Translations under genes and position numbers: made by a program | Part shown: piece after piece, positions 1 to 64,000 of the stretch | How the letters are laid out: the number at the start of each line of letters is the position of its first letter | Numbering within the stretch: the first letter of the stretch is position 1 | Origin: Clostridiales bacterium | Lineage (GTDB): Bacteria; Bacillota; Clostridia; Christensenellales; Aristaeellaceae | Reading direction: 5' to 3' | DNA length: 64,000 nt | Assembly: GCA_015056085.1 (NCBI GenBank) | Contig: SVHA01000006.1 | Location: 11,729 to 75,728 of the forward strand | The notes under the pieces: generated by a model | What the model was told of the DNA's origin: nothing | Databases searched by the model: none | Seen by the model: the letters and a program-made list of their open reading frames with translations, nothing else

Positions 1-797
1 GCGATGTGTTCTTCGACATGGTCACCGTCGGCGGCACCATCAATGTGATGCTGGCCGCTGCCAAGGCCAAGGGCACCACCATTATTTACAATGCGGCCAA
101 GGAGCCCCATGTGGTTGATCTGGCAAACTTCCTCAACTCCATGGGCGCCAAGGTGAAAGGCGCCGGTACGGACACCATCCGCATCCGGGGTCAGGAATAC
201 CTGCACACGTCCACCTATGCCGTCATTCCCGATCAGATTGAAACCGGCACGCTGATGATCGCCGCGGCGGCCACCGGCGGCGACGTGGTCATCAACGGCT
301 GCATCCCCACCCACATGGAGGCGCTGTCCGCCAAGCTGCTGGAGATGGGCGCCAAGGTGTCCGACAGCGACGACGCCATCCGGGTGCGCTCTTTGGGCGT
401 GCACCGTGCCATCAACATCAAAACCCAGGTGTATCCCGGCTTCCCCACGGATCTTCAGCAGCCCATGAGCGCCCTGCTGACCACGGCCCGGGGCACGTCC
501 ATCGTGCAGGAGACCATTTTTGAGCATCGCTTCAAGCATCTGGATGAAATGACCCGCATGGGCGCCAAGGTGCGTGTGGAAGGCCGCACGGCGAGCATCA
601 CCGGCGTGCCGGAACTCTTCGGCGCCCCCGTGACCTGCACGGACCTGCGTGCCGGTGCAGCGCTGGTGGTGGCCGGGCTGATGGCCCACGGCACCACGGA
701 GATTTATCACCCCGAATACATTGACCGCGGCTATGAGCAGATCGAGCAGAAACTTCGCAGCCTGGGTGCAGACATCCGCCGTGAAACCGCTGACTGA
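1..797 (+). CDS. murA: UDP-N-acetylglucosamine 1-carboxyvinyltransferase MurA, C-terminal ~263 aa (5' end outside window)
   Basis: ORF is open to the window edge, stop at 795-797. Peptides [33 protein letters not shown] and [20 protein letters not shown] are typical of the MurA C-terminal half. Confidence 0.9.
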
Positions 798-849
798 TTT
801 GCTGTGACTTCCCCGGGGGAGGTGGTCTGATACGGGCAATCCCTTTGCA

Positions 850-1347
850 GTGCTGGGTCTGAGCGCATTGGCTGATGCGGATGAAGTCCGTGCGGCCTAC
901 CGCAACCTGGTCAAAACCTGTCACCCCGATAAATTCCTGGACGCGGATGAACGCAAAGCCGCCCAGGAAAAGATGATCGCTCTCAACCGGGCCTACGAGG
1001 AAGCGCTGCGCCTGGCGTCCCATCGCCGGGGCACGAATTACAACGCCGGCCTGTGCCTGGTGGACGCCTTGTCCATGGCGGACAAGATGCTCCGCCAGCA
1101 GCACCCTCAAAGTGCCATGCATCACCTGATGCGCACCTCCGAGCGGGACGCCGCCTGGTATGCAAAACAGGGTGAAGTGTACATGGCGATGCAGCAGTAT
1201 GAATCGGCGCACAACGCCTTCCGAGAAGCCATCCGCCGCAATCCCAACAACAATGATTATCGTCAGGGCGCGCTGGACGCCGCCCTCGCCATGAAAAAAG
1301 AGGCGACCTTCTCCGGCCGCCTCAGGAAAATGTTCCACAAAAAGTGA
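850..1347 (+). CDS. J-domain (DnaJ-like) protein with TPR-like C-terminal half
   Basis: AVLGLSALADADEVRAAYRNLVKTCHPDKF is J-domain helix I-II with the HPD motif. AWYAKQGEVYMAMQQYESAHNAFREAIRRNPNN is TPR-like. First canonical start is GTG 850, but J-like residues NPFA continue in frame upstream, so the start is uncertain. Confidence 0.7.
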   Translation: MLGLSALADADEVRAAYRNLVKTCHPDKFLDADERKAAQEKMIALNRAYEEALRLASHRRGTNYNAGLCLVDALSMADKMLRQQHPQSAMHHLMRTSERDAAWYAKQGEVYMAMQQYESAHNAFREAIRRNPNNNDYRQGALDAALAMKKEATFSGRLRKMFHKK

Positions 1348-1500
1348 CCAGGGGGTGCAACCTCCTGGACTCCTTGGTGAGGGCTTTGCCCCCAGCAGGG
1401 GCTCCGCCCCTGCACCCCGTTCGGGGGCGCTGCCCCCGACACCCCCGCAAGGGCCATTGGCCCTTGACCCATTACCCCAAGCCCAAGGGCTTGGGGGATT
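1348..1500 (+). repeat. Module A: tandem GC triloop-hairpin array starting 1 nt after the stop codon
   Basis: Hairpins include gcaggggc-tcc-gcccctgc, tcgggggc-gct-gcccccga and the constant gcaagggcc-att-ggcccttg, each followed by ACCCC. Same module at 2391, 7108, 12644, 25747 and 26897. Confidence 0.9.
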
Positions 1501-1510
1501 GTTCATATGT
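1475..1510 (+). terminator. Terminator-like hairpin closing module A (ccccaagccc / gggcttgggg)
   Basis: 10-bp GC stem followed by attgttcatatg. The same stem at other loci is followed by a clearer T-run. Confidence 0.5.
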
Positions 1511-1542
1511 GGGATTTTCCTTACATGATGTTTTGTTATGCG

Positions 1543-1675
1543 AGGTAGGGTTTCGCCCTCACGGGCGACCAAAGGGCTTTCCGATCGGTCCGCCTCCGCT
1601 TCGCTCCGGAAACTCGCCTTCGGCGACTGCCCACTGGGCAGTTCGTTTCCTTTGGAAACCTTCGGATGCAAGTAG
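1543..1675 (+). repeat. Module B1-long
   Basis: A gtgagg/cctcac-type hairpin, then ccaaagg...cctttgg closing a ~70-nt insert that contains cgcc-ttc-ggcg and ctgccc-act-gggcag hairpins. Colinear with the reverse complement of 12480-12600. Confidence 0.85.
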
Positions 1676-1687
1676 TTTTAGCATTGC

Positions 1688-2008
1688 ACAAACAAAAGCC
1701 CCCTCCGGAAGGGGGCACCGCCGTCAGGCGGTGGGGGAGCCTGCGGTGCAGCGGGTATGATTTCTTGCAAGGGGTAGCGCTTGTTGGATGTTCTTTCTCA
1801 AGCCTGAGAAAGAACCAAAGAGGGCCAGAGGGGGTGTCTCAATTCATCCCACCCGGAGACACCCCCTCTGGACTCCCCCCCTTTCCCCCGGTCTTGTGAG
1901 GGTTATTGAGTTGACTGACCCACAAACGCCTCGCGGGGGCGGCCCGCTTCGGGAGCGCTCCGATGGAGTCCGTGTGCGGCGACGGAGCGCCGCACGCCGG
2001 AACTGTCG
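1688..2008 (+). repeat. Module D: ~320-nt conserved structured core
   Basis: Shared with 6385-6832, 12112-12458 (reverse complement) and 26288-26637. Contains ccccctcc-gga-agggggc, caccgcc-gtca-ggcggtg, gttctttctca..tgagaaagaac, a 16-bp stem at 1825-1871 and gtgcggcg-acggag-cgccgcac. Confidence 0.9.
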
Positions 2009-2054
2009 TACCGGGGCGGGGATGAGGCGTGTTTCGGTTCCTTGCCGGAACAGG

Positions 2055-2115
2055 CAATCCCTCAGTCAAAAATCAGAGATTTTTGTCAGCTCCCTTTACA
2101 CAAGGGTGCCTTTTT
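2055..2115 (+). repeat. Fragment homologous to the 3' flank of the DUF559 gene cassette
   Basis: caatccctcagtca...cagctccctttacacaagggtgcc matches 55833-55882 (caatccctcagtca...cagctccctttacacaagggagcc). The internal hairpin has a different stem sequence. Confidence 0.7.
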
Positions 2116-2157
2116 GAGCCACTGCTAAATTGTTCTTTACGGCAAGGCTTTTCTTGC

Positions 2158-2222
2158 AAGGTGAGGTTTCGCCCTCACGAGCGACCAAAGGGCTTTCCGA
2201 TCGCCCTTTGGAAACCTTCGGG
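2158..2222 (+). repeat. Module B1-short
   Basis: gtgagg-tttcgc-cctcac, then ccaaaggg-ctttccgatcg-ccctttgg (2185-2211), then gaaaccttcgg. Confidence 0.85.
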
Positions 2223-2307
2223 TACCCTCGGATGAAAGGGGTATTAGTCTGATGGTTGAAGAAACGGTTTCCTTTCCTCCGGTTAGGTCAACTCCAAACG
2301 GTGCGAG

Positions 2308-2344
2308 CCGAAGGGGTCCAGGGGGCGATCGGAAAGCCCCCTGG
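2308..2344 (-). repeat. Module B2-short (GGG/CCC stem variant)
   Basis: The plus strand reads ccgaaggggtccagggggcgatcggaaagccccctgg, which is the reverse complement of the B2 form at 6877-6913. Confidence 0.8.
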
Positions 2345-2383
2345 TTGCCCCGGCAAAGACAAGAGAGATGTACAAATGCCCTC

Positions 2384-2418
2384 AACAAAAAATCCCCCAA
2401 GCCCGTCAGGGCTTGGGG
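2384..2418 (-). terminator. Terminator-like hairpin closing module A downstream of hom
   Basis: The minus strand reads ccccaagccc-tgac-gggcttgggg followed by gattttttgttg. Confidence 0.6.
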
Positions 2419-2544
2419 TGATGGGTCAAGGGCCAATGGCCCTTGCGGGGTCCAGGGGCAGCGCCCCTGGTGGGTTTCCAAAGGGCAAAGCCCTTTGGTG
2501 CGGGGCAAAGCCCCGCAAAAGGAGTCCAGGGGCGAAGCCCCTGG
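2391..2544 (-). repeat. Module A abutting the hom stop codon (2545)
   Basis: In the sense of hom: ccaggggc-ttc-gcccctgg, gcggggc-ttt-gccccgc, ccaaagggc-ttt-gccctttgg, ccaggggc-gct-gcccctgg, the constant gcaagggcc-att-ggcccttg, then the terminator-like hairpin. Confidence 0.9.
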
Positions 2545-3822
2545 TCACCCTTCGGTGCGAATAACGCTCTGTACCTGGCAGACGGCTTTCGGCATGGCGG
2601 CGAGCGCCGCCTGCACGGACATTTCCGGGGCGGAATGGGTAATCAGCACAAGGGTCAGGCGGCCATCCACCGGGGCGTCCCGCTGCACCATGGTGGCAAT
2701 GGACACATTCTCCCGGGCAAGGCAGCCGGCGATTTTTTCCAGCGTGCCGGGGGCGTCCACGGCACTCATGCGCACAAAGAAGCGGGTGTTCCAGTTGCGG
2801 GTGAACTGCAGGGACACATCCGGCTCGGCGAGGAAGGCAGAATCCGGGAAGAAATGCTCCGTCGCATTGCCAGCCCGCATGATGTCTCCCACAATAGCGC
2901 TGGCGGTGGGCAGATCGCCCGCACCGCGGCCCTGCAGCATCATTTCCTTGCAGGCGTGACCGCTGAGGTATACGGCGTTGAAGGAATCATGCACCCGGGA
3001 CAGGGGATGTTCCTTGGGCAGGAAAGTGGGATGCACCCGCACTTCCACCGTGTCGCCCTCCCGCTTGGCCACGGCCAGCAGTTTCATCACATAGCCCAGT
3101 TCCTTGCCCCAGGCGATATCCTCCTGGGTCACGCCGGTGATGCCTTCACGATACACCTGCTTGAAGGGCACGCGGGTATGGAATGCCAGGGACGCCATGA
3201 TCGACAGCTTGTAGGCGGCGTCCATGCCCTCCACGTCGCTGGAGGGATCCGGCTCGGCCAGGCCCAGTTTCTGGGCGTCTGCCAGCACGGCGGCGTAATC
3301 CTCACCCTGCTCGTACATCCGGGAGAGAATATAGTTCGTAGTGCCGTTGATGATGCCCATGATGCTGCTGATGCGGTTGCTCTGCATGGGGCCGGACAGC
3401 ACGTCGATCACCGGGATGGCGCCGCATACGCTGGCCTCATAATACAGTCCTGCACGGCCATGGCGGGCGGCCTCGTGGAGGCGGTGCCAGTTCAGCGCCA
3501 ACGCCATCTTGTTGGCGGTGACGACGGTCTTGCCGCTCTTGAGCGCCCGGAGCATATATTCCGTGGCGGGCTGTTCGCCGCCCATGAATTCCGCCACCAG
3601 GGTGATTTCCGGGTCGCAGAGCACATCTTCAGGGCAGGTGGTCAGAAGGGATTGGGGCACAGAGCAGGTGCGTGCCTTGTTCACATTGCGCACCAGCACC
3701 TTCTTCACCCGGATTTTCAGGTTCGCCCGCTGGGCCAATTCCTTCTCAAAGCCTTCCAGCAGTTTCCACACGCCGCCGCCCACATTGCCGCAGCCCAGAA
3801 AGCCGATCACCAGTTCCTTCAT
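2545..3822 (-). CDS. hom: Homoserine dehydrogenase
   Basis: 425 aa. N-terminal NAD-binding GFLGCGNVGGGV, a central homoserine dehydrogenase core and a C-terminal ACT-like region. Confidence 0.9.
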   Translation of the reverse strand: MKELVIGFLGCGNVGGGVWKLLEGFEKELAQRANLKIRVKKVLVRNVNKARTCSVPQSLLTTCPEDVLCDPEITLVAEFMGGEQPATEYMLRALKSGKTVVTANKMALALNWHRLHEAARHGRAGLYYEASVCGAIPVIDVLSGPMQSNRISSIMGIINGTTNYILSRMYEQGEDYAAVLADAQKLGLAEPDPSSDVEGMDAAYKLSIMASLAFHTRVPFKQVYREGITGVTQEDIAWGKELGYVMKLLAVAKREGDTVEVRVHPTFLPKEHPLSRVHDSFNAVYLSGHACKEMMLQGRGAGDLPTASAIVGDIMRAGNATEHFFPDSAFLAEPDVSLQFTRNWNTRFFVRMSAVDAPGTLEKIAGCLARENVSIATMVQRDAPVDGRLTLVLITHSAPEMSVQAALAAMPKAVCQVQSVIRTEG

Positions 3823-3853
3823 CCTCTGTCACTCCCTCTGCGATGCATCCGGA

Positions 3854-4624
3854 TTACTTTTCCTGATTGCGCTGATACAGAATCCGCAGGCCCTTGAGGG
3901 TCAGCAGGCCGTCCAGCACGTCGATGGCCTTGGATTCCTCCGCCACCATCACTGCCATGCCGCCGGTGGCGACCACCTTGGCGTCTTTGCCCAGTTCCTG
4001 CTTGATTTTTCTCACGATATTGGTCACCAGACCCACATAGCCGTAGAACATACCCGACTGCAGGTTGGTGAGCGTAGAGCGACCGATGATCCTCTCCGGC
4101 TTGGTCAGTTCAAACCGGGGAAGTTTCGCCGTGCCGGAGACCAGCGCCTCGGAGGCCAGCTTGATGCCGGGGCAGATGCAGCCGCCCAGGAACACGCCGC
4201 CTTCGTCAATCACGCCGAAGGTGGTGGCGGTGCCGAAATCAATGAAAATCGTGGGTGCGCCGTATTCCTCATAGGCCGCCACAGCGTTGGCGATACGGTC
4301 GCTGCCCAGTTCCCGGGGATTCTCATAGCGGATGTTGATGCCGGTTTTGATGCCCGGGCCGATAAAGGTGGGCGTTTTTCCGAAATAGTTCTGGCACATA
4401 TGCTCGATGGTGAAGTTGATCGTGGGCACCACGGAAGAAATGATGATGCCTTCCACCGCATCACGGGTAAGGCCCACGTGGTTGAACAGGCTCGTGAGCG
4501 TCATGCCGTATTCGTCAGAGGTGCTGTACTTGTTGGTCGACATACGCCAGTAGTGCTTCATCTCCGGGCCGTCAAACAGGGCCGTTTTGATGTTGGTGTT
4601 GCCGATGTCCATGGTGAGAATCAT
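3854..4624 (-). CDS. coaX: Type III pantothenate kinase
   Basis: 256 aa. N-terminal MDIGNTNIK (ASKHA phosphate-1 motif) and typical CoaX length. Confidence 0.9.
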   Translation of the reverse strand: MILTMDIGNTNIKTALFDGPEMKHYWRMSTNKYSTSDEYGMTLTSLFNHVGLTRDAVEGIIISSVVPTINFTIEHMCQNYFGKTPTFIGPGIKTGINIRYENPRELGSDRIANAVAAYEEYGAPTIFIDFGTATTFGVIDEGGVFLGGCICPGIKLASEALVSGTAKLPRFELTKPERIIGRSTLTNLQSGMFYGYVGLVTNIVRKIKQELGKDAKVVATGGMAVMVAEESKAIDVLDGLLTLKGLRILYQRNQEK

Positions 4625-4639
4625 GCTTGTCTTCCTCCG

Positions 4640-5212
4640 TTATTTGCGGATTTTTTGAAGCGCCGCTGTGATGGGCGGGCAAAGGATGGCAGCCACGGCT
4701 GCTTCAGCAGGGCCAGCGCCGCCTGCGGTGACGCCGATGAGGGTGAGCACCGTGGAGTTGTCAATGCCGCAGAGGGTATAAAACAGCAGCATCAGGCCCA
4801 GATACAGGACGGTGTTGGTCAGGGATCCTGCCGCCGCCGCCACCGCCATCGATGCCCGGGGGAAACGCTTGTGCATCAGCACATACACGCCCCACACGGT
4901 CAGCGGGATCATCAGCCGGGGCAGGAAGGTCATCACGGCGCACAGGAAAGGATTGGCGCCCATGAGGGTAGCCACCAGCGCCGAGGGCCTCAACAATGCC
5001 GAGAGGAAACTGGTGCAGCCGAACACAAAGCCCAGCACCAGTCCCCGCTTCCAACCCATGAGCATCGTGCCCACGGCCACCGGCACACATAAGATGGTCA
5101 CATTGCAAAAACCCAGCGGAATCAGCCCCAGCGGCGTCTGTCCCAGCAAAAAGATGACAGCGCTCAACAGGGACAGCACCACCAGGTCCATCAGTTTCCT
5201 GTTTGTTCTCAT
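4640..5212 (-). CDS. ECF transporter S component (possibly pantothenate-specific, PanT-like)
   Basis: 190-aa polytopic membrane protein of ECF S-component size and pattern. Substrate is inferred only from co-orientation immediately upstream of coaX. Confidence 0.6.
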   Translation of the reverse strand: MRTNRKLMDLVVLSLLSAVIFLLGQTPLGLIPLGFCNVTILCVPVAVGTMLMGWKRGLVLGFVFGCTSFLSALLRPSALVATLMGANPFLCAVMTFLPRLMIPLTVWGVYVLMHKRFPRASMAVAAAAGSLTNTVLYLGLMLLFYTLCGIDNSTVLTLIGVTAGGAGPAEAAVAAILCPPITAALQKIRK

Positions 5213-5332
5213 GTCTTCGCCTCCGTTCAGGTTCCGCCAGGCGGATACCCTACGATTTGCTTTTCCCCCCGCACAAAGGTGCAGCCCGTATCGGTCAAAG
5301 GAGCCTCTCTCTTTGCCGGGGCACAGGGGATT

Positions 5333-5345
5333 CTTTATTATACAC
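5333..5345 (-). promoter_or_regulatory. Candidate -10 region (GTGTATAATAAAG) for the ECF-S/coaX/hom operon
   Basis: The minus strand reads gtgTATAATaaag about 120 nt upstream of ATG 5212. The same 13-mer occurs on the plus strand at 5564-5576. Confidence 0.35.
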
Positions 5346-5563
5346 CCACAGGGGCTGATTTGTAAAGAAAAGGCGCCCTTCTGCCCGCTGGCTGGTCATT
5401 TTTGTGTGGAAAAGGGCGCTGCGCCGGCGGATGATGCGAAAAGCCGGGGCGAATCATCCCCTCCTGTGCGCCCTTGGCCCCGGCGAGAACACAAAAAGTG
5501 CAGAAAAATTGGTTTTGTAAGGAATTATTTACATCCCCGGGGGTTTTCATTTGTAAATAAAGT

Positions 5564-5576
5564 GTGTATAATAAAG
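5564..5576 (+). promoter_or_regulatory. Candidate -10 region (GTGTATAATAAAG) for the IreB-family gene
   Basis: TATAAT at 5567-5572, about 35 nt upstream of GTG 5607. No convincing -35 seen. Confidence 0.4.
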
Positions 5577-5606
5577 TGACACCCTTTCAGGAAAGGAGAC
5601 CTTGCC

Positions 5607-5876
5607 GTGGATGCTTTCAACACCATGAAACTGACCCCCCTGCAGGATACGGGAAATGAGGCGCAGGATATCCTGATGTATGTGTATCATGCGCTGCAGG
5701 CCAAGGGGTACGACCCCATCACCCAGATTGTGGGGTACATCATCTCCGGCGATCCCACCTACATCACCAGCTACAATCAGGCCCGCAGCATGATTTGCCG
5801 GCTGGAACGTGATGAGATCCTGGAGGAACTGGTGCGCTATTATCTCAGCGGCCACGCCGATGGCGGCAACGCCTGA
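5607..5876 (+). CDS. IreB family regulatory phosphoprotein (UPF0297/DUF965)
   Basis: 89 aa. [39 protein letters not shown] is the family signature. GTG start has AAAGGAG 8 nt upstream. Confidence 0.85.
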
Positions 5877-5906
5877 CGCCGCTGTTTGCCTCGCTAAACA
5901 AACATC

Positions 5907-5954
5907 ATCCGAATGTTCGCCCGATGGGTGCGCATTCGGATTTTTTGTTTTTTT
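5907..5954. terminator. Bidirectional intrinsic terminator
   Basis: atccgaatg (5907-5915) pairs with cattcggat (5933-5941), followed by tttttgttttttt. Lies between convergent genes. Confidence 0.7.
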
Positions 5955-6328
5955 CAGCCATCCGGCGTGAAATATCGCCTGCCGCTGATCTCTTCAGCGT
6001 GAATCAGCAGCACTGCGCCGCCTGATTCAACCGAAATGATGGCCGCCACCCTGCCGGTGATGATCACCGTGTCCAGCCAGCCGCAGCCGGGGCGTTCCAC
6101 TTCCAGGCACACGGCATAGTTGGTCTCCACCGCCTCCGCCAGCCGGCCTTCCCCTCGACTGCCCACATGGAAGATCACCTCCCGCCCGGCGACTTCCATC
6201 TGGTACTCCATGGGCACGCACCAGGGCTGGCCGTCTGCCTCCGTCACCGCCATGCGGCACACGGTTTGCTCCCTGAGCACATCGAACACCTGAATGAAGT
6301 TCAGCGACTGCCACGCCCTTGCCGCCAT
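5954..6328 (-). CDS. Pyridoxamine 5'-phosphate oxidase-like FMN-binding family protein
   Basis: 124 aa. The pattern VCRMAVTEADGQPWCVPMEY...IFHVGSRGEGRL...VCLEVERP resembles the split-barrel PNPOx-like family. Confidence 0.6.
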   Translation of the reverse strand: MAARAWQSLNFIQVFDVLREQTVCRMAVTEADGQPWCVPMEYQMEVAGREVIFHVGSRGEGRLAEAVETNYAVCLEVERPGCGWLDTVIITGRVAAIISVESGGAVLLIHAEEISGRRYFTPDG

Positions 6329-6384
6329 GGGGACACCTCCTGTCCTGTGGTTTCATGGTATGCGGGGGCGTTGCGGGTGTGTTC

Positions 6385-6832
6385 CTTGCAAGGGATAGCG
6401 CTTGTTGGGTGTTCTTTCTTGGGTCTGAGAAAACCCTTGCGGCATTTCGGTAATGATTAGCGTTCTTTCTCAAGCCTGGGAAAACCCTTGCGGCATTTCG
6501 GTAATGATAAGCGTTCTTTTTCGAGCCTGAGAAACCATTGCGGCATTTCGGTAATGATTAGTGTTCTTTCTCAAGCCTGAGAAAACTTTTGCGGCATTTC
6601 GGTAATGATTAGTGTTCTTTCTCAGGCCTGAGAAAGAACCAAAGAGGGCCAGAGGGGGTGTCTCAATTCATCCCACCCGGAGACACCCCCTCTGGACTCC
6701 CCCCTTTCCCCCTGTCTTGTGTTGGTTATTGAGTTGACTGCCCCACAAGCGCCTCGCAGGGGCGGCCCGTTTCAGGGTCGCTCCGATGGAGTCCGTGTGC
6801 GGCGACGGAGCGCCGCACGCCGGAACTGTTGT
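6385..6832 (+). repeat. Module D copy (contains the 51-bp tandem expansion)
   Basis: Runs from cttgcaagggatagcgcttgttgg to cgccgcacgccggaactgtt. The invariant 47-nt hairpin is at 6649-6695. Confidence 0.9.
6411..6640 (+). repeat. Tandem repeat, ~51-bp unit, 4 full copies plus the ancestral partial copy
   Basis: Units start at 6411, 6462, 6513, 6563 and 6614 (gttctttctcaagcctgagaaaacccttgcggcatttcggtaatgattagc). The whole unit repeats with no unique spacers. Confidence 0.9.
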
Positions 6833-6876
6833 GGAGTGTCTTGGTTGATACCTGTTTCACGACCTTGCCGTCACAA

Positions 6877-6913
6877 CCAGGGGGCTTTCCGATCGCCCCC
6901 TGGACCCCTTCGG
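6877..6913 (+). repeat. Module B2-short
   Basis: ccaggggg-ctttccgatcg-ccccctgg followed by accccttcgg. Confidence 0.85.
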
Positions 6914-7003
6914 CTTGACCCCTACCGGCAATCTTGAGCAAGCAACAAAAGAAAAACCGTTCCTCCAACAAGCAGGTTACAACCCTAAACAAGAGATGGG
7001 ACT

Positions 7004-7064
7004 CCGAAGGTTTCCAAAGGGCGATCGGAAAGCCCTTTGGTCGCCCGTGAGGGCGAAACCTCAC
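7004..7064 (-). repeat. Module B1-short
   Basis: The plus strand reads ccgaaggtttccaaagggcgatcggaaagccctttggtcgcccgtgagggcgaaacctcac. Confidence 0.85.
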
Positions 7065-7101
7065 TTTGCATAAAAGCATAGCCTGAAAGGAAAATCCATC
7101 T

Positions 7102-7133
7102 ACAAAAAATCCCCCAAGCCCTTGGGCTTGGGG
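7102..7133 (-). terminator. Terminator-like hairpin closing module A downstream of aconitase
   Basis: The minus strand reads ccccaagccc-aa-gggcttgggg followed by gattttttgtag. Confidence 0.6.
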
Positions 7134-7240
7134 TAATGGGTCAAGGGCCAATGGCCCTTGCGGGAGTCCAGAGGGCAGAGCCCTCTGGTGGGGCGTGGGG
7201 CAAAGCCCCACATAAGGGGGGCGTGGGGCGAAGCCCCTGG
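7108..7240 (-). repeat. Module A abutting the aconitase stop codon (7241)
   Basis: In gene sense there are three variable hairpins (for example gtggggc-ttt-gccccac and ccagagggc-tct-gccctctgg), then the constant hairpin and the terminator-like hairpin. Confidence 0.9.
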
Positions 7241-9169
7241 TCAAAGCCCTTCCCGGGTATAGTTCAGCAGTCCGCCGCAGAGGATGCAGCCCCGCTGGCG
7301 GTCGGTGAGGGGCATCAGGACGGTGTAATCCTCCTGGCGGGTGAGGTTGCGCAGGATGAACGCTTCGCTGCCGCATTCCACCAGCGGGCGCAGGGCGGGC
7401 AGAATCAGTTCATCACCGGGGGCGATGCGGTCGTAATCCGCCTCATCGGCAAAGGTCAGGGGCAGAATGCCGTTGTTGATGAGATTCGCCTGATGAATCC
7501 GGGCGAAACTCTTGGCGACCACCGCCCGCACGCCCAGATACAGCGGCACCAGGGCGGCGTGTTCCCGGCTGGAGCCCTGACCATAATTGGCGCCGGCCAC
7601 CAGAATGCCGCCGCCGGCTGCCTTCGCCCGGGCAGGGAAGGTGGCGTCCACCGGTGTGAGACAGAAATCGGCAAGGTAGGGCACGTTTGAGCGGAAGGGC
7701 AGGAGCTTGGCGTCGGAGGGCGCAATGTGGTCGGTGGTGATGTTGTCCTCCATTTTCAGCAGCACCTGGCCGGAAACATCATCCGGAAGCGTCCTGCCCA
7801 TGGGGAAGGGCTTGATGTTGGGGCCCCGCACCACATCCACCGTATTTTCCTGACCGGCGGCGACAGGGGGAATCACCAGATTGTCGTTGATTTCAAAGGT
7901 TTCCGGCTGGGGGATGTCCAGATCGATGTTCAGGCTGCGGGGATCCGTCAGCACGCCGGTGAGGGCGGTGATGGCGGCGGTTTCGCAGGAAACCAGATAG
8001 ATGCCGGCGCTGCGGGTGCCGCTGCGGCCGTAGAAATTGCGGTTGTTGGTGCGCACGGACACGGCGCCGGACTTGGGCGACTGCCCCATGCCGATGCAGG
8101 GTCCGCAGGCGGATTCCAGAATGCGGGCGCCGGCGCCCAGCATATCCGCCAGGGCACCGTTGCGGGCCAGCATGGTCAGCACCTGCTTGGAGCCGGGGCC
8201 AATCACCAGACTCACATCCGGGTGAACGGTCTTGCCCTTCAAAATCCGGGCGACACGCATCATGTCCGTGTAGGAGGAATTGGTGCAGGAGCCGATGAAC
8301 ACCTGATCTACCTTGATGGGCCCGCATTCTTCCACGGTGACCACCTCATCAGGCATATGCGGGCGGGCCACCAGCGGCACGAGGGCGGAAAGATCAATGT
8401 GGATGACTTCGTCGTAGACGGCGTCTGCATCGGCGCACAGGGGGGTGAAATCCCTCTCCCGCTGCTGGGCACGGAGGAAATCCCGGGTGATTTCATCCGC
8501 CGGGAAAATGGAAGTGGTGGCGCCCAGCTCGGCGCCCATATTGGCGATGGTGGCTCTTTCGGGCACGGACAGGGTCTTGACGCCCTCGCCGATGTATTCC
8601 ATCACCTTGCCCATGCCGCCCTTCACCGTCAGGCGGCGCAGCACTTCCAGAATGACGTCCTTGGCGGCCACGCCGTAGGGCAGGCGGCCGGTCAGCTCCA
8701 CACCCACCACCTTGGGGCAGGAGAGGTAATACGCTCCGCCGCCCATGGCCACGGCCACGTCCAGTCCGCCGGCGCCGATGGCCAGCATACCCAGACCGCC
8801 GCAGGTGGGCGTGTGGCTGTCAGAGCCCAGCAGGGTCATGCCGGGCACGCCGAAGCGCTCCAGATGCACCTGATGGCAGATGCCGTTGCCGGGCTTGGAG
8901 CAATAGATGCCATGCTTTTTCGCCACCGACTGAATAAACTGATGGTCGTCGGCGTTTTCAAAGCCGGTTTGCAGGGTGTTGTGGTCAATGTATGCTACGG
9001 ATTTCTTCGTCCGCACCCGGTCAATGCCCATGGCTTCAAACTGCAGATAAGCCATGGTGCCGGTGGAATCCTGGGTGAGGGTCTGATCAATGCGGATGGA
9101 AATCTCCGTGCCGGGCGTCAATTCGCCGGACAGAAGATGGTCGGACAGGATTTTCTGTGTCAGGTTCAT
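7241..9169 (-). CDS. Aconitate hydratase (short ~640-aa clostridial/Aquifex-type aconitase)
   Basis: Fe-S ligand motifs GSDSHTPTCGG, IGSCTNSS and CGPCIGMG. Start chosen at ATG 9169 (MNLTQKIL), with AAGGAG 7 nt upstream, rather than ORF-track 9217. Confidence 0.9.
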   Translation of the reverse strand: MNLTQKILSDHLLSGELTPGTEISIRIDQTLTQDSTGTMAYLQFEAMGIDRVRTKKSVAYIDHNTLQTGFENADDHQFIQSVAKKHGIYCSKPGNGICHQVHLERFGVPGMTLLGSDSHTPTCGGLGMLAIGAGGLDVAVAMGGGAYYLSCPKVVGVELTGRLPYGVAAKDVILEVLRRLTVKGGMGKVMEYIGEGVKTLSVPERATIANMGAELGATTSIFPADEITRDFLRAQQRERDFTPLCADADAVYDEVIHIDLSALVPLVARPHMPDEVVTVEECGPIKVDQVFIGSCTNSSYTDMMRVARILKGKTVHPDVSLVIGPGSKQVLTMLARNGALADMLGAGARILESACGPCIGMGQSPKSGAVSVRTNNRNFYGRSGTRSAGIYLVSCETAAITALTGVLTDPRSLNIDLDIPQPETFEINDNLVIPPVAAGQENTVDVVRGPNIKPFPMGRTLPDDVSGQVLLKMEDNITTDHIAPSDAKLLPFRSNVPYLADFCLTPVDATFPARAKAAGGGILVAGANYGQGSSREHAALVPLYLGVRAVVAKSFARIHQANLINNGILPLTFADEADYDRIAPGDELILPALRPLVECGSEAFILRNLTRQEDYTVLMPLTDRQRGCILCGGLLNYTREGL

Positions 9170-9188
9170 CAGCGGTCTCCTTCGGAAA

Positions 9189-9258
9189 ATTGTATACAGG
9201 ATGCAATTATTGGTCAACTCACAGCATCATCATACAGCCCCGGAGGAAAGCGCGTCAA
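9189..9258 (-). promoter_or_regulatory. Two candidate tandem sigma-A promoters for the aconitase gene
   Basis: On the minus strand: TTGACG-18-TATGAT (9258-9229) and TTGACC-17-TACAAT (9217-9189). The palindrome gtcaactgtttttgac overlaps the upstream -35. Confidence 0.35.
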
Positions 9259-9386
9259 CTGTTTTTGACGGAAAGAACAAAGGAAAAGCAGCAAGGGAGA
9301 AAAGTTCGCTTCCTTTCGGCCTCTCCCTTGATGCATCAAGTTTTTTGCTATGGTGAGGATTTGCCCGCAACTTGTTCCCTGCGGCC

Positions 9387-9421
9387 CCAAAAGAAAAATC
9401 CAAGCCGCATGACTTGGATTT
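9387..9421 (-). terminator. Intrinsic terminator after the Rrf2 regulator gene
   Basis: The minus strand reads aaatccaag-tcatgcgg-cttggattt followed by ttcttttgg, 12 nt after stop 9433. Confidence 0.7.
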
Positions 9422-9432
9422 ACACTTACAAC

Positions 9433-9876
9433 TCACTTCTCCGGGCAAGCGCCGGGGTCTTCCGCATCGCCGGCACGGTCGATCACGTCCTGCAGGGTGA
9501 TGCCGGAGAGATATTCCCGCACCACGGCGTCCAGGCCTTCCCAGATGAACAGGGTCTGGCAGCCTTCCTTGCGGGGGCATTCATTGAGGGGGTTGTCCAG
9601 GCAGCTCACCGGCGCCATGGAGCCTTCCACAATCGTCAGAATCTGATAGATCGTCAGGTCGGCGGGGTTCACCAGCAGGCGGTATCCGCCCTGATGGCCG
9701 CGGCTGCCGTGCATGATGTCAAAGCGGTTGAGGGCCAGGGCGATCTGCTCTAAGTATTTCTGGGAAAGGTTCTGTCTTTCTGCAATGTCTTTGAGTGACA
9801 CGGGGCCTCCGTCCTGGTGACGCACCATATCCATCAGCATCCGCAATGCATATCGGCCTCTGGTGGAAATCTTCAT
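9433..9876 (-). CDS. Rrf2 family transcriptional regulator (IscR/CymR-like, Cys-ligand type)
   Basis: MKISTRGRYALRMLMDM is a winged-helix N-terminus. The Cys triad VSCLDNPLNECPRKEGC is present. Start ATG 9876 has GGAGG upstream. Confidence 0.9.
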   Translation of the reverse strand: MKISTRGRYALRMLMDMVRHQDGGPVSLKDIAERQNLSQKYLEQIALALNRFDIMHGSRGHQGGYRLLVNPADLTIYQILTIVEGSMAPVSCLDNPLNECPRKEGCQTLFIWEGLDAVVREYLSGITLQDVIDRAGDAEDPGACPEK

Positions 9877-9898
9877 TGACAAAACCTCCGTCATTCGA

Positions 9899-9929
9899 TA
9901 GTATATAGGTAGTATATTGGTAGTATATC
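9899..9929. promoter_or_regulatory. Triple 11-bp direct repeat (TAGTATAT) in the divergent Rrf2/ttcA control region
   Basis: tagtatata (9899), tagtatatt (9910) and tagtatatc (9921) have an exact 11-bp period. They lie in the 84-bp gap between divergent starts 9876 and 9961. Each contains a TATA(T/A)-like -10 element. Confidence 0.5.
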
Positions 9930-9960
9930 ATATCATCTCGAATTTATCAAGGAGGTTTCC

Positions 9961-10821
9961 ATGGCCCGTGAATTATCCCGCTGCGAGAGCATCGAGCGCA
10001 GTCTGATCAAGAAGTTCCGAAAGGAACTGTGGCGGCCCTTTATCGCCGCCGTGCGCCGGTATGAGATGGTGCAGGCGGGGGATAAGATCGCCGTGTGCAT
10101 CTCCGGCGGCAAGGATTCGATGCTTCTGGCGAAACTCATGCAGGAACTTCAGCGCCACAGCGACGTTCCTTTCGAACTGGAATTTCTCGTGATGGATCCC
10201 GGCTATCATCCCGTCAACCGCGCCCGGCTGGAGAATAACGCCGAAATTCTGGAACTGCCGGTGAAGATTTTTCATTCTGATGTGTTCGAAGTGGCGGAAA
10301 AGGCCTATCGCAACCCCTGCTATCTGTGCGCCCGGATGCGCCGGGGCTTTCTGTATGACAGGGCGCAGGAACTGGGCTGCAACAAAATCGCCCTGGGGCA
10401 CCATTTCAACGACGTCATCGAAACCACTGTCATGGGGATGTTCTACGGCGCCCAACTACAGGGCATGATGCCCAAACTCCACAGCCGCAATTTCCCCGGC
10501 ATGGAACTGATCCGCCCGATGTATCTCATTCATGAGGACGACATCCTCCACTGGTGCCGCTACAATGACCTGTCCTTCCTGCAGTGCGCCTGCCGGTTCA
10601 CTGAAAAGCGGGATGAAAGCATGGACGGCGTGGGGGAATCCAAGCGCCAGGAGATCAAACTCCTTCTCCGCACGCTGAAAAAGGACAATCCCGACATCGA
10701 AAAGAGCATTTTCCGGGCCATTCATGCCGTCAGCGTGGATACCATGCCCGGCGTCAAGTGGCACGGCGAGGCCCACTCCTTCCTGGAATACTACGATCGC
10801 CTCGCGCCGGACGGGGAGTGA
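9961..10821 (+). CDS. ttcA: PP-loop ATPase, tRNA 2-thiocytidine biosynthesis TtcA-like
   Basis: PP-loop SGGKDS and the Cys motifs CYLCARMRR and LQCACRF. AAGGAGG lies 6 nt before the ATG. Confidence 0.75.
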   Translation: MARELSRCESIERSLIKKFRKELWRPFIAAVRRYEMVQAGDKIAVCISGGKDSMLLAKLMQELQRHSDVPFELEFLVMDPGYHPVNRARLENNAEILELPVKIFHSDVFEVAEKAYRNPCYLCARMRRGFLYDRAQELGCNKIALGHHFNDVIETTVMGMFYGAQLQGMMPKLHSRNFPGMELIRPMYLIHEDDILHWCRYNDLSFLQCACRFTEKRDESMDGVGESKRQEIKLLLRTLKKDNPDIEKSIFRAIHAVSVDTMPGVKWHGEAHSFLEYYDRLAPDGE

Positions 10822-10937
10822 GCAGGGGGAGCCCCTGCCGGGATGCGGGGCAACGCACCCCTTGCCCGCTGACTGAGGGAGCCTGCAGTGACGGGAAATC
10901 TGTACAGCGGATTCTATCAGCAAATCGGAAAAAACGC

Positions 10938-10965
10938 TTGCGTTTTTGCTTTTCTGCGCTATAAT
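10938..10965 (+). promoter_or_regulatory. Candidate promoter for the YbjN-like gene pair
   Basis: TTGCGT (10938-10943), a 16-nt spacer, then TATAAT (10960-10965). Confidence 0.4.
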
Positions 10966-11021
10966 GAAACCATGTCAGCCCGGCCTTTGGGGCCTAAATA
11001 TATGAGCAGGGGGCAAAGAGT

Positions 11022-11438
11022 ATGTTCATAGCAACACAAGTCATTGCTGATTATCTGGATGCCGAAGACATCAAATATAGTGTAAATGAGTCCGAAAGGG
11101 CTTCTTCCGTGGGTGTGAGGTTTCAATGCGATAACCTGCCCTCCATCGGGGTGATCTTTTTCTCCAACAGCGATGACAACGACGTGTCTGCCCGCGCATT
11201 TAGTCTGGTTCATGTACCCGAGGACAAGGTGAGTTCCATGCCGGCAACCCTGAACGAGCTGAACAAGAGTTTCCGCTTTGCCAAATTTGTTCTGGACGAA
11301 GACAACGATGTGAACTTGGAGTTTGATATTCCCCTGAAAACCCCTAATGTGGGCGAAGTGGCTTACGAGATTCTGCAATACATGGTGCAGATCGGCGATC
11401 ATGCTTATCCCCTTTTGATGAAGGCTCTCCAGAGCTGA
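11022..11438 (+). CDS. YbjN-like (putative sensory transduction regulator / T3SS-chaperone-like fold) protein, paralog 1
   Basis: 138 aa. C-terminal FRFAKFVLDEDNDVNLEFDIPL...VGEVAYEIL pattern. Roughly 45% identical by eye to the next gene over the C-terminal 75 aa. AT-richer than the flanks. Confidence 0.55.
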   Translation: MFIATQVIADYLDAEDIKYSVNESERASSVGVRFQCDNLPSIGVIFFSNSDDNDVSARAFSLVHVPEDKVSSMPATLNELNKSFRFAKFVLDEDNDVNLEFDIPLKTPNVGEVAYEILQYMVQIGDHAYPLLMKALQS

Positions 11439-11496
11439 GATCCCCTCGGCGAGCCCATGCCAGAAGCACAAGCATTGATACAGGAGGCAGATGACG

Positions 11497-11916
11497 ATGG
11501 CATACAACGTAATCAATGAGATTGTCAAAGTATTCGACGCAGAAAACGTGAACTATCAGACCTATGATGAGGGCGGAATCTCCTGCGTGGCAGCCATTTG
11601 CGAGGGCAAGAACGCCCGTGAAATTGTTGTCCACTTTACGGTCACCAATGACGAAGAAGCCGTTTATGTCCTGAGCCTCGGCTTTGCAACCGTGCCGGAC
11701 GATAAGGTGCCTTCCGTGCTGGCGACCCTCTCCAAGTTGAACAATCAATACCGCTATGTTCGCTTCATTCTCGATGACAGCAACGACGTCGCTGTGAACT
11801 ATGATATTCCCCTGAGCACGGCCGATGTGGGCGAAGTGGCCTGCGAGTTGCTGTATCGCATGGCGCAGACAATTGATGCGGCGTATCCCGAACTGATGGA
11901 GGCCATCGAGGGCTGA
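11497..11916 (+). CDS. YbjN-like protein, paralog 2
   Basis: YRYVRFILDDSNDVAVNYDIPL...VGEVACELL. AGGAGG lies 9 nt before ATG 11497. An in-frame ATG at 11491 is only 3 nt from the RBS. Confidence 0.55.
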   Translation: MAYNVINEIVKVFDAENVNYQTYDEGGISCVAAICEGKNAREIVVHFTVTNDEEAVYVLSLGFATVPDDKVPSVLATLSKLNNQYRYVRFILDDSNDVAVNYDIPLSTADVGEVACELLYRMAQTIDAAYPELMEAIEG

Positions 11917-11997
11917 AACAAGAAAAGCCCTCTGGTTGTTGAGGACAAAATCGCCAAACAGGTATCGGATTACATACGGTACAGACTTTTTCCAATG

Positions 11998-12080
11998 CCC
12001 GCAGGCTCCCCACCGCCTTGCGCTGGAGCCCCCTCCTGGAGGGGGCTTTTGTTTGTGCCATGCTAAGACTACTTGCATCC
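11998..12080 (-). repeat. Duplicated fragment of module D (direct repeat of 12404-12482)
   Basis: gcaggctccccaccgcc..ggagccccctcc.ggagggggcttttgtttgtgccatgctaagactacttgcatcc occurs twice about 405 bp apart. Confidence 0.85.
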
Positions 12081-12111
12081 TTGTTAGTTGACTTAGCCCC
12101 GGTAAAAAATT

Positions 12112-12458
12112 GAAGCACGCTTCGTACCCGCTCCTCTACAACAGTTCCGGCGTGCGGCGCTCCGTCGCCGCACACGGACTCCATCGGAGCGCCCCCGAAA
12201 CGGGCCGCCCCCGCGAGGCGTTTGAGGGTAACTCAACTCAATAACCCTCACAAGACCGGGGGAAAGGGGGGAGTCCAGAGGGGGTGTCTCCGGGTGGGAT
12301 GAATTGAGACACCCCCTCTGGCCCTCTTTGGTTCTTTCTCAGGCCTGAGAAAGAACACCCAACAAACAATATCCCTTGCAAGAGGTCATACCCGCTGCAG
12401 CGCAGGCTCCCCACCGCCTGACGGCGGAGCCCCCTCCAGGAGGGGGCTTTTGTTTGTG
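12112..12458 (-). repeat. Module D copy (reverse orientation)
   Basis: The invariant 47-nt hairpin is at 12275-12321. The perfect palindrome gttctttctcaggcctgagaaagaac follows it. Confidence 0.9.
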
Positions 12459-12479
12459 CCATGCTAAGACTACTTGCAT

Positions 12480-12600
12480 CCGAAGGTTTCCAAAGGAAAC
12501 GAACTGCCCAGTGGGCAGTCGCCGAAGGCGAGTTTCCGGAGCGAAGCGGAGGCGGACCGATCGGAAAGCCCTTTGGTCGCCCGTGAGGGCGAAACCTCAC
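12480..12600 (-). repeat. Module B1-long
   Basis: The plus strand reads ccgaaggtttccaaaggaaacgaactgcccagtgggcag...ggaccgatcggaaagccctttggtcgcccgtgagggcgaaacctcac. Confidence 0.85.
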
Positions 12601-12629
12601 CTTGCATAAAAACATAGCCTGAAAGAAAA

Positions 12630-12671
12630 AACCACACATAAACAATCCCCCAAGCCCGTCAGGGCTTGGGG
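12630..12671 (-). terminator. Terminator-like hairpin closing module A downstream of the AI-2E gene
   Basis: The minus strand reads ccccaagccc-tgac-gggcttgggg followed by gattgtttatgtgtg. Confidence 0.5.
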
Positions 12672-12762
12672 TGATGGGTCAAGGGTCGAAGACCCTTGCG
12701 GGGGTGTCGGGGGCAGGGCCCCCGACCGGAGTGCAGAGGCAGAGCCTCTGCCAACGCCCCTC
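12644..12762 (-). repeat. Module A abutting the AI-2E transporter stop codon (12763)
   Basis: In gene sense: gcagaggc-tct-gcctctgc and tcgggggc-cct-gcccccga. The constant hairpin here reads caagggtc-ttc-gacccttg, a compensated C:G to T:A change. Confidence 0.9.
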
Positions 12763-13791
12763 CTACCCTCTCCAGCCATGAATGGCGCCCCGGACGGACA
12801 CCAGCAGGGGAATGGCCCCCACCATCCCCGGAATACCGGCGGCCATGCCGCCAGCCATCACCGCCAGCAGCACCACAATGGGGTGCAGATGCGTGGCGCC
12901 GGAAAGCAGCCGGGGCGAAAGCAGCAGGCTTTCCACCTGCTGCACGGCCACCAGCGCCGCCAGCGTCCACAGGGCGGGAGACAGCCCTGCCTGCAGCGCC
13001 AGCAGCACCGCAGGCACACCCACCAGCACCGGGCCCACATAGGGCACCAGTTCCATCACGCCCATCATCAGCCCCAAAAGCAGCCAGCCCGGCGTGCCGC
13101 ACAGCGCCAGCGCCCCGGCGGTCATCACCCCCACGGACAGGCTCAGCAGCAGCTGCCCCCGCACATACCCGGCGCTTTCCCGGCGCATTTCCCGGGCGGC
13201 CCGCACTGCCTGCATCCGATAGCGTACCGGCACTGCCATCAGCATCAGCGCGCTGATCTTCCGCCGGTCCCGAAGGAGATAATAGGACACAAGGGGCGCC
13301 AGAAGCACCTTGGTGGCGCCGCTGGCCATGCGGCGGATGGTCTCGGCGGCGGCGGACACCAGTTGGCCCAGATATCCGCTGACGGCGGAGAACGCCTTGC
13401 CCCTTAGATCGCTCAGGTCAAGGCCCCGCTCCGTCAGCCAGTGGGTGACGTCCGTCGCTCTTGCCTGTACCCAGGCGATCATCTCCGGCATGGCGCTGCT
13501 GATCTGCTCCGCCTGGCGCATCAGCGGGGGAATCACCCCCAGCAGCACCGTGAGCAGGATCAGCGCCAGCAAAAGCAAGGCGCCCAGCGCAGATATTTTG
13601 GGCGAAAACCGCTTTTCCAGCCATCGGGAGATGGGCAGGCAGGCCAGAAAAATCACCAGCGCCGCCGCCATCAGCCGGCACAGCGCCAGCACGATGTTCC
13701 ACGAAAAAATCAGCCCTGCGGCAAGGGCTGCAAATGCAATCAGCCGCCTGCGGCGCAGTGGCCAGGGACGAACCTCTCCCCCATGCGTCAC
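12763..13791 (-). CDS. AI-2E family transporter (PerM/YdiK-like permease)
   Basis: 342-aa polytopic protein with the family-typical LVPYVGPVLVGVPAVLLAL segment. GTG start has AAGGAGGG 6 nt upstream. Confidence 0.85.
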   Translation of the reverse strand: MTHGGEVRPWPLRRRRLIAFAALAAGLIFSWNIVLALCRLMAAALVIFLACLPISRWLEKRFSPKISALGALLLLALILLTVLLGVIPPLMRQAEQISSAMPEMIAWVQARATDVTHWLTERGLDLSDLRGKAFSAVSGYLGQLVSAAAETIRRMASGATKVLLAPLVSYYLLRDRRKISALMLMAVPVRYRMQAVRAAREMRRESAGYVRGQLLLSLSVGVMTAGALALCGTPGWLLLGLMMGVMELVPYVGPVLVGVPAVLLALQAGLSPALWTLAALVAVQQVESLLLSPRLLSGATHLHPIVVLLAVMAGGMAAGIPGMVGAIPLLVSVRGAIHGWRG

Positions 13792-13809
13792 AGGCGGCCC
13801 TCCTTTTGG

Positions 13810-13947
13810 TTACATGGTGCGCAGCCAGCGCTTCATCGCACAGGCGCCCCGGTGCACATCCCGGCGGATGCTCCGTCCCGCAGGGGTCATCATCATGCCC
13901 ATGCCCACGGCAAAGCCTACCATGGTGCCCATCATCAACTTGAACAT
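13810..13947 (-). CDS. Unannotated 45-aa hydrophobic mini-protein (below the ORF-track cutoff)
   Basis: Hand translation gives MFKLMMGTMVGFAVGMGMMMTPAGRSIRRDVHRGACAMKRWLRTM. GAAGGAGGTGAGGGA lies immediately before the ATG. The stop is 18 nt before the AI-2E start. Confidence 0.5.
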   Translation of the reverse strand: MFKLMMGTMVGFAVGMGMMMTPAGRSIRRDVHRGACAMKRWLRTM

Positions 13948-13960
13948 TCCCTCACCTCCT

Positions 13961-14443
13961 TCAGGGCTGATTTTCCAGTGCGTAGCCGCAGGGGATGATC
14001 ACTTGCCCCGAAAGGGGATCCACTGCCCAGCGGCGGGCCAGATACCGCCCGCCCAGCATCACTTCCCCCAGGGACAGGGCGACTTCCAGCGCCGTGACCT
14101 GCCCGGTGACGATGTGAATGCGGCTGTCGGTGATCCAGCCCAGCATCAGCCCGGCGGAATCCCGCACCCCGGCAGGGCAAAAGGCGGCCTGCCGCTTGCA
14201 TTTTGCGGTATAGCGCCGGGGCGGGCTGCGCAGCACCACGCAGATTTCCCCGGGCAGGGCCACATCTCCGGCGGGAATCCACCGAGCGGGCATCACGCCC
14301 CGGCGCAGCACCATGCCCTGCAGCCTGTCGGCGTCCGGCGTGAGCAGCACCTGCTCGATGTTTCCCAGGCGCCTGCCTTCATACACCGCCGGCAGCCCCA
14401 CAAGGCTGCGCAGGCTGATTTCCTCGGGGGTATCAAAGGTCAT
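13961..14443 (-). CDS. PRC-barrel domain protein (two PRC-like repeats, YlmC/YmxH-related)
   Basis: LVGLPAVYEGRRLGNIEQVLLTPDADRLQGMVL is PRC-barrel-like. Start taken at ATG 14443 (MTFDTPEE), overlapping the upstream mini-ORF by 11 nt. The ORF-track N-terminal extension is Pro/Arg/Cys-rich and unlikely to be coding. Confidence 0.6.
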   Translation of the reverse strand: MTFDTPEEISLRSLVGLPAVYEGRRLGNIEQVLLTPDADRLQGMVLRRGVMPARWIPAGDVALPGEICVVLRSPPRRYTAKCKRQAAFCPAGVRDSAGLMLGWITDSRIHIVTGQVTALEVALSLGEVMLGGRYLARRWAVDPLSGQVIIPCGYALENQP

Positions 14444-14597
14444 CGGCGTCCTGCACGGGCATGTCGTGCTCGTCCCAGGGCACGCCCGTCCAGGAGCCCA
14501 GCACGTCCGTGTCTGTCTTGCGCTGCTGCTCCTGCAGGATGGCGTCCACCAGTTTTTCGGGGCGGCGGGGTTTGCGGGGGACGGATTGATGCGCCAT
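14433..14597 (-). CDS. 54-aa hypothetical protein, first gene of the PRC-barrel/AI-2E operon
   Basis: MAHQSVPRKPRRPEKLVDAILQEQQRKTDTDVLGSWTGVPWDEHDMPVQDADDL. AAGGAGGG lies 7 nt before ATG 14597. ORF-track entry 14433-14984 is longer, but its N-terminal part is antisense to the CDF gene. Confidence 0.55.
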   Translation of the reverse strand: MAHQSVPRKPRRPEKLVDAILQEQQRKTDTDVLGSWTGVPWDEHDMPVQDADDL

Positions 14598-14754
14598 GGC
14601 AATTCCCTCCTTGCTGTGTTGGGTGATGAAGTTTCCGCTGCTATTGTGCCGCTGATGAAACAGGGCTATGAAGGAAATAAACGGGATTTTTGCAGGGGTT
14701 GCAATTTTTCCCAATCCGTCATAGAATGGAGGCAGGTCAAAGGAGGGTTTGCCT

Positions 14755-15927
14755 GTGAATGAATGGCTGATTCGACTGTTCGTGCGCCCGGGCAGCGCGC
14801 CGGAAAGCGTGTTACGCAGCAGGTACGGCGTGCTCAGCGGCGTGGCGGGCATTGTGATCAACGTGCTGCTGACGGCGGCAAAGTGCGTGCTGGCGGCCAT
14901 CACCGGCTCCGTGGCCATTGCCGGCGATGCGCTGAACAATCTGTCCGACGCCGGCAGCTCCGTGATGTCCCTGGTGGGCTTCAAGATTGCCTCCCGTCCG
15001 GCGGATGAAGATCATCCCTACGGCCATGGGCGGGTGGAATACCTGTGCGCCATGGGCGTGGCGGTGCTGATTCTGCTCATGGGCGCCGATGTAGCCAAAT
15101 CCTCCGTGGAAAAGATTATCAACCCGCAGATTCCCGCCTTTTCCTGGACGGTGGTGGCGGTGCTGGTGATTTCCATCGGCATGAAGCTGTGGCTGGCGCT
15201 GTTCAACCGGGCCATCGGCAAGAAGATCGACTCCGGCGCCGTGGACGCCGTGGTGACGGACAGCCTGGGCGATATGGCCATCACCGCCGTGTCGGCGCTG
15301 TCATTGATCCTGTCCCATTTCCTGCAGGTGTCTCTGGATGGCTGGATGGGTCTGGTGGTGTCCGGATTTGTGCTGTGGGCAGGGGTGAGCGTGTTCCGCA
15401 ATACCCTCACGCCCCTGCTGGGGCAGAGCCCCGACCCGGCGGACGTGCAGAGCATCGTGGACAAAATTCTCGCTCATCCGCCCATCACCGGCGTGCATGA
15501 CCTGATCATCCACGATTACGGCCCCAACAAGCGCTTCGTCATCGCCCATGCGGAAATCCCCTCCGACATTGACGTGATGCTGGCCCATGATGTCATCGAC
15601 GACACGGAGCGGGAGATTCAGCAGGAAACGGGCTATATGTGCACCCTGCACATGGACCCGCTGGTGGTGGATGACGAAAAGACGGCAGTCACCCGCAGCA
15701 GCATCCGGGAAATCATCAAGGCTATCGACGAGCGGCTGTCCATTCATGACTTCCGCATGGTGTCCGGCCCCCAGCACACGAACCTGATTTTTGATCTGGT
15801 GATTCCCTACGCCATCAAAATGCCGCCCGCCGATATTGTGTCCCGGGTGAAGGAGGACATCCGCCGCCTGGACGAAACCTACTTCGCCGTGATCACCGTG
15901 GACAGAAGTTATCACTCCCCAGCTTGA
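14755..15927 (+). CDS. Cation diffusion facilitator family transporter
   Basis: SVAIAGDALNNLSDAGS and DEDHPYGHGRVEYL are CDF signatures, and a C-terminal cytoplasmic domain is present. GTG 14755 lies 7 nt after AAGGAGGG, whereas ORF-track TTG 14749 is too close to the RBS. Confidence 0.85.
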   Translation: MNEWLIRLFVRPGSAPESVLRSRYGVLSGVAGIVINVLLTAAKCVLAAITGSVAIAGDALNNLSDAGSSVMSLVGFKIASRPADEDHPYGHGRVEYLCAMGVAVLILLMGADVAKSSVEKIINPQIPAFSWTVVAVLVISIGMKLWLALFNRAIGKKIDSGAVDAVVTDSLGDMAITAVSALSLILSHFLQVSLDGWMGLVVSGFVLWAGVSVFRNTLTPLLGQSPDPADVQSIVDKILAHPPITGVHDLIIHDYGPNKRFVIAHAEIPSDIDVMLAHDVIDDTEREIQQETGYMCTLHMDPLVVDDEKTAVTRSSIREIIKAIDERLSIHDFRMVSGPQHTNLIFDLVIPYAIKMPPADIVSRVKEDIRRLDETYFAVITVDRSYHSPA

Positions 15928-15937
15928 CGCAAAAACG

Positions 15938-15969
15938 CCCCGCACCAAAAAGGTGCGGGGTTTGCTGTT
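15938..15969 (+). terminator. Intrinsic terminator after the CDF gene
   Basis: ccccgcacc-aaaaa-ggtgcgggg followed by tttgctgtt. Confidence 0.75.
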
Positions 15970-16116
15970 GAGGAAGGAAAGGTGCTTGCGCTTGCTGCCT
16001 ATTCGTCAGAAATCGCTACCTTACACGGAGCCATGGCCGTCAGGGCTGTTTACAGCCCTGACTGTGACGGAGTGCAAAACTCGAAAAATGCCTCCAGCAT
16101 TTTTTTCGACTGCGCC

Positions 16117-17058
16117 TTAGCGCATAAACCAAGTGCTGATATAGCCGGTCTCGCCGTCAACATCCACCTTGCACCAGTCGGTGCCGTGTTCGATCACCGT
16201 CACCTTGGTGCCCACAGGCACGGTGCGGATGATGCTGCCCTTGAGGCTGGGCTGATTGCGGAAGTTGACAATGCTGCCGCCGTTGTAGTTCACCAGCGTC
16301 ATGGTGAAGGGCTTGATGGAGGCGTTTTCATTGGTAATTTTGAGGAAGGAGGCCATCATGTAGCCGATGGTGCCGTCTTCCGTCTGCACCTTGTGCCAGT
16401 CCTTGCCGCTCTTGACGATGGTCACCTTCGTGCCATTGCGGAACTGGCCCAGCACCTTGGCGTCCAGAGAGGGCTCGGCGCGGAAGTTGAGCACCTGGGT
16501 GTCACGGGGGTTGTTCACCACGGCCACCTTGCCCTGAGCGGCAGAGGGCTGCTCCTGAGCGAAGTTCAGGTATTCCGTGGCCATAAAGCCTTCCTGACCG
16601 TTCACCTTCACCCGGCTCCACTGGTGGCCCTTCTGTATCACGATCACTTCCGTGCCGGGCTTGAAAGAGGTGATGATCTCAGCGGAGAGGCTGGGGGCGT
16701 TACGGAGATTCAGGCCGATACCGGTGTTGGTGCGCACCTGCGCTTCCCGGTCCTCGCCGTCCCAGGTGAGGTACTTGGTCATCATGTAGCCGGACTTGCC
16801 GTTGACCTGCACCTTGCACCAGTCCTTGCCGTCTTCCACCACTTCCACCAGCGTGCCGGTGGGGAACTGGCCCAGCACCTTCGCCGTCAGAGAGGCTTCC
16901 TGGCGCAGGTTCAGCCGACCGCCCTTCACCAGTGCGCTGTCAGCAGCGTCAGCCATGGCGGCGCCTGCAAAGAGCATTGCAGCAGCGGCGGTCATGCCCG
17001 CCATGCGGCGCAGGGCGATGCGGGTTTTTTCGGGAGTGTTCTTCATGGGGGTCTTCAT
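16117..17058 (-). CDS. Secreted protein with four bacterial SH3 (SH3b) repeats
   Basis: Four repeats of LN(L/F)R..PSL.......G..V.V......W.KV...G..GYM. Signal peptide AAAAMLFAGAAMA. Start ATG 17058 (MKTPMKN) has AAGGAGG 9 nt upstream. Confidence 0.8.
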   Translation of the reverse strand: MKTPMKNTPEKTRIALRRMAGMTAAAAMLFAGAAMADAADSALVKGGRLNLRQEASLTAKVLGQFPTGTLVEVVEDGKDWCKVQVNGKSGYMMTKYLTWDGEDREAQVRTNTGIGLNLRNAPSLSAEIITSFKPGTEVIVIQKGHQWSRVKVNGQEGFMATEYLNFAQEQPSAAQGKVAVVNNPRDTQVLNFRAEPSLDAKVLGQFRNGTKVTIVKSGKDWHKVQTEDGTIGYMMASFLKITNENASIKPFTMTLVNYNGGSIVNFRNQPSLKGSIIRTVPVGTKVTVIEHGTDWCKVDVDGETGYISTWFMR

Positions 17059-17387
17059 TTGGGGTTTCCTCCTTTGGTGTTTTGCTGTGGGCGGTTTCTC
17101 GCCGCCTGCAATCATCCAACGCCGGAAATACGGGCGATATTGCTGGGAGAAATTGCCATCCGCCGCTCGAAACGGCTGATTTTCCTGATGCTGGAAACAT
17201 CGTGGCGGCAATGCCAATCAGCCCATGAAAGCCCCAGGGAAGAATTTCCAGAGAGAATTTCCGCTTTTTTTACAAAACCCATGCCCTGTCGGGCTGTACA
17301 CGGAAGCGTTTTTGCGGTACAATAACAGTGGCGTATTTTACGCACCTGTTTCCAACCTATTCTTCTGAAGGAAAAGGAGTCCTGAGT

Positions 17388-18572
17388 ATGTTCAAGCGAG
17401 CGCTGTGTCTGGTTCTGTCCCTGATGATGATCCTGCTGGTGACGGCAGTGAAGGCGGAGGATTCCGCGTCTGCCCTGACCCTGGCAGAACTCAAGACCTG
17501 GGCCGAAAACTACAAGACCCGTGCCATGGAGGTTGAGCCCATCAACGATCCTGCGGCGCCGGAATCCAACACCGAGGACGGCTATATGTTCCTCTATGAG
17601 TTCGCCACCCTGTACATGGATCGGCCTGAAATGACCGCCGACAGCCAGGTGCAGTGCGTCGTGCTGTATTCCGGGCTGGAAAACGGTCCCCGGGAGACCC
17701 GGGTGGACATGACCGCCCAGGAGATTCTCGACGCCTACTACACCGAAAACCCCGACCTGGTGGGCAACCGGGACGGCGCCGTGGTGTATCAGCTGAACCT
17801 CATGCCCCAGACCGCCCAGGCGGGCGTGGCGCATCGTGACGGCCAGCGCCTGCAGACCATCGAGTACACCGTGTATGAGCAGCTGGCCACCGGCGGCGAC
17901 GGCTATTCCAACGCCGGCGTCATCTACACCCTCAACGCCAACAACGTCACCGCCATCCGTGTGTATGGCCTGGGCGACCGCTGCGGTAGCGAGGACGTGG
18001 ACCGGGCCATGGCGGAACTGGAAGCCCTGAGCCAGGAAATGACCTACTCTCAGGTGCAGATCAGTTTTGTGGGCACGGACCTGGACAAGTTCCAGCCCGA
18101 CGACCTGGCCTTCTCCGGCCTGGATTTTGCCGACCTGGCCCCCGACAGCGCCATCCAGGTGCTGGGTTTGCCGCTGGAAGACCAGTGGATGGAGGACGGC
18201 CAGCAGTATCTGCGGCTGATGTCCTTCCCCACCTGCGAGATCGTCTTCTCCTATGACGCCAATCAGGAGAATCCCCAGGTGGAATCCCTGCTGATTGACA
18301 TGGCCACCATGGAAGGCCCCCGTTCCCTGCGGGTGGGCGATACCTTCGCCAGCGTGCTTAACCGTTTCCGCCATTCCGAAGGCCAGCATGACGGCGTGGA
18401 CACCGAGGTGCTTTACGGCACGGAGGAATCCGGCGAGTTCGGCGTGGCCACCTATGGCATGGACGGCACCACCCTGCGATACGGCCTGAAACTGGGCGAC
18501 AAAAAGGTGGTCATGAACCTGTATTTCACCATGAACACCCTGGCGGAAATTTTCCTGTACGCGGCTGAATAA
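17388..18572 (+). CDS. Hypothetical secreted protein
   Basis: MFKRALCLVLSLMMILLVTAVKA is signal-like. AAAGGAG lies 8 nt before ATG 17388. No recognisable domain. Confidence 0.6.
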   Translation: MFKRALCLVLSLMMILLVTAVKAEDSASALTLAELKTWAENYKTRAMEVEPINDPAAPESNTEDGYMFLYEFATLYMDRPEMTADSQVQCVVLYSGLENGPRETRVDMTAQEILDAYYTENPDLVGNRDGAVVYQLNLMPQTAQAGVAHRDGQRLQTIEYTVYEQLATGGDGYSNAGVIYTLNANNVTAIRVYGLGDRCGSEDVDRAMAELEALSQEMTYSQVQISFVGTDLDKFQPDDLAFSGLDFADLAPDSAIQVLGLPLEDQWMEDGQQYLRLMSFPTCEIVFSYDANQENPQVESLLIDMATMEGPRSLRVGDTFASVLNRFRHSEGQHDGVDTEVLYGTEESGEFGVATYGMDGTTLRYGLKLGDKKVVMNLYFTMNTLAEIFLYAAE

Positions 18573-18613
18573 GAAAGTGCCGCCTTACGGATTGAACGGC
18601 AGAGGAGGACCCC

Positions 18614-21457
18614 ATGAAAGAACTGAAACGGATTGACCTGACCTGCCCGGTGGAGGTGCGGGGCTGCGCCATGGCGGAAGAAGCCTATGACGCCTGTACC
18701 CTGACGATGTTCAACCTCAGCGCAGAACAGGTCAGCAGCGTGGAAGTGACCCTGACGCTCACCAAAGAAGACGGAGAAGAATCCATTATCATCAATCACC
18801 GGGGACACGCCCTCAACGGCGCCCCGGGGAAACTTTTCACCATGGACATCCCGCTGGAAGGCAACGCCTTTGACGAATCGGCGCAGATCACCCTGGAAAA
18901 GGTGTGGTATGACAACAACTCCGTGTGGCGGCGCTCCAAGCAGCCCCTGACGGAGTATGAATCCAACGAAATGCCCCTGTCCAACAGCCTGACCAACCTG
19001 CGCATGGTGGTGGGCGAGGACGCCGTGGGCTATCCCCGGGAGGATGAAAACCTGTGGGTGTGCGTCTGCGGCCGCCCCAATGAACTGGAGCGGGACCGCT
19101 GCGTGCGCTGCACCCGTCATCATCAGGATGTGTTCACCCGCTGCACCCGTCAAATGGTGGAGACCCTTATCGCCCGCCGCAAGGAGGAGCTGGAAGCTCA
19201 GGGGCGTGCCGCCCGGGAGGAAGCCTCCCGCAAGCAGCTGGCCCGGGAAGCGGCTTATCAGCTGCGCCGCAAGCGCCGTCGCCGCATCGCCGCCACGCTG
19301 ATCACCCTGATTGTGCTGGCCGGCGCTGCTGCCGCCACGGTGCTGTATGTGCTGCCGGAAATGCACTACCGTCAGGCCCTGGCGCTGATGGATTCCGCCG
19401 AGTATGGCAAGGCTTCCGAGACCTTTGCCCTCCTGAAGGGCTACAAGGACAGCCCTGAAAAAATCAGCGAATGCACCTATCTGGAAGGCAAAGCGCTGCT
19501 GGATGAAGCCGCCGACCTGTCCGCCGCCCGGGAAGCCTTTGTTTCCCTGGGGGATTATCAGGACGCTGCGGAACTGGTCAAGGAATGCGATTACCTCACG
19601 GCGCTGGATCTGTTTCAGCAGGACAGCCGGGAGGACGCCGCCGAGATGTTCACTAATCTGGACGGCTACAAGGACAGCCACAATTATCTGCTGAAAATCG
19701 ACTACCTCAACGCCTCCGACCTGATGGCATCGGGCGATCTGGCCCTTGCCCGGGAAGCCTTCGGCGACCTTGGCGAATACGAGGATTCTCAGGACAAGGT
19801 GAAGGAATGCTGGTATCTGGAAGCCACGGCGGCTATGAGCAATCAGCAGCCGGACAAGGCGCTGGCAGCCTTGCGCTACATTCCCGGATATCAGGACGCC
19901 GACGAGATGACCCTCCAGGCGCACTATATGACTGGCATCGCCCTGCGGGACGCCGGAAAACCGGCGGAAGCGGCAGAGGCCTTCCTGCTGGCCGGGGATT
20001 ACGAGGATGCTCCCCAGCAGGCGCTGGATTGCTTCTACGGCCCGGCCCAGCAGGCGCTGGACAAGCGTGACTACGTGCTGGCGGCGGAACTGTTCGGGCG
20101 GATTTCCGGCTATCTGGATGCCGACGAAAAACGCCAGCAGGCCATTTATCTGGACGCCGAAAAGGCCGTCAAGGACACGGAATACACCCGTGCCCAGACG
20201 CTGCTTGCCCAATTGCCAGAAGACTATGAAGATGTGGCTGACCTGAAGAAGGAGTGCATCTATCAGCCGGCGGAAAACGCCTACGACGAAGGCAGGTATG
20301 AAGAAGCGCTGGCGCTGTTCTTGCAGGTGGAGGGCTACTCCAACGCCGACGCCCGCATCAAGCGCTGCCGCTACAAGATTGCCGAAGCCCACTACAGCGC
20401 CAAGGAATGGGAAAAGGCCATCCCCCTGTACGAAATGCTGGGGAACTATTCTTCCAGCGAATCGCACCTCAAGACCAGCCGTTACAACCAGATGAAACTG
20501 GACATGGAACTGGCCACCATGGAAGGTTACGACAAGGTGATCGTTGCCGCCACCGTGCTGGACGGCTACAAGGACAGCGAGGATTATCTGGAAAAGGCGC
20601 AATATGCCAAGGCAAAACTGCTGCTGGCCGCCGGAGACATCTCTGGCGCCCGGGAACTGTTTGCCTCCCTGGGCAAGTATTCCGACGCAGCGACCCAGGT
20701 CAAGGCCTGCGATTACGCCGCCGCTGAAAAGGCCCTGGCGGAAGACCGGCTGGAAGACGCCGCCGGGATGTTCCTGGCCCTGGGGAACTACGAAGACGCT
20801 GCCCAACGGGCGGCGGGCGTGTATTACCTCATGGGTGTGCGGCTGGCGGACGAAGGCAAGAAACTGGAAGCCGCCCGGCAGTTTGAAAAGGCGGGAACAT
20901 ACGAAGGCGCATCGGAGCACGCCATGTCCATCTATGATGAATACTATGCTGAAACGGCAGTAGCGGCCCAGGACGCCTACGATAACGGCTATTACGAGAT
21001 GTGCATCACCCTGCTGTCCGAACTGGACCGCACGGCGGTGCCCGCCAAGTATGCCTACGTCAATGACCTCTACGACGACGCCTGCTTTGCCGAGGCGGAG
21101 AGGCTCTATGACGCCGGGCTGCCTTTCGAGGCGCTGCCGTACTACCGGCTCATTCCCACCTATCCCAAGGTGGACGTCCGGCTGGAGCGGGACTGCTATA
21201 TGTTCCTGGGCGCATGGCGGGACCTGCAGGACAACCTGTATCTCTTCAGGGAAGACGGCACCTGCTCCCTGGCGGGTCAGGAGGCCTTCTTCAACATTGC
21301 GGACGACCATCTCCTCACCGGCGAAACGGCGGATGCCCTGCAGGTGACCCACCGCTTCTCCGGCGTGACCAAGCGCAACATCTGGCTCTACGATCAGCGC
21401 ACCGGCGAGGAAATCACCGTGTATCTGACCAAGGACAACAACTACAGGCAGGAATGA
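18614..21457 (+). CDS. Zinc-ribbon / single-TM protein with ~14 tandem ~36-aa (G-Y-x-D ... C-x-Y) repeats
   Basis: WVCVCGRPNELERDRCVRC is a zinc ribbon. TM segment IAATLITLIVLAGAAAATVLYVL. Repeats such as LGDYQDAAELVKECDYL, LDGYKDSHNYLLKIDYL and LGEYEDSQDKVKECWYL. Confidence 0.75.
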   Translation: MKELKRIDLTCPVEVRGCAMAEEAYDACTLTMFNLSAEQVSSVEVTLTLTKEDGEESIIINHRGHALNGAPGKLFTMDIPLEGNAFDESAQITLEKVWYDNNSVWRRSKQPLTEYESNEMPLSNSLTNLRMVVGEDAVGYPREDENLWVCVCGRPNELERDRCVRCTRHHQDVFTRCTRQMVETLIARRKEELEAQGRAAREEASRKQLAREAAYQLRRKRRRRIAATLITLIVLAGAAAATVLYVLPEMHYRQALALMDSAEYGKASETFALLKGYKDSPEKISECTYLEGKALLDEAADLSAAREAFVSLGDYQDAAELVKECDYLTALDLFQQDSREDAAEMFTNLDGYKDSHNYLLKIDYLNASDLMASGDLALAREAFGDLGEYEDSQDKVKECWYLEATAAMSNQQPDKALAALRYIPGYQDADEMTLQAHYMTGIALRDAGKPAEAAEAFLLAGDYEDAPQQALDCFYGPAQQALDKRDYVLAAELFGRISGYLDADEKRQQAIYLDAEKAVKDTEYTRAQTLLAQLPEDYEDVADLKKECIYQPAENAYDEGRYEEALALFLQVEGYSNADARIKRCRYKIAEAHYSAKEWEKAIPLYEMLGNYSSSESHLKTSRYNQMKLDMELATMEGYDKVIVAATVLDGYKDSEDYLEKAQYAKAKLLLAAGDISGARELFASLGKYSDAATQVKACDYAAAEKALAEDRLEDAAGMFLALGNYEDAAQRAAGVYYLMGVRLADEGKKLEAARQFEKAGTYEGASEHAMSIYDEYYAETAVAAQDAYDNGYYEMCITLLSELDRTAVPAKYAYVNDLYDDACFAEAERLYDAGLPFEALPYYRLIPTYPKVDVRLERDCYMFLGAWRDLQDNLYLFREDGTCSLAGQEAFFNIADDHLLTGETADALQVTHRFSGVTKRNIWLYDQRTGEEITVYLTKDNNYRQE

Positions 21458-21492
21458 CCCCTGCATCAGGGAGGACGAGGACCGTGGCATTC

Positions 21493-22314
21493 ATGCGATT
21501 CCCCGGCGGAAAGAAACGGGCGCTGACCCTTTCCTACGACGACGGCGTGATTCAGGACAAGCGTCTGGTGGCGATTCTGGACAAGTATGGCCTGAAGGGC
21601 ACCTTCAACATCAACACCGGGCTGTTTGCCGATCCCAACGAGGTCTTCCCGCCGGAAACGGTGCATCGCCGCCTGACCCGGCAGGAGTGCATCGACCTCT
21701 ACGACACCACCCGGCATGAGGTGGCGGTGCACGGCGTGCATCATCCCTTCCTCACGGAAATGTCCCAGCCCTGCGTGGCCGCAGAAGTGCTGGAAGACCG
21801 CAAGACGCTGGAAGAGATGTTCCCGGTGACAGTGCGGGGCATGGCGTATCCCTTCGGCACCTACAACGACGAGGTGCTCGCCGCCCTGAAAACCTGCGGC
21901 ATCGCCTACGCCCGCACGGTGGAAAGCACCCACGGCTTCGGCCTGCCCAGCCAGTGGCTGACGCTGCACCCCACCTGCCATCACAACGATGAAAAACTGA
22001 TGGAACTGGCGGATGCCTTCCTCAACTGCGAACTGATCATCCACCCGCTGATGTTCTACCTCTGGGGCCACAGTTACGAGTTTGACAACGACAACAACTG
22101 GGACGTCATCGAGACCTTTGCCCGGAAAATGGGCGGCAGGGAGGACGTCTGGTACGCCACCAACATGGAGATTTTCAACTATGTCACGGCCTACGACAGG
22201 CTGATTTTCTCCGTGGACGGCCTTCGGGTGGAAAACCCCACCGCCATCGACCTGTACATGGAGCACAACGGCATCGTGTGCGTCCCTGCCGGGCAGACGG
22301 TGGAACTGAAGTAA
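21493..22314 (+). CDS. Polysaccharide deacetylase (NodB homology) family protein
   Basis: MRFPGGKKRALTLSYDDGVIQD and HGVHHP motifs. An alternative start at ATG 21454 forms an ATGA overlap with the upstream stop. Confidence 0.8.
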   Translation: MRFPGGKKRALTLSYDDGVIQDKRLVAILDKYGLKGTFNINTGLFADPNEVFPPETVHRRLTRQECIDLYDTTRHEVAVHGVHHPFLTEMSQPCVAAEVLEDRKTLEEMFPVTVRGMAYPFGTYNDEVLAALKTCGIAYARTVESTHGFGLPSQWLTLHPTCHHNDEKLMELADAFLNCELIIHPLMFYLWGHSYEFDNDNNWDVIETFARKMGGREDVWYATNMEIFNYVTAYDRLIFSVDGLRVENPTAIDLYMEHNGIVCVPAGQTVELK

Positions 22315-22336
22315 ACACTCCCCAAAAGGCGATCAG

Positions 22337-22368
22337 GTGCAGCGGCTTTTCGCTGCACTTGCGCTTTT
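22337..22368 (+). terminator. Intrinsic terminator candidate
   Basis: gtgcagcg-gctttt-cgctgcac followed by ttgcgcttttgg. Confidence 0.5.
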
Positions 22369-22433
22369 GGCGCCAGGCTTGTCACGACCCGGAAAGGGGA
22401 AGGCAAATCAGACTTTGACAGGGAGAAAGACAC

Positions 22434-23054
22434 ATGAAAGTATTGTTGATCAATGGAAGTCCGAACAAAAACGGCTGTACCAACAGAGCCCTGGAAGAAA
22501 TCAGGATGCAGCTTGCAAAGCAGAACGTGGAAAGTGAGATCATCTGGCTGGGTAAGGAGTCCATGCAGGATTGCATTGCCTGCGGAAGGTGCAGGTTTCT
22601 CGGAAAGTGCGTCTTTGACGACAAGGTGAATGAAGTCAGCGCCCTGCTGGATGCCACCGACGGCATTGTCGTAGGCTCTCCTGTGTATTACGGCGGCCCT
22701 ACCGGCCTCGTTTGCTCCTTCATGGACAGATTGTGCTATTCCGCAGGCAGGAAGTTGGATGGCATGGCTGCAGCCTGCGTGGTGTCCTGTCGCCGGGGCG
22801 GCGCAACCTCTGCCTATGAGCGCCTGAATATGTACTTCGGCATGAACAACGCCATTATTCCGGCGTCCCAGTATTGGAATCAGGTGCATGGCTTCACGGC
22901 GGAAGACGTGGAGAAAGACGCTGAAGGCCTGCAGACCATGCGCACGCTTGCTGACAATCTTGCATGGGTGATCAAAAGCCGTAAAGCCGGCGAAGAAGCG
23001 GGGCTCAGCAAACCCTCCCGTGAGCGCCGCATCAGAACACACTTTATCAGATAA
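22434..23054 (+). CDS. Flavodoxin-like NAD(P)H-dependent FMN reductase / iron-sulfur flavoprotein family
   Basis: KVLLINGSPNKNGCTNRAL and a CIACGRC cysteine cluster. Confidence 0.75.
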   Translation: MKVLLINGSPNKNGCTNRALEEIRMQLAKQNVESEIIWLGKESMQDCIACGRCRFLGKCVFDDKVNEVSALLDATDGIVVGSPVYYGGPTGLVCSFMDRLCYSAGRKLDGMAAACVVSCRRGGATSAYERLNMYFGMNNAIIPASQYWNQVHGFTAEDVEKDAEGLQTMRTLADNLAWVIKSRKAGEEAGLSKPSRERRIRTHFIR

Positions 23055-23064
23055 ACAAACGCAA

Positions 23065-23102
23065 AACGGAGCGTATCTGCGTGATACGCTCCGTTGTTTT
23101 TT
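23065..23102. terminator. Bidirectional intrinsic terminator
   Basis: aacggagcgtatc-tgcgt-gatacgctccgtt, flanked by caaaa upstream and gtttttt downstream. Lies between convergent genes. Confidence 0.85.
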
Positions 23103-23113
23103 GCGGATCCCGT

Positions 23114-24343
23114 TTACGTTTCCGCATTTTCCCGGCGATTGATCTTCGCAAACAGTTTCCCCAGCAGCCTGGCGCCGGGCTTTTCAATCAGATAGGTGAT
23201 GGCCACGGCCAGCAGCACGGACAGCCCAAAGCACAGGGCTGTATACTGCCACTGCCACAGGCGCTCTCCGGCCCGGTGGGGCTCCGGGGTGACGGAGGCA
23301 GGGATCCCCAGCCGCTTGAGGTGCACGGCGAGGTTTTGATGCACCAGATAGTAGTTCATGCTGATGGTGGCCAGCCATTTCATCAGCCGGTTGCCCATCA
23401 GGAAGCGCAGGGGAAGCAGGGTAAAGGGCAGCGCCAGCATCACGATGGCGGTGAGGCCGCCGAAGAAGGTGCGGCGCATCATCTGCCCGGCCTGAATGTC
23501 CGGGTAGGTGGGCGAAGCGGCCTGGGCTTTGAGCAGCACCACCAGGCCCCATCCCGCCAGGAACAGCAGGGCGGTGGCGAGGGTCTGCCACACCAGGGGA
23601 CGGCGCACGTTCTTCCACAGGAGGGTCAGACGCACATACACCATCGCTGCCATGATGCCCAGGGCGTACACGTCCAGGAAGTTTGCCAACTGATTGACCA
23701 CCATGGAGTAATCGTTCATCGTCCACAGGCACAGCCCACGGAACATCCAGCTGATGGCCATCATCACGCCCACGGTGCCGGCGGTGTTCTTCATGGCGCA
23801 GCGGGCAATCAGCGGGAAGAGCAGATACGCCTGCATCTCAATGGCCAGCGTCCAGCTGGCGACGCCGATGGGGGTGGATACATAGGTCGCCAAAGAGAAG
23901 GTCTGAGTGAAGGTGAAATGGGCAAGGAGGTCGGTGACCATGTCCTGCGTGGAGTGATACATCCCATAGGGAAGCGCCACCACAAAGAGCATCAGCAGGG
24001 TGATGAAGTAGTAACTGGGCACAATACGCATGATGCGCCGCTGATAAAACCGCTTCACATCCGGCATGGGCTCGCCCATGAACATGGTGCGGGCATAGGG
24101 CAGGAACAGCAGAAAGCCGCTGAGCAATATGGTGCCGTCCACCGGCACATAACCGGCCCGCACCAGAAAATCCAGCGAAACGCTGCCCACAGAGGGCGTC
24201 AGCCAACTCTGCTGCCAGATGTGATACCAGCTGACAATAAACACCAGCAGCACCCGCAGGCCGTTGAGTTCCGGAATCTGCCGGGGCGAAGGTGAACACC
24301 TCCAGCGGGCGTCATAATACCCTTTGAGTCGCGCGATCATCAT
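23114..24343 (-). CDS. Acyltransferase family 3 (OafA-like) membrane protein
   Basis: 409-aa polytopic protein with N-terminal ELNGLRVLLVFIVSWYH. The second ATG (24340) is better spaced from AAGGAGG. Confidence 0.8.
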   Translation of the reverse strand: MMIARLKGYYDARWRCSPSPRQIPELNGLRVLLVFIVSWYHIWQQSWLTPSVGSVSLDFLVRAGYVPVDGTILLSGFLLFLPYARTMFMGEPMPDVKRFYQRRIMRIVPSYYFITLLMLFVVALPYGMYHSTQDMVTDLLAHFTFTQTFSLATYVSTPIGVASWTLAIEMQAYLLFPLIARCAMKNTAGTVGVMMAISWMFRGLCLWTMNDYSMVVNQLANFLDVYALGIMAAMVYVRLTLLWKNVRRPLVWQTLATALLFLAGWGLVVLLKAQAASPTYPDIQAGQMMRRTFFGGLTAIVMLALPFTLLPLRFLMGNRLMKWLATISMNYYLVHQNLAVHLKRLGIPASVTPEPHRAGERLWQWQYTALCFGLSVLLAVAITYLIEKPGARLLGKLFAKINRRENAET

Positions 24344-24472
24344 GTTCCTCCTTGGGAAAGGCTTGTGGCTTCTTTGCTACTTCAATTATACCACATCCGG
24401 GTTGATTTTCCCTGCTTGCATGAAATTCGCCGTGAATTTCAGAAAAATCAGAGAGAAAATGCCGTAAACCCC

Positions 24473-24501
24473 TTGCAAATCCTTGCTTTGTCTGCTATAA
24501 T
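24473..24501 (+). promoter_or_regulatory. Sigma-A type promoter of the rpsF-ssb-rpsR operon
   Basis: TTGCAA (24473-24478), a 17-nt spacer, then TATAAT (24496-24501). The ~60-nt leader could hold the known S6:S18 autoregulatory mimic (not verified). Confidence 0.6.
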
Positions 24502-24568
24502 TCGTAATTGGCACATCCTTGCGCTGCACTGTGATGCATCGCCAAAAGTCCAAGAGGAGGTGAAAGAG

Positions 24569-24955
24569 ATGAATAGGTATGAACTGACCTACATCATCGA
24601 TACTGCACTGGAAGAGACTGCCCGTAAGGAACTGATTGAGAAAGTCTCTGCCCTGATTGCTGCTAACGGTGGTGAGGTGGAAAAGGTTGATGAGACCTGG
24701 GGCAAGCGTCGTCTGGCCTACGCCATCAACTACAAGACCGAAGGCTGGTACGTTCTGGTGACCTTCAAGGCCCCCGCTGAACTGCCCCGCGAGCTTGAGC
24801 GTAACCTCGAGATCTACGAAAGCGTGATCCGCTATCTGGTGATCAAGCTGGAAGAGAAGCGCTCCAACGTCAAGCCCCGCGCTGCGCGCCCTGTGGCTGC
24901 CGTGGAAGCTGCTCCCGCTGTGGAAGCCGCTGTCGAAGCGACTGACGCTGAGTAA
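24569..24955 (+). CDS. rpsF: 30S ribosomal protein S6
   Basis: MNRYELTYIID...WGKRRLAYAI. GAGGAGG lies upstream. ORF-track start 24365 was rejected. Confidence 0.95.
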   Translation: MNRYELTYIIDTALEETARKELIEKVSALIAANGGEVEKVDETWGKRRLAYAINYKTEGWYVLVTFKAPAELPRELERNLEIYESVIRYLVIKLEEKRSNVKPRAARPVAAVEAAPAVEAAVEATDAE

Positions 24956-24972
24956 TCCGTGAGGACAAAAGA

Positions 24973-25395
24973 ATGAACAAGATCATCCTGATTGGCAATC
25001 TGACCCGTGATCCTGAGCTGAGGACCACGCCCAACGGCATCACTGTGTGCGATTTCACCATTGCGGTGAATGACCGCCGCCGTCAGGCCGCAAATCAGCA
25101 GGACACCGCCCAGTTCTTCCGCATTTCCGCCTGGCGTCAGCTGGGTGAAAACTGCGCCCGCTATCTGGCAAAGGGTCGCCGCGTGTTTGTGTCCGGCCCC
25201 CTGACCGCCCGCACTTACCAGGCCAACGATGGTACGACCCGAGTTTCCCTCGAGGTCACTGCTGAGGACGTCGAATTCCTCACCAGCCGCGCTGAAGATC
25301 AGGCCGGTGGCTATGCCCCCGCCAACACCGCTCCCGCCCCCATGGCGCAGAGCAGCGGCTTCACGGCTGTCGAAACCGACGAACTCCCCTTCTGA
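24973..25395 (+). CDS. ssb: Single-stranded DNA-binding protein
   Basis: MNKIILIGNLTRDPELR is an OB fold. The acidic C-terminal tail ends DELPF. Confidence 0.95.
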   Translation: MNKIILIGNLTRDPELRTTPNGITVCDFTIAVNDRRRQAANQQDTAQFFRISAWRQLGENCARYLAKGRRVFVSGPLTARTYQANDGTTRVSLEVTAEDVEFLTSRAEDQAGGYAPANTAPAPMAQSSGFTAVETDELPF

Positions 25396-25429
25396 TTGAA
25401 ACGCTACAAGCCCGAAAGGAGGCTATCCC

Positions 25430-25687
25430 ATGTCTGAAGAACGCACTGAGCGTCGGCCCCGCCCCCGCGGAGGCCGTCGTCCCCGCCGGAAGGTTTGCTC
25501 CTTCTGCGTGGATAAGATCGAGTACATCGATTACAAGGATATCAACCGTCTGCGTCGCTACATGAACGAGCGCGGCAAGATCCTGCCCCGTCGTATGAGC
25601 GGCAACTGCGCCAAGCATCAGCGTCAGCTGAGTGAAGCCATCAAGCGCGCCCGTGCCATCGCGCTGCTGCCCTTCACCGTTGATTGA
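25430..25687 (+). CDS. rpsR: 30S ribosomal protein S18
   Basis: [43 protein letters not shown]. Confidence 0.95.
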
Positions 25688-25715
25688 TCTTGCGTCAATT
25701 GGGTTGAAACACTTC

Positions 25716-25746
25716 CCCCTCCGGAGCAATCCGGAGGGGTTTTTTG
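25716..25746 (+). terminator. Intrinsic terminator of the rpsF operon
   Basis: cccctccgga-gcaa-tccggagggg followed by tttttt. Confidence 0.9.
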
Positions 25747-25925
25747 TGGGGCTTTGCCCCTGCACCCTTTTGCGGGGCTTTGCCCCGCACCCCACCAGGG
25801 GCTCTGCCCCTGGACCCCGGTTGGGGGCCCTGCCCCCGACACCCCTTTCTGCGGGGCTTTGCCCCGCACCCCAGCAGGGGCTCTGCCCCTGCACCCCGCA
25901 AGGGCCATTGGCCCTTGACCCATCA
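25747..25925 (+). repeat. Module A, longest array (7 tandem hairpins)
   Basis: tggggc-ttt-gcccct, gcggggc-ttt-gccccgc, caggggc-tct-gcccctg, tgggggc-cct-gccccc, gcggggc-ttt-gccccgc, gcaggggc-tct-gcccctgc and gcaagggcc-att-ggcccttg. Each is followed by (C)ACCCC. Confidence 0.9.
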
Positions 25926-25964
25926 CCCGGAAATCCTGACGGATTTCCGGGGTGTTCTTTTTTT
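25926..25964 (+). terminator. Variant terminator hairpin closing module A
   Basis: cccggaaatcc-tgac-ggatttccggg followed by gtgttcttttttt. It has the same tgac loop as the ccccaagccc hairpins but a different stem. Confidence 0.65.
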
Positions 25965-26004
25965 GAGGTAGTTTTGGACATTTGGCTTGTTTTCACCGGG
26001 GCAA

Positions 26005-26102
26005 CCAGGGGGCTTTCCGATCGGTCCGCCTCCGCTTCGCTTCGGAAACTCGCCTTCGGCGACTGCCCACTGGGCAGTTCGTTTCCCCTGGACCCCTTCG
26101 GT
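26005..26102 (+). repeat. Module B2-long
   Basis: ccagggg...cccctgg closes the same ~70-nt insert as B1-long, followed by accccttcgg. Confidence 0.85.
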
Positions 26103-26186
26103 CTGCATCCTTGTAAGTAGACTTTGCCGGAACAAAAAAACCGTTTCTCCTACAAACATACTAATACCCCTTCATCCGGAGGGAGC

Positions 26187-26247
26187 CCGAAGGTTTCCAA
26201 AGGGCGATCGGAAAGCCCTTTGGTCGCCCGTGAGGGCGAAACCCCAC
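26187..26247 (-). repeat. Module B1-short
   Basis: The plus strand reads ccgaaggtttccaaagggcgatcggaaagccctttggtcgcccgtgagggcgaaaccccac. Confidence 0.85.
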
Positions 26248-26287
26248 CTCGCACAAAGACTTGTTTTGGAGAAAAATCGTGCGACGG

Positions 26288-26637
26288 CACAAACAAAAGC
26301 CCCCTCCGGGAGGGGGCTCCGCCGTCAGGCGGTGGGGGAGCCTGCGCTGCTGCGGGTATGACCTCTTGCAAGGGATAGCGCTTGATAGGCGTTCTTTCTC
26401 AGGCCTGAGAAAGAACCAAAGAGGGCCAGAGGGGGTGTCTCAATTCATCCCACCCGGAGACACCCCCTCTGGACTCCCCCCTTTCCCCCTGTCTTGTGAG
26501 AGTTATTGGGTTGACTGCCCCACAAACGCCTCGCGGGGGCGGCCCGTTTCGGGGTCGCTCCGATGGAGTCCGTGTGCGGCGACGGAGCGCCGCACGCCGG
26601 AACTGTTGTAGAGGAGCGGGTACGAAGCGTGCTTCGG
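26288..26637 (+). repeat. Module D copy
   Basis: The invariant 47-nt hairpin is at 26426-26472. The 3' extension ggaactgttgtagaggagcgggtacgaagcgtgcttc is shared with L3. Confidence 0.9.
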
Positions 26638-26727
26638 TTTGTTGCAGGAGCGAAGTCAACTTTCAAGAGATGGGACTCCGATGATAGTTGACCGAGCAAT
26701 AAACAAAGGCTAATCCCCCATACAAAC

Positions 26728-26772
26728 AATCCCCCAAGCCCTTCAAGGCTTGGGGTGATGGGTTAAGGGCCA
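26728..26772 (-). repeat. Truncated module A (terminator-like hairpin plus half of the constant hairpin)
   Basis: aatcccccaagcccttcaaggcttggggtgatgggttaagggcc, then an abrupt junction to taagactacttgcatcc. Confidence 0.8.
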
Positions 26773-26789
26773 AATAAGACTACTTGCAT

Positions 26790-26851
26790 CCGAAGGTTTC
26801 CAAAGGGCGATCGGAAAGCCCTTTGGTCGCCCGTGAGGGCGAAACCCTCAC
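26790..26851 (-). repeat. Module B1-short
   Basis: Same sequence as 7004-7064 and 26187-26247. Confidence 0.85.
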
Positions 26852-26885
26852 CTCGCACAAAAGCACAGTATGAAAGGAAAAGCCT

Positions 26886-26921
26886 ACATACAAAACATCC
26901 CCCAAGCCCTTGGGCTTGGGG
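26886..26921 (-). terminator. Terminator-like hairpin closing module A downstream of the zinc-ribbon/TPR gene
   Basis: The minus strand reads ccccaagccc-aa-gggcttgggg followed by gatgttttgtatg. Confidence 0.5.
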
Positions 26922-27054
26922 TGATAGGTCAAGGGCCAATGGCCCTTGCGGGGTGTAGGGGCAGCGCCCCCGACTGGGGTGCGGGGCAAAGCCCCGCAAA
27001 AGGGTCCAGGGGGCATAGCCCCCTGGTGGGTTCCCCAAGGGCAAAGCCCTTGGG
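26897..27054 (-). repeat. Module A abutting stop codon 27055
   Basis: In gene sense: cccaagggc-ttt-gcccttggg, ccagggggc-tat-gccccctgg and gcggggc-ttt-gccccgc, then one imperfect unit, the constant hairpin and the terminator-like hairpin. Confidence 0.9.
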
Positions 27055-29004
27055 TCAGTGCAGATACGTCCACAAAATCGCCGTACAGGCGCCGGAGGTG
27101 TTCAGGATGTACTCCAGCTGCCAGCGGTGGCCATCGCCGGTGCTGGCGATGTAGCGGATGATCTTCGTGCCGTCTTCCTGGAGATAAATCTTGCCCTTGT
27201 CGTCGTCATCTTCATACAGGCCGCGGTTGCCAGAAGCGCTGGCGACCTGGCCCATATCCTTGAACTTGCTTACGATGTCGCTTTCCATGGAGCCGATGCC
27301 GGTGCCGCGGGGGCCGCTGAAATAACTGCTGGTGAAGCACAGATCGCCCAGCACCCAGCCGGCGGAATTGTGGATCATGGTGACATAGCCCCAGGGATAG
27401 TAATACCGCATACATTCGTGCTGCAGCAGGGATGAAGTCACTGCCTCACTGCGCTCACCTTCGCCGTGCTGGAGGAAAAATTCCTCCCGGGTGGTGGCGG
27501 TCAGTTTCATGCCGCCGATGGCGTCAGCCATCTCAAAGGGCGCCTCCGGCCAGGGCTCAGCCATGATTTTGTAGGTGATTTCCTTGGTGTTGGAGGGCTT
27601 GCCGTAGCCGTTGACGGAAACCGCCCGGAGGGTGATCTTGCGGGCGGGCAGCTTGATGGGAGTGCCATCAAAAATGGGGCTGTCAGAATCCGGCGCAGAG
27701 CCATCAATGGTGTAGTAAATCACAATGTCCTGAGCCACGGGGTCTGTCAGGGTGGATTTATAGCCGGGATTCTTTTCCAGTTCCTCATCGGTGAGTTTGC
27801 CCGGCGTCAGGCGCACGGTCTGGGACTTCTGATAGGTGTTGGGGGCCAGATTGGCCTGGGGCTGCAGGGGCGTGGGCATGAAAATCTGATAGGTGACCTG
27901 CAGCGGGTCGCTGACGAGGGTCTCGCTGACAGCCACGGCCCGCAGCACGTGCTCGCCTTCTTCGCCAAGAGGGATGGTGCCCGTGTAGAGCGTGCCGCCC
28001 TCGGGCAGAACGGCCTCGGGGTCAAAGGTGTAGTAAATATCGTAGGATTCAGCGCTGGAAAGATTCAGCGACTTTTTCTGATTGTAATAGCCGCCGATGA
28101 GGTCTACGGTGGGGATGGAGGGCAGCAGTTCGCTGCGCTGCTGCAGGAAGGTCTCCTGACCGGTTTTTTCGTAGGCGAGTTTGAGCAGCTCGGCTGCTTC
28201 CGGGTCCCGGCGCTGGCTCAGGAGAATGCGCACCATGCTGCGATAGGCCTCCGGGGCGCTGGGGGCGATCTCCGTGTAGATTTCGGTGTAGAGCGCTTCG
28301 GCTTCTTCCAGGCGGCCGTCGGCTTCATAGGCGCTGCACAGGCTCATCAGGCCGGTGACGTTGATGTTGTCCTTGCCGTCCTTTTCCCGGGCCAGCAGGA
28401 AATACTCCACTGCGCCGTCGATGTCGCCGGTGTCCAGACGTTCTTCGCCCACCTGCCACAGAGCGGCAGCCTCGGCGTCCACGCCCATGCGGGCCAGAAT
28501 CAGCTGACCGCCGGGCGTCTTGTCCAGATACATATACATCCCGAAAGCGCCCAGCAAAAGCAAAATCACCAGCGCAATGGTGACATACGCCCAGTTGACG
28601 CCGCTGAAGCGCTTCTTTTTCGCCCGGCGATGGCGCACCCGCTCGCTGCCGGGCAGAAGGCCTTCGGCGGCCAGGCTGTTGTTGACTTCCCTCAGGGAGC
28701 GGATTTTCTCCGTGCCCATGCGGTCGCCGTTTTCGTCGTAGATTTCCGGGTCGGCGTACAGGGGGATATTGGTGGAGCTGCTGCGGGCAGAGGCGTCCAC
28801 ATAGGTGCGGCTGGCGCCCCTGCGGGGTACAGGCGCCGGAGCGGGGGACACCGGGCGAGCGGGGGTGCTCCTGGAACCGGTGCGACCCTGGCGGATGTTC
28901 TGCACACCGCCGCCGGATCCTTCGTCATGGGTCAGCAGCGTCTGACACTGGGGGCAGAGAATATCCTCTGCCGTGGCGTATGCGCCGCATTTGGGACACA
29001 GCAT
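27055..29004 (-). CDS. Zinc-ribbon / single-TM / TPR protein with two chitobiase-C-like (Ig-like) repeats
   Basis: MLCPKCGAYATAEDILCPQCQ is a zinc ribbon. TM segment VTIALVILLLLGAFGMYMYL. A TPR-like segment is present, plus IYYTFDPEAVLPEGGTLYTGTIPL and IYYTIDGSAPDSDSPIFDGTPIKL. AAGGAGGG lies 7 nt upstream. Confidence 0.75.
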   Translation of the reverse strand: MLCPKCGAYATAEDILCPQCQTLLTHDEGSGGGVQNIRQGRTGSRSTPARPVSPAPAPVPRRGASRTYVDASARSSSTNIPLYADPEIYDENGDRMGTEKIRSLREVNNSLAAEGLLPGSERVRHRRAKKKRFSGVNWAYVTIALVILLLLGAFGMYMYLDKTPGGQLILARMGVDAEAAALWQVGEERLDTGDIDGAVEYFLLAREKDGKDNINVTGLMSLCSAYEADGRLEEAEALYTEIYTEIAPSAPEAYRSMVRILLSQRRDPEAAELLKLAYEKTGQETFLQQRSELLPSIPTVDLIGGYYNQKKSLNLSSAESYDIYYTFDPEAVLPEGGTLYTGTIPLGEEGEHVLRAVAVSETLVSDPLQVTYQIFMPTPLQPQANLAPNTYQKSQTVRLTPGKLTDEELEKNPGYKSTLTDPVAQDIVIYYTIDGSAPDSDSPIFDGTPIKLPARKITLRAVSVNGYGKPSNTKEITYKIMAEPWPEAPFEMADAIGGMKLTATTREEFFLQHGEGERSEAVTSSLLQHECMRYYYPWGYVTMIHNSAGWVLGDLCFTSSYFSGPRGTGIGSMESDIVSKFKDMGQVASASGNRGLYEDDDDKGKIYLQEDGTKIIRYIASTGDGHRWQLEYILNTSGACTAILWTYLH

Positions 29005-29032
29005 CCCTTCACCCTCCTTTTGTGAATTCCCC

Positions 29033-29701
29033 TCAGCGGGGGCGGTTGTTGATGGACTGACCGTTGATCATCAGGTCGAAGCTGCAGTGGAGGAATTCCG
29101 CTGCCTGTTCGCACATGATGATACGGGAGAGATAAATCTGCAGATATTCCATCACCGAGGAAGTGTCGTCCATCACCAGTTCATGGCGGATGATGCGGTT
29201 CTTCCGGTCCACGGTGACGTTGCTTTCCTGAATGGAGAAGTTGACCCGGTCGTGGATGTCGGTGGGGTCGGGCTTGCCGCCCCGGACACGGGTCTTGTGG
29301 GCGTCGGACTTATCGCCCAGAGCCAGGGCAGCGGACACAGCGCTGGAAATAAAGCCGCTCTGTTCCTCGTGGTTGCCCACAGCGGTGATGATTTCCATCA
29401 CGTCATTCATGTCCATGCCCTCTTCCTTGAGGATGGGCATGAGCAGCACGGCGCCCAGCGGGCCGTGGTTGTGGCGGTTGACGGAGTTGCCCACGTCATG
29501 CACCCAGCCGGCAATGGCAGCCAGTTCCACCTCCCGGGGGGAATACCCCAGGGATTTCAGGATGCCCGCAGCGGTGCGGCTGACATAACTGACGTGGCGC
29601 GGGCCGTGATCGGTGTATCCCAGCGCTTCCAGATAGCGGTTTCCGGCCCGGATGAGCGCCTTGATGCTTTCGCTTTGCTTGATTTCCTGCAAGGTGACCA
29701 T
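29033..29701 (-). CDS. HD domain-containing phosphohydrolase
   Basis: GPRHVSYV...GWVHDVGN provides the H...HD metal ligands. GGGAGG lies 7 nt upstream. Confidence 0.75.
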   Translation of the reverse strand: MVTLQEIKQSESIKALIRAGNRYLEALGYTDHGPRHVSYVSRTAAGILKSLGYSPREVELAAIAGWVHDVGNSVNRHNHGPLGAVLLMPILKEEGMDMNDVMEIITAVGNHEEQSGFISSAVSAALALGDKSDAHKTRVRGGKPDPTDIHDRVNFSIQESNVTVDRKNRIIRHELVMDDTSSVMEYLQIYLSRIIMCEQAAEFLHCSFDLMINGQSINNRPR

Positions 29702-29735
29702 TCAGGCACCTCCCTGACCATATTTTTCGGGGGAA

Positions 29736-30572
29736 TCAGTCTTCCTCCAGGGGATTGAGGGCGGCATACTCCGCATCCTCGTAGAATTCCCGCTCCGGCG
29801 CTTCGCCGCCCAGTTCTTCAATGGCGTTGCGGATCTCGATGAAATCCAGATACCGGCACTTGTCGTCATTGGCGGCCTTGATGAGTTCGGGCAGGGCACG
29901 GTCATCGCCCAGCTTGCCCAGATAGGAGGCAAACAGCGCGCGGCGGGTGGGGTTTTCACGGAATAAACGCATGGCAAGGTTGAAAACCTGCTCGTTGCCG
30001 GGGAAATTCACCAGCACGTCCAGCATGGCTTCCTGACCGGCATTGTTGGCATGGGGCAGGGCGGACAGCAGGGGCTGCAGCACGGCGCCGCCCATTTCCT
30101 TCAGGCTTTCGATGGCGTTGTCGCACATTTCGTCCTTGTCCCTGCGCTTGAGCTGCCAGTCGATGTAAATCATCTTGGGCAGGGTGGATTCCATCTCCCG
30201 CAGAAGGCCGATGGCGGTCATCTTCGCTTCTTCGGGGACGGTGCCCTCCTCGTCTTTCAGCAGGGCCACCAGACGCTTTTCGCAGGGCTTGCCCACATTC
30301 ACGATCTGCTCCAGAAGCATATCCGGCACGGGGATTTCCTTTACGCAGTACTGGATGAGCCAGTCTACCAGATCCTTGGGGTCCTCAAACTGAGTGAAGT
30401 AGGCGCCGGGAGTCACGCCGTCCAGCCATTTGGCGGGCGTGTTGAGGAAGGTCATGTACACCCGGGGCATATCCTCCTCCATGGCGTCGAAGTTGCGGTA
30501 TTCCGCTTGATGGTCCTTCATCCACTGGGAGGTAAATTCAGCGAAATGGGCGTCAAAATTCACACACTTCAT
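29736..30572 (-). CDS. Hypothetical protein (HEAT/ARM-like helical repeats in the C-terminal half)
   Basis: 278-aa acidic helical protein. Starts 2 nt after the upstream gene stop. No catalytic motif recognised. Confidence 0.55.
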   Translation of the reverse strand: MKCVNFDAHFAEFTSQWMKDHQAEYRNFDAMEEDMPRVYMTFLNTPAKWLDGVTPGAYFTQFEDPKDLVDWLIQYCVKEIPVPDMLLEQIVNVGKPCEKRLVALLKDEEGTVPEEAKMTAIGLLREMESTLPKMIYIDWQLKRRDKDEMCDNAIESLKEMGGAVLQPLLSALPHANNAGQEAMLDVLVNFPGNEQVFNLAMRLFRENPTRRALFASYLGKLGDDRALPELIKAANDDKCRYLDFIEIRNAIEELGGEAPEREFYEDAEYAALNPLEED

Positions 30573-30574
30573 GG

Positions 30575-32182
30575 TTAACCCTCTTTCTGTGTTTCCTGTG
30601 ATTCCATTGGTGGGGGATAAGCGTCGTCAGTGCCTTCAGCATCCCGCACAAGGGCAAAGATGCAGCGCCATGTGCGGCGGGATATGTCCTGCTTTGTCAT
30701 GTCATCCGGGGCCATCTGCCCCGTCATCATCAGGAAGGCCAGTTCCATGGCGTAAACCCATTCCTGGGGGTGGCGCATGGCGGCGTCCTCCCGCTGGGAG
30801 TGGGTGAGCCCCTGCCACCGCTCACGGGCGAAGAGGACGGCGTCGCTATTCTGATTGAGGCGGTTGATCCGCCCCAGATACCGCCGGAGGAACAGCGACC
30901 AGAACTTCATGGGCTCCGTCAGACGGCGGGCGCAGTCCACCGTCAGCACCCGGCCCTGGGACATCACCCGCACGGGATCGGGGTCGTTCAGCCGCCGCAG
31001 GTGATCGATCAGTTTCGTCTTGACGTTAGGGTGAGCGGAGGGGAGCATCAGCACCTGCCGGATGTACCGGCGGGTTTCCTCACCGCCACGGCAGATAAGG
31101 CCTGCAGCGGCGATCTCCTGCATGGGCGGCAATCCCCGGCAGAAGGCCCAGTCCAGCGCCCGGCGGGTTTCGCTTTCAGGCGACAGGAAGCCTTCCGGCT
31201 CGTCCTGGCTCACGGCCAGGCGCATCAGGTGGGGGCGATGCACCTCAAAGGCGGCCTTCCGCAGTTCGGGGCCGAAGCCCGGCGCCGTTTCCGGGCGCTC
31301 CCGGTGCCAGTTGCACAGCGTCAGCGCCTCGGTGTCCATGGGGTCCACCCGCAAAAGCCGCTGGGCGGCCTGCAGGGCGGTTTCCCGCTTGCCCAGATGC
31401 CACGCCGCCTCCGCCAGCTGCCGCAAAAGCACGGCACGGTAGGGCGTGCGGGCAAGACGCCTGGTCAGGAAGGCTTCTGCCTCCTTCCATGCGCCGAAAA
31501 GCCTGAGAGTGTCCACGCAGGATTGCACCTGGGGGATGGTTTCGCAGTCTTTCTCGCAGCGGATGATCCCTGCCATGGCGGCCCGGGGGTATCCGGCGGC
31601 AAACATCAGCCGATAGAGCAGCATCTGTGCGGGAATGTCCGCCGGCTGGAATTTCACCGCCCGCAGGGAATACAGCAGCGCCTTTTTCATATCCCGGTGG
31701 GACAGATAATGGAGCGCCAGCCGGTGATAGACCTTGGGGGCCATGTCCGGCAGGTGCAGGCAGCGCCGAAAGCGCTTTTTCGCCAGAGCAGTTTCGCCGC
31801 TTTCCAGGGCATGAAAGGCCCGGTGGAGCAGTTTCTCGCCCCGCATGGGCAGGGGCATTCCCTCCTGGGGGGCAGGCAGGGAGACGGCTCCTTCATAGAG
31901 GGCGTTCATGCAGCGGCCCAGTTCCAGCCAGGCGTCCTCCGGGGCGTCTTCCCGGCCCAGCAGCTGGCAGAGCACCTCGGTGGCCTGCTCGTAGCACGAG
32001 GCGGCCTGCAGCTGCTGCGCCAGACGCAGCCAATCCGCCGGACGATCCTCCTGCCGGGCCAGATGCCTCGTCAGTTCGATGGCGTCTGCGGGGCTGCGGC
32101 GGGCATTTTTCAGCGCACTGCGCCTGATGGCTTCCGGTGACCGGTTAAAGGGCACCACCTGACCCATGCGCTTGCTGCTCAT
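30575..32182 (-). CDS. Hypothetical protein, TPR-like helical repeats
   Basis: 535-aa Arg/Leu/Ala-rich helical protein with several TPR-like A..Y..A segments. In an operon with Hsp33 and the following gene. Confidence 0.55.
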   Translation of the reverse strand: MSSKRMGQVVPFNRSPEAIRRSALKNARRSPADAIELTRHLARQEDRPADWLRLAQQLQAASCYEQATEVLCQLLGREDAPEDAWLELGRCMNALYEGAVSLPAPQEGMPLPMRGEKLLHRAFHALESGETALAKKRFRRCLHLPDMAPKVYHRLALHYLSHRDMKKALLYSLRAVKFQPADIPAQMLLYRLMFAAGYPRAAMAGIIRCEKDCETIPQVQSCVDTLRLFGAWKEAEAFLTRRLARTPYRAVLLRQLAEAAWHLGKRETALQAAQRLLRVDPMDTEALTLCNWHRERPETAPGFGPELRKAAFEVHRPHLMRLAVSQDEPEGFLSPESETRRALDWAFCRGLPPMQEIAAAGLICRGGEETRRYIRQVLMLPSAHPNVKTKLIDHLRRLNDPDPVRVMSQGRVLTVDCARRLTEPMKFWSLFLRRYLGRINRLNQNSDAVLFARERWQGLTHSQREDAAMRHPQEWVYAMELAFLMMTGQMAPDDMTKQDISRRTWRCIFALVRDAEGTDDAYPPPMESQETQKEG

Positions 32183-32203
32183 GCCTTCCCCCTGATAAAA
32201 GTG

Positions 32204-33127
32204 TTACGGACGGGACGCCCGCTGGTACAGATCCTTGAGTTCTTCGGTAGTAAACTGATACTGGGAGTGGCAGAAATGGCAGCCCAGTTCTGCGCCCAGG
32301 TCTTCCTCGATGAGGTTGGTCAGTTCCTTGCGGCCCAGGGAAATGAGCGCCTTTTCCATGCGCTGACGGGAGCAGGTGCAGCGGTATGCAAGTGGCGTGC
32401 GCTCCAGCACCACGGGCTTCATGCCACGGAACCAGTCCTCCAGCAGCTGCTCCTTCTCTGCAAAGGTCATCTCCCTGCTGATGTCGGCAAACATGGGGCT
32501 GCGAAGTTCCAGCTGGTCGATGGTGGATTCTTCGCACCCGGGCATGGGCTGAATCAGCAGACCGCCGGCCTTAAGCACCGCATCGCCGCTGACCAGCACG
32601 CCCAGCGCCACCAGGGAGGGCGTCTGCTCGGAGGAGGTGAAATAGTTGGCAAAGTCGATGGCCAGTTCGCCGCTGACCAGTTCGCACTGACCCACATAGG
32701 GCTCCCTCATGCCCAGATCCTTCACCACGCTCAGGCGGCCTTCGCTGCCCACGGCGGCGCCCACGTTGAGTTTGCCGTCTTCCCTAAGAGGCAGTTCTAC
32801 CTGAGGATTATCCGCATACACCTTCAGGTCGCCGTGGTTGGCCACAGCCACCAGCGTGCCCATGGGGCCGCCGCCCTTGACCGTCACCGTCACGGATTCG
32901 TCCTCGCCCTTCATCATCACGCCCAGCATGGAGGTGGCCGTCATCAGGCGGCCCATGGCGGCGGTGCACACAGGCGTGGCGTTGTGGATGTCCGCAGCCT
33001 TCTGGCACATGGCGGTGGTTTCGCACATCATCACCCGCACCTGTCCGTCCATCAGGGACAGGCGGATCATCTCGTCGCCTTCCCGGCGCTCAATGGGGGC
33101 GATGTTCTCGTTGACTTGCGTATTCAT
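32204..33127 (-). CDS. hslO: Hsp33 family redox-regulated chaperone
   Basis: C-terminal zinc centre CTCSRQRM...CHFCHSQYQF. ATG 33127 lies 8 nt after AAGGAG, whereas ORF-track ATG 33133 is only 2 nt after it. Confidence 0.9.
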   Translation of the reverse strand: MNTQVNENIAPIERREGDEMIRLSLMDGQVRVMMCETTAMCQKAADIHNATPVCTAAMGRLMTATSMLGVMMKGEDESVTVTVKGGGPMGTLVAVANHGDLKVYADNPQVELPLREDGKLNVGAAVGSEGRLSVVKDLGMREPYVGQCELVSGELAIDFANYFTSSEQTPSLVALGVLVSGDAVLKAGGLLIQPMPGCEESTIDQLELRSPMFADISREMTFAEKEQLLEDWFRGMKPVVLERTPLAYRCTCSRQRMEKALISLGRKELTNLIEEDLGAELGCHFCHSQYQFTTEELKDLYQRASRP

Positions 33128-33139
33128 CTTCATTTCTCC

Positions 33140-33907
33140 TTATGCCTGGTTGATGTCTTCGTCCTGTGCCCGCTTGAGGGCGGCAAAGTGCCACCGCTGC
33201 TCCTTGTCCCGGGGGGCGTCGAGGCTGCTGTTGCCAAAGACGGATATGTTTTCAAATCCTGCCTGACGCAGCAGTTTCGTCAGGGAAGGAATGGTGTGGG
33301 CCTTCTGCTTCTGCTCCTCGTCAATGCGGCGATAAGTGCCGTCCTTCTGCTTCACAAAGAAGCACAGGTGCATTTCCACTGTAGCAGAGGATTCGTGATA
33401 CTGATTCTGCCACATATAGGTGATGTTCTCGCTGTCCTCGCAGATGAGGCGGTCGCCCAGGGTGTTTTGCAGCTTGTAGGGCGTAGACACATCAAAGAAC
33501 AGTGCGCCGCCGGGGCGAAGGGCATTGAAGGCCGAGCGGAAGAACGCCAGCACATCCTCCTCCGTCAGCAGGTAGTTCACGCCGTCGCAGGTGGCCAGCA
33601 CCGCATCCATGGGGCGGTGGAGGTGCAATTGCCGCATATCCTGCCGCACATAGGGGATGCCCATGCCGTTGCTGCGGGCCTTCTGGGCGGCAATCCAGAG
33701 CATTTCCTGGCTCAAATCCACGCCCGTCATCTGGAAACCCTTTCGGCACAGCGGCAGCGTCAGGCTGCCCGTTCCGCAGGCGCATTCGCAGACCTTGCCG
33801 CCCCTGATGCCATAGGCGGCCATCATGGCGGCGTAGAAATCCGCCCATTTTTCATAGTTGACGTCCTGCATCAGGTCGTCGTAAATCTCAGCAAACCCTG
33901 TGTACAT
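33140..33907 (-). CDS. Class I SAM-dependent methyltransferase
   Basis: Motif I VCECACGTGSLTLPL and the post-I acidic residue in GVDLSQEM. Confidence 0.85.
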   Translation of the reverse strand: MYTGFAEIYDDLMQDVNYEKWADFYAAMMAAYGIRGGKVCECACGTGSLTLPLCRKGFQMTGVDLSQEMLWIAAQKARSNGMGIPYVRQDMRQLHLHRPMDAVLATCDGVNYLLTEEDVLAFFRSAFNALRPGGALFFDVSTPYKLQNTLGDRLICEDSENITYMWQNQYHESSATVEMHLCFFVKQKDGTYRRIDEEQKQKAHTIPSLTKLLRQAGFENISVFGNSSLDAPRDKEQRWHFAALKRAQDEDINQA

Positions 33908-33950
33908 TCTTGATTCTGCCTTTTCTTGTGTTGATTTGTCCGGGGGTGCG

Positions 33951-34126
33951 TCACGGCGTATGGTGCGGGGGATTCCGGCGCACCCTGGCGCCGATGCGGC
34001 CCGCTTCCTGGGCCGTCAGCCCCGCCCAGCCGGATTCTTTCAGCCGGGGCAGGAGCATCAGTGCCTCCGCCGCTTCATACTTGCGCTTATCCTTTGGCGG
34101 CAGCGCCCATGCTTTCCATGATTTCA
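33951..34126 (-). pseudogene. Split mini-gene: 22-aa ORF (34126-34058) and 35-aa ORF (34058-33951) joined at UGAUG; together they resemble a small alpha/beta-type SASP-like protein
   Basis: Hand translation gives MKSWKAWALPPKDKRSMKRRRH*, then in the other frame (AQYEAAEAL)MLLPRLKESGWAGLTAQEAGRIGARVRRNPPHHTP*. AGGAGG lies 8 nt before ATG 34126. A single frameshift near 34085 would fuse them. Confidence 0.3.
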
Positions 34127-34177
34127 TTCAGGGTGCCTCCTGCTTTTTTCGTGCAGGATGCCCCTGAAAACGCCGGG

Positions 34178-35119
34178 TTATGCGCCGATTTCGCTGTCAT
34201 CCTCGTCGTCTTCGTCGTCATCATCATCCGTCTGGGTACGCAGGCCGCGGTTGATCACGGCGCCGGGAATCTTGCTGTTGATGAACCTGTCGAACACGCC
34301 GTTTGTAACGCTGGCGGTGACAAATCGGCTCAGGCCAAAGCCGCAAATGGCATAATACAGGCACAGACCCAGCACCGCATAGAGCATATTCCAGTAGGTC
34401 GCCACCAACAGGGCGATCAGCAGCGGCACGCAGTGGAGCAGCCGCATTCCGGCGCTCACCGGCAGGCGGCCCAGCGCCAGCAGGAGACCGTTTTTGATCA
34501 GGTCCTTCATCTTCAGCTTGTAGGAGACCATCAGCGGATACAGATACGTCACCGTCAGGCTCCACACAAGGCCCAGCATCAGCACCAGTGCGCCGGGGGC
34601 GATCATGAAGGGGGATTGCGCTGCCAGAGAACTGTAATACGTCCAGCCGCTGAAAACCACAAAGGGCAGCACCGCCGTGATAAGGGACACCACCAGACCC
34701 TGCTTCCAGTTGGCTTTGACGGCATCCTTGAAGTCAGCCCAGGCAAAGGCGTGCTCGTCCCTGGCCCAGTTGCGGGTGACATAGGCCACGCCGGCGGTGA
34801 AGGGCCCGGTGATGGCGATGCAGGGGATCAGCAGCAGCGACACCGAGTGGGCGAAGGAATAAATCAGCTCCGAGGGGGACGCCGTCAGTTCTTCGGGCGT
34901 GCCCAGGCTGGTGGTCAGGCTGGTGAAACTCATGGCCAGCACGATGATGGCCGGCAGCCACACTAACGCATACATCATGTTCAGCCGCACCAGCCCGGAA
35001 AAGCGTATGCGCAGCATTTCAAAGAACAGCTGCCATCTTGTTTCCGGCAAGTCATCGGGGGTATAATCAGCCTTGCCGCTCTTGCCGTAGAAAAAGGAAT
35101 TCATCCATTTCCGGAGCAT
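34178..35119 (-). CDS. YesL/DUF624 family membrane protein with poly-acidic C-terminal tail
   Basis: Start ATG 35119 (MLRKWMNSFFYGKSG) follows AGGAGG. Polytopic. Tail TQTDDDDDEDDEDDSEIGA. Confidence 0.65.
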   Translation of the reverse strand: MLRKWMNSFFYGKSGKADYTPDDLPETRWQLFFEMLRIRFSGLVRLNMMYALVWLPAIIVLAMSFTSLTTSLGTPEELTASPSELIYSFAHSVSLLLIPCIAITGPFTAGVAYVTRNWARDEHAFAWADFKDAVKANWKQGLVVSLITAVLPFVVFSGWTYYSSLAAQSPFMIAPGALVLMLGLVWSLTVTYLYPLMVSYKLKMKDLIKNGLLLALGRLPVSAGMRLLHCVPLLIALLVATYWNMLYAVLGLCLYYAICGFGLSRFVTASVTNGVFDRFINSKIPGAVINRGLRTQTDDDDDEDDEDDSEIGA

Positions 35120-35312
35120 AAGGGTTTTTCCTCCTGTGATCGTGCTTGGATGGGCACACCCCATCAGTTTATTATACCATATCACCGGGAAAATGCAACG
35201 AAAAAAAGCCGGAAGGCGGCGCCTGTGAAGAAGCGGCATAGATAAAGAAGGGATGATTCTGTTGAGGCGGGGCGAAACGGCGAATTTTCCTCCGTCTCCG
35301 GGGCCAAAAGCC

Positions 35313-35342
35313 TTGACAATGTTGCGTTTGGGGATATACAAT
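35313..35342 (+). promoter_or_regulatory. Candidate promoter of prfC
   Basis: TTGACA (35313-35318), an 18-nt spacer, then TACAAT (35337-35342). The ~80-nt leader contains the hairpin ccccg-cttcaaa-cgggg. Confidence 0.45.
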
Positions 35343-35424
35343 AAATCGTCTGGGGGTTTCCCTCAGTCGTTGTTTGAGTTGTCCTTCCCCGCTTCAAACG
35401 GGGAGTTGACCACAGGAGGTATGA

Positions 35425-37041
35425 ATGCTCCCTTCCACTGATTCTCAGGCCTTCCGGGACCTGCTCCATCAGCAGGTGGAGAAGCGCCGCACCTTTGCCA
35501 TCATTTCCCATCCCGACGCAGGTAAGACGACCCTGACCGAAAAGCTGCTGCTTTACGGCGGAGCCATCCGCTCTGCCGGCAGCGTCAAGGCCCGCAAGAC
35601 GGACAAGCACGCCACCTCCGACTGGATGGAGATTGAAAAGCAGCGCGGCATTTCCGTCACGTCCTCTGCCATGCAGTTTGAGTTTGACGGCTTCCGCATC
35701 AATATTCTGGACACCCCCGGCCATCAGGACTTCTCCGAGGACACCTATCGTGTGCTGGTGGCGGCGGATGCTGCCGTCATGCTCATTGACGCCGCCAAGG
35801 GCGTGGAAGCCCAGACCATCAAGCTGTTCAAGGTCTGCCGGATGCGCAACATCCCCATCTTTACCTTCGTGAACAAGATGGACCGTGCCGCCAAGGATCC
35901 CTTTGCCCTGATGGAAGAACTGGAACAGGTGCTGGGCATCCGTTCCTGCCCCATCAACTGGCCCATCGGCGTGGACGGCGACTTCCAGGGCGTGTATCAC
36001 CGGGATACCAGGCTGATTGAACTCTACACCGGCGGCAACCATGGCCAGAGCCGGGTGGAAAAGACGGTCATCGCCAAGGACGATCCGGCGTTGGAACATA
36101 TCCTCGCCAAGCACTACCGGGACCGCCTGGACGAAGAAGTCGAACTGCTGGATGAAGCCGGCGACGCCTTTGATCTGGACGCCGTGCGCCGGGGCGAACT
36201 GACGCCCATGTTCTTCGGCTCTGCCGTGACCAACTTCGGCGTGGAGCCCTTCCTGGAGCGCTTCCTGCAGTATACGCCGCCGCCTCTGTCCCGCCTGAGC
36301 GATCAGGGCGACATAGGCCCGGAAGAGCCTTATTTCTCCGGCTTTATCTTCAAGATTCAGGCCAACATGAATCCCGCCCACCGGGACCGCCTGGCCTTTA
36401 TGCGCATCGTGTCCGGCGCCTTTGAAAAGGGCATGGACGTGTGGCATTCCGGCTCGGGCAAGCAGGTCAACCTCAAGCAGCCCCAGCAGTTCATGGCGGA
36501 CGAACGGGAAGCGGTGGAGGAAGCCTGGGCCGGCGACATCATCGGCCTGTTCGACCCCGGCATCTATCAGCTGGGCGACACCCTGTCCACCGGCCCCAAA
36601 CTGCACTATGAAAACATCCCCGTGTTCGCCCCTGAATTCTTCAACCGGGTGCGTCCGCTGGATTCCATGAAGCGCAAGCAGTTCCAGAAGGGCATCACCC
36701 AGCTGGCGGAAGAAGGCGCCATCCAGACCTTCATCCGCACGGAAACCGGCCGGGAGGAATTCATGGTCGGCGTGGTGGGCGTCTTGCAGTTCGAAGTGCT
36801 GGAACACCGCCTCAAGACGGAGTATCAGGTGGATATCGTCATGGAAGGGATGCCCTTCCGCTTCGTGCGCTGGGTGGTCAACACCCCCAAGCCTGTGGAG
36901 AACCTGAAACTGACCTCCTCTTCCGGCCGGGCCAAGGACAGCCGGGGCCGGGATGTGCTGCTGTTTGAAAACGAGTGGTCCATCCGCCTGGCCGGCGAGA
37001 ACAATCCTGGGCTGGAACTGTCCGACACCGCCAGCCGCTGA
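35425..37041 (+). CDS. prfC: Peptide chain release factor 3
   Basis: RRTFAIISHPDAGKTTLTEKLL is the G1 motif, DTPGHQDF is G3, and the length is typical of RF3. Confidence 0.95.
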   Translation: MLPSTDSQAFRDLLHQQVEKRRTFAIISHPDAGKTTLTEKLLLYGGAIRSAGSVKARKTDKHATSDWMEIEKQRGISVTSSAMQFEFDGFRINILDTPGHQDFSEDTYRVLVAADAAVMLIDAAKGVEAQTIKLFKVCRMRNIPIFTFVNKMDRAAKDPFALMEELEQVLGIRSCPINWPIGVDGDFQGVYHRDTRLIELYTGGNHGQSRVEKTVIAKDDPALEHILAKHYRDRLDEEVELLDEAGDAFDLDAVRRGELTPMFFGSAVTNFGVEPFLERFLQYTPPPLSRLSDQGDIGPEEPYFSGFIFKIQANMNPAHRDRLAFMRIVSGAFEKGMDVWHSGSGKQVNLKQPQQFMADEREAVEEAWAGDIIGLFDPGIYQLGDTLSTGPKLHYENIPVFAPEFFNRVRPLDSMKRKQFQKGITQLAEEGAIQTFIRTETGREEFMVGVVGVLQFEVLEHRLKTEYQVDIVMEGMPFRFVRWVVNTPKPVENLKLTSSSGRAKDSRGRDVLLFENEWSIRLAGENNPGLELSDTASR

Positions 37042-37073
37042 TCTCCCCACACAGACATCAAGGAGATGGAAAC

Positions 37074-38900
37074 ATGATTCGAGAAGACATCCGCAATATT
37101 GCCATTATCGCCCACGTGGATCACGGCAAGACCACCTTGGTGGACCAGCTGCTCAAGCAGGGCGGCATCTACCATGAAAACCAGCAGACCGTGGACCGTG
37201 TGATGGACTCCGGCGACATTGAGCGGGAACGCGGCATCACCATTCTGGCTAAGAACACGGCGGTTCACTACAACAACCACAAGATCAACATTGTCGACAC
37301 CCCCGGCCATGCCGATTTCGGCGGCGAGGTGGAGCGTGTGCTGAAGATGGTGGACGGCGTGCTGCTGCTGGTGGACTCCTTTGAAGGCCCCATGCCCCAG
37401 ACCCGCTTCGTGCTGAAAAAGGCGCTGGAACTCAAACTGAAGGTGCTCATCGTCATCAACAAGATTGACCGTCCCGACGCCCGCTGCGAAGAGGTGGTCA
37501 ACGAGATTCTGGACCTGCTGATTGACCTGGACGCCGACGAGGACACGCTGGATAACCCCATCCTGTATGTGTCTGCCCGCCGGGGCATCGCCACCACCGA
37601 CCTGAACGTGCCCGGCACCGACCTGCGTCCCCTCTATGACGCCATCCTCAAGTACATTCCCGCCCCCGAAGGCGATCCTGAAGGCCCTGCCCAGGTGCTG
37701 GTTTCCACCATCGACTATTCCGAGTATGTGGGCCGCATCGGCGTGGGCCGTGTGGTGCGGGGCACCTTCCGGGAAGGCATGAACGTGGTGTACACCAATC
37801 TGGAAACGGGCAAGACCTCGCCCCAGTGGCGGCTGTCGGGCCTGTTCCAGTATGACGGCCTCAAGCGTGTGCCCGCCAAGGAAGTGGGCATGGGAGACAT
37901 CGTGGCCCTGTGCGGCGCCGAGGACATTTCCATCGGCGACACTGTGTGCGTGCCCACCTGCGTGGAGGGTCTGCCCTTTGTGAAGATTTCCGAGCCCACC
38001 GTGACCATGACCTTCCAGGTCAACGATTCCCCCTTCGCCGGCCGGGAAGGCGACTATGTCACCAGCCGCCATCTGAGGGCCCGCCTGATGCGGGAACTGC
38101 AAACGGACGTCTCCCTGCGGGTGAACGACACCGAATCCACCGACGCCTTTGAGGTGTGCGGACGTGGCGAACTGCATCTGTCCATCCTGATTGAGAATAT
38201 GCGCCGTCAGGGCTATGAATTTGCCGTGTCGAAGCCCCAGGTTATCTACAAGGAAATCGACGGCGTGAAGTGCGAGCCCATCGAGCGCCTGGTGGTGGAT
38301 ACTCCCCAAGCCAGCGCCGGTGCGGTGATTGAAAAGATCGGCCGCCGCAGGGGCGTGCTGGAGCATATGTCCGGCATGGACCGTGTGCGCCTGGAATTCC
38401 TGGTACCCTCCCGTGGCCTGTTCGGCTATCGCAGCGAATTCATGACCGACACCCGTGGCGAAGGCATCATGTCCAGCGTGTTTGAGCGCTATGAGCCCGT
38501 CAAGGGCGACATCCCCCACCGCAACGCCGGTGCGCTGATCTGCTTTGAATCCGGCACGTCCACCTCTTACGGCCTGTTCTATGCCCAGGAGCGCGGCACG
38601 CTGTTCATCGGCGCCGGTCAGGAAGTGTATCAGGGCATGATCTGCGGTCAGAATGCTCATCCCATGGACCTGCCGGTCAACGTGTGCAAGCAAAAGCACG
38701 TCACCAATATGCGCAACGCCTCCGCTTCCGAAGACACCATGCGCCTGATTTCCGTGCATCCCCTGTCTCTGGAGGAGTGCCTGGAATTCATTGATGATGA
38801 CGAGCTGCTGGAAATCACCCCCAAGACCCTGCGGATGCGCAAGAAGATCCTCGATCACAACCTGCGTGCCCGGGCCAACCGTCCGTCCAATCAGCAATGA
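37074..38900 (+). CDS. typA: Translational GTPase TypA/BipA
   Basis: IRNIAIIAHVDHGKTTLVDQLL and DTPGHADFGGEVER. Start ATG 37074 follows AAGGAG. Confidence 0.95.
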   Translation: MIREDIRNIAIIAHVDHGKTTLVDQLLKQGGIYHENQQTVDRVMDSGDIERERGITILAKNTAVHYNNHKINIVDTPGHADFGGEVERVLKMVDGVLLLVDSFEGPMPQTRFVLKKALELKLKVLIVINKIDRPDARCEEVVNEILDLLIDLDADEDTLDNPILYVSARRGIATTDLNVPGTDLRPLYDAILKYIPAPEGDPEGPAQVLVSTIDYSEYVGRIGVGRVVRGTFREGMNVVYTNLETGKTSPQWRLSGLFQYDGLKRVPAKEVGMGDIVALCGAEDISIGDTVCVPTCVEGLPFVKISEPTVTMTFQVNDSPFAGREGDYVTSRHLRARLMRELQTDVSLRVNDTESTDAFEVCGRGELHLSILIENMRRQGYEFAVSKPQVIYKEIDGVKCEPIERLVVDTPQASAGAVIEKIGRRRGVLEHMSGMDRVRLEFLVPSRGLFGYRSEFMTDTRGEGIMSSVFERYEPVKGDIPHRNAGALICFESGTSTSYGLFYAQERGTLFIGAGQEVYQGMICGQNAHPMDLPVNVCKQKHVTNMRNASASEDTMRLISVHPLSLEECLEFIDDDELLEITPKTLRMRKKILDHNLRARANRPSNQQ

Positions 38901-38970
38901 TATTTCCCGGCGCTGCCATCCCTGACAGGGGAGGGTGGGCCGGGCTTTTGTCAAAAAGGAGGTACATCTG

Positions 38971-40209
38971 ATGAACTGGCAAATCGCTGTGATGATCGTT
39001 TTCACCCTGGCTACTGCCTTTGATCTGACCCTGACGGTGCTCAGGATGCGTTCCTGTGCCCGGCCCATCCCGGAAAACGTGAAGGACATCTACGACGAAG
39101 AAACCTATACCCGCTGGCGGGCTTACACTGCTGAAAAGAGCCGCCTGTCGGTGGTATCTTCCCTTGTGCAGTTTGTGGTGATGGTGGTGCTGCTGCTCAG
39201 CGGTGCTTATGCCGCCTTTGCCCGGCTGTTCCCTGCTGACCCCATCCTGCAGCTGACGGCTGTGCTGCTTCTGCAGGCCGTGGCGGAAACCGTGGCCAGC
39301 CTGCCGCTGAACTACATCGACACCATGCGGATTGAAGAGAAGTACGGCTTCAACCGCAGCACGAAGAAGACCTTCTACATCGATCAGGTGCGGGGCTTCA
39401 TCATGAACTTCGCCCTCAGCGCTGTGCTGATGTATATGTTCCTGCTGGCCCATACCGCCCTGGGCGACGGCGTGCTGATTCTCTTCACCGCCGGTATGCT
39501 GGCCTTCTCCCTGCTGATCACCTTCCTGTATCCCTTCTTCAGCCGCCTGGGCAACAAGTTCACCCCTCTGGAAGAAGGCGAACTGCGTACCCGCCTGACG
39601 GAGATGCTCACCTCCCACGGCTACCGCATCCGGGATATCAAGGTGATGGACGCCTCCCGGCGCACCACCCGCAGCAATGCCTACTTCACCGGCTTTGGCG
39701 CCACCAAGACCATCGTGCTGTATGACACGCTGCTTTCCAGCATGACCACCGATGAAATCTGCGCCGTGTTCGCCCACGAACTGGGCCACGGCCTGTATCG
39801 CCACACCCTCAAGCGCCAGATTCTCTCCACGCTGCAAATGCTGCTCATCGGTGCGCTGATCTGGCTGAGCGTGTCCGTGCCGGCAGTGTACACCGCCTTC
39901 GGGTTTGACGGGGTGAACTACGGCTTTGCCTACATCCTGCTGGGTACCTGCCTGCTGCCCCTGTTCCAGCCCCTGTTCAGCGTGCTGTTCAACTATGTCT
40001 CCCGCCTGCATGAGTATCAGGCGGACCGTCAGGCCGTTAAGGAAGGCTGCGGCGAGGCGCTGGCTTCCGGCCTGAAGGTGCTGGCCCGGGAGAATTTCTC
40101 CCACCTGTCTCCCCATCCGCTGCTGGTGGCGCTGGAGTATTCCCATCCGCCCATGCACCTGCGCCTGAAGGCCATTGAGGACGCCCAGGCTCAGCAGACG
40201 GCGGAATAA
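38971..40209 (+). CDS. M48 family metallopeptidase (Ste24/HtpX-like)
   Basis: HELGHGLYRH is the HExxH motif in a polytopic membrane protein. AAGGAGG lies 8 nt before ATG 38971. Confidence 0.85.
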   Translation: MNWQIAVMIVFTLATAFDLTLTVLRMRSCARPIPENVKDIYDEETYTRWRAYTAEKSRLSVVSSLVQFVVMVVLLLSGAYAAFARLFPADPILQLTAVLLLQAVAETVASLPLNYIDTMRIEEKYGFNRSTKKTFYIDQVRGFIMNFALSAVLMYMFLLAHTALGDGVLILFTAGMLAFSLLITFLYPFFSRLGNKFTPLEEGELRTRLTEMLTSHGYRIRDIKVMDASRRTTRSNAYFTGFGATKTIVLYDTLLSSMTTDEICAVFAHELGHGLYRHTLKRQILSTLQMLLIGALIWLSVSVPAVYTAFGFDGVNYGFAYILLGTCLLPLFQPLFSVLFNYVSRLHEYQADRQAVKEGCGEALASGLKVLARENFSHLSPHPLLVALEYSHPPMHLRLKAIEDAQAQQTAE

Positions 40210-40240
40210 AGCCCATTTCCCTGCGGAAGAAGGTATCGCT

Positions 40241-41509
40241 ATGATTGCAGAAATCCTCTGTATCGGCACGGAATTGCTGATGGGCCAGGTGCTCAACACC
40301 AACGCCCAGTTTCTCTCCCGGCGCCTCAGCGCCCTGGGCGTGAGCCAGTACCATCAGACGGTGGTGGGGGATAACCCTCATCGACTGGAAGAAGCCTATC
40401 GCCTCGCCCTGTCCCGGGCGGATGTGGTCATCACCTCCGGCGGCCTGGGCCCCACGGTGGATGACATCACCAAGCGCATTGCTGCGGGCATCGCCGGCAA
40501 GGAACTGGTGCTCTTCCCCGAAGCCGAAGAGATGGTGCGCACCCGGTTTCAGCAACTGCACCGGGAACTGACGCCCAACAACCTCTCTCAGGCCATGTTC
40601 ACGCCGGATTCCACCCTGCTGCTCAACCCCAACGGCACCGCCCCTGGCGCCATTGTGCCCATGGGCGAAGGCAAGGTGGTCATCCATCTGCCCGGCCCGC
40701 CGGCGGAACTGCAGCCCATGTTTATTTCCCAGGTGGAGCCCTGGCTGTCCCGCCAGTCCGGCAAGGTGCTGGTGAGCCGGTATATCTCCATCTTCGGCAT
40801 GGGCGAGGCGGAGGTGGACCAGCGCCTGTCCGATCTGGAACAGGTCTTTAACCCCTCCCTGTCCCCCTATTGCTCTTTGGCGGAAGTGCAGCTTCGGGCC
40901 ACTGCCTGCGCTGATACCCCGGAAGAAGCCGAGAACCTGCTGGCGCCGCTGGTGGAGGAAGTCCGCCGCCGTCTGGGGGATGTGGTCTATGCCGTGAGCG
41001 ATGACGACGGCATGACGCTGGCTGCTGCCGCTGTGGGCGCCCTGAAGGAAAAGGGCTGGACCGTCGCCACGGCGGAAAGCCTCACCGGCGGCATGATTTC
41101 CGCTGCCATGGTGGATATTTCCGGCGCTTCCTCGGTGGTCAGGGGCGGATTTGTCACCTATCAGACCGATACCAAGACGCTGCTGGTGGATGTGCCCGCT
41201 AAAACCATCGAAGACTGCAATGTGGTCAGCGCCGAAGTGGCTCTGGCCATGGCCAAGGGCGCCCGAAGCAAACTGGACACCGACATTGCCGTGAGCGCCA
41301 CGGGCCTTGCCGGCCCCGACGGCGGCACGCCGGAGCGCCCCGTGGGCACGGTATATGTGGGCATTGCCACAAGGGACAATGCCTTCGCCCTGCACCTGCC
41401 CCTGTCCGGCAACCGGGCCCGCATCCGTACCGTGGCCATGAAGCACGCCCTCAACGCCCTGCGGCTCACCGCTCTGGGCAAGGAAGTGCCCAAGGTCGCC
41501 GGCGGCTGA
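40241..41509 (+). CDS. cinA: Competence/damage-inducible protein CinA (MoCF-binding domain plus PncC-type NMN amidohydrolase domain)
   Basis: MIAEILCIGTELLMGQVLNTNAQFLS and C-terminal VSATGLAGPDGGTPERPVGTVYVGIA. Confidence 0.9.
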   Translation: MIAEILCIGTELLMGQVLNTNAQFLSRRLSALGVSQYHQTVVGDNPHRLEEAYRLALSRADVVITSGGLGPTVDDITKRIAAGIAGKELVLFPEAEEMVRTRFQQLHRELTPNNLSQAMFTPDSTLLLNPNGTAPGAIVPMGEGKVVIHLPGPPAELQPMFISQVEPWLSRQSGKVLVSRYISIFGMGEAEVDQRLSDLEQVFNPSLSPYCSLAEVQLRATACADTPEEAENLLAPLVEEVRRRLGDVVYAVSDDDGMTLAAAAVGALKEKGWTVATAESLTGGMISAAMVDISGASSVVRGGFVTYQTDTKTLLVDVPAKTIEDCNVVSAEVALAMAKGARSKLDTDIAVSATGLAGPDGGTPERPVGTVYVGIATRDNAFALHLPLSGNRARIRTVAMKHALNALRLTALGKEVPKVAGG

Positions 41510-41527
41510 TCATTTCCAAAATGAAGG

Positions 41528-41562
41528 TGCCCTCCCTGCTTTTTTGCGGGGAGGGTGTTTTC
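41528..41562. terminator. Bidirectional intrinsic terminator
   Basis: ccctccctgc-tttttt-gcggggaggg followed by tgttttcgtgcttt. Lies between convergent cinA and the TetR gene. Confidence 0.75.
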
Positions 41563-41568
41563 GTGCTT

Positions 41569-42132
41569 TCAGACAGATAAAAAGAAATAATCGGTAATCG
41601 TTTCGGCGGATTCCTTCATGCCGTGAGCCACCCACCAGCGGACGGTTTCCACAAAGGTGGCGGCGATGTGATCCCGCCAGAAATCATCGGGCAGGCGGTC
41701 GCTTTTTCTGCCGGAGAAGCGGGCCAGCTGACTGTCCGCCAGATGGGCAAAGTTGCTCTTGAAGCAGCGGAAAAACAGGTCGTTGTTCTGCCCGGACAGC
41801 AGGCGCAGGATGTTGTGGTCGTTCTTTTGCAGGTGGCGGAACAGGTGCAGGAACACGCAGGGCGGCGCATCGCAGTTAAAAATGTGGCGATGGTCTGGGT
41901 GCTGACCATCCATGGCGTCAGCGATGTGGCAGAAAAGCTCGTCGGACAATGCCTTCAGCAGATCATCCTTGGTTTCAAAGTGGGCATAGAAGGTAGCCCT
42001 GCCCACATCCGCCTTATCGATGATCTCGCTGACGGTGATGCGGTCAAAGTCCTTCTTCGAAAGCAGGTCGGTGAAGGCCTCAAAGATGGCCTCCCGCGTC
42101 CGGCGCTGGCGTCTGTCCATGGCGTCCTCCAT
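41569..42132 (-). CDS. TetR/AcrR family transcriptional regulator
   Basis: ITVSEIIDKADVGRATFYAHFETKDDLL is the HTH. Only the C-terminal third of ORF-track entry 41569-43236 is real. Start is ATG 42132 or 42120. Confidence 0.85.
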   Translation of the reverse strand: MEDAMDRRQRRTREAIFEAFTDLLSKKDFDRITVSEIIDKADVGRATFYAHFETKDDLLKALSDELFCHIADAMDGQHPDHRHIFNCDAPPCVFLHLFRHLQKNDHNILRLLSGQNNDLFFRCFKSNFAHLADSQLARFSGRKSDRLPDDFWRDHIAATFVETVRWWVAHGMKESAETITDYFFLSV

Positions 42133-42279
42133 ACAAATCGGCGGATTTGTTCCGTATCGTACACGGCGGGGCGTTTGCCTGTTGAAAAAGGCAGCCGTTG
42201 CCTGTATGATATGGAACAGAGAGTTCGGTACAGAACTGATTGTACCGCAAAACGCTGTTTCTGACAAGGGGAGGTCACC

Positions 42280-43188
42280 ATGAAAACGGATAGAAACATT
42301 CTCGCCGCCTTTGTGCTGAATCTGGCCTTTGCCGTCTTTGAGATGTTCGGCGGGCTGTTGACCGGCAGCGTGGCCGTGCTGTCGGACGCTCTGCATGATT
42401 TGGGGGATTCGATGAGCATCGGCGTTTCCTGGGCGCTGGAAAAGAAGAGCAAGCGCCCACCGGATGAATCCCACACCTACGGCTACGCCCGGTATTCCGT
42501 GCTGGGCAGCATCCTCACCACGTTGATTCTGCTGGTGGGCTCGGCGGTGGTCATCCTCCACGCCGTCAGCAGAATCATCCACCCTGCCGAAGTGCACACC
42601 ACCGGCATGATGATCTTTGCGCTGGTGGGCATCAGCGTGAACTTCGTGGCGGCATGGTGCACCCGCAAGGGCGATTCCCTCAACCAGAAGGCCGTCAACC
42701 TGCACATGATGGAGGACGTGCTGGGCTGGGCGGCGGTGCTGGTGGGCGCCGTGGTGATGCACTTCACCGGCTTTGGGCTGATTGACCCGCTGATGTCCAT
42801 CGCTGTGGCGGTGTTCATCCTGATTCATGCTGCCAGTGGGCTGAAAGCCGCCCTTGATCTGTTCCTGATGAAAACGCCGGAGGGTATGCCTGCTGACCAC
42901 GTCCGGGAACACCTGATGGCTCTGGACGCCGTGGAGGATGTGCATCACCTCCACCTGTGGAGCATGGACGGCGTGCACGGGTATGCCACGCTCCACGCTG
43001 TCATCAGCGGGGACGCCGCTGATGTAAAAAAGCGCATCCGGGAAGAGATGCACCATCTGGGTGTGCACCATGTGACGGTGGAGGTGGAATCCCCCGGAGA
43101 AATCTGCCCGGAGCGGGAATGTCAGCCGCTGTGCACAGATGCGGGGCACCATCACCATCATCACCACCACCATCATCATCACGGATAA
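42280..43188 (+). CDS. Cation diffusion facilitator transporter (CzcD/ZitB-like) with a 12-His C-terminal tail
   Basis: AVLSDALHDLGDSMS and NLHMMEDVLGW are CDF signatures. C-terminus GHHHHHHHHHHHHG. Divergent from the TetR gene. Confidence 0.9.
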   Translation: MKTDRNILAAFVLNLAFAVFEMFGGLLTGSVAVLSDALHDLGDSMSIGVSWALEKKSKRPPDESHTYGYARYSVLGSILTTLILLVGSAVVILHAVSRIIHPAEVHTTGMMIFALVGISVNFVAAWCTRKGDSLNQKAVNLHMMEDVLGWAAVLVGAVVMHFTGFGLIDPLMSIAVAVFILIHAASGLKAALDLFLMKTPEGMPADHVREHLMALDAVEDVHHLHLWSMDGVHGYATLHAVISGDAADVKKRIREEMHHLGVHHVTVEVESPGEICPERECQPLCTDAGHHHHHHHHHHHHG

Positions 43189-43189
43189 C

Positions 43190-43226
43190 AAAAAAGTCAC
43201 CCTTGCGAGGCAAAGGTGACTTTTTG
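43190..43226. terminator. Bidirectional intrinsic terminator
   Basis: aaaaaagtcacccttgc-gag-gcaaaggtgacttttt, between convergent genes. Confidence 0.85.
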
Positions 43227-43246
43227 TGTGCCGCATTTTTGAGCGC

Positions 43247-44401
43247 TTATTTCATCAAAGCTGCTGCAAGTGCGTCCATGGCCCGCTCGCTGTCCTCGTT
43301 GACCACCGAGCGGATGGTGACCGTTTCTTCCAGAAGGGTCAGGTTCTTGCTGCTTTCCAGCATCTTGGTCATGGCACGCAGGGCGGAGGGCGCCCAGGTG
43401 CCGTTTTCCATCAGCGCCACGGTGCGATTCTGATAATTCCGCTCCGTGAGGTGTTCCACAAAGGTGCGCATGAAGGGGAAAACGTCGCCGTTGTAGGAGG
43501 ACGCCGCCAGCACCAGTTTGCCGTAGCGGAAGGCGTCTTCCACGGCTTCGGCCATGTCGCAGCGGGCCAGATCGTTCACCACCACCTTGGGGCAGCCCAG
43601 GGCGGTGAGTTTCTCCGCCAGCAGGTTGGCGGCCTTCAAGGTGTTGCCGTAGATGGAGGCGCAGGCGATCATCACGCCTTCATCTTCCACGCCGTAGGAG
43701 GACCAGATCTGGTACTTTTCCAGATAGTAGCCGAGGTTTTCGGAAAGCACCGGGCCGTGGAGAGGGCAGATGGTGCGGATGTTCAGGGGAGCGGCCTTCT
43801 TCAGCAGGCTCTGTACCTGCACGCCGAACTTGCCCACAATGCCGAAATAGTACCGGCGGGCTTCGCAGGCCCAGTCCTCTTCCACATCCAGGGCGCCGAA
43901 CTTGCCAAAGGCGTCAGCGGAGAACAGCACGCCGTCTGCTTCATCCCAGGTGAGCATCACTTCCGGCCAGTGCACCATGGGTGCTGTGACGAAGGTGAGG
44001 GTCCTCTCGCCCAGGGAGAGGGTGCTGCCTTCAGCGGCGATAATGCGTCGGTCGGCGTAGTCCGTGCCGAAAAATTGCTGCATCATGGCAAAGGCCTTCT
44101 GGGTGGCCACCACCTGCGCCTGGGGATACGCCTCCATGAAGCGGGCGATGTTGGCGGAGTGGTCGGGCTCCATGTGCTGCACGACGAGGTAATCAGCGGT
44201 GCGGCCATTCAGGGCTTCACGCACTTTTGCCAGCCACTCATCGCCGAAGCGGGCGTCCACCGTGTCCATCACGGCGGCCTTTTCGTCCAGGATGACGTAG
44301 GAATTATAAGCCATGCCGTTGGGCACGATGTACTGACCTTCGAACAGGTCGATGTCATGATCGTTCACGCCCACATAGCGGATTTTCTCGGGAAGCTGCA
44401 T
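43247..44401 (-). CDS. FprA-type flavodiiron protein (metallo-beta-lactamase-like plus flavodoxin domains)
   Basis: VVQHMEPDHSANI is the H-x-E-x-D-H di-iron motif. C-terminal flavodoxin-like domain. AAAGGAG lies upstream. Confidence 0.9.
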   Translation of the reverse strand: MQLPEKIRYVGVNDHDIDLFEGQYIVPNGMAYNSYVILDEKAAVMDTVDARFGDEWLAKVREALNGRTADYLVVQHMEPDHSANIARFMEAYPQAQVVATQKAFAMMQQFFGTDYADRRIIAAEGSTLSLGERTLTFVTAPMVHWPEVMLTWDEADGVLFSADAFGKFGALDVEEDWACEARRYYFGIVGKFGVQVQSLLKKAAPLNIRTICPLHGPVLSENLGYYLEKYQIWSSYGVEDEGVMIACASIYGNTLKAANLLAEKLTALGCPKVVVNDLARCDMAEAVEDAFRYGKLVLAASSYNGDVFPFMRTFVEHLTERNYQNRTVALMENGTWAPSALRAMTKMLESSKNLTLLEETVTIRSVVNEDSERAMDALAAALMK

Positions 44402-44449
44402 CGTTCAATCTCCTTTTCATCTGCATGACCGGCCAGGCCGATCCCGTAT

Positions 44450-44478
44450 ATTATACTGAATCTATCCGCCGGGGGCAA
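44450..44478 (-). promoter_or_regulatory. Candidate promoter of the flavodiiron gene
   Basis: The minus strand reads TTGCCC, a 17-nt spacer, then TATAAT. Confidence 0.45.
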
Positions 44479-44506
44479 GTCCTGCGGGCCAATTTCTTAT
44501 GCCTGT

Positions 44507-45178
44507 TTATGGCGCCAGATCCAGCATACCGATGTTGTCGCCCACGTCGGTGTAGGTTTGCGGCACCTGTCCCACGATGATGCTCTCCGCCACCGCCACC
44601 TGAATCACCGCTTCCACCTCTTTGGCGCCGGAGGGAATCACCAGCTGCACATGGGCGGTGAGGGTGAGGGAAATCTTGTGGCGGGTCTGGTTGATGCCGG
44701 CGGATTCAAACTCCGTGGTGAATCCGGCAATCACCGCCCCCACCGGGAGAATGGCTACGCTGATTTTCGGCCCGGCGCCCGCCAGCATCGACACCCCCAG
44801 GGCACTGCCCAGGGGCACTTTGACCGTGCGGGATTCCAGGGAGGACAGTTTTTCCTGGGCGGTGAGGCTTGCCCGTGAGGACAACTGATTAAGCATGGGC
44901 GTGTTGGCCTGAATCAGCCGCACCTGGCCTGAATCATCGGCGGTGACAGCCATCAGGTCGCTGTAGGTGACGCCGGAGAGGACGATTTCTTCCGCCGCTT
45001 CATTGAGGACCTGCACCGCCATGGCTCTCGCCTGGGCCTGGGCCAGAGACAGCACCACGCCCGTCAGGTTGCGCTCCAGTTGATAGCCTGCCCATGCCAC
45101 TGCCAGCACCGCTGAGAGAGTGATCGATCGCACAAGATGCTTCTTCCATCCGGGTTTTGTTCCCTGCCATGCACACAT
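44507..45178 (-). CDS. yunB: Sporulation protein YunB family
   Basis: One N-terminal TM, then the YunB-like region ...VKVPLGSALGVSMLAGAGPKISV...INQTRHKISL. ATG 45178 lies 8 nt after GAAGGAG. Confidence 0.8.
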   Translation of the reverse strand: MCAWQGTKPGWKKHLVRSITLSAVLAVAWAGYQLERNLTGVVLSLAQAQARAMAVQVLNEAAEEIVLSGVTYSDLMAVTADDSGQVRLIQANTPMLNQLSSRASLTAQEKLSSLESRTVKVPLGSALGVSMLAGAGPKISVAILPVGAVIAGFTTEFESAGINQTRHKISLTLTAHVQLVIPSGAKEVEAVIQVAVAESIIVGQVPQTYTDVGDNIGMLDLAP

Positions 45179-45288
45179 TTTCCCCGCTCCTTCGTTATGT
45201 AATCGGGGCGGAAGTGTTGTGCCCTCCGCCGCAATATGATATAATATCAAGATGTAAAGGTATGCCCTTGACCGGGAGGAGTGAATCC

Positions 45289-48066
45289 ATGGCTGATCCG
45301 AGAGAGCCCCGGCGGTTCTTCCCCGCTCCTGGGGAGCAGCCCCCCATGAATGACATGGGAATGGAAGAACAATGGCTGGATGATCTGGAAGAATATCCGG
45401 AAGAAGGACAGGAGCGCCCTGCGCCCCGGTCTGTTTTCCGTCCCAATGTGAAAAAGCCCAACTTTATTCTCTGCGTGCTGGTGAACGTCATCAGAATCCT
45501 GTCCGTGCTGGTGCTGCTGGCGGGTCTGGCGGTGGTAGGCGCCGTGGCGGGCATCGCCAAGGGCTATGTGGAAACCGCCCCCAACCTGGACCTGGCCGCT
45601 TTGGACGATCAGGCGCAGACATCCTTTATTTATGACAGCAACGGCAATCTCATCACCGAATACAAGGGCAGCGAAAACCGTGTCATGGTGTCCATCGCTG
45701 CCATGCCGTCCTATCTGCAGCAGGCCTTTGTGGCCGTGGAGGACGCCCGCTTCTATACCCACACGGGCGTGGACCTCAAGCGCATCATCGGCGCTTTTGT
45801 GTCCAACATGACCTCCTCCTCCGTGCAGGGCGGTTCCACCATCACCCAGCAGCTGATTAAAAACACCCTCCTGTCCTCGGAGCAAAGCTACAAGCGCAAA
45901 ATTCAGGAGGCGTATCTCTCCCTGCAGCTGGAAGCCCGCTACACCAAGGAGCAGATCCTGGAAAGTTACCTCAATACCATCTATCTGGGCGAAAACTACT
46001 ACGGTGTGCAGACGGCTGCGGAAGGCTACTTCGGCAAGCAGCTTTCCGAACTGACCCTCCGGGAGTGCGCCATGCTGGCCGGCGCCTGCAATGCGCCCTA
46101 TTATTACAATCCCCGGCGCAACTTCTACACCCGCTCCAAGGAGGGTGTGGACTACGTTGCCATCACCAATGACCGCACCGACTATGTGCTCCGGTGTATG
46201 TATGAAAACCAGTTTATCACCTACGAACAGTATCAGGAGGCGCTCAATCCTGCCACCGCCACGGTGCTGGAAAAGGATCCCAACGCCGACGCCGGCATCT
46301 ATGAATATCCCCACTATGTGGAATACGCCGTGACGGAAGTGGTGGACATCCTGCTGGAACTCAATCAGCTGGAAGACACCTCCGCCAACCGCTATGCCAT
46401 GGAAAACAAACTCCGCACCGGCGGCTATCATGTGCAGCTGGCTATCGACACCACCATCCAGGAAACGGTGGAGGACACGCTGGAAAACTGGACGAAGTAT
46501 CCGTCCCTCCGTGACCCGGACGACAAGGTGTACCGTTCCCGCAATCCCGACGGAACATACGACGAGGTGGTTCAGCCGCAGGCAGCCGCCGTGGTGCTGG
46601 ATTATCACACTGGCGAAATCAAGGCCATCGTGGGCAGCCGCACGCCTCCCACCGCCATGAAGACCCTCAACCGGGCCGTGGACATGAATATGCCCGTGGG
46701 CTCTTCCATCAAGCCCATTGCCGTGTATGCCCCCGCCATTGAACTGGGCGCATCCCCTGCCAGTATCGTGTTCAATATGCCCCTGCCCATCGCTGGCTGG
46801 CGAGGCTCCGACGGGCGGGATTCCTGGCCCCGCAACTATTCCGGCTCCAGTTATGAAGGCCCGGAAACCCTGCGCTTTGCCATGACCAAGAGCCACAACA
46901 CTGCCGCCGCCCAGGCGCTGATGACGCTGGTGGGCGTGGAAAACGCCTCCACCTTCCTGCAGATGCTGGGCGTGGACCCGGATCACATTGATGAAACGCC
47001 TTTCGGCCTGTCTCTGGGCTCCAGCGGCATCACGCCCCTGGAAATGTCCGTGGCCTTTGGCGTGATGGCCAACGGTGGCGTGTATCAGGAGCCCATCTCC
47101 GTGCTGGGCATCTCTGACAGCGAAGGCCGTGTGGTGTGGGACGGTCACATGAATCAGGAACGCCGCCGGGTGTTCTCTGAATCCACCGCCTGGCTGATTG
47201 TGGATATGCTCAAGGACGCCGTGTCCTCCGGCACGGGCACCAGCGCCAAAATCAGCGGCCAGACCGTCGCCGGCAAGACCGGCACCAACTCCGACCAGAA
47301 GGGCGTGTTTTTCTCCGGCATGACGGGGTATTATTCCTCCGCCGTGTGGGTGGGCCATGACAATTACAAGGCTCTGGCCAGCAAGAGCACCGGCTCCAGT
47401 GCCGCCGCACCCCTGTGGCAGGCGTACATGAAGCGGATTCATTCCGGCCTGCCCAACAAGGATATTCTTGACGGCAATCCCAGCCAGTACGGCCTGATTG
47501 CCGTGACCACCTGCGCCGTTTCCGGGCAACTGGCCACCGACGCCTGCCGTCAGGACGCCATGGGCTACGGCACCGTGACGGACTACTGGGCGGCGGACAA
47601 GGCCCCCACCGTTTCCTGCCAGATGCACACCACCCAGAGCGTCTGCCTGGAAAGCGGGCAGGCTGCCGGGCCTTACTGCCCCATGACCATGGTGCAGGGC
47701 GTCATCCGGATTCCCCAGGGGCATCCGCTGTACCGCTTCCTGGGTACGGAATATGAAAGCGTGCTGACGGAGTATCTGGGCAATTATGTCGTCTCCGGAA
47801 ACGGCGGCACCTGCAGCCTGCACACGGCCTATTCTTCAACAGGCTCCAACCCCGTGGTGCAGAATACCCTCATCCCCGACGCCCAGATGCTGCTTTCCCA
47901 GGCGCAGAACACCCTGTGGACGCTGGATCCCTCCTCCGCCCACTATATGCACCTGCAAAGCGCCATTTCCAACCTGGAATACATCATTTCCCTGCCTGCG
48001 CCCACCACCAGCGAGGTGGCCTCCGCCATGGGTCAGCTCACCCAGGCCATGGCCGGCGTATGGTAA
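45289..48066 (+). CDS. Class A (PBP1A family) penicillin-binding protein
   Basis: Glycosyltransferase motifs EDARFYTHTGVD and RKIQEAYLSLQLE. Transpeptidase motifs SSIK (SxxK) and KTGT. GGGAGGAG lies 7 nt before ATG 45289. Confidence 0.9.
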   Translation: MADPREPRRFFPAPGEQPPMNDMGMEEQWLDDLEEYPEEGQERPAPRSVFRPNVKKPNFILCVLVNVIRILSVLVLLAGLAVVGAVAGIAKGYVETAPNLDLAALDDQAQTSFIYDSNGNLITEYKGSENRVMVSIAAMPSYLQQAFVAVEDARFYTHTGVDLKRIIGAFVSNMTSSSVQGGSTITQQLIKNTLLSSEQSYKRKIQEAYLSLQLEARYTKEQILESYLNTIYLGENYYGVQTAAEGYFGKQLSELTLRECAMLAGACNAPYYYNPRRNFYTRSKEGVDYVAITNDRTDYVLRCMYENQFITYEQYQEALNPATATVLEKDPNADAGIYEYPHYVEYAVTEVVDILLELNQLEDTSANRYAMENKLRTGGYHVQLAIDTTIQETVEDTLENWTKYPSLRDPDDKVYRSRNPDGTYDEVVQPQAAAVVLDYHTGEIKAIVGSRTPPTAMKTLNRAVDMNMPVGSSIKPIAVYAPAIELGASPASIVFNMPLPIAGWRGSDGRDSWPRNYSGSSYEGPETLRFAMTKSHNTAAAQALMTLVGVENASTFLQMLGVDPDHIDETPFGLSLGSSGITPLEMSVAFGVMANGGVYQEPISVLGISDSEGRVVWDGHMNQERRRVFSESTAWLIVDMLKDAVSSGTGTSAKISGQTVAGKTGTNSDQKGVFFSGMTGYYSSAVWVGHDNYKALASKSTGSSAAAPLWQAYMKRIHSGLPNKDILDGNPSQYGLIAVTTCAVSGQLATDACRQDAMGYGTVTDYWAADKAPTVSCQMHTTQSVCLESGQAAGPYCPMTMVQGVIRIPQGHPLYRFLGTEYESVLTEYLGNYVVSGNGGTCSLHTAYSSTGSNPVVQNTLIPDAQMLLSQAQNTLWTLDPSSAHYMHLQSAISNLEYIISLPAPTTSEVASAMGQLTQAMAGVW

Positions 48067-48446
48067 CGTCCGGGCAGGACTTCGCCTGCGTTCTCTCTGC
48101 CCTGAGCGCCCTGCGACTGCCCCTGCAGCAGGGGGAATACGACCTGCATCAGAAGGTGATGGCCGCCCTTGACGGCGCCGGCATCCCCTATCAGCATGAG
48201 TACCCGCTGGCGCCCCGCTGCCGCATCGACCTGATCTGCGGCCGGGAGAAAAACATCGGCGTGGAAATCAAGCGGGGCAAAGTGGATACGCAGCGCCTTC
48301 GCAAACAATTAGAGCGCTATGCCGCCTGCCCGGAGGTATCCGCCCTGATTGTGGTGACGGAAAAGACCGTCCCCCTGCCCGATACCCTCCTGGGAAAGCC
48401 CCTTGGGCGGATTTGCCTCAACCGCCTGTGGGGGATTGCCCTATGA
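48060..48446 (+). CDS. Small PD-(D/E)XK (VRR-NUC-like) nuclease-fold protein
   Basis: CRIDLICGREKNIGVEIKRGK fits a D...(E)xK motif. ATG 48060 overlaps the PBP stop (ATGGTAA). 128 aa. Confidence 0.4.
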   Translation: MVTSGQDFACVLSALSALRLPLQQGEYDLHQKVMAALDGAGIPYQHEYPLAPRCRIDLICGREKNIGVEIKRGKVDTQRLRKQLERYAACPEVSALIVVTEKTVPLPDTLLGKPLGRICLNRLWGIAL

Positions 48447-48456
48447 AAGGAACTGT

Positions 48457-50208
48457 ATGACCGATTACACCCCTGAAGAGAAGGACCTGCTGCCGGCGTA
48501 TCTTTTGCCGCAGCCCACGCCCCGGCGCGTCTACGGCACCCTGTCGTGGAATCGCCGCCGCAAGTGCTGGGTGGTGAAGGCCGAGCCCTCCGTGACGGAG
48601 ATGTGCAAGCGGCTCTTCCCCGGCAGCGGCGGCGCTAAAAGGGGCGAGGCCCGTTTTGCCAACCATCGCCGGCTGGTGGGGGAAATGTGCTGGCTGATGA
48701 TGCGCTTTCCCCTGGAAGTGGCCCCCCGGGACAAAGCCCTGTGGGATGAAGCCGTATCCATGGCACGCCGGGAGGTCATCCGCCGGGAACAGGCAGCCTC
48801 TCTGCCCCGGCAGATGACGCCCCCTGAGGGAACCTTCACAGGGGAACTGATGTCCTTCCAGCAGGAGGGCCTTGCCTGGCTGATGGCCAGGGACAGGGGC
48901 CTGCTGGCGGATGAAATGGGTCTGGGCAAAACGGTGCAGGCGCTGGCATGGCTGGCAAGCCGCCGGGCGTTCCCGGCGCTGGTGGTGCCTCCGGCCCACC
49001 TGACCCGCAACTGGCAGGAGGAAGCCGCCCGCTTCCTGCGCCTGAACGGAAAGCCGCCCCGCATCCATATCATCAGGGGGCTGAAGCCCTACGATCTGCC
49101 GGAAGCGGACATTTATATCATGCACTACCTGCTTTTGCGGGGTTGGAAGGACGCTCTGCCCTCCCTGCCCTTTCAGGCAGTGATCTTCGATGAAATCCAG
49201 GAACTGCGCCACGGCGGAACGGAGAAATACTCCGCTGCCAGCCTGCTTTCGGAAAGCTGTCAGCAGGTCATCGGCCTGTCCGGAACGCCGATTTACAACC
49301 GGGGCGGCGAAATCTGGAACGTCATTAACATTCTGGACTTTCACTTTCTGGGCGACTGGGAGAGTTTCTCCCGGGAGTGGTGCTACGGTTACGGCAGCGC
49401 TGTGGTCATCAAGCCGGACCTGCTGGGGGATTACCTCCGGCGGGAAGGCCTGATGCTCCGCCGCACCAAGCAGGAAGTGCTCCACGAACTGCCGCCCAAG
49501 CGCCGTCTGGTACAGGAACTGGACTGGAACGACAAGGTGTACGCCGCCCTGATGGCGCCCATCCTGCCGGATGTGATACGCTGGAAGCAGGACGGCACTC
49601 TGACCGCCTCCCAGCGGGCGATGCTGGAGCAGTCCATCTCCCTCCATGCAAGGCAGGCCACCGGCGTGGCTAAGGCGCCCTATGTGTGCCAGTTCGTCCG
49701 GGCGCTGCTGGACGGCGGGGAAAAGGTGCTGCTCTTTGCCCATCATCATCAGGTGATGGACGCCTTCAAAAAGGAACTGAAGGCCTTCTCGCCGGGATTC
49801 ATCACCGGCCGGGAGACGTCGCAGGCCAAATCCCACGCAGCAGAGCGATTCATGATCGGCAAGACAGACCTGCTGTGCGTGTCGCTGAGGGCCGCCAGCG
49901 GCCTCAACCTCCAAAGGGCCACCTGCGTGGTGTTCGGCGAACTGGACTGGTCTCCTGCGGTGCACTCCCAGGCGGAAGACCGGGCCCACCGCATCGGCCA
50001 GGAGGATTCCCTTCTGTGCTACTATCTGGTGTCCCCGCAAGGCTCGGACGCCGTGATGCAGGAAGCGCTGGGGCTGAAAGTCAGCCAGTTTGTGGCGCTG
50101 ATGGGCGATACGCCCCTGTCCCCCGATGAGGCGGAAGAAAACGCCCGCTGCGCCCGCCGTCATGTGGAACAGCTGGCCCAGCGCCTGTGCCCGGATGCAT
50201 CCGCCTGA
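48457..50208 (+). CDS. SNF2 family DNA/RNA helicase
   Basis: [17 protein letters not shown] (motif I), FDEIQELRH (motif II), LSGTPIYN and [11 protein letters not shown] (motif VI). Confidence 0.85.
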
Positions 50209-50230
50209 TATGCGAAAGGAGTTCTCCCTG

Positions 50231-51064
50231 ATGCGACTGATCGGCTGTCATCTTTCTTCCAGCAAGGGTTATCTTGCCATGGGCCGGGAAGCCGTGTCCA
50301 TCGGCGCCAACACCTGCCAGTATTTCACCCGCAATCCCCGGGGCGGCAGCGCCAAAGCGCTGGACGAAAAAGACGTGGCGACCTATCTGACCTATGCGGA
50401 GGAAAACGGCATGGGACAGCTGCTGGCCCATGCCCCCTATACCCTCAACGGCTGCAGCGCCGACCCCTCCGTGCGGGATTTCGCAAGACGCACCATGCTG
50501 GATGATCTTCAGCGGCTGGAACATCTGCCCGGCGGGCTGTATAACTTCCACCCCGGCAGCCATGTGGGGCAGGGCGTTGAAGCTGGTATCGCCATGATCT
50601 GCGAAATGCTGCAAAGCGTGATGTGGGAGGATATGCACACCACCGTCCTGCTGGAAACCATGGCGGGCAAGGGCAGCGAGGTGGGCGGAACCTTTGAGGA
50701 ACTGCGGGAGATCATCGACCGCACACCCCTGTCTCACCATCTGGGCGTGTGTCTGGATACCTGCCACGTCCATGACGCCGGGTATGACATCGTGAATGAC
50801 CTGGACGGCGTGCTGACCCGCTTTGACAAGGTGGTAGGCCTTGACCGCCTCAAGGCCATCCACCTCAATGATTCCAAGAACGTCTGCGGTGCCCGCAAGG
50901 ACCGCCACGAAAAGATCGGCGAGGGGCACATCGGGCTGGAAGCGCTGATGCGGGTGGTCAATCACCCGGTTTTGGTGCACCTGCCCTTCGAACTGGAAAC
51001 GCCCAACGACTTGGAGGGCTATGCACGGGAAATTGCCCTGATCAAAAGCAGGTATCAGGACTAA
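50231..51064 (+). CDS. nfo: Deoxyribonuclease IV (endonuclease IV)
   Basis: [26 protein letters not shown] and HLNDSK are metal-ligand motifs. AAAGGAG lies 9 nt before ATG 50231. Confidence 0.9.
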
Positions 51065-51079
51065 AGAAGGAGCATCTTC

Positions 51080-52093
51080 ATGATAGAAGTGTCCGCCGGA
51101 ATCATCCGGCGCAAGGATGGCCGCCTGCTGGTGTGCCAGCGGGGGGAAGGGCAGCACAACGCCCACCTGTGGGAATTCCCCGGCGGCAAGCAGGAAGCGG
51201 GGGAAACGCCTGCCTCCTGCCTTTGCCGGGAACTGATGGAGGAACTTGCCCTGCCGGTGGAGAATATTTCCAGATATGCCCAAAGAGTGTACGGGGATAT
51301 CCGCCTCACCTTCCTCGCGGGAGAAACGGACGCCGAGCCTGTTCCCACAGAGCATGAAGATGTGCGCTTCGTCACCCGGGAAGAACTGCTCACCCTGCCT
51401 TTCTGCCCGGCGGATGCGCCCATCGCCCGGCGGCTGGCGCTGAAAGGGGAGAGGCTCACCTGCTTCATCTGGGATTTTGACGGCACGCTGATGGACACCT
51501 ATCCCCACATGGTGCTCTCCATGAAGCGGGCGCTGGAAGATCAAGGGCTGTTCATGGGGGAAAAGGAACTGCTGGACCTGATGAAGGTCAGCGTGCCCTA
51601 CTGCCGGGACGTGCTGTCTGAACAGCACGGACTGGATCGGTTTGCGCTGCAGATTGGCTACTGGGAGCACGGAAAAAAGCTGGATCGTTCGCAGGTGCAG
51701 CCTATCCCCGGCATCCCGGAGACCCTGCGGGAACTTCGCCGCCGGGGCGGACGCCACTTCGTCTACACCCACCGGGACAAGGGCACCTTTGATTATCTGC
51801 GTCAGGCGGGGCTGATCGACGAATTTGAGGACATCATCACCGGCGACGACGGATTCCGCCGCAAGCCGGAGCCGGACGCTCTGCTGCATCTGATCGAAAA
51901 GCACCAACTGATTCCCGGCGAATGTGTGATGATCGGCGACAGGCCCCTCGACACTGCCTGCGGACGCAATGCGGGAATGCTCTCCTGTATGCTGGACACC
52001 GAGGGCCGCTTCAGCGATGACTCGGCGGAATACTACACCCATGACGCCCGGCTGATGCCGGATTTGTTCCTCCCCCTCAGCGGGGAAGGCTGA
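51080..52093 (+). CDS. Nudix hydrolase (MutT-like) fused to a HAD-superfamily phosphatase
   Basis: Nudix box GGKQEAGETPASCLCRELMEELAL. HAD motif I IWDFDGTLMDT and a late GDRPLD motif. Confidence 0.8.
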   Translation: MIEVSAGIIRRKDGRLLVCQRGEGQHNAHLWEFPGGKQEAGETPASCLCRELMEELALPVENISRYAQRVYGDIRLTFLAGETDAEPVPTEHEDVRFVTREELLTLPFCPADAPIARRLALKGERLTCFIWDFDGTLMDTYPHMVLSMKRALEDQGLFMGEKELLDLMKVSVPYCRDVLSEQHGLDRFALQIGYWEHGKKLDRSQVQPIPGIPETLRELRRRGGRHFVYTHRDKGTFDYLRQAGLIDEFEDIITGDDGFRRKPEPDALLHLIEKHQLIPGECVMIGDRPLDTACGRNAGMLSCMLDTEGRFSDDSAEYYTHDARLMPDLFLPLSGEG

Positions 52094-52115
52094 AACACCA
52101 ATGGAGGTTTCATGT

Positions 52116-54074
52116 ATGCGTAAATTCCTTTCCCTGCTGCTGGCGATGCTCCTGGCTCTTTCCCTGACCCCTGCTTTTGCGGAGGAAACGGGGGAAAGCG
52201 CCCCTGCTGACGCCGCCGCTGTGCCGGAAGCGACCGCCACCCCTGCGCCGCAGGTCTACCCCCTGTCGCTGGAAACGCCCGCCGGCGTCATCCGCCCCGG
52301 CAAGGCCACGCTGCTGACCTTCTCCGTGCCGGAATACGGCATGGTGGAGCTGCTGGTGGTCAACAATAACGGGGAAACGGTCTCCGTGGTCAGCGATACC
52401 TTCCTGGCCAATCCCGGTGTGAACAGCATCTGGTGGAACGGCACCTTCAACGGCGTTTTTGCCCCGGAAGGCGCCTTCACCCTGCTGCTTCGCACGGCCC
52501 AGGGCGAAGTATCCGTGCCGGTCACCATCGGCGCAGTCGCCCCCTATATGACCAATCTCCTTTCCAGCGTGGACAGTACCGCCCACACCATGACGGTGGA
52601 TTTCTACTGCAGCGTCAGCGGCCTTGTGAGCGTGGGCGTGTGGGTGGATGACATCTGGACGCTGGTGGATTCCCTGCAGGTGGAAGCGGGCGATGTGCAG
52701 TATGTGTGGGATATGACCACCGCCAACCCCAACACCCGTGCCCTGACCCTGACCCTCACCGGCGCTGACGGCTCCGCCTCCACCGAGGAACACATTCCCG
52801 TGCTGCCCGAGGATTTCCGTTTCCTGCAGGCAGAGGAAGAAACCACAGTTTCCCCCGACCCTGCCCAGCCGGAAGAAACCCATGAGCCGCTGGAAGCCCC
52901 GGAATCCATTGTTGTCGAGCCCACCGCCGCCCCTGAAAAGGAAGAAGTGTTCACCCCCGCCCACGGCAGCCCTTATGAAGGCATGGATACCACGCTCAAC
53001 TACTGGACGCTGCCCATGGACATCACCGACGAAGCCGCCGTGTGGGAAGTGCTTTCCCAGCCCATGACGGTCATCGACGGCGACTCCAAAACCCAGGCGT
53101 ATCTCTTTGCCGAGCCCGATCTGGACTCCGGCAAGGTGGCCATGGTCACCAGAGGCAGCCAGGGCCTGCACGTGCTGGAAACGCTGGACAACGGCTGGTC
53201 GCTGGTGGAGTGCTACTCCTCCTCCTTCCATGACAATCCCGTCAAGGCGTGGAATATGCTGGTGCAGGGCTATGTGAAGACCAATACCCTGAAAACCATC
53301 ACCCCCAACATGACTTACGGCTGTGTGGTGGACAAGCTGACCCAGCGCCTGTATGTTTTCCAGGATGGCAAACTCCTGTCCACCCTGCTGGTGTCCACCG
53401 GCATTGCCAACGAGCGCCAGCCCTACAACGAGACCCGCTCCGGCGAGTTTGTGTTCGCCAGCCCCACCGGCGGCTTCTGGAGCGACAATATGTACTGCCC
53501 CCGGGCCATCCGCTTCAATGACGGCGACCTGCTTCATGAAGTGCCCTATGTGTCCCGAGGCTCCAGCAAAATCTATTCCGTCACCGAGCCCTTCCTGGGG
53601 GAAAAGGCCAGCCATGGCTGCATTCGTGTGCAGCGCAAGAAGACCCCCGAGGGCATCAACATGGAATGGCTGTGGGAAAACCGCAAGATGGGCATCAAGA
53701 TCATCGTGTGGGAAGACTGGCAGGGCCGCCAGCTGGAAATTCCCTCGGACGACACGCTGCTTTACTATAACCCCGACGGCGGCGAGAGTTATCACAGCCA
53801 GATCACCTGCTATGCCTACGACGCCAATCAGTCGGAAATGACGCCCTTCACCTTCGGAGAACTGGATACGGAGCCCTATGCCTCGCTGGAAAGGTGTCAG
53901 TTCTGCGCCGTGACCAAGCGCCGCAGCGAACTGGAAGCCTTCAACGCCCTGTACGCCCCCGGCGGCGATCATGACCCGGTGATGACCCAGGCAAGGCAGA
54001 AGTTCCTGGACAGCCTGGATGAATCCCTGGCCCAGCGCATCATCGACGGCGTCCGCCCCGGCGACATTGAGTAA
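52116..54074 (+). CDS. L,D-transpeptidase (YkuD) family protein, secreted, with N-terminal Ig-like region
   Basis: Signal peptide MRKFLSLLLAMLLALSLTPAFA. Catalytic motif ASHGCIRV. GGAGG lies 8 nt before ATG 52116. Confidence 0.85.
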   Translation: MRKFLSLLLAMLLALSLTPAFAEETGESAPADAAAVPEATATPAPQVYPLSLETPAGVIRPGKATLLTFSVPEYGMVELLVVNNNGETVSVVSDTFLANPGVNSIWWNGTFNGVFAPEGAFTLLLRTAQGEVSVPVTIGAVAPYMTNLLSSVDSTAHTMTVDFYCSVSGLVSVGVWVDDIWTLVDSLQVEAGDVQYVWDMTTANPNTRALTLTLTGADGSASTEEHIPVLPEDFRFLQAEEETTVSPDPAQPEETHEPLEAPESIVVEPTAAPEKEEVFTPAHGSPYEGMDTTLNYWTLPMDITDEAAVWEVLSQPMTVIDGDSKTQAYLFAEPDLDSGKVAMVTRGSQGLHVLETLDNGWSLVECYSSSFHDNPVKAWNMLVQGYVKTNTLKTITPNMTYGCVVDKLTQRLYVFQDGKLLSTLLVSTGIANERQPYNETRSGEFVFASPTGGFWSDNMYCPRAIRFNDGDLLHEVPYVSRGSSKIYSVTEPFLGEKASHGCIRVQRKKTPEGINMEWLWENRKMGIKIIVWEDWQGRQLEIPSDDTLLYYNPDGGESYHSQITCYAYDANQSEMTPFTFGELDTEPYASLERCQFCAVTKRRSELEAFNALYAPGGDHDPVMTQARQKFLDSLDESLAQRIIDGVRPGDIE

Positions 54075-54107
54075 CCCATCGGGAAGGAGGAATCTCCCCT
54101 GAACATT

Positions 54108-54806
54108 GTGGACTATATCATCATCGGCGTCATTGGCGTCAGCGTGCTGTTCGGCTTTTACAGGGGCTTTGTCAGTTCCCTGCTCAATGCCGGCAGCGGC
54201 CTTGTCTCCTTTGGCCTGTCCTTTGTGCTGTATCCCAAACTGGCAGCGGTGATTCAGGGCAACGAGGAACTCGTCCGCACCCTGATGCACTACACCGACG
54301 CCTCCAGCCGCATCGGCAACCTGAGTTTGGCCACCACCAACGTGGTGCAGATGGGGCAGGAGAAAATCAACGAAGTGCTCACCAGCGTCAGCCTCCCTGA
54401 GCCGCTGAACACCATGCTGCAGGTGAATCTGGAAAGCCAGGTCTTTACCGGCACCAGCCTCACCACCGTCAATGATTATGTCAGCCAGACCATCCTGCAG
54501 GCCAGCATCAATATCCTGTGCTTTGTGGCGTGTTTCATCCTGACGTTCATCGCCCTGTCCCTGCTGGGCAGCGCCATCCGGGCGGTCTTCCGCCTGCCGG
54601 TGCTCAAGCAGCTGGACTGGCTCGCTGGCGGCGTTTTCGGCCTGCTGCGGGGCTTGCTCCTGTGTCTGGTGGTGTTCACCCTGGTTCCCCTTTTGACCAC
54701 CATGCTGCCTCTGGATTTCATCATGGAGGAAATCAATCAGAGCCAACTGGCGCCCATCTTCACCAGCGGCAACCTGATCATGGCCATCATGAACGGAAAA
54801 CTGTAA
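54108..54806 (+). CDS. cvpA: CvpA family membrane protein
   Basis: DYIIIGVIGVSVLFGFYRGFVSSLL is a CvpA-type N-terminus. GTG start. The RBS GAAGGAGG lies 17 nt upstream, so the exact start is uncertain. Confidence 0.75.
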   Translation: MDYIIIGVIGVSVLFGFYRGFVSSLLNAGSGLVSFGLSFVLYPKLAAVIQGNEELVRTLMHYTDASSRIGNLSLATTNVVQMGQEKINEVLTSVSLPEPLNTMLQVNLESQVFTGTSLTTVNDYVSQTILQASINILCFVACFILTFIALSLLGSAIRAVFRLPVLKQLDWLAGGVFGLLRGLLLCLVVFTLVPLLTTMLPLDFIMEEINQSQLAPIFTSGNLIMAIMNGKL

Positions 54807-54818
54807 TCAGGTGCAATC

Positions 54819-54859
54819 AAAAATCGCTCCCGCAAATGGCGGGTGTCCGTAAAACAGTT
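54819..54859 (+). repeat. Left inverted repeat of the cassette
   Basis: aaaaatcgctcccgcaaatggcgggtgtccgtaaaacagtt. Confidence 0.8.
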
Positions 54860-54860
54860 T

Positions 54861-54895
54861 TTGAGGGCAGCCAATAAGCTGCCCTCAATTTTCTT
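54861..54895 (+). terminator. Strong intrinsic terminator
   Basis: ttgagggcagc-caataa-gctgccctcaa followed by ttttctt. Confidence 0.85.
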
Positions 54896-54962
54896 GCAAT
54901 ATGGCAAGATAGATGTTATAATAAAGTCAGAACGACAAATCAGAATTCGGAGAGGTGTCAAC

Positions 54963-55352
54963 ATGGCAACAGAGTATTATAAACCTTGCAGAGAATTAGA
55001 TATTTGCAATGAGTTGATTGAAAAATTCTTTAACACACAGCAATATGACAAATGCTTCGAGGGGCATTTAGTTCTCGCAGAACAAGGGTATCCCCTTGCC
55101 GAGTGCCAGGTCGGTTATTTTTACTATGATGGCTTGGGGGTAGAAAAAGACTTAGCGAAGGCGCTATATTGGACACGCCGTGCAGCAGAACATGGAGATA
55201 GGGATGGACAATGTAATTTGGCGTGGTTCTATGAAGATGCCATAGGTGTTGAGCAAGATTTGGAAACTGCTAAGCATTGGTATAGAATGGCGGCAATGCA
55301 AGACCACGATTTGGCTATCGAAAAATGTAAAGAACTCGGTATTGATTTGTAA
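54963..55352 (+). CDS. Sel1-repeat (TPR-like) protein
   Basis: GYFYYDGLGVEKDLAKALYWTRRAAEHGDRDGQCNLAWFYEDAIGVEQDLETAKHWYRMAA contains two to three Sel1 repeats. AT-rich codon usage. Confidence 0.8.
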   Translation: MATEYYKPCRELDICNELIEKFFNTQQYDKCFEGHLVLAEQGYPLAECQVGYFYYDGLGVEKDLAKALYWTRRAAEHGDRDGQCNLAWFYEDAIGVEQDLETAKHWYRMAAMQDHDLAIEKCKELGIDL

Positions 55353-55435
55353 CAACAAATTCCAGTTTATCGAGCCGACTAAGGGCGCACTTCTATACAC
55401 CGTTCGGTGTTGTTGTGCGGTGTGCGGCTCCAAAG

Positions 55436-55456
55436 CCTCCCTTGTGTAAAGGGAGG
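55436..55456 (+). repeat. Hairpin / inverted repeat upstream of the DUF559 gene
   Basis: cctccctt-gtgta-aagggagg, followed by cacggc-gta-gccgtg (55460-55474). Confidence 0.8.
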
Positions 55457-55488
55457 TGGCACGGCGTAGCCGTGACGGAGGGATTGTC

Positions 55489-55857
55489 ATGCAGTCAAAG
55501 CATAATAAGCAGTTGGTTCCGTTGGCAAAGCATCTGCGAAAAGAAATGACCAAAGAAGAACGGCACCTGTGGTATGATTTTCTTCGTGGATACCCTGTCC
55601 GCTTTTCCAGGCAGAAAGTGTTAGGAAAATATATCGCTGACTTTTATAGCGCGGAAGCAAGGCTAGTCATTGAACTGGATGGTTCCCAGCACTACGAAAA
55701 TAAGAGCATGGTAAAAGATGCTGAACGAACAGCCTTTCTGGAAGATTATGGGCTGACTGTTATCCGAATTCCCAATAATGAAGTCAGCAGGAACTTTCGT
55801 GGGGTCTGTGAGTATATCGATGCTGCGGTAAAACAATCCCTCAGTCAGCTTCGCTGA
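55489..55857 (+). CDS. DUF559 endonuclease-domain protein (Vsr/restriction-endonuclease-like fold)
   Basis: LRKEMTKEERHLWYDFLR...FSRQKVLGKYIADFYSAEARLVIELDGSQH...DAERTAFLEDYGLTVIRI. GGAGGG lies 6 nt before ATG 55489. Confidence 0.85.
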   Translation: MQSKHNKQLVPLAKHLRKEMTKEERHLWYDFLRGYPVRFSRQKVLGKYIADFYSAEARLVIELDGSQHYENKSMVKDAERTAFLEDYGLTVIRIPNNEVSRNFRGVCEYIDAAVKQSLSQLR

Positions 55858-55859
55858 CA

Positions 55860-55880
55860 GCTCCCTTTACACAAGGGAGC
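55860..55880 (-). repeat. Hairpin / inverted repeat downstream of the DUF559 gene
   Basis: gctccctt-tacac-aagggagc is the reverse complement of 55436-55456 except for the terminal pair. It is preceded by gtcagc-ttc-gctgac, which overlaps the stop codon. Confidence 0.8.
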
Positions 55881-56018
55881 CTTTCTCAGAAGCCTGTTAC
55901 ATGAGAGCAAGATTCTACCATGGGTCTAAATTTGACCATGGCAATCTTGTTGGGGCGTGCCTGCCCCAAACCCCGCATATGAAAAATGGAGCGTATCACA
56001 CAATTGGTACGCTCCATT

Positions 56019-56060
56019 AACTGTTTTACGGACACCTGCCCAAAGCGGGAGAGATTTTTT
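56019..56060 (-). repeat. Right inverted repeat of the cassette
   Basis: The reverse complement reads aaaaaatctctcccgctttgggcaggtgtccgtaaaacagtt. Blocks of 15/16 and 18/18 nt are identical to the left copy, and the central loop differs. Confidence 0.8.
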
Positions 56061-56063
56061 GTG

Positions 56064-56097
56064 CACGAAAAAGCATCCTGCGTTTTGCAGGATGCTT
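56064..56097 (-). terminator. Intrinsic terminator after the small minus-strand ORF
   Basis: The minus strand reads aagcatcctgc-aaaac-gcaggatgctt followed by tttcgtg. Confidence 0.8.
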
Positions 56098-56104
56098 GGA
56101 AGAT

Positions 56105-56284
56105 TTACAACACAATTTCATCTCTGTGCTCAATTAAGTACTGACACATGAAATCCAATTCTTCCAGCGTCAGAACACTGGCGGGATTAGGCTGCGAATC
56201 GTCTTCATGTGAATTGATTGGATAGGGGTACGGTTCTTTCAATGGATTATATCCCATTTTGGCACACAATGTTTCAAAATCCAT
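56105..56284 (-). CDS. 59-aa hypothetical protein (AT-rich)
   Basis: MDFETLCAKMGYNPLKEPYPYPINSHEDDSQPNPASVLTLEELDFMCQYLIEHRDEIVL. GGAGG lies 10 nt before ATG 56284. Confidence 0.5.
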   Translation of the reverse strand: MDFETLCAKMGYNPLKEPYPYPINSHEDDSQPNPASVLTLEELDFMCQYLIEHRDEIVL

Positions 56285-56345
56285 GATGCTGTTTCCTCCA
56301 TCACCCTTGCAACCGGCGGAAGCGAAAAACATTGAAGAGAATACA

Positions 56346-57371
56346 TCAGCACTTTTCGGCGACGTCCATGACCAACTTCAGTGTGCCCATGATGCCGTCC
56401 ATGTGCGTCCTTTCGTAGCCGTGGGAGGCGAACACACCCTGTCCGCACAAGGCAAAGCGGATTTCCATGCCGGCGCGCAGAGCAGCGCCGCAGTCGGAGC
56501 CATAGCCGGGATAGATGTCCACGGCGTAGTCGATGCCCATCTTCTTGCAGCGGGCGATCAGTTCGTTGGTGAAACTCCAGTCGTAGGGGCCGCCGCTGTC
56601 CTTGGCGCAGATGGACACCTGCTTTTCCGTGCAGGTCAGGTCTGCACCCACGCAGCCCATGTCCACCGCCAGCATATCTTCCACATCCGTCAGGTCCTTC
56701 AGGGCAGAAGCGCCGTGGCCCACTTCTTCATACACCGTGAAGACGATGTACACCTTGCGGCCTAGCACGAGGCGGCCCTGCGCCACTTCCCGGGCCAGCG
56801 TCAGCAGAATGGCAGAAGACGCCTTGTCGTCCAGATGGCGGCTCTTGATGTACCCGCTGGCGGTGACGGTGGTGCGGGCGTCAAAACTGATGAAATCGCC
56901 CACGCAGATGCCCAGTTTTTCCACATCGCTGCGGCTGGACACGTCCTCGTCCAGAATGATTTCCAGGAAGTCGTCATTGCGGGCGGAAGAGGACTGATCG
57001 CCCCAGACGTGGCGGCTGGCCTTGCTGGAATACACCGTGCCGGTGACGGCCTTGCCGTCCCTGGTGTGGACGGTGATGTTCTCGTTTTCGATGGTGTTGT
57101 CATCAAAGCCGCCCACCTTGCTGTAACGCAGGTGTCCGTTGGGCTTGATGGCCCTGACCACTGCGCCCAGGGTATCCACATGGGCGCTGATCAGCAGGGG
57201 ATGGCCTTCGCCACCCAGGCAGCAGATGACCGTGCCCTTGCGGGTCATGGTGGGGGCAAAGCCCAGCGCCGTCAGTTCCCTGATGAGATACTCCGCCGCC
57301 AGATGGGTCATGCCTGTAGGGCTGGGAATGGCAGTGAGGGCGGTGAGCTGGGAGAGCAAATAATTCTGCAT
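56346..57371 (-). CDS. M42 family metallopeptidase (glutamyl aminopeptidase / CelM-FrvX-like)
   Basis: 341 aa. LLISAHVDTLGAVV and the family-typical size and layout. Confidence 0.85.
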   Translation of the reverse strand: MQNYLLSQLTALTAIPSPTGMTHLAAEYLIRELTALGFAPTMTRKGTVICCLGGEGHPLLISAHVDTLGAVVRAIKPNGHLRYSKVGGFDDNTIENENITVHTRDGKAVTGTVYSSKASRHVWGDQSSSARNDDFLEIILDEDVSSRSDVEKLGICVGDFISFDARTTVTASGYIKSRHLDDKASSAILLTLAREVAQGRLVLGRKVYIVFTVYEEVGHGASALKDLTDVEDMLAVDMGCVGADLTCTEKQVSICAKDSGGPYDWSFTNELIARCKKMGIDYAVDIYPGYGSDCGAALRAGMEIRFALCGQGVFASHGYERTHMDGIMGTLKLVMDVAEKC

Positions 57372-57405
57372 GGCAGTTCAGTCCTTTCGGGAAATGGGGA
57401 GGCGA

Positions 57406-59124
57406 TCAGCCCAGCAGTTCCTCACTGGCCTTGCGCAGTTCGGCGTTGAGGGCTTCAGCAGCGGGCTGGCTTTCGGCGTTGGAGTTGATGTAGAGCTTGA
57501 TCTTGGGTTCGGTGCCGGAGGGACGCACGCACACCCAGTTGCCGCCTTCCAGTTCAAAGTACAGCACATCGGAGGTGGGCAGGCCCGTGGGGGCAGACGC
57601 GCCGTTTTCCGTGCGCACGCCGGTGAGGTAATCCCGCACGGCCAGCACCTTCAGCCCGGCCAGAGAGGCGGGATGGTTGCTGCGCAGGTTCTTCATGATC
57701 TCCTTCATCTTGCCAAGGCCTTCCTTGCCGGGCAGGGTGACGGACACCACCTTTTCCACATAGTAGCCGTATTCAGCGAAGATCTGCTGCACATAGTCAT
57801 AGAGGGTGATGCCCTGAGCCTGACAGGCGCAGGCCACTTCCGCAATGAGCATGGAGGCGTTGACGCCGTCCTTGTCACGCACGAAGGTGGAGGACAGGTA
57901 TCCGTAACTCTCTTCAAAGCCGAAGAGGAAGGTGTGGCTGCCCGTATCCTGGAACTGCTGAATCTTTTCGCCGATAAACTTGAAGCCCGTGAGGGTTTCG
58001 AACATCTCCACGCCGAAGGAAGCCGCAATGCGGTTGGCCAGGCTGGTGGACACGATGGACTTGACGGCAGCGCCGTTTTCCGGCAGCAGGCCCTGCTTCT
58101 TGCGGGCGGAGAGGATATAATGCAGCAGCACGCAGCCGATCTGATTGCCGGTGAGCAACTGCCACTCACCGTCGGCCTTCTTCACGGCCACGCCGAGGCG
58201 GTCGCAGTCGGGGTCGGTGGCGAAAATCACGCTGGCGCCCACTTCACCCGCCAGTTTGAAGGCCAGGGTGAAAGTGTCGGGCTCTTCGGGGTTGGGCACC
58301 TTGACGGTGGAGAAAGCGGGATCGGGCAGTTCCTGCTCCTTGACTACGGACACGTTGCTGATGCCCACTTCCTTGAGGATGCGGCGCACAGGCACGTTGC
58401 CGGAGCCATGGACAGGCGTGTACACGATGGACAGCTTGCCGCCTTCCTTTTCCAGCATTTCGGGCTGGATGCACAGCGTCTTGACCCGGGCGATGTAATC
58501 GTCGTCCACTTCCTTGTCGCCGATGATGCGCAGCAGTCCCTTGTCAAGGGCTTCCTGCTCGTCCATCAGCGTGCAGTCGGTATAAGCGGTGGCACGGATG
58601 ATCTCCGTGATGCCCTGGGCGGCTTCCGGACCCACCTGGGCGCCGTCTTCGCCATAGACCTTATAGCCATTGTACTGGGGCGGATTGTGGCTGGCGGTGA
58701 TGACCACGCCGGCGATGGCATTCAGGTGCCGCACGGCAAAGGACAGAACCGGCACGGGGCGCAGGGCGTCAAACAGGTAGGCGGGCACACCTTCCTGGCA
58801 CAAAACCAGCGCCGTATCATGGGCGAATTCCTTGGAGAAGCGGCGGCTGTCGTAGGCAATCACCACGCCGCGGCTGGCCTGCTCGGGATTCCTGAGCAGA
58901 TACTGCGCCAGACCCTTGGTGGCCCTGCGGACGTTGTAGCGGTTCATGCGGTTCATGCCCGCCCCCAGCACGCCGCGCATACCGGCGGTGCCGAAGGACA
59001 GTTCCGTATAGAAGCGGTCTTCGATTTCCTTGGGGTCATCGGCAATGGCCTTCAAGTCGGCCACGGTGTCTTCATCCTGAGCAAAATCCCGCAGCCACTG
59101 TTCATAGGCAGCCTGAATGTTCAT
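57406..59124 (-). CDS. Phosphoglucomutase / phosphomannomutase (alpha-D-phosphohexomutase family)
   Basis: Active-site loop ITASHNPPQYNGYKVY and metal loop ATDPDCDR. GGGAGGA lies 8 nt upstream. Confidence 0.9.
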   Translation of the reverse strand: MNIQAAYEQWLRDFAQDEDTVADLKAIADDPKEIEDRFYTELSFGTAGMRGVLGAGMNRMNRYNVRRATKGLAQYLLRNPEQASRGVVIAYDSRRFSKEFAHDTALVLCQEGVPAYLFDALRPVPVLSFAVRHLNAIAGVVITASHNPPQYNGYKVYGEDGAQVGPEAAQGITEIIRATAYTDCTLMDEQEALDKGLLRIIGDKEVDDDYIARVKTLCIQPEMLEKEGGKLSIVYTPVHGSGNVPVRRILKEVGISNVSVVKEQELPDPAFSTVKVPNPEEPDTFTLAFKLAGEVGASVIFATDPDCDRLGVAVKKADGEWQLLTGNQIGCVLLHYILSARKKQGLLPENGAAVKSIVSTSLANRIAASFGVEMFETLTGFKFIGEKIQQFQDTGSHTFLFGFEESYGYLSSTFVRDKDGVNASMLIAEVACACQAQGITLYDYVQQIFAEYGYYVEKVVSVTLPGKEGLGKMKEIMKNLRSNHPASLAGLKVLAVRDYLTGVRTENGASAPTGLPTSDVLYFELEGGNWVCVRPSGTEPKIKLYINSNAESQPAAEALNAELRKASEELLG

Positions 59125-59290
59125 GGTGAATGTCCTCCCTTAACAAAACGATCAGTTGGGGTACTCCCTGTGTCAATTATAAAGCCCTTTCCTCTTTTTG
59201 GCAAGGGAAAACAGGCAGAAAATCATCATCAGCGACTCGTAAGCATACACATCAGGCAGATTTGTTCCTTCCCGGGAAAGGAGGCTGCCT

Positions 59291-60373
59291 GTGAAAGGGT
59301 GCATCCGCCGCAAATGGCTGATTTCTGTGCTGATTTGTCTGCTGTGCGCCGCCGTGGCTGTGTGGGCCGTGCAGATGACGCCGCCGGCGTCGCCCCTGCC
59401 GGGAACATCTGACAGACGGCTGATTCGCCTGTGGGCGGTGTCGGCCCCCGGAGGCGGCATGGCCTGGCTGAAGGAGCGCCTCGCTGCGTGGGGGAAAACC
59501 CATCCCGATGTTAGCGTGTATCTGCGGCGGATTTCGCCTCAGGAGGCCAATCAGCCGGAAAATGTGTGGCCCGACGCCGTGCTGTGGATGCCCGGGGATT
59601 TTTCGTCGCCGGAGGCCTTCACGCCCCTAAAGACAGATGCGCCCATGCTGCCTTCGCTGATGCGCTGCGGGCAAAGCCGCATGGAGCAATATGCCCTGTC
59701 TCTGTGCTGGGAAGGTTGGGCCGTGGCGGTGCATGGGGAGTATCTGGATACGCCCGCCGCCACCCGGGAGCCCGCCGCACTGCTGGGGCGGCCTGCCGCC
59801 ACGGAAGCACCGCCGCAGACAACACCATCCTTCCCGGAAAAGGCCCGGGCGGCAGAGGCGCCCCTGCTATGGGCCTCCGGCGGGGGACTGTTCACCCTGC
59901 GGCAGATGATTCCCGACCCGCCTTCCATGCCGGATGCTTCCGGGCTGACCCAGGAACAGGTGTATCAGCGCTTCCGCAATCAGCAGTGCGCCTCGGCGCT
60001 GCTCACTACCGGGCAGATCACCGCCCTGCAGAGCATTTCGGTGCCCCTGATGACGCTCACGCCCCATGAGGTGGTGACGGAGCGGGTATGGCTTGCCAGC
60101 CTGTGCAGAGACGCCTGCCCGGAGGCGGCGGAACTGCTGTCCTTTCTGGCGTCGGCGGCTTCCCAGCAGACCCTTTCCCAGCAGGGATTGTTCACCGCAA
60201 GGGATGACCTCAAACTGTACGCCTCCGGGATGCACGCTGCGGTGGAATCAGCCGCCGGGAATGCTCTGACGGCGCCCAATGCTTTCCTGCCTGCTGAACA
60301 GGTGCAATCCGCCGCCTGGCAGGCATATCAGGGCGACGTCCCCCTGGAAGAGGCGCTGCTGCCCATGCTGTGA
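59291..60373 (+). CDS. Hypothetical membrane-anchored protein (weak solute-binding-protein-like N-terminal pattern)
   Basis: GTG start lies 6 nt after AAAGGAGG. TM segment WLISVLICLLCAAVAVWAV. LIRLWAVS...WLKERLAAWGKTHPDVSV resembles SBP N-termini. Confidence 0.5.
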   Translation: MKGCIRRKWLISVLICLLCAAVAVWAVQMTPPASPLPGTSDRRLIRLWAVSAPGGGMAWLKERLAAWGKTHPDVSVYLRRISPQEANQPENVWPDAVLWMPGDFSSPEAFTPLKTDAPMLPSLMRCGQSRMEQYALSLCWEGWAVAVHGEYLDTPAATREPAALLGRPAATEAPPQTTPSFPEKARAAEAPLLWASGGGLFTLRQMIPDPPSMPDASGLTQEQVYQRFRNQQCASALLTTGQITALQSISVPLMTLTPHEVVTERVWLASLCRDACPEAAELLSFLASAASQQTLSQQGLFTARDDLKLYASGMHAAVESAAGNALTAPNAFLPAEQVQSAAWQAYQGDVPLEEALLPML

Positions 60374-60457
60374 TGGAATATTTCGGCCTTCAAAGGGAAT
60401 GCTGACGGTGTATCCATCTTTCATAAGGTATCTTTATGGCAAGGAGTGAACTGCATC

Positions 60458-61285
60458 ATGGAAAAAGCCACCGCCCTCAACACCCGTGCCGGCTGGCAGG
60501 AGGAAGAAACCGCCCGCCTGCTCTCCGCCGTCCGGGCCGCCAATGCCTCCGGCGCACCGCTTCGCAGCGTGTTTGAATCCCTGTCCGGCGACCTGGGCCG
60601 CAAGCCCAACAGCATCCGCAACTACTATTACACCTGCCTGCGCCGCCGCCCCGAGGGAGCCACCCTGCCGGTGACGCCCTTTGAGACCTTTACCCCGGAG
60701 GAGACCCATCACTTGCTGCGGCAGGTGCTGATGGCAAGGGGGCAGGGGAGGTCGGTGCGCTCCTGCGTCATGGCCATGGCCCAGGGCAGCCACAGCCGGA
60801 TGCTCAGGTATCAAAACAAGTATCGGGCGCTGCTCAGGACCCGCCCGGAGTTGATCGAAAGCGTGCGGCAGGAACTGGCAAGGGAGGGGCTTCCCTGTCC
60901 GCCGCCCCGGCTGGAAACGGCAGACCCTGCCTTCTGCGACCCGGAGGACACCGCCGCTGCCCGGCTGATGGCCCAGCCCTGCGTGGCAGCCATGCTGGAG
61001 GGCATCAAGGAACTGATTCGCCGGGCGGCCCGGGCGGAGGACGCCTCGACCATCCAGTGCGCCCTGGACCGGCTGAAGGTGCAGCACGACCTGCAGCGCC
61101 TCAGTTGGGAGAAGGACTACCTCGCCCTGGCGGACTGCCTGGAGAAACTGACCACCGTCCTGAAGGAGTTTTTCGCCCTGGAGCGGGCGTCGCAATTGCC
61201 CCAGATGGACCTGTTCCAGGAATCCATATTGACCCTGCTGCCCCAGGCGGAACAACTGCTGGAAGAGAGCCGGAATCTGAATTGA
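60458..61285 (+). CDS. Hypothetical protein with N-terminal Myb/SANT-like (RsfA-like) region
   Basis: GWQEEETARLLSAVRAANASG...RKPNSIRNYYYTCLR. The function call is weak. Confidence 0.45.
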   Translation: MEKATALNTRAGWQEEETARLLSAVRAANASGAPLRSVFESLSGDLGRKPNSIRNYYYTCLRRRPEGATLPVTPFETFTPEETHHLLRQVLMARGQGRSVRSCVMAMAQGSHSRMLRYQNKYRALLRTRPELIESVRQELAREGLPCPPPRLETADPAFCDPEDTAAARLMAQPCVAAMLEGIKELIRRAARAEDASTIQCALDRLKVQHDLQRLSWEKDYLALADCLEKLTTVLKEFFALERASQLPQMDLFQESILTLLPQAEQLLEESRNLN

Positions 61286-61290
61286 AGCAA

Positions 61291-61330
61291 AACAAAAACG
61301 CCGCTGAATTCTTCAGCGGCGATTTGTTTT
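61291..61330. terminator. Bidirectional intrinsic terminator
   Basis: cgccgctgaa-ttc-ttcagcggcg, flanked by aacaaaaa upstream and atttgtttt downstream. Confidence 0.85.
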
Positions 61331-61764
61331 CACTTTTCCCTTTTCAGCCAGGCAAGGGCGTTTTCCAGGTCTGCCTGATTGGGATGCCCCCTGAAAAGTA
61401 AGAACTTTCCGCCCCGGCAGCGGCCGTGGCCTTCCCGGCAGGCAAGCCCCTTGCTTTCGAGGATGTTCCGGGCTTGCTCAGCGGCGTGAGCGTCGGATTT
61501 CCCCCGGCCAAACCAGGTCAGGAAAGTGTCGAAGGTGACGTCCTGCTGGAGTTGGCCCGGGTCGAGGGCTTCCAGCCATTCCGCCAGCGCAGCGTGGATT
61601 TTGTCGCCATACACGCCAGAGCAAACCACAATGCGGCTGTATTTTTGCAGGTCGACAGACTGCTGATGCTGAAGAATCAGCAGATCAGCCCCGCTTTTTT
61701 CCGCCAGGTGTCGGGCGACCTTGCAGGTGTTTCCTTTCTCCTTGGGACAAACGATCAGCGTCAT
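61330..61764 (-). CDS. Flavodoxin-like fold protein
   Basis: 144 aa. MTLIVCPKEKGNTCKVARHLA...IVVCSGVYGDKIH is a flavodoxin-domain pattern. Confidence 0.55.
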   Translation of the reverse strand: MTLIVCPKEKGNTCKVARHLAEKSGADLLILQHQQSVDLQKYSRIVVCSGVYGDKIHAALAEWLEALDPGQLQQDVTFDTFLTWFGRGKSDAHAAEQARNILESKGLACREGHGRCRGGKFLLFRGHPNQADLENALAWLKREK

Positions 61765-61794
61765 CGGCGCAGTCTCCCTTGAAACTTCGATGCG

Positions 61795-62082
61795 TCAGTC
61801 ATCGCACTCGAAAATGCACTTTGCGGCAAACAGCGGCTCGTACCGCTCCTTCCAGGTGTGATGCACCTCGCAGGCGTCGTAGGCCTTCAGGGCGTCGGGC
61901 GCCATGGTGATGAGAATCAGCAGGTCGTAGCGGTTGGGGCGGTCCACCACGTTGGGCTTGACCTCCACGCCCGTCACGCCGGGCACCGTCAGCACACCCT
62001 GAAACAGTTCTTCCGCCTCCCGGCGCAGCTGCTGCTTGTCCGTTGCCTTTTCGTTCCACTTCACCAGAATATGATGCTTCAT
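61795..62082 (-). CDS. Dabb (stress-responsive A/B barrel) domain protein
   Basis: MKHHILVKWNE...H..W. 95 aa. ATG 62082 forms an ATGA overlap with the upstream stop. Confidence 0.7.
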   Translation of the reverse strand: MKHHILVKWNEKATDKQQLRREAEELFQGVLTVPGVTGVEVKPNVVDRPNRYDLLILITMAPDALKAYDACEVHHTWKERYEPLFAAKCIFECDD

Positions 62083-62756
62083 TGTTCCTCTTCCTCCATG
62101 TTGATTTCCACCAGCGGGCCTTCCAGCGCATCCTGCACCAGAATTTCCATAAAGCGCATCACGTTTGCGTCGTTGCCGTTGTTCACCAGCACGCACAGCC
62201 AGGCTTCCCCGGGACGGGCCACCAGTTTTTCCATGCCCGGCAGCGCACTGCAGGGGATGCCCAGCAGATGCTCCTCGCCGTAGGATTCGCCGGTAGTGTT
62301 CACATACTGCATCCAGCCCCGCTGAAGGTCCTCTTCAGCGTTTTGCAGCAATGCCAGCAGCGATTCTTCCTCTTCCAGCGCCCGGAACACGCCGCCGGGG
62401 GCGAACCGCCGGAATTCCTCGTCGCTGAGCAGATACACATCGCCTTCCCCGGCCAGGAAGTAGGTGGTCAGTTCCATTTCGCCCTGCTGCTCATCCAGCG
62501 AGCCCAGATAGCAGGACATGGACTCCATGTCCGTCATGTCCTCGGCGTTCACCCGCTGCATATAGGCGTCAAGGCCGATGGGGTCGCCGTAGGTGTACAG
62601 GCACAGCTGGATGGTTTTGTTTTCCGGCAGGCGATAGCGGGTGGTGCTGTAATACAGGCTCCATCCCACCACGGCAGCCACCACCACAAGGGCGTACTTC
62701 CACCAGCAGTATGCCAGATGATTGCGGATTCTTTTCCGGGTGATGGGCGTCTTCAT
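62079..62756 (-). CDS. Hypothetical single-TM protein
   Basis: TM segment YALVVVAAVVGWSLYY, an acidic extracytoplasmic domain and the tail MEEEEQ. Confidence 0.55.
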   Translation of the reverse strand: MKTPITRKRIRNHLAYCWWKYALVVVAAVVGWSLYYSTTRYRLPENKTIQLCLYTYGDPIGLDAYMQRVNAEDMTDMESMSCYLGSLDEQQGEMELTTYFLAGEGDVYLLSDEEFRRFAPGGVFRALEEEESLLALLQNAEEDLQRGWMQYVNTTGESYGEEHLLGIPCSALPGMEKLVARPGEAWLCVLVNNGNDANVMRFMEILVQDALEGPLVEINMEEEEQ

Positions 62757-62944
62757 GCGTGCACCTTCCTGTCTTTGCCGTTTGATGCATCCTACCTCAA
62801 CTGTGTGAAGTGCGGATGAACCGCCGGCTGCTTCTTATTGTAAATCAAAATGCCGCCGATGTCCAGTCTGGAAACAATCACCATGAAAATCGCTGAAAAA
62901 AGAAGAATTTCCGCCGATTTTCAGGAGGAAAGATTGTTATTCTC

Positions 62945-62974
62945 TTGACAATATAGGCGCGGCAGGTGTATGAT
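62945..62974 (+). promoter_or_regulatory. Candidate promoter of the alcohol dehydrogenase gene
   Basis: TTGACA (62945-62950), an 18-nt spacer, then TATGAT (62969-62974). Confidence 0.4.
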
Positions 62975-63032
62975 ATAGTCAAATACTGCGGCCCGTTCAA
63001 ACAGGCGCAGATAAAAAAAGGAGTGCTGTATC

Positions 63033-64000
63033 ATGGCTGAGTATACCATCCCCGAGAAGGCTCGCATTGCTGTCCTGACTGGCGCCAAGAAGATTGAAAT
63101 CATGGAACTGCCCGTGCCCGAAATCGGCGACGACGAAGTGCTGGTGAAGGTGGAGCAGACCGGTATCTGCGGCACCGACGTGCATGAGTACAAGGGCGAT
63201 CCCTTCGGCTACATCCCCGTGCAGCTGGGCCATGAAGGCACCGGCACCGTGGTGAAGCTGGGCAAGAACGTCAAGACCGACTTCTACGGCAAGCCCCTGA
63301 ACGTGGGCGACAAGATCGTGACCGGCCTCAAGCCCTGCGGCACCTGCGATACCTGCAAGTTCGACCCCGAAAACATCCACCTGTGCCCCGGCGGCGAAAT
63401 CTTCGGCCTGATGCCCGGCGAAGCTGCCTATCGTAACTTCAACGGCTGGTTTGGCGAGTACATCAAGGTCAACGCTGGCGGCGTCATCTTCAACGTGTCC
63501 GACATGGATGTGGATCTCCGCACCCTGATCGAGCCCGCTGCCGTTATCGTCCACGCTGTGGAGCAGGCCAAGAAGATCTTCAACTTCAAGCAGGGCTCCT
63601 ATGTGCTGGTGCAGGGCTGCGGCCCCATCGGCCTGCTGCTGCTGACCATGGTCCGCACCATGGGCGTGCGCAACATCATCGCTGTTGACGGCGACGAGAA
63701 GCGTCTGGAAATGGCCAAGAAGCTGGGCGCTGCCTACACCGTGAACTTCCTGACCGAAGACGCTCAGGCCAAGGTCATGGAAATCTCCGGCACCGGCGCC
63801 GAAATGGCCTTCCAGTGCACCGGTTCTCCCAAGGCTGCCAGCACCATCTGGAAGTATGTCCGCCGTGGCGGCGCCATGTGCGAACTGGGCTTCTTCGTGG
63901 ATAACGGCCCCACCACCTACAACCCCCATCAGGATATCTGCAACAAGGAAATCCGCGTGATCGGCTCCTGGACCTATCAGTCCAAGGACTGGATCCAGGC
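63033..64000 (+). CDS. Zinc-dependent medium-chain alcohol/polyol dehydrogenase (3' end outside window)
   Basis: Not in the ORF track because there is no stop in the window. Hand translation gives MAEYTIPEKARIAVL...GICGTDVHEYKG...GHEGTGTVVKLG...CGTCDTCKF...GCGPIGLL. AAAGGAG lies 8 nt upstream. Codon bias is strong. Confidence 0.85.
   Translation, partial: MAEYTIPEKARIAVLTGAKKIEIMELPVPEIGDDEVLVKVEQTGICGTDVHEYKGDPFGYIPVQLGHEGTGTVVKLGKNVKTDFYGKPLNVGDKIVTGLKPCGTCDTCKFDPENIHLCPGGEIFGLMPGEAAYRNFNGWFGEYIKVNAGGVIFNVSDMDVDLRTLIEPAAVIVHAVEQAKKIFNFKQGSYVLVQGCGPIGLLLLTMVRTMGVRNIIAVDGDEKRLEMAKKLGAAYTVNFLTEDAQAKVMEISGTGAEMAFQCTGSPKAASTIWKYVRRGGAMCELGFFVDNGPTTYNPHQDICNKEIRVIGSWTYQSKDWIQ

Follow-up and report, generated by a model that had tools for sequence, protein, structure and literature searches.

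REP/BIME elements of Escherichia coli and other Proteobacteria are short, GC-rich extragenic palindromes, found for the most part at the 3′ ends of genes or between genes that converge. They form mosaic clusters with conserved linkers, have been proposed to stabilise and terminate transcripts, and trigger rearrangements and assembly breaks. The defining features are imperfect palindromes of 20–40 nt, a GTAG-like 5′ foot and units that alternate in orientation. Pneumococcal BOX elements are built from boxA, boxB and boxC in the fixed order A-B(n)-C; to our knowledge, no pseudoknot has been described in them. Miniature elements derived from IS200/IS605 have a subterminal hairpin at each end on the same strand, insert beside a fixed tetra- or pentanucleotide and are accompanied by a TnpA gene in the genome, while T4-type phages carry promoter-stem-loop mobile regulatory cassettes between genes, thought to promote modular shuffling. 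REPINs, in which two inverted REPs enclose a spacer, depend for mobility on a Y1 transposase gene that is present in one copy and flanked by REPs, and are described as vertically inherited (PMC3116915, PMC3337134). Type III antitoxin RNAs (ToxI) are arrays of pseudoknot repeats, in units of ~34–47 nt at one locus, immediately upstream of a ToxN-like toxin gene (PMC3401426).

Here we describe four loci in a window of 64,000 nucleotides (the whole stretch of DNA analysed) from an uncultured rumen Clostridia bacterium: L1 (1348–2544), L2 (6385–7240), L3 (11998–12762) and L4 (25747–27054), in window coordinates. Three-digit labels (L001, L002, L152 and so on) denote other contigs or stretches, distinct from these loci. 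An earlier note had compared the loci with BIME and BOX elements, a fair description of their architecture. As in REP/BIME, GC-rich extragenic hairpins are present in many copies (22 of module A and at least nine of module B in the window; at least eight loci), and mosaic clustering, linkers, 3′-end placement and assembly breaks are shared. The family is nevertheless unrelated in sequence to REP, BIME and REPIN elements. Alignments reveal no GTAG head, the units beginning CCA, GCA, TCG or similar, then GGGG(C); A units run head to tail inside an arm (22/22) rather than alternating, and abut stop codons with a canonical predicted terminator next; B, with its pseudoknot and conserved 9-nt loop, is conserved across species and present in phages; and the host is a Firmicute with no RAYT among the ~50 window genes. 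With BOX the loci share modular, non-coding intergenic repeats of variable internal unit number and predicted stable RNA structures, but sequence family, base composition and host differ (BOX being set apart by its description), and the mosaic loci use a polar arm grammar with terminators.

Four gene-free loci share one set of modules

The proposal that all four loci draw on a shared kit of GC-rich hairpin modules was borne out, the modules being 80–98% identical. In a repeat search, L1 1512–2048 was colinear with the reverse complement of L3 12099–12633, as the earlier note had suggested, in three segments of 225, 155 and 173 nt at 90–93% identity. The same search matched 12080–12412 to 26335–26667 (93% identity across 333 nt) and module D at 6606–6836 to 26383–26613 (95%) and, ungapped, to 1783–2013 (68%). 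Numerous shorter modules are also common to the four loci. When the loci were used as blastn queries against the whole window, 148 hits were obtained, all inside the loci except two of 30 nt each (55432–55461 and 55855–55884).

Codon-position GC and Pfam analysis of the window genes upheld the strictly intergenic placement: the loci are the window's largest gene-free gaps (1072, 912, 846 and 1367 nt). Open reading frames within them, already suspected of not being genes, are missing the GC3 signature of genuine genes. A Pfam scan of the ~50 window genes likewise agreed with the reported absence of mobility genes, with no transposase, RAYT or reverse transcriptase, and no integrase, among them. 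The statement that the modules match no known family also stood, as Rfam 15 gave no hits at gathering threshold in the whole window; permissive scans of all four loci gave either none or chance-level hits far below gathering scores. The parts of each locus are as follows.

Locus L1
1348–1470, plus strand: A array of the left arm, head-to-tail GC-rich triloop hairpins with (C)ACCCC linkers, beginning 1 nt past the stop codon of a DnaJ/TPR gene (850–1347) (sequence, hairpin scan, Pfam of flanking gene)
1475–1505, plus: predicted intrinsic terminator, CCCCAAGCCC-loop-GGGCTTGGGG and T-run, same direction as the DnaJ/TPR gene (terminator scan)
1543–1665, plus: B1-long of AAA stem type; a 61-nt insertion follows GATCG in the loop of hairpin 2 (alignment of B copies) and interrupts the covariance model, so that the hit is only partial (14 bits)
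1664–1736, minus: Y module, two hairpins and a T-run forming a reverse-facing terminator, 1716–1698 (repeat search, terminator scan)
1737–2048, plus: D copy 1, with 26-bp palindrome, 16-bp-stem hairpin, C-rich tract and GC hairpin domain
2159–2223, plus: B1 short form, with hairpin 1, hairpin 2 and tail (cmsearch 70.2 bits, E 2e-18)
2306–2372, minus: B2 short form, GGG stem type, convergent with B1 2159–2223 across an 82-nt spacer (cmsearch 46.4 bits)
2395–2418, minus: predicted intrinsic terminator, same direction as the homoserine dehydrogenase gene (terminator scan)
2427–2544, minus: A array of the right arm, abutting the homoserine dehydrogenase stop codon (gene 2545–3822, minus); a weak cmsearch match at 2466–2518 (27.8 bits) points to relatedness of A to B

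Locus L2
6380–6632, plus: five tandem units of 50–51 nt, homologous to the D 5′ edge, each with a half-degenerate D palindrome copy at its end (repeat search)
6606–6836, plus: D copy 2, core only (repeat search, D alignment)
6855–6915, plus: B2 short form immediately after D (covariance model), a junction that recurs in L001 20298–20648
7002–7066, minus: B1 short form, convergent with B2 6855–6915 (cmsearch 73.7 bits)
7112–7133, minus: predicted intrinsic terminator, same direction as the aconitase gene (terminator scan)
7142–7240, minus: A array abutting the aconitase stop codon (gene 7241–9217, minus) (sequence, hairpin scan, Pfam)

Locus L3
12000–12080, plus: Y copy, serving as the terminator (12025–12049) of a YbjN-like gene (repeat search, terminator scan)
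12099–12412, minus: D copy 3, its forward 3′ end with a terminator-like hairpin, 12129–12113
12401–12481, plus: second Y copy, 94% identical to 12000–12080, terminator 12426–12450 (repeat search, terminator scan); direct Y repeats thus flank D
12480–12602, minus: B1-long, sharing its 61-nt insertion with 1543–1665 (alignment of B copies)
12648–12671, minus: predicted intrinsic terminator, same direction as the AI-2E transporter gene (terminator scan)
12680–12762, minus: A array following the AI-2E transporter gene (12763–13791, minus) (hairpin scan, Pfam)

Locus L4
25748–25925, plus: A array of the left arm, beyond the rpsR gene's own terminator (25716–25739)
25926–25951, plus: predicted intrinsic terminator, CCCGGAAATCC...GGATTTCCGGG variant (terminator scan)
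25985–26101, plus: B2-long, GGG stem type, sharing its 61-nt insertion with the B1-long copies (alignment of B copies)
26185–26249, minus: B1 short form, convergent with B2-long, the two separated by 83 nt (cmsearch 73.0 bits)
26286–26337, minus: Y module, reverse-facing terminator 26320–26296 (repeat search, terminator scan)
26338–26667, plus: D copy 4, terminator-like 3′ hairpin 26618–26634 (repeat search, terminator scan)
26732–26755, minus: extra terminator module, inner copy (terminator scan)
26788–26852, minus: B1 short form of the right arm (cmsearch 71.0 bits)
26900–26921, minus: predicted intrinsic terminator, same direction as the TPR/CHB_HEX gene (terminator scan)
26930–27054, minus: A array abutting the TPR/CHB_HEX stop codon (gene 27055–29004, minus) (hairpin scan, Pfam)

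A further copy of D had been placed at 6385–6832; this holds for 6606–6836, whereas 6385–6605 consists of the five tandem units.

Arms follow the direction of the preceding gene

Each arm reads in a fixed order, from stop codon to A array, intrinsic terminator, linker and module B. Most loci have two inverted arms, L2 and L3 a single one. The modules had been thought to be used independently of orientation, but A arrays, terminators and adjacent B copies follow the direction of the gene whose stop codon precedes them. In a hairpin scan, 22/22 A hairpins had their pyrimidine-rich triloop on the adjacent gene's sense strand, and the first hairpin starts 0–1 nt past the stop codon at 1348, 2544, 7240 and 27054; the outermost A units vary from locus to locus. 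The suggestion that the loci are terminator arrays was partly right, a consensus scan predicting 2–5 intrinsic terminators per locus (33 against 14 expected at 1–14 kb; 10 against 2.9 expected at 25.3–27.2 kb). A and B are similar in sequence (GGGC-TTT-GCCC...ACCCC-GG and GGGC-TTT[CCGATC]GCCC...ACCCC[TTC]GG, respectively), and A arrays also give weak hits to the B covariance model. By sequence, A units thus look like stripped-down relatives of B that lack both pseudoknot strands.

Module B is a conserved, strand-specific pseudoknot

B is a 60–70 nt element of two covarying hairpins with the conserved loop CUUUCCGRUC. A covariance model trained solely on sequences from other organisms recovered the window copies at 70–74 bits on one strand, against 16–24 bits on the opposite strand. 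Among 62 copies, hairpin 1 was 97.7% paired, with double changes at five of six pairs, and hairpin 2 was 98.7% paired, with double changes at five of nine. The loop and tail form a pseudoknot, which was left out of the model used to align the copies and was 98.2% paired; none of 500 shuffles reached these values, and slid controls collapsed. A CCGR loop accompanies a CGG tail in 78 copies and a GCGR loop a CGC tail in 18, with no crossed combinations, and this pairing is held across many different stems. G.U pairs are confined to one strand: one pair of the closing helix has 27 of them, and the fourth pair of the pseudoknot 9 (later 26). The length and sequence of the linker track stem 2 almost deterministically, the closing GGGC/GCCC pairs and the loop are kept between species, and B-long copies have an optional extra domain at a fixed position in the loop. 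B is thus a hairpin-pseudoknot not described before. Its strand-specific fold is kept from species to species with compensatory changes, and the mosaic family possibly contains, in B, a new RNA motif. A small-peptide gene was considered and rejected: stem 2 measures 7, 8 or 9 bp, and because these lengths do not differ by multiples of three they put the conserved core in different frames, with pairing kept, so B is not coding.

The window copies of B, at least nine, all lie within gene-free gaps. Three convergent pairs have spacers of ~82–88 nt (2159–2372, 6855–7066 and 25985–26249), and convergent pairs also occur in other species (L056, L068 and L120). These doublets, with spacers of ~85 nt, are reminiscent of REPINs, as is a non-autonomous, multicopy element with a strand-specific single-strand fold. 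They differ in that no Y1 transposase gene was found among the ~50 window genes or beside B in L068, L023 and L182, in the presence of B on phage contigs, and in that each B (~60 nt) is a two-hairpin pseudoknot, more complex than a REP. The single-strand-specific fold and loop-tail pairing are compatible with, but not diagnostic of, IS200/IS605-derived elements. B also forms tandem arrays (L043, L130, L023 and L116), resembling ToxI as short pseudoknotted repeats; however, it is dispersed, often single, in both orientations and beside ordinary genes. A type III antitoxin array was rejected, as no toxin gene was found among the B neighbours and most copies are single or convergent.

Module B is shared by Clostridia and phages

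B was detected in many ruminant and gut Clostridia MAGs, 49 IMG/VR stretches (about 50 viral contigs) and 11 human-faecal phage contigs, and in a phage with terminase, portal and capsid genes. Homoserine dehydrogenase, aconitase, AraC-family, esterase, isocitrate dehydrogenase and phage capsid genes are among its neighbours. Beside the copies in L068, L023 and L182, no transposase, RAYT, integrase or reverse transcriptase was found. Several phage contigs have B between structural genes, in the sense orientation and 0–10 nt past stop codons. In other phages every copy is antisense to genes; L182, for example, has a capsid gene on the plus strand and seven B copies on the minus strand. A crude tally of gene contexts gave 16 antisense and 11 sense. 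As a short structured intergenic cassette repeated between phage genes, B is similar to the T4 cassettes; it differs in having no recognisable promoter, in being common to phages and host chromosomes and in its conserved pseudoknot.

Related species differ in whether B occupies an orthologous gap. In a relative of 72% identity (L156/L157), B lies between the homoserine dehydrogenase gene and an IMS-family polymerase gene; in that gap a relative of 87% identity (L152) has a plain terminator only. The cross-species conservation of B (pseudoknot, near-invariant 9-nt loop) exceeds what is usual for REP-type repeats, and could instead mean a host or phage function.

Module D has two near-invariant blocks

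D is ~330 nt long and built on a GAG-type unit hairpin that bears a long extension at its apex; B-long, Y and D form a colinear unit of ~540 nt. At least eight copies were found, all in this organism's contigs and none elsewhere. Across eight copies, two blocks are near-invariant (3/150 columns variable, against 61/117 elsewhere; Fisher p 1.5e-23), which points to a sequence-specific function rather than decaying selfish DNA. Within them lie C-rich single-stranded motifs, a loop (AUCCCACCC) and a tract (CUCCCCCCUUUCCCCC). The forward strand folds at −172.6 kcal/mol and the reverse at −151.9 kcal/mol (z-scores −5.3 and −4.4). Forward D closes with a terminator-like hairpin in L3 and L4, which is replaced by B2 in L2 and L5, and D has the same direction as its upstream B in L1, L3 and L194.

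Origin of the mosaic loci

In our favoured reading, to which we assign a probability of about 0.5, the loci are accumulation sites of one non-autonomous, structure-defined intergenic repeat family, similar in kind to REP/BIME/REPIN and carried by rumen and gut Clostridia and their phages. Its basic unit would be a GC-rich hairpin followed by an ACCCC-type linker, in three grades. Grade A would be the bare triloop hairpin, amplified head to tail directly behind stop codons. Grade B would add to an A-type hairpin the conserved loop of 9 nt, in which CCGR pairs with YCGG of the tail and so gives the pseudoknot. Usually a further covarying hairpin and a closing helix are present, and in some copies the loop holds an extra domain. 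Grade D would be the ~330-nt form around the GAG-type unit hairpin. A factor that acts in trans and recognises the folded single strand, whether RNA or single-stranded DNA, may spread the units and keep them uniform; they would persist beyond gene ends, where they would be harmless. Hairpins and terminators (the latter predicted by consensus scans) would become stacked both ways between neighbour genes, and would then insulate transcription and protect 3′ ends.

It is possible, if tentative, that B is not a selfish repeat but a functional cis-acting RNA device, a small three-way-junction pseudoknot co-transcribed with neighbour genes. It could block exoribonucleases (3′-5′ PNPase or RNase R; 5′-3′ RNase J), direct RNA processing or self-cleave, with the loci as device stacks and A arrays as simplified stabiliser hairpins. 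Strong covariation in two helices, a pseudoknot absent from the alignment model, one-stranded G.U pairs, cross-species conservation of the loop and closing pairs and the sense-strand phage copies just past stops between structural genes all argue for this, as do the optional domain at a fixed loop position, seen in many structured RNAs, and the linker that tracks stem 2, as expected of tertiary contacts. The all-antisense phages and the excess of antisense contexts in the crude tally are harder to accommodate; moreover, window copies are mostly downstream of predicted terminators, and no sigma-70-like promoter precedes B (none in 25.3–27.2 kb or in the linker). Rather unlikely, in our view, is that D, alone or within the ~540-nt unit, is a multicopy non-coding RNA gene with functional invariant blocks, whose C-rich AUCCCACCC and CUCCCCCCUUUCCCCC could pair with Shine-Dalgarno regions. 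The block invariance, the better folding of the forward strand, the terminator-like ends in L3 and L4 and the co-orientation with upstream B would fit such a gene. Scans found no promoter-like site upstream of D, however, and B2 takes the terminator's place in L2 and L5; the stems are invariant and so give no covariation evidence, the restriction of D to this organism's contigs affords no evolutionary test, and the invariance could stem from recent spread or gene conversion.

It appears very improbable that each locus arrived whole, as a foldback-type non-autonomous transposon whose long inverted arms comprise A, terminator, linker and B and which inserted between genes as a unit. Most loci do have two inverted arms, the left arm of L186 is without a preceding co-oriented gene, and contigs from the source organism and its relatives frequently break at mosaic loci; but outer ends vary between loci in unit number, order and sequence, L2 and L3 have a single arm, no target-site duplications or fixed element ends were identified at the loci, and A/B units are single or otherwise combined in other species and phages. 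Inverted copies recombine, or at least mislead assemblers: contig L002 fuses L1 to L3. This raises the question of a local duplication or assembly artefact without biological meaning, a reading already refuted by B copies with compensatory changes in other species and phages and by recurrence of the loci on more than ten independent contigs from different samples, including metagenome contigs L001–L010. At least four more mosaic loci lie outside the window (L001 20050–21278, L186, L190/L193 and L194), and at least eight mosaic loci obey one common grammar.

Extent of the mosaic loci

The four loci are real, their sharing of modules being well above what chance would give. A repeat search of the window recovered the colinearity between L1 (1348-2544) and L3 (11998-12762) described in the earlier note: positions 1512-2048 match the reverse complement of 12099-12633 at 90-93% identity. 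The recurrence claimed for module D, a unit of ~330 nt, was borne out in the same search (6606-6836 and 26383-26613, 95%), which also found that the D copies at 12080-12412 and 26335-26667 agree at 93% over 333 nt and that dozens of shorter modules are common to the loci. Blastn of L1, L2 (6385-7240), L3 and L4 (25747-27054) against the whole window gave 148 matches, two of which, each 30 nt long, lie outside the loci. Codon-position GC content and Pfam searches agree with the intergenic placement proposed earlier, as the four loci rank as the window's largest stretches free of genes. Likewise, no transposase, RAYT or reverse transcriptase was detected with Pfam among the ~50 window genes, and Rfam 15 gave no match at gathering score, in keeping with the earlier remark that the sequences match no recognised family. 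Permissive Rfam scans of all four loci reached chance level at best, and no tRNA or tmRNA genes were found.

The earlier note had proposed a check for copies beyond the window. The loci of the window recur on more than ten independent metagenome contigs, and the organism is a sporulating uncultured Clostridia bacterium from ruminant samples. A mosaic locus with the same modules lies just outside the window (contig L001, 20050-21278). Protein searches with a translated spurious D ORF recovered others between an SH3-repeat gene and a MatE gene (contig L186), next to uvrA (L190/L193) and next to a cupin gene (L194). Together with those of the window, these bring the known mosaic loci to at least eight. 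The independent contigs and the further loci exclude an artefact. In this organism at least eight gene junctions each contain nearly 1 kb of structured non-coding DNA, which makes up 6.4% of the window.

Organisation of the loci

The modules had been described as used independently of orientation, but this is not so: every locus consists of one or two inward-pointing arms. An arm starts at the stop codon of a gene, with the first hairpin 0-1 nt beyond the stop at 1348, 2544, 7240 and 27054. Module A follows, comprising GC-rich triloop hairpins arranged head to tail with (C)ACCCC linkers; the triloops are pyrimidine-rich on the sense strand of the adjacent gene in all 22 A hairpins of the window. 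Next comes a predicted canonical intrinsic terminator co-oriented with the gene (CCCCAAGCCC-loop-GGGCTTGGGG and a T-run, or the variant CCCGGAAATCC), then a conserved linker of ~50 nt and, at the end, module B, which points in the same direction as the rest of the arm. At the arm junctions, convergent B copies are separated by a spacer of ~85 nt (2159-2372, 6855-7066 and 25985-26249), and such doublets are found in other species too (L056, L068, L120). Between the arms lie D and the terminator module Y. Terminator-like sites are enriched and face both directions, numbering 33 in 1-14 kb against 14 expected and 10 in 25.3-27.2 kb against 2.9 expected. In relatives represented by contig L156, the EPSP synthase stop codon is abutted by A-type hairpins.

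Module B is a strand-specific hairpin-pseudoknot

On its forward strand, B reads 5′ to 3′ as a purine-rich 5′ strand, hairpin 1 (loop usually UGCG), a single A, hairpin 2 (loop CUUUCCGRUC, closed by GGGC/GCCC), a short linker and the tail CCUUCGG. A first set comprised 56 non-redundant short copies, drawn from ruminant Clostridia MAGs, IMG/VR contigs and the window itself. The covariance model R1 was built from alignment A4, with 11 sequences and none from the window; a MAFFT alignment (A2) was structurally misaligned and was left out, as was alignment A3, in which one row had been changed by hand for a check. Window copies scored 70-74 bits with this model on one strand and only 16-24 bits on the opposite strand. 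In an alignment of 62 copies, pairing reaches 97.7% in hairpin 1, where five of six pairs show compensatory changes, and 98.7% in hairpin 2, where five of nine do. None of 500 shuffles attained the observed values, and slid controls collapsed. The closing helix is only 67-82% paired in a variable register, and we consider it tentative.

The CCGR of loop 2 pairs with YCGG in the tail, an interaction absent from the covariance model. In a tally that used a wider viral scan, no copy combined the loop of one type with the tail of the other, and the pairing is kept across many different stems.

Loop and tail combinations of module B
Loop CCGA or CCGG, tail CGG: 78 copies
Loop GCGG or GCGA, tail CGC: 18 copies
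Crossed combinations: 0 copies

Forward-strand G.U pairs are frequent: one closing-helix pair has 27 of them and the fourth pseudoknot pair 9 to 26. As each would be a C.A mismatch on the opposite strand, B is a hairpin-pseudoknot specific to a single strand. Because its stems measure 7, 8 or 9 bp and so move the reading frame, B does not code for protein; a peptide gene was ruled out on these grounds. The linker between stem 2 and the tail is almost fully determined by stem 2, in its length as in its sequence; the closing helix, base triples or an alternative helix may account for this. Long forms of B carry an extra domain in the loop after GAUCG. The same 61-nt insert occurs in both stem subtypes of the window (AAA and GGG), and three other contigs (L023, L068, L134) have differing inserts at the same point.

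B shares its hairpin family with modules A and D. The A unit follows the pattern GGGC-UUU-GCCC ... ACCCC-GG and the B unit GGGC-UUU[CCGAUC]GCCC ... ACCCC[UUC]GG, so the two pseudoknot strands are exactly what A is missing. The covariance model of B matches A arrays weakly (22-28 bits). The 16-bp hairpin of D, with base CCAGAGGG/CCCUCUGG followed by ACUCC, is a GAG-type unit with a long apical extension.

Distribution and orientation of B

A scan of the genome collection with the 14-mer CGATCGGAAAGCCC returned 119 stretches but was too unspecific, most being chance matches in unrelated phyla; true B copies among them were picked out by blast and regex. B is present in several ruminant Clostridia MAGs, 49 IMG/VR stretches and 11 human-faecal ‘Bacteriophage sp.’ records, and on a contig with terminase, portal and capsid genes. 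Relatives of the window organism have an orthologous gap between the homoserine dehydrogenase (hom) and IMS-family polymerase genes, but what fills it differs: a B copy in a relative at 72% protein identity (L156/L157), and a plain terminator alone in a closer relative (L152, 87%).

In 11 of 12 multi-copy phage contigs the B copies are co-oriented. Ad hoc gene calls proved unstable for relating B strand to genes, and manual checks were used instead. These place B sense to the genes in L130, L141 and L175; seven minus-strand B copies in L182 are antisense to its capsid gene, which is encoded on the plus strand. With both kinds of phage contig in existence, a general sense-strand rule was rejected, and the orientation of B does not simply follow transcription. 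The L182 copies lie within a larger cassette of ~150-200 nt, repeated three times (1950-2200, 6480-6800 and 11500-11802) and always antisense to the structural genes, in the order CTCCCCTGAAAGGGGAG, GTCACCCGCAGGTGAC and one to three B units. The possibility that B arrays are a type III antitoxin was ruled out, no toxin gene being among those next to B copies. A literature search did not find the B core sequence, keyword searches gave general REP/REPIN and RNA-motif papers only, and B appears to be an undescribed motif.

Modules D and Y

Across viral, metagenome, phage and plasmid collections and a protein search, D was found solely in contigs of the window organism. The viral scan found none, the metagenome scan gave a single chance match on an unrelated contig, phage and plasmid collections yielded the terminator hairpin only or nothing, and exact look-ups of two spurious D ORFs gave no match. 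Eight aligned copies share two near-invariant blocks, with 3 of 150 columns variable against 61 of 117 outside the blocks (Fisher p = 1.5e-23, eight copies). The stems were invariant in five and then in eight copies, so covariation is uninformative either way. D folds better on the forward strand, whose 3′ end is a terminator-like hairpin in L3 and L4, and a reverse-facing Y terminator lies upstream. No promoter-like site for B or D was found by consensus scan or, in the conserved linker, by eye as well. The Y terminator hairpin AAAAGCCCCCTCCGGGAGGGGGCTCCGCCGTCAGGCGG (window 26299-26340) has 90-95% matches in six human-faecal ‘Bacteriophage sp.’ contigs, so the Y module is also shared beyond the window organism.

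Nature of the repeats

In Proteobacteria and pneumococci, extragenic mosaic repeats are classical knowledge; to our knowledge, hardly any description of them exists for the uncultured Clostridia that predominate in the rumen and gut. We favour, at a probability of about 0.5, a family of non-autonomous repeats of the REP/BIME/REPIN kind. The identity of such repeats would be set by their fold, and they would accumulate past gene ends, the effect in this genome being hairpins and terminators stacked in both directions. The BIME-like resemblance noted earlier stands for the architecture, which works as in BIMEs and REPINs, but membership fails on defining features: the GTAG head is absent, and units run head to tail whereas those of BIMEs alternate in orientation. 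The RAYT gene of REPIN-RAYT systems was not found in the DNA examined. A foldback transposon spanning the whole locus is very improbable, as the ends vary between loci and single-arm loci exist.

The main rival gives B a function as an RNA device. Conservation and a pseudoknot as strong as those of B would be unusual in a selfish repeat, but antisense copies exist, copies sit behind predicted terminators and no promoters were found, and we judge this rival rather unlikely. That D is a multicopy RNA gene seems improbable. Doubtful, yet worth entertaining, is a combined proposal in which B is a new class of functional structured RNA, D a multicopy regulatory RNA and the loci arrays of RNA devices, not selfish repeats. 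B, which is widespread among Clostridia of the gut and rumen and in the phages of these bacteria, would then be a three-way junction of ~65 nt that a loop-to-tail pseudoknot closes. It would have its own biochemical activity, for instance resisting exoribonucleases, cleaving itself or recruiting a conserved protein; D would share the hairpin grammar.

The loci hold a conserved pseudoknotted element that is common to bacteria and phages and unnamed in any database. Should B be a mobile single-stranded DNA element, it would point to a mobilising enzyme not yet known from Firmicutes; as an RNA device, it would be an abundant new motif whose covariation is clean and which is directly testable biochemically. 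Under either reading, its covariance model is a practical marker for genome annotation and phage-host linking.

Recombination and further observations

Metagenome assemblies break at the repeats, and many contigs terminate inside them. In contig L002 (1-2400, compared with window 324-2035 and 12751-11423), the DnaJ side of L1 is joined to the YbjN side of L3, so that the 10.6-kb segment between the inverted repeat copies runs opposite to its orientation in the window. The changeover from L1-type to L3-type diagnostic sites is clean and falls at about 1354-1438. Either homologous recombination has truly inverted the segment, or an assembler changed path within the repeat; the repeats mediate, or mimic, a 10.6-kb inversion. 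Contigs carrying relatives of the homoserine dehydrogenase at 74% identity are mostly just 1.3-6 kb long, which suggests that these assemblies also break right beside that gene, possibly at similar repeats.

Other intergenic repeat kinds surround the DnaJ/TPR gene in L156 (1-240 and 700-1240; 72% hom identity), where GGAATTCGGAATGCGGAAT-type short tandem repeats lie beside a GGGCGATCACAGATCGCCC hairpin, with inverted copies on both sides of the gene. A low-GC island in the window (54800-56350, 46% against ~60%) contains two genes:

54843-55352, Sel1-repeat gene
55456-55857, DUF559 gene (Vsr-like endonuclease fold)

Inverted 30-nt copies of a small hairpin, CTCCCTTTACACAAGGGAG, lie on either side of the DUF559 gene, and this hairpin is also found in L1 (2084-2113) and in L193 (about 2065-2090).

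A gene at 16117-17217 encodes four bacterial SH3 domains, and its 222-nt periodicity corresponds to direct-repeat families D6, D13 and D15. The product is an ordinary repeat-domain protein, unrelated to the mosaic repeats; SH3-repeat genes also adjoin the L186 mosaic locus. Two large genes (414 and 947 aa) at 17328-21457 have no Pfam match at E 1e-5, and within the 947-aa gene a separate set of repeats recurs every 225 nt (families D17 and D20).

Follow-up and report, generated by a model that had tools for sequence, protein, structure and literature searches.

BOX (boxA/B/C), RUP, Correia/NEMIS and ERIC elements are modular, multi-copy intergenic hairpins that are co-transcribed with their neighbours and often lie at the 3' ends of genes. 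Module B, a repeat found in the 64,000-nucleotide stretch of Clostridia DNA analysed here (hereafter the window), is likewise short, multi-copy, intergenic and modular, and it folds into hairpins. However, it has no sequence relationship to any of these elements. Its three-way junction, invariant asymmetric loop and fixed-position blocks set it apart, as does its spread, which takes in many genera and phages and is not limited to a single species group.

In BIMEs, Y and Z units alternate in inverted doublets, and REP elements are mobilised by RAYT transposases. Module B resembles REP elements, BIMEs and REPINs in that it consists of extragenic palindromes with two stem types arranged in inverted doublets, forms mosaics, avoids promoters and reaches many copies. 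Unlike those elements, it is associated with target duplications and DDE-type ends and has a conserved 11-nt loop, and neither a GTAG foot nor a RAYT gene was seen. Integron attC sites provide another comparison, since there too a structure is kept while the stem varies, a central region varies in length, and a folded single strand is recognised, as we propose for module B. However, all aligned copies of module B lack the RYYYAAC/GTTRRRY core sites, and the repeats show neither a cassette array nor uniform orientation, forming convergent pairs instead.

MITEs derived from ISL3 transposons offer a further parallel. The ISL3 element ISArsp7 (GGCTCTTCGCGTTTCGTGGTGAAT) generates an 8-bp duplication (PMC6305408), and an ISL3-derived MITE with GGCTCTTCG ends and 8-nt repeats has been described in Microcystis (PMC11448079). 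Composite units of module B in RGIG2676, a goat-omasum MAG, are alike in being 250-350 bp long, in lacking an ORF, and in having GG[C/T]TCTTC TIRs and 8-bp A/T-rich duplications. They differ in that the ~105-bp ends of the B units hold a folded module, and in that the two ends carry different stem variants. Also unlike such MITEs, the copies in the window have decayed ends and no recognisable duplication, and no autonomous partner (a copy with a DDE_Tnp_ISL3 transposase and the same ends) was found in ~2 Mb of loci or among ~35 window ORFs.

The family that module B represents is new but its kind is familiar, and module B is not a proven new RNA. It is probably the structured core of a widespread new family of small, non-coding, non-autonomous, MITE-like repeats of uncultured gut Clostridia and their phages, and the repeats with this core are best read as ISL3-mobilised in at least one lineage. 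A role at the RNA level is possible, and unproven.

Module B copies in the window

The window derives from an uncultured, high-G+C Clostridia genome, and its homoserine dehydrogenase recurs without change on contigs from goat gut and other metagenomes. The first-pass annotation had listed nine copies of module B with an unchanged loop, and this count is confirmed by nine exact occurrences of CTTTCCGATCG (mean in shuffled sequences 1.33; 0 of 100 shuffles reach nine). The loops start at 1577, 2193, 6885 and 26013 on the + strand and at 2326, 7022, 12558, 26205 and 26808 on the - strand. A covariance model built from relatives recovers the same nine copies in the window and no others (E<1e-6). 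The flanks of each copy agree with the proposed division into six B1 copies, which have the stem CCAAAGGG/CCCTTTGG and the tail GGAAACCTTCGG, and three B2 copies, which have the stem CCAGGGGG/CCCCCTGG and the tail GGACCCCTTCGG. A CGCCC-TCAC-GGGCG hairpin (P2) lies upstream of every B1 copy in the window, and the B2 copies carry no P2.

The nine copies make up three composites, in which B1 faces B2 within 250-315 bp, and three solo arms. Module B forms the inner half of each ~105-bp inverted end in the composites. Composite unit 1 (2130-2382) is convergent, with a B1 arm at 2157-2231 (+) and a B2 arm at 2298-2374 (-), and ~66 nt separate its two covariance-model matches. Composite unit 2 (6841-7097) has a B2 arm at 6845-6923 (+) and a B1 arm at 6994-7068 (-); the B1 outer end, GGATTTTCCTTTCAGG, stops at 7097, and the B2 outer end is degraded. 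Composite unit 3 (25967-26279) pairs a long B2 arm at 25975-26111 (+) with a B1 arm at 26177-26251 (-). In these three convergent B1/B2 pairs (2193+/2326-, 6885+/7022- and 26013+/26205-), the loops lie 133-192 nt apart, an arrangement that the first-pass annotation had missed.

The solo arms are all of type B1. The first, a long form at 1511-1675 (+; 45.7 bits, E=5e-11), comprises an outer end GGGATTTTCC at 1511, P2, the loop-bearing hairpin P3, the loop itself at 1577-1587, and a tail running to CCTTCGG. The second is a long form at 12470-12633 (-), with its loop at 12558-12568 and its outer end at 12633. The third is a short form at 26780-26884 (-), with its loop at 26808-26818 and an outer end, GGCTTTTCCTTTCAT, that extends to 26884.

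The long forms (B1 at 1541-1675 and 12470-12604, B2 at 25975-26111) share a common block that differs by a single C/T between B1 and B2. This expansion of the P3 loop occupies 1588-1648 (+; GTCCGCC...CGTTT) and 12497-12557 in the solo arms, and 26024-26084 in the B2 arm of composite unit 3. An insert of ~70 nt had been placed after gatcg in both stem variants; its position directly after GATCG and its presence in both variants are correct, and its length is 61 nt (net +60). The block takes the place of the first C of the P3 3' strand, so that the closing stem, which matches its own variant as had been claimed, measures 7 bp. Long forms in several genomes have a block that starts after CG-N-TCG with [G/A/T]TCC and measures 60-175 nt. 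Block sequences are unrelated between genomes and enter at the same position. Within one genome, one block can be found in both stem variants, namely in B1 and B2 in the window and in AGA and 7-bp AGG arms in RGIG2676; site-specific entry, repeated precise loss and conversion are possibilities here. The idea that the block is an independent, nested mini-element finds no support, since a search of the window and of ~1.2 Mb from related loci showed none of the blocks outside module B. Thus, the blocks are an optional hairpin expansion and not a free mini-element, and the 61-nt block probably represents an enlargement of the P3 loop peculiar to this lineage.

All nine copies are confined to four unusually long gaps of 850-1370 nt, three of which lie between convergent genes. 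The gaps separate a DnaJ-like gene from hom, a PNPOx-like gene from the aconitase gene, a ybjN-like gene from an AI-2E transporter gene, and rpsF-ssb-rpsR from a gene for a TPR protein. Every copy examined is intergenic. The last 37 kb of the window (27056-64000) holds no copy despite a 1-kb gap at 35966-36975, and no tRNA or tmRNA was found.

The gaps that carry module B are built as mosaics from several families of repeats. Directly after stop codons or terminators lie arrays of G+C hairpins, each 20-28 nt long with a 3-nt loop (1350-1470, 2440-2545, 7140-7241, 12680-12760, 25745-25920 and 26940-27055), examples being GGGGC-NNN-GCCCC, CCAAAGGGC-AAA-GCCCTTTGG, CCAGAGGGC-AGA-GCCCTCTGG and CCAGGGGGC-ATA-GCCCCCTGG. 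These triloop hairpins share stem variants with P3 of module B, and three of them are weakly matched by the covariance model. Directly outside the outer ends of B arms is a terminator-like hairpin, CCCCAAGCCC-N4-GGGCTTGGGG, with a T-run (1475-1505(+), 2395-2418(-), ~7110-7140(-), 12640-12670(-) and 26895-26920(-)), which may represent an A/T-rich landing site. A 231-nt repeat whose copies are 68-95% alike is present at 1783-2013, 6606-6836 and 26383-26613, and inverted near 12140-12370; it holds a near-perfect 16-bp hairpin, CCAGAGGGGGTGTCTC...GAGACACCCCCTCTGG. Another module, GGATGCAAGTAGTCTTAGCAT.GCACAAACAAAAGCCCCCTCC.GGAGGGGGC, adjoins solo B1 arms, is also present without module B, and has a terminator on the opposite strand (1660-1760, 12000-12080, 12401-12481 and 26283-26345). 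At least four units of a tandem repeat with a 50-51-nt period, 63-90% alike, occupy 6380-6632. Elsewhere, an ORF at 16117-17217 (-) encodes four bacterial SH3 domains, and its 222-nt DNA periodicity registers as a direct-repeat family.

Base pairing in module B and its relatives

Window copies of each type are near-identical, and from P2 to CCTTCGG the B1 copies are identical except for one base. The window alone therefore shows two near-clonal lineages and cannot separate covariation from clonality. Relatives were collected by several scans. A genome scan with CCNNNGGGCTTTCCGATCG returned at least 112 loci which, among the matches listed, belong mostly to Clostridia, Christensenellales and Oscillospiraceae MAGs from ruminant, chicken and human gut. 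The same pattern matched 32 IMG/VR contigs, ~22 of which have true members according to the covariance model. A metagenome scan in which the AAA stem and the tail were fixed and the loop was left free gave at least 120 loci, mostly from the human gut. The ~400 copies gathered come from MAGs of gut Clostridia, from phage contigs and from metagenomes of the human gut, and the host sources of the family include goat, sheep, deer, chicken and human gut MAGs in addition to phage contigs.

The consensus is GGGG-TTT-[TCGC NNC TGCG GNN GCGA]-[CCAAAGGG C TTTCCGNTC G CCCTTTGG]-AAA-CCTTCGG, which includes three base-paired substructures. P1 is a weak helix, RRGG(TTT)/(AAA)CCTT, that is plausible and whose 3' strand never varies. 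P2 is an optional hairpin, TCGC-NNC-TGCG-GNN-GCGA. P3 is a G+C-rich hairpin of 8-9 bp with the loop CTTTCCGNTCG, and the core closes with an invariant CCTTCGG.

P3 is found in at least 12 fully complementary stem variants among the relatives. The most common is AAA/TTT (49 copies), followed by AGA/TCT (23), a 7-bp AGG form (~21), AGG/CCT (13) and GGA/TCC (6). Singletons are CAAGGGGG/CCCCCTTG, CCAAGGGG/CCCCTTGG, AAAGGGGG/CCCCCTTT, ACGGAGGG/CCCTCCGT, GTGGAGGG/CCCTCCAC, CCCGGGGG/CCCCCGGG, GCAGGGGG/CCCCCTGC, CCGGGGGG/CCCCCCGG and GGAGGGGG/CCCCCTCC, and only a handful of copies are uncompensated. The first-pass annotation had stated that the two sides of the B1 and B2 stems change together, and this is true both of the nine window stems, all of which are complementary, and of the compensated variants in relatives. 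It had also named the case that would overturn its reading, namely two clonal lineages with no intermediates; the relatives instead supply AGA/TCT, AGG/CCT, GGA/TCC and the singletons. P2 likewise has at least eight compensated variants of its inner stem (CTC/GAG, GCC/GGC, GTC/GAC, TCC/GGA, CC/GG, CAC/GTG, CGC/GCG and ATC/GAT), and its TGCG loop is kept in 149 of 211 copies while the stem changes.

In two model-based alignments, 93.5% and 96.5% of cells are paired, compared with 33-50% in slid controls, and none of 500 shuffles reaches the observed covariation score. Because the alignments follow the model and draw on related copies, these values serve as support and are not probabilities. RNAalifold on a MAFFT alignment was uninformative because the 7-bp variants were misaligned. 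A first count of G.T versus A.C suggested an asymmetry (68 versus 22) that was inflated by alignment shifts, and a clean count for P3 shows none. The P3 stem is under a pairing constraint. Such covariation is equally expected for single-stranded DNA hairpins and for structured RNA.

The scan that left the loop free recovered CTTTCCG-N-TCG in 72 of ~75 short copies, and thus GATC as such is not conserved. About 45 human-gut copies (e.g. L153:5860-5915) have a 27-29-nt loop, C-AATGAAAA-[CAGAC-GAA-GTCTG]-CGNTCG, in which TTTC is swapped for AATGAAAA and a small hairpin. This represents a second expansion site. The nested hairpin itself covaries (CAGAC/GTCTG, CAAAC/GTTTG, CAGGT/ACCTG and CGGAC/GTCCG).

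The 3' tail changes with the stem, as GGAAACCTTCGG versus GGACCCCTTCGG had suggested, though not by Watson-Crick pairing. The bases between P3 and CCTTCGG track the 5' strand of P3 in the same direction (G->C, A->A/T, C->G), a rule that holds over at least 10 variant classes with a few exceptions. The upstream strand does not follow the tail, and the most frequent class (AAA with AAA) departs from the pyrimidine triplex code. A UUCG mini-hairpin in the tail and pairing with the upstream strand were both considered, and neither accounts for the variable part. The rule may reflect linkage within subfamilies or a contact between parallel strands. If the latter, covariation would take an unusual form here, one that escapes standard tools.

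Vehicles and mobility

Evidence for mobility is clearest in RGIG2676, whose loci hold dozens of module B arms. There, an AGA arm faces a 7-bp AGG arm across ~90 nt in units of 250-350 bp, and the paired arms end on both sides in GG[T/C]TCTTCACG, 54-65 nt outside the core. The flanking 8-mers are A/T-rich and match at 8 of 8 positions (AGAAAACA), 7 of 8, 7 of 8, 6 of 8 and lower, giving a mean of 5.4 versus 3.8 when permuted (p=0.003). The end GGCTCTTCACGTTTCGT agrees with the ISArsp7 IRR, GGCTCTTCGCGTTTCGT, at 16 of 17 bases. The arm pairs of the window share this geometry, and their ends, which resemble GGATTTTCCTTTCAGG, lie at the same offset (62-63 nt), directly after the T-run of the terminator-like hairpins. 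These ends resemble ISL3 repeats weakly, and no 8-bp duplication is recognisable around the three window composites. Convergent pairs are the commonest arrangement of module B, with spacings of 133-150 and 195-200 nt, and they recur in human-gut loci.

No transposase was found between two B arms in ~2 Mb of B-centred loci, and no recurrent one nearby. All-against-all clustering of 1287 ORFs from these loci gave housekeeping and phage clusters only and no shared transposase. In the window, a scan of ~35 ORFs found no transposase, including none of the Y1/HUH type.

Module B also occurs in other vehicles. A Z-type vehicle of ~230 nt carries a single B core between the TIR CAGACTGCTGA (inverted ends CAGACTGCTGA.AAAG), and a terminator-like hairpin specific to each locus is directly duplicated over 17-19 bp at its flanks (L026, L031, L089, L104, L112 and L113, the last around 3900-4300). 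In phages, a bare form consisting of P3 and the tail is wedged between ORFs. Thus, module B is more than an ISL3 end. It also forms tandem arrays that repeat every 99-150 nt. One contig, L116, is clearly that of a phage, with terminase, portal and capsid genes and with the modules in intergenic gaps. Three tandem B modules lie on the sense strand between its terminase and portal genes (1203-1515), and a further one precedes the capsid gene, again on the sense strand (4542-4618).

A search for an empty site, for a single element with a perfect duplication, gave no match. Between orthologous loci, none of nine indels is a presence/absence difference of module B, and other MITEs are polymorphic there. 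Elements present or absent between near-identical human-gut loci (L152:6152-6311, L209:4453-4623, L151:2609-3435 and L222:9572-9653) include two MITE-like insertions, an 825-nt IS-like insertion and an 80-nt outer piece of a B arm without the core.

The family appears to be undescribed in the resources searched. A plasmid collection had no match to module B, a phage collection matched only in unannotated faecal virome contigs, a literature search on the loop sequence returned unrelated primers only, and the literature on ISL3 MITEs in Firmicutes yielded no description of the family.

In the mechanism we propose, the units in the window would have been moved in trans by an ISL3-family DDE transposase, and the putative parent of the MITE would be an ISL3 transposase gene flanked by GGCTCTTCACG ends. 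The units would have landed in A/T-rich runs behind terminators, which would place copies in long gaps downstream of genes. The stems would be retained by a need of the module to fold when single-stranded, with read-through RNA a somewhat likelier form of that strand than single-stranded DNA. For a protein, the conserved loop and CCTTCGG probably serve as recognition sites.

RNA, hairpin DNA and other readings

A tentative alternative is that module B is itself a structured non-coding RNA, in which a three-way junction presents a protein- or RNA-binding loop and transposon-like vehicles merely spread it. The RNA would act in cis, by 3'-end protection, processing or insulation, or in trans, as a decoy or regulator. 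Two of its loops have the UNCG-type character favoured by this reading, namely cUGCGg in P2 (the loop kept in 149 of 211 copies) and cUUCGg in the tail. In addition, about half of the copies have G.T pairs in P1, where the opposite strand would have A.C mismatches. The top strand also folds 1.1 kcal/mol better than the bottom strand with RNA parameters and does not do so with DNA parameters, although this gap is small and comes from copies that are not independent of one another. The UNCG-type loops and the folding preference hint at a role for RNA, which the MITE reading has no need of, and they count against that reading. The two loop expansion sites, one with a covarying nested hairpin, and the presence of the same core in several vehicles and in phage gaps also speak for an RNA.

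On phage contigs, 16 copies are sense and 8 antisense relative to genes, and these copies are non-independent. No such bias is evident in bacterial genomes, where solo arms in co-directional gaps are sense in 22 cases and antisense in 24, based on crude gene calls (GC3-based ORF choice), and a second count is about equal at 27:26. The same survey of genome loci found 22 solo arms in convergent gaps and one in a divergent gap (1/69), an avoidance that is weaker in the human-gut set. Also unfavourable to an RNA is that no sigma-70-type promoter was found upstream of module B on the right strand in the window or in three Z-type loci, and that Rfam 15 gives no match at the gathering score over the window and nothing meaningful on module B (1350-2550) at E<=10. 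The annotation had viewed the compensatory changes as the signature of a functional RNA or DNA structure. The pairing constraint in that claim stands (93.5-96.5% paired), whereas a functional RNA is not supported, given the random orientation, the lack of a promoter in the regions searched and the location of the module, in relatives, within the inverted ends of transposon-like units that have target duplications.

The stronger form of this idea is doubtful: that module B is an undescribed and abundant class of RNA in human and ruminant gut Clostridia and phages, with a function of its own (platform/decoy or regulator) and an invariant CUUUCCGNUCG loop, spread by unrelated transposon chassis. 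We are similarly hesitant about the architecture that it would have, in which a three-way junction with UNCG-capped helices and two expansion sites is joined by a 3' strand running parallel to the P3 purine strand, possibly as a base triple. If the RNA reading is true, module B would rank among widespread structured RNAs, and its protein-binding loop would be open to testing.

It is unlikely that module B is a REP-like hairpin of single-stranded DNA, nicked by an HUH enzyme (RAYT/IS200-type or Rep-like) in or next to the loop, at the site where the blocks enter. The G+C-rich P3 of 9 bp, the conserved loop of 9-11 nt and the covarying stem are as in REP elements, IS608 ends and rolling-circle origins, and the inverted doublets resemble REPINs and BIMEs. 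All blocks enter at one phosphodiester after CG-N-TCG, and divergent promoters are avoided. However, the second expansion site lies elsewhere in the loop, and the composites are bounded by DDE-type terminal repeats and flanked by 8-bp target duplications. REPINs and IS200/IS605 elements are not known to make target duplications. There is also no GTAG-like foot in the alignments and no Y1/HUH gene among the window ORFs scanned.

Template switching in quasi-palindromes can alter both arms of a hairpin in one event. It is therefore conceivable, if improbable, that the paired changes are unselected products of hairpin-templated quasi-palindrome correction during replication and of subfamily amplification, and that module B is decaying junk. 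The near-identity of window copies within each type would fit, as would the old and fixed appearance of many copies. However, families, hosts and phages all share an unchanged asymmetric loop, CCTTCGG and P2 loop despite their differing stems, the nested hairpins covary, and the module is retained in three vehicles that are unrelated to one another.

Finally, it is highly improbable that P2 mimics the hairpin of a type I-C CRISPR repeat, as a solitary repeat unit or RNA anti-CRISPR on mobile elements: although the window P2, CGCCCTCACGGGCG (1553-1566 and the other B1 copies), equals 14 nt of the Xanthomonas citri I-C repeat, GTCGCGCCCTCACGGGCGCGTGGATTGAAAC (PMC9504256), and the family also occurs in phages, the match is limited to this 14-nt hairpin and is probably a coincidence of the kind that short G+C hairpins easily produce, given that the GGATTGAAAC handle is absent, no array is present in the loci, P2 in other genomes differs and is I-C-like only on the opposite strand, and B2 arms and phage forms have no P2.

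A MITE-like repeat family with module B as its structured core therefore remains our preferred reading. The family appears to be among the commonest conserved non-coding motifs of gut Clostridia, and it is without an Rfam model. Cataloguing module B would improve the annotation of long "empty" intergenic regions and would account for contig breaks in MAGs. It would also provide a marker for ISL3-type activity in uncultured Firmicutes.

Follow-up and report, generated by a model that had tools for sequence, protein, structure and literature searches.

Repeat copies and anatomy of the unit

The 64-kb window analysed here, whose genes lie on a 106-kb metagenome contig, carries housekeeping genes throughout, with no transposase, recombinase or reverse transcriptase among them, as judged from the gene tables and from Pfam searches of 30 flanking proteins. 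Between these genes lie copies of a repeat, module D, with a 47-nt hairpin (CCAGAGGGGGTGTCTC-AATTCATCCCACCCG-GAGACACCCCCTCTGG) that occurs without a single mismatch at 1825-1871 (+), 6649-6695 (+), 12275-12321 (-) and 26426-26472 (+), zero matches being expected by chance in shuffled sequence. The identity of this hairpin in four copies, reported in a preliminary description of the same DNA, is confirmed at all four positions, and the other conserved hairpins listed there are present in the sequence as given. The four copies, D1 to D4, can be aligned over ~290-330 nt with long identical runs; a fifth, D5, is found on the same contig (L001:20340-20680), ~6.7 kb beyond the left edge of the window, which makes five copies within ~34 kb. 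From 27 to 64 kb, the window contains neither a D copy nor any of the repeat modules that accompany it.

D is one lineage's version of a unit of ~285-290 nt, with a period of ~290 nt, which in D1 runs from ~1750 (AGCGGGTATGA..CTTGCAAGGG) to ~2030. Of the interval first assigned to D (1688-2008), the part from ~1750 onwards is a genuine repeat unit, whereas the first ~60 nt belong to a separate module, here called X. Within each unit, the order is P0, H1, a CAAAGAG tail, H2, a C-rich tract, a variable imperfect hairpin, P4, a 50-nt 3′ block and GGAACTGTTG, and the 3′ end of every D copy consists of the opening bases of a further unit (AGCGGGTACGA). The features are as follows.

1750-2030, + strand: D1, one complete unit, delimited by the five-paralogue alignment and by full-length homology to metagenomic and MAG units
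Near the unit start, + strand: P0, a weak mini-hairpin before H1
1790-1815, + strand: H1, a 10-bp stem (GTTCTTTCTC / GAGAAAGAAC) with a 6-nt loop, its stem sequence almost invariant across species
1816-1822, + strand: the tail or tag CAAAGAG, a 7-nt unpaired linker between H1 and H2, kept with H1 in all element classes
1825-1871, + strand: H2, the 47-nt hairpin, a 16-bp perfect stem with a 15-nt loop, identical in the five paralogues
1872-1889, + strand: C-rich tract ACTCCCCCCCTTTCCCCC after H2 (ACCCCCC.. in homologues)
1927-1941, + strand: P4, CGCCTC-GCG-GGGGCG, a small hairpin with a conserved U-G pair
1956-2005, + strand: second block invariant in the five paralogues, with CTCC-GAT-GGAG
1974-1995, + strand: hairpin GTGCGGCG-ACGGAG-CGCCGCAC inside the second invariant block
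6384-6855, + strand: D2, a unit with a 51-nt tandem duplication (6380-6632); H1 at 6614-6639, H2 at 6649-6695
12100-12395, - strand: D3, a unit with H1 at 12331-12356 and H2 at 12275-12321
26352-26640, + strand: D4, a unit with H1 at 26391-26416 and H2 at 26426-26472
1694-1734, - strand: module X, outside the D unit, a stem at 1716-1698 followed by TTTTGTTTGT, plus CACCGCC-GTCA-GGCGGTG

The five paralogues are ~95% alike, and their differences are unevenly spread: the core formed by H1, H2 and the C-rich tract has 1 variable site in 99 columns, as against 21 in the next 114 (Fisher p=1.5e-5), and the 50-nt 3′ block is likewise invariant. D2 and D5 contain an internal duplication of the 51-nt P0-H1 segment – D2 being full-length rather than truncated – and this 51-nt repeat is present as four units in the window compared with one in a sister strain.

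Mosaic loci, terminators and open reading frames

Module X covers AAAAGCCCCCTCC..GGAGGGGGC (as AAAAGCCCCCTCC-GGA-AGGGGGC) and CACCGCC-GTCA-GGCGGTG, and it is separable from D: it precedes D4 at 26288-26335, is missing from D2 and D5, and occurs on its own at 12000-12080, directly behind the YbjN gene. This solo copy is also one half of an 81-nt direct repeat of module X that flanks D3 (12000-12080 and 12401-12481).

All D copies – four in the window, five with D5 – lie in long intergenic loci, each of which is a mosaic of repeat modules. The components are arrays of short GC hairpins straight after the stop codons, canonical terminators (CCCCAAGCCC..GGGCTTGGGG followed by a T-run), a B module (which has a compensatory variant and contains a nested insertion of ~62 nt), X and D, and their order differs among the four window loci, as in BIME-like mosaics. 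B-like modules adjoin the units of other species too. Since every flanking gene is closed off from D by a terminator of its own, D sits in the insulated middle of the locus; no sigma-70-like promoter is seen on either strand of locus 1 (1300-2600). Four of the five copies are co-directional with the gene whose 3′ end precedes them, and D2 is antisense to both of its neighbours.

It had been proposed that H2, read from the opposite strand, could serve the convergent gene as a backstop intrinsic terminator. The stem is indeed GC-rich, the opposite strand runs on into pyrimidine-rich CCCTCTTTGGTTCTTTCTC, and four of the five copies face a convergent gene. However, when a terminator is required to have a T/U run of no fewer than 5 T in 8 immediately behind its GC-rich stem, the CCCTCTTTGG that follows the stem of H2 lacks such a run, whereas the true terminators in the locus have it, and a scan of 1300-2600 returns eight sites with H2 not among them. 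The terminator on the opposite strand is instead module X, in which a GCCCCCTTCCGGAGGGGGC stem at 1698-1716 of the minus strand is followed by the T run TTTTGTTTGT. Each convergent gene, moreover, already has a canonical terminator before D; a ~285-nt unit with conserved islands exceeds what a terminator needs; and other classes of element that share H1 lack such a hairpin by the tail. Termination by H2 is therefore highly improbable.

A gene for a small protein (the frame ...RSDGVRVRRRSAARRNC) would explain the open frame of 81-96 codons that crosses most of D1 to D4. Yet the frame is cut to 47 codons in D5, D1 has a 1-nt indel inside it, and in 13 homologous units the longest frames fall on different strands and in different frames; indels between homologues are many, the conserved features are base-paired stems, and no gene caller places a gene there. 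D is non-coding, as the preliminary description had concluded from short ORFs that differ between its copies: the frame is not conserved in phase among either copies or homologues. To judge from the sequences compared, a coding role is excluded for practical purposes, and we give it next to no probability.

Homologues, positions and variation between strains

An nhmmer profile of the five copies finds diverged relatives of D in two related MAGs (L034 and L018). Both retain H1 and CAAAGAG intact; a hairpin with another sequence takes the place of H2, ahead of the C-tract and P4. Altogether, the unit is present in four other Christensenellales MAGs (L011, L018, L029 and L034) and in ~25 metagenome contigs. 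It has homologues across genera: the homoserine dehydrogenase of the best-matching GTDB species is 73% identical to that of the window organism, and in the other genera that carry the unit this marker protein is 68-73% identical. The H2 stem itself, searched with a free loop, has 0 exact matches in genome, metagenome and viral contigs because H2 is lineage-specific, and finding homologues required either nhmmer or the pattern of H1 plus tail.

Units homologous to D over their whole length – the ~25 metagenome contigs and the MAG loci L011 and L029, which we call class I – are frequently arranged head to tail, with a period of ~293 nt, or as inverted pairs, and in some of them the 3′ arm of H2 is interrupted by an element of ~125 nt. 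Housekeeping genes, again unrelated, flank them; beside the units elsewhere, as in the window, there is no transposase, recombinase or reverse transcriptase.

The positions of the unit are not conserved, since it lies within 10 kb of the homoserine dehydrogenase gene in only 4 of 71 related genomes, the closest relative (L179, with an 87% identical homoserine dehydrogenase) has a plain terminator at the position of D1, and in a relative with an identical SSB protein (L185) the whole mosaic is absent. L179 and L185 lack D but also have different neighbours, which makes exact insertion boundaries unreadable there, and no pair of empty and filled sites was recovered; the mobility of D is accordingly putative. 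The repeats do vary between strains: compared with a sister strain, whose contigs end inside the repeats, the number of 51-nt repeats differs and a 3′ flank has been swapped, and a hybrid junction implies an inversion of the 10-kb D1-D3 segment, albeit one that could also be an assembly chimera.

The same data bear on the idea that D is a cis-regulatory 5′ leader, riboswitch-like, of the gene downstream. The L034 unit is the only one that a leader fits: it has a terminator on one side and, ~85 nt on, the start of a ThrE-like gene that shares its orientation. In the window, in L018, in L029 and in most contigs, the next gene is convergent or unrelated, and tandem and inverted arrays do not suit a leader, so we regard this explanation as exceedingly improbable.

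A few other candidates were considered and rejected. GGA motifs per unit are, by our estimate, about as frequent as composition predicts, which argues against a CsrA-type GGA sponge; the motifs or spacing that define attC sites or integron cassettes, sigma-54 promoters and CRISPR-like repeats are absent on reading of the sequence.

Conserved structure and the question of strand

The preliminary description had taken D for a multi-copy element with a conserved hairpin structure and had proposed a covariance model built from homologues. The view of D is upheld, with compensatory change found in other species. The model, R1, was built only from 13 metagenomic units and spans H1, the tail and H2 over 91 positions; it recovers the D copies at 43-47 bits, with a match in D1 at 1786-1882 (46.9 bits), and covariation is found in H1 as well as in H2. 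In a structure-fitted alignment of 34 distinct sequences, 94.2% of the cells in H1 and H2 pair, as against 81.4% in shuffles and 42-54% in slid controls. Changes on both sides are seen in these sequences at 14 of 26 pairs overall and at 12 of the 16 in H2, and the covariation score is 0.387 compared with 0.14 (0/500). A plain MAFFT alignment of the 13 units gives the same result for H1, H2 and a variable 3′ hairpin. Pairing combined with compensatory change in H1 and H2 – the change that is looked for in a structured ncRNA gene – indicates that these hairpins are maintained by selection. H2, identical inside a genome, differs in sequence between genera; among related bacteria of gut and rumen it is the shape of the hairpins that persists, not their sequence.

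Which strand is folded is a separate matter. H1 and H2 are almost purely Watson–Crick, with G-U in 13 and A-C in 12 of 722 cells, and hence offer no asymmetry from which to infer the strand; the stems are long (10-18 bp) and perfect for up to 16-18 pairs. The predicted helices P3, P4 and iii contain 63 G-U but 2 A-C cells, and every variant in them preserves pairing on the + strand alone; they were, however, chosen from a + strand prediction, and their changes are one-sided throughout, never double-sided. The + strand fold is the more stable in 12 of the 13 units. At least six sequence islands are kept between genera (H1 with its tail, the start of the H2 loop, the C-tract, P4, CTCC-N3-GGAG and GCAC..GGRACTG), and P4 is nearly identical among D, L011, L034, L173 and the L097 group.

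A head module shared by several element classes

The pattern of H1 followed by CAAAGAG, for which about 0.07 chance matches would be expected (an estimate), recurs in 97 metagenome contigs and in one viral contig among 2.9 million, and it is common to four or more classes of element whose downstream sequences are unrelated. An origin in phages or plasmids is unsupported, given this single viral contig and the lack of any blastn match for D or a class-I unit among plasmids and phages. A full-text search of the literature returned no paper containing the sequence of H1 and its tail.

H1 lies 10-60 nt past stop codons, and 0 of 96 instances fall inside an ORF, so that in location they resemble REPs and REPINs, which are extragenic and downstream of ORFs. 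The gene upstream is co-oriented with H1 in 43 cases and opposite in 14, and the gene downstream is convergent in 24 and co-oriented in 12. In three contigs (L154, L156 and L162), H1 and its tail form inverted doublets of ~120 nt.

The stem itself co-varies: its third position is Watson–Crick in 63 of 72 distinct instances, with four pair types, and its outer pairs change from G-C to C-G in 7 rows and from A-U to U-A, C-G or G-C in 8. The invariance of H1 is partly a by-product of searching with H1, and diverged versions exist in L011 and L029; in L011, the H1 arm and the tail change together.

The H1 loop is more complementary to the 7 nt after the tail than to shuffled partners, at 3.52 compared with 2.53±0.10, a figure that draws on few independent subfamilies; a pseudoknot between the loop and these bases is possible. 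A purine-motif triplex or mirror repeat formed by the 3′ arm of H1 and the tail was considered and rejected, the register being sterically implausible and L029 changing the tail alone.

Some of the classes headed by H1 and its tail occur in contigs of 40-52% GC. In these, a long-range helix of 10-13 bp comes after the tail and encloses a hairpin of 11-18 bp, and every helix differs between contigs; H1 and the tail thus stand at the head of a domain of ~200-230 nt closed by a co-varying long-range helix. The adjoining genes are again unrelated, and the element in L093 lies between 22-nt repeats.

One tentative extension, to which we assign a probability well below even, is that H1 and CAAAGAG followed by a co-varying helix may mark an undescribed broad superfamily of elements of ~200-300 nt that fold as single strands, whether of RNA or of ssDNA. 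D and class I of the Christensenellales would be the branch in which a local hairpin, H2, serves as the helix, and a second branch would comprise the low-GC elements (L086, L093, L099, L121, L125, L143, L149, L160 and L165), in which a long-range helix closes a domain of several hairpins. If the folded form were ssDNA, it would be recognised by some enzyme.

Interspersed repeat or structured RNA

The reading we favour, with roughly even confidence, is that D belongs with the BIME/REPIN/BOX kind, as a mosaic interspersed repeat that is non-autonomous and depends on structure. The unit would multiply and be homogenised as DNA inside a genome and would accumulate, together with other repeat modules, between convergent terminators; it would form tandem and inverted arrays and promote rearrangements, such as the variation in repeat number and possibly the 10-kb inversion. 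Selection would act on the fold of one strand, chiefly on the double hairpin of H1, tail and H2, which a trans-acting factor would recognise in single-stranded nucleic acid – either in the manner of the Y1 transposases that act on REP/REPIN and IS200/IS605-type elements or as in transcribed BOX and ERIC. Both the factor and the kind of strand it recognises, DNA or RNA, are here inferred.

Several observations support the interspersed-repeat reading: the clustering in mosaic loci, the tandem and inverted arrays, the lack of synteny, the instability between strains and the nesting of ~125-nt and ~62-nt elements inside hairpins, as well as the lack of a promoter, the location behind terminators and the perfect Watson–Crick stems, as in DNA palindromes. 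The inverted doublets of H1 with its tail, as in REPINs, and the REP-like location of H1 past stop codons support it too. The ~95% likeness of the paralogues, with H2 identical within a genome and different between genera, fits recent spread or homogenisation.

Other observations count against it. Terminal inverted repeats are absent from the units, as is any consistent target sequence in their flanks, and no partner enzyme is found in the window or beside the units. The unit ends are not inverted copies of each other (..AGCGGGTATGA-CTTGCAAGGG / ..GGAACTGTTG in D, TTTGCCC.. / ..GGCACCGTTG in homologues), and no autonomous element with the same ends occurs in the 64-kb window and the adjacent ~11 kb. 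The preliminary description had spoken of a large structured RNA or the body of a MITE and had raised the matter of target-site duplications. No short copy-specific duplication is seen beside the D copies, D3 being placed between the 81-nt repeats of module X. Either label may still apply, though D, having no terminal inverted repeats, is not a classical MITE; the multi-copy structured element stands. Finally, islands kept across genera together with compensatory stems are the usual signature of a functional structured RNA and are unusual for selfish repeats.

This last point leads to the main alternative, namely that D and its homologues are a new multi-copy structured ncRNA of ~290 nt, made from the + strand either as genes of its own or as co-transcribed modules. 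We consider it a possible explanation, though a doubtful one. H1, tail and H2 might then form a protein- or ligand-binding core, perhaps with the H1-loop pseudoknot, and each tandem array would be a series of RNA units, a proposal that we hold just as tentatively. Such an RNA would account for the compensatory evolution of H1 and H2, for the unpaired islands conserved between genera and for the complementarity of the H1 loop to the 7 nt past the tail (3.52 versus 2.53±0.10). It would also explain the G-U-rich helices P3, P4 and iii, whose variation is compatible with the + strand only, the steadier + strand fold in 12 of 13 units and the 43:14 orientation with the upstream gene, all of which weigh against a repeat. 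The terminator-like hairpin after the single L029 unit, the low-GC domain of ~200-230 nt headed by H1 and its tail and closed by a co-varying helix, and the absence of end repeats, duplications and a partner enzyme point the same way.

Against an RNA stand the lack of a promoter on both strands of locus 1, the location of the copies behind terminators, with D2 antisense to both neighbours, and the non-syntenic positions. An RNA gene might be expected to have its own promoter and terminator and a conserved neighbourhood, yet a terminator-like hairpin follows the unit only at the L029 copy. Perfect stems of 16-18 bp, with G-U no commoner than A-C in H1 and H2, are atypical for cellular RNAs, and P3, P4 and iii were picked from a + strand prediction and show no double changes. 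Nor does orientation separate the two readings: IS200/IS605-type elements insert specifically into one replication strand, and such insertion, combined with the strand bias of genes, would give the same bias.

Rfam 15 yields 0 relevant matches at gathering threshold in the window, in the L018 and L034 loci, in 15 class-I loci and in 20 other H1-class loci, and permissive scans give only chance matches of the miRNA-like hairpin type, so an RNA family, if there is one, would be new. Of the large structured RNA first suggested, the compensatory structure is retained; with no promoter, no conserved synteny and no Rfam match by cmsearch, D is not a demonstrated RNA gene. The repeat and RNA readings are not mutually exclusive, because BOX and ERIC, like many REPs, function at the RNA level when they are co-transcribed (PMC3733652).

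If the interspersed-repeat reading is true, uncultured Christensenellales have a rich system of interspersed mosaic repeats of their own, with a unit that is unusually large, regular and structure-conserved across genera; earlier work on such systems has dealt almost exclusively with Proteobacteria and a few pathogenic Firmicutes. Repeats of this sort break metagenome assemblies (many contigs here end inside them), drive inversions and variation in repeat number, and can pass for RNA genes. H1, heading several unrelated classes, offers a handle for finding the factor that recognises it, which may be a transposase or an RNA-binding protein. Should D be an RNA instead, there is a new widespread class of structured RNA outside Rfam; and if the elements of the tentative superfamily prove to be transcribed, tandemly arrayed structured RNAs with a conserved protein-binding head, they would be a new large class of ncRNA in bacteria of gut, rumen and soil.

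Comparison with known systems

The closest known kind is that of the tagged extragenic palindromes and mosaics called REP, BIME and REPIN, along with the modular BOX and bcr repeats of Gram-positive bacteria. BOX (Streptococcus pneumoniae), ERIC (enterobacteria) and bcr (the Bacillus cereus group) are modular non-coding intergenic repeats of 100-300 nt, with stable hairpins and a varying number of modules; some show compensatory changes and are transcribed with their neighbours. D shares with them the modular intergenic hairpins and the variable module number, but it has no sequence similarity to them, its family forms regular tandem arrays of ~293 nt, and its head module, H1 with the tail, is shared with unrelated element classes. 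The bcr1 repeat is discussed in PMC6542083 and PMC3184786.

REPs are defined as palindromes of 20-40 nt with an unpaired GTAG or CGTC tag, and lie outside genes, mainly after coding regions, between convergent or co-directional genes (PMC3733652). As described for the REP/BIME/REPIN-RAYT systems of Proteobacteria (PMC3733652, PMC3116915), D is an extragenic hairpin repeat with an unpaired conserved tag beside a palindrome; it combines several types of motif in mosaic order, forms inverted doublets, and has spread within a genome with little spread of positions between species. H1 on its own, a hairpin of 24-30 nt with an unpaired tag, has the shape of a REP. Unlike a REP, however, the D unit is ~285 nt long with 6-9 hairpins, and the tag, on the 3′ side, reads CAAAGAG (CTCTTTG from the other strand) rather than GTAG or CGTC. 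Moreover, H1 stays conserved from one genus to another, and even between contigs that differ widely in GC content, and the host of D is a Firmicute (Christensenellales), with no RAYT gene seen in the ~75 kb examined. REP/REPIN systems comprise hundreds of copies per genome, with a RAYT gene flanked by the repeat.

The PATEs, miniature elements derived from IS200/IS605 elements and dependent on Y1 transposases, lack terminal inverted repeats and target duplication; D likewise has no terminal inverted repeats, and no short copy-specific duplication is seen beside its copies. Further likenesses would be the recognition of hairpins in ssDNA – inferred in the case of D – a strand-specific orientation and stems that co-vary by lineage. 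D has no fixed left target of 4-5 nt, however, its solo units being flanked by ..CATT, ..ATGA, ..GGTG, ..ATAG and ..TCGA; its end hairpins are unrelated, no TnpA or TnpB lies nearby, and the Rfam models for IS605-orfB and HEARO RNA do not match it. Lacking the defining target and end hairpins, D was rejected as an IS200/IS605 derivative.

Among structured RNAs tied to mobile DNA, HEARO (the IscB omega RNA), ROOL, GOLLD and STAXI are, like D, large, structured, often multi-copy and without a fixed gene neighbour, and like D they were found through gut and rumen metagenomes. Their models give no D match at gathering or permissive thresholds, and the hairpins of D are simpler, longer and perfect.

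D seems to represent a hitherto undescribed family of structured interspersed repeats, not a terminator, a gene for a peptide or an RNA already in the catalogues, and the family stands apart from the known repeats in the size and regularity of its unit, in its tag, in its structural conservation across genera and in its host lineage.

Mosaic structure of the intergenic loci

Four long intergenic loci of the window are built as mosaics from several repeat modules: short-GC-hairpin arrays lying directly 3' of stop codons, canonical terminator modules, the intergenic repeat module B, module X (a minus-strand intrinsic terminator plus hairpin) and D, the non-coding hairpin repeat unit. Between 27 and 64 kb of the window, none of these components is present.

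Features of the window (coordinates are those of the window)
1350-2545, mosaic intergenic locus 1
6330-7240, mosaic intergenic locus 2
11917-12763, mosaic intergenic locus 3
25690-27055, mosaic intergenic locus 4
1563-1665 and 25999-26101, module B with inserted element
2188-2225, 7004-7046, 26187-26229 and 26790-26832, uninterrupted module B
2308-2350, compensatory variant of the module B hairpin
12000-12080 and 12401-12481, 81-nt direct repeats of the module X terminator

Two other stretches of the window stand out in their own right. At 16139-16915, a repeat of ~222-nt period (4-5 copies) lies inside an apparent coding region, which looks like that of a minus-strand repeat-domain protein. 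At 54000-56000, G+C falls to 0.505, compared with ~0.60 elsewhere, and among the products of the genes called here are a DUF559 protein, a Sel1-repeat protein and small proteins that match nothing in Pfam.

Variation and a possible rearrangement at D copies

The copy D2 contains a 51-nt tandem repeat (6380-6632), which is a duplication of the segment spanning the mini-hairpin P0 and the 10-bp-stem hairpin H1; it has four units in the window versus one in a sister strain (L180:1-640), where the sequence directly 3' of the D2 end also differs. The minus-strand copy D3 is bracketed by the module X direct repeats, which are 94% identical and spaced 401 nt apart.

A possible larger rearrangement emerges when the metagenome contig L002 (1000-1950) is compared with L001, a 106-kb contig carrying the window's genes, at loci 1 and 3. 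Within the single contig L002, the DnaJ gene is joined to the YbjN genes, which implies that the ~10 kb separating D1 from D3, two copies in inverted orientation, have been flipped. The crossover lies within the shared B/X modules, where variants typical of locus 1 and of locus 3 are intermixed in L002; the junction could be either a real recombination or an assembly chimera.

Insertions into hairpins

The module B hairpin (CCAAAGGGC-TTTCCGATC-GCCCTTTGG), which also occurs as the compensatory variant CCAGGGGGC..GCCCCCTGG, is interrupted in two copies by a ~62-nt element (GTCCGCC..CTGCCCACTGGGCAG..GTTTC). In other species, D-homologous (class-I) units are flanked by B-like modules with similar insertions (e.g. 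L011:2950-3040, in a related MAG). Several metagenomic units (L124:2079-2300, L128:1685-1900, L118:690-779, L138:35-260 and L110:295-384) carry one and the same ~125-nt insertion (ATCCACAATTCGG...CGCCACTGGCGGCG...) in the 3' arm of the 16-bp-stem hairpin H2; this is a further small hairpin element targeting hairpins.

H1 and its tail beyond class I

Contigs with a GC content of 40-58% (L086, L093, L099, L121, L125, L143, L149, L160 and L165) have, at their match to H1, a ~200-230-nt domain that is likewise headed by H1 with its CAAAGAG tail. A long-range helix closes this domain around a long hairpin, and the sequence of every helix differs from contig to contig. In L093, direct repeats of 22 nt, comprising the upstream gene end and terminator, lie on either side of the element. 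Among the homologues, only L011:2690-2730 shows change in the arms of H1 (CTTTTCG/CGAAAAG) as well as in its tail (CAAAAGC); the A-run and T-run remain matched in length.
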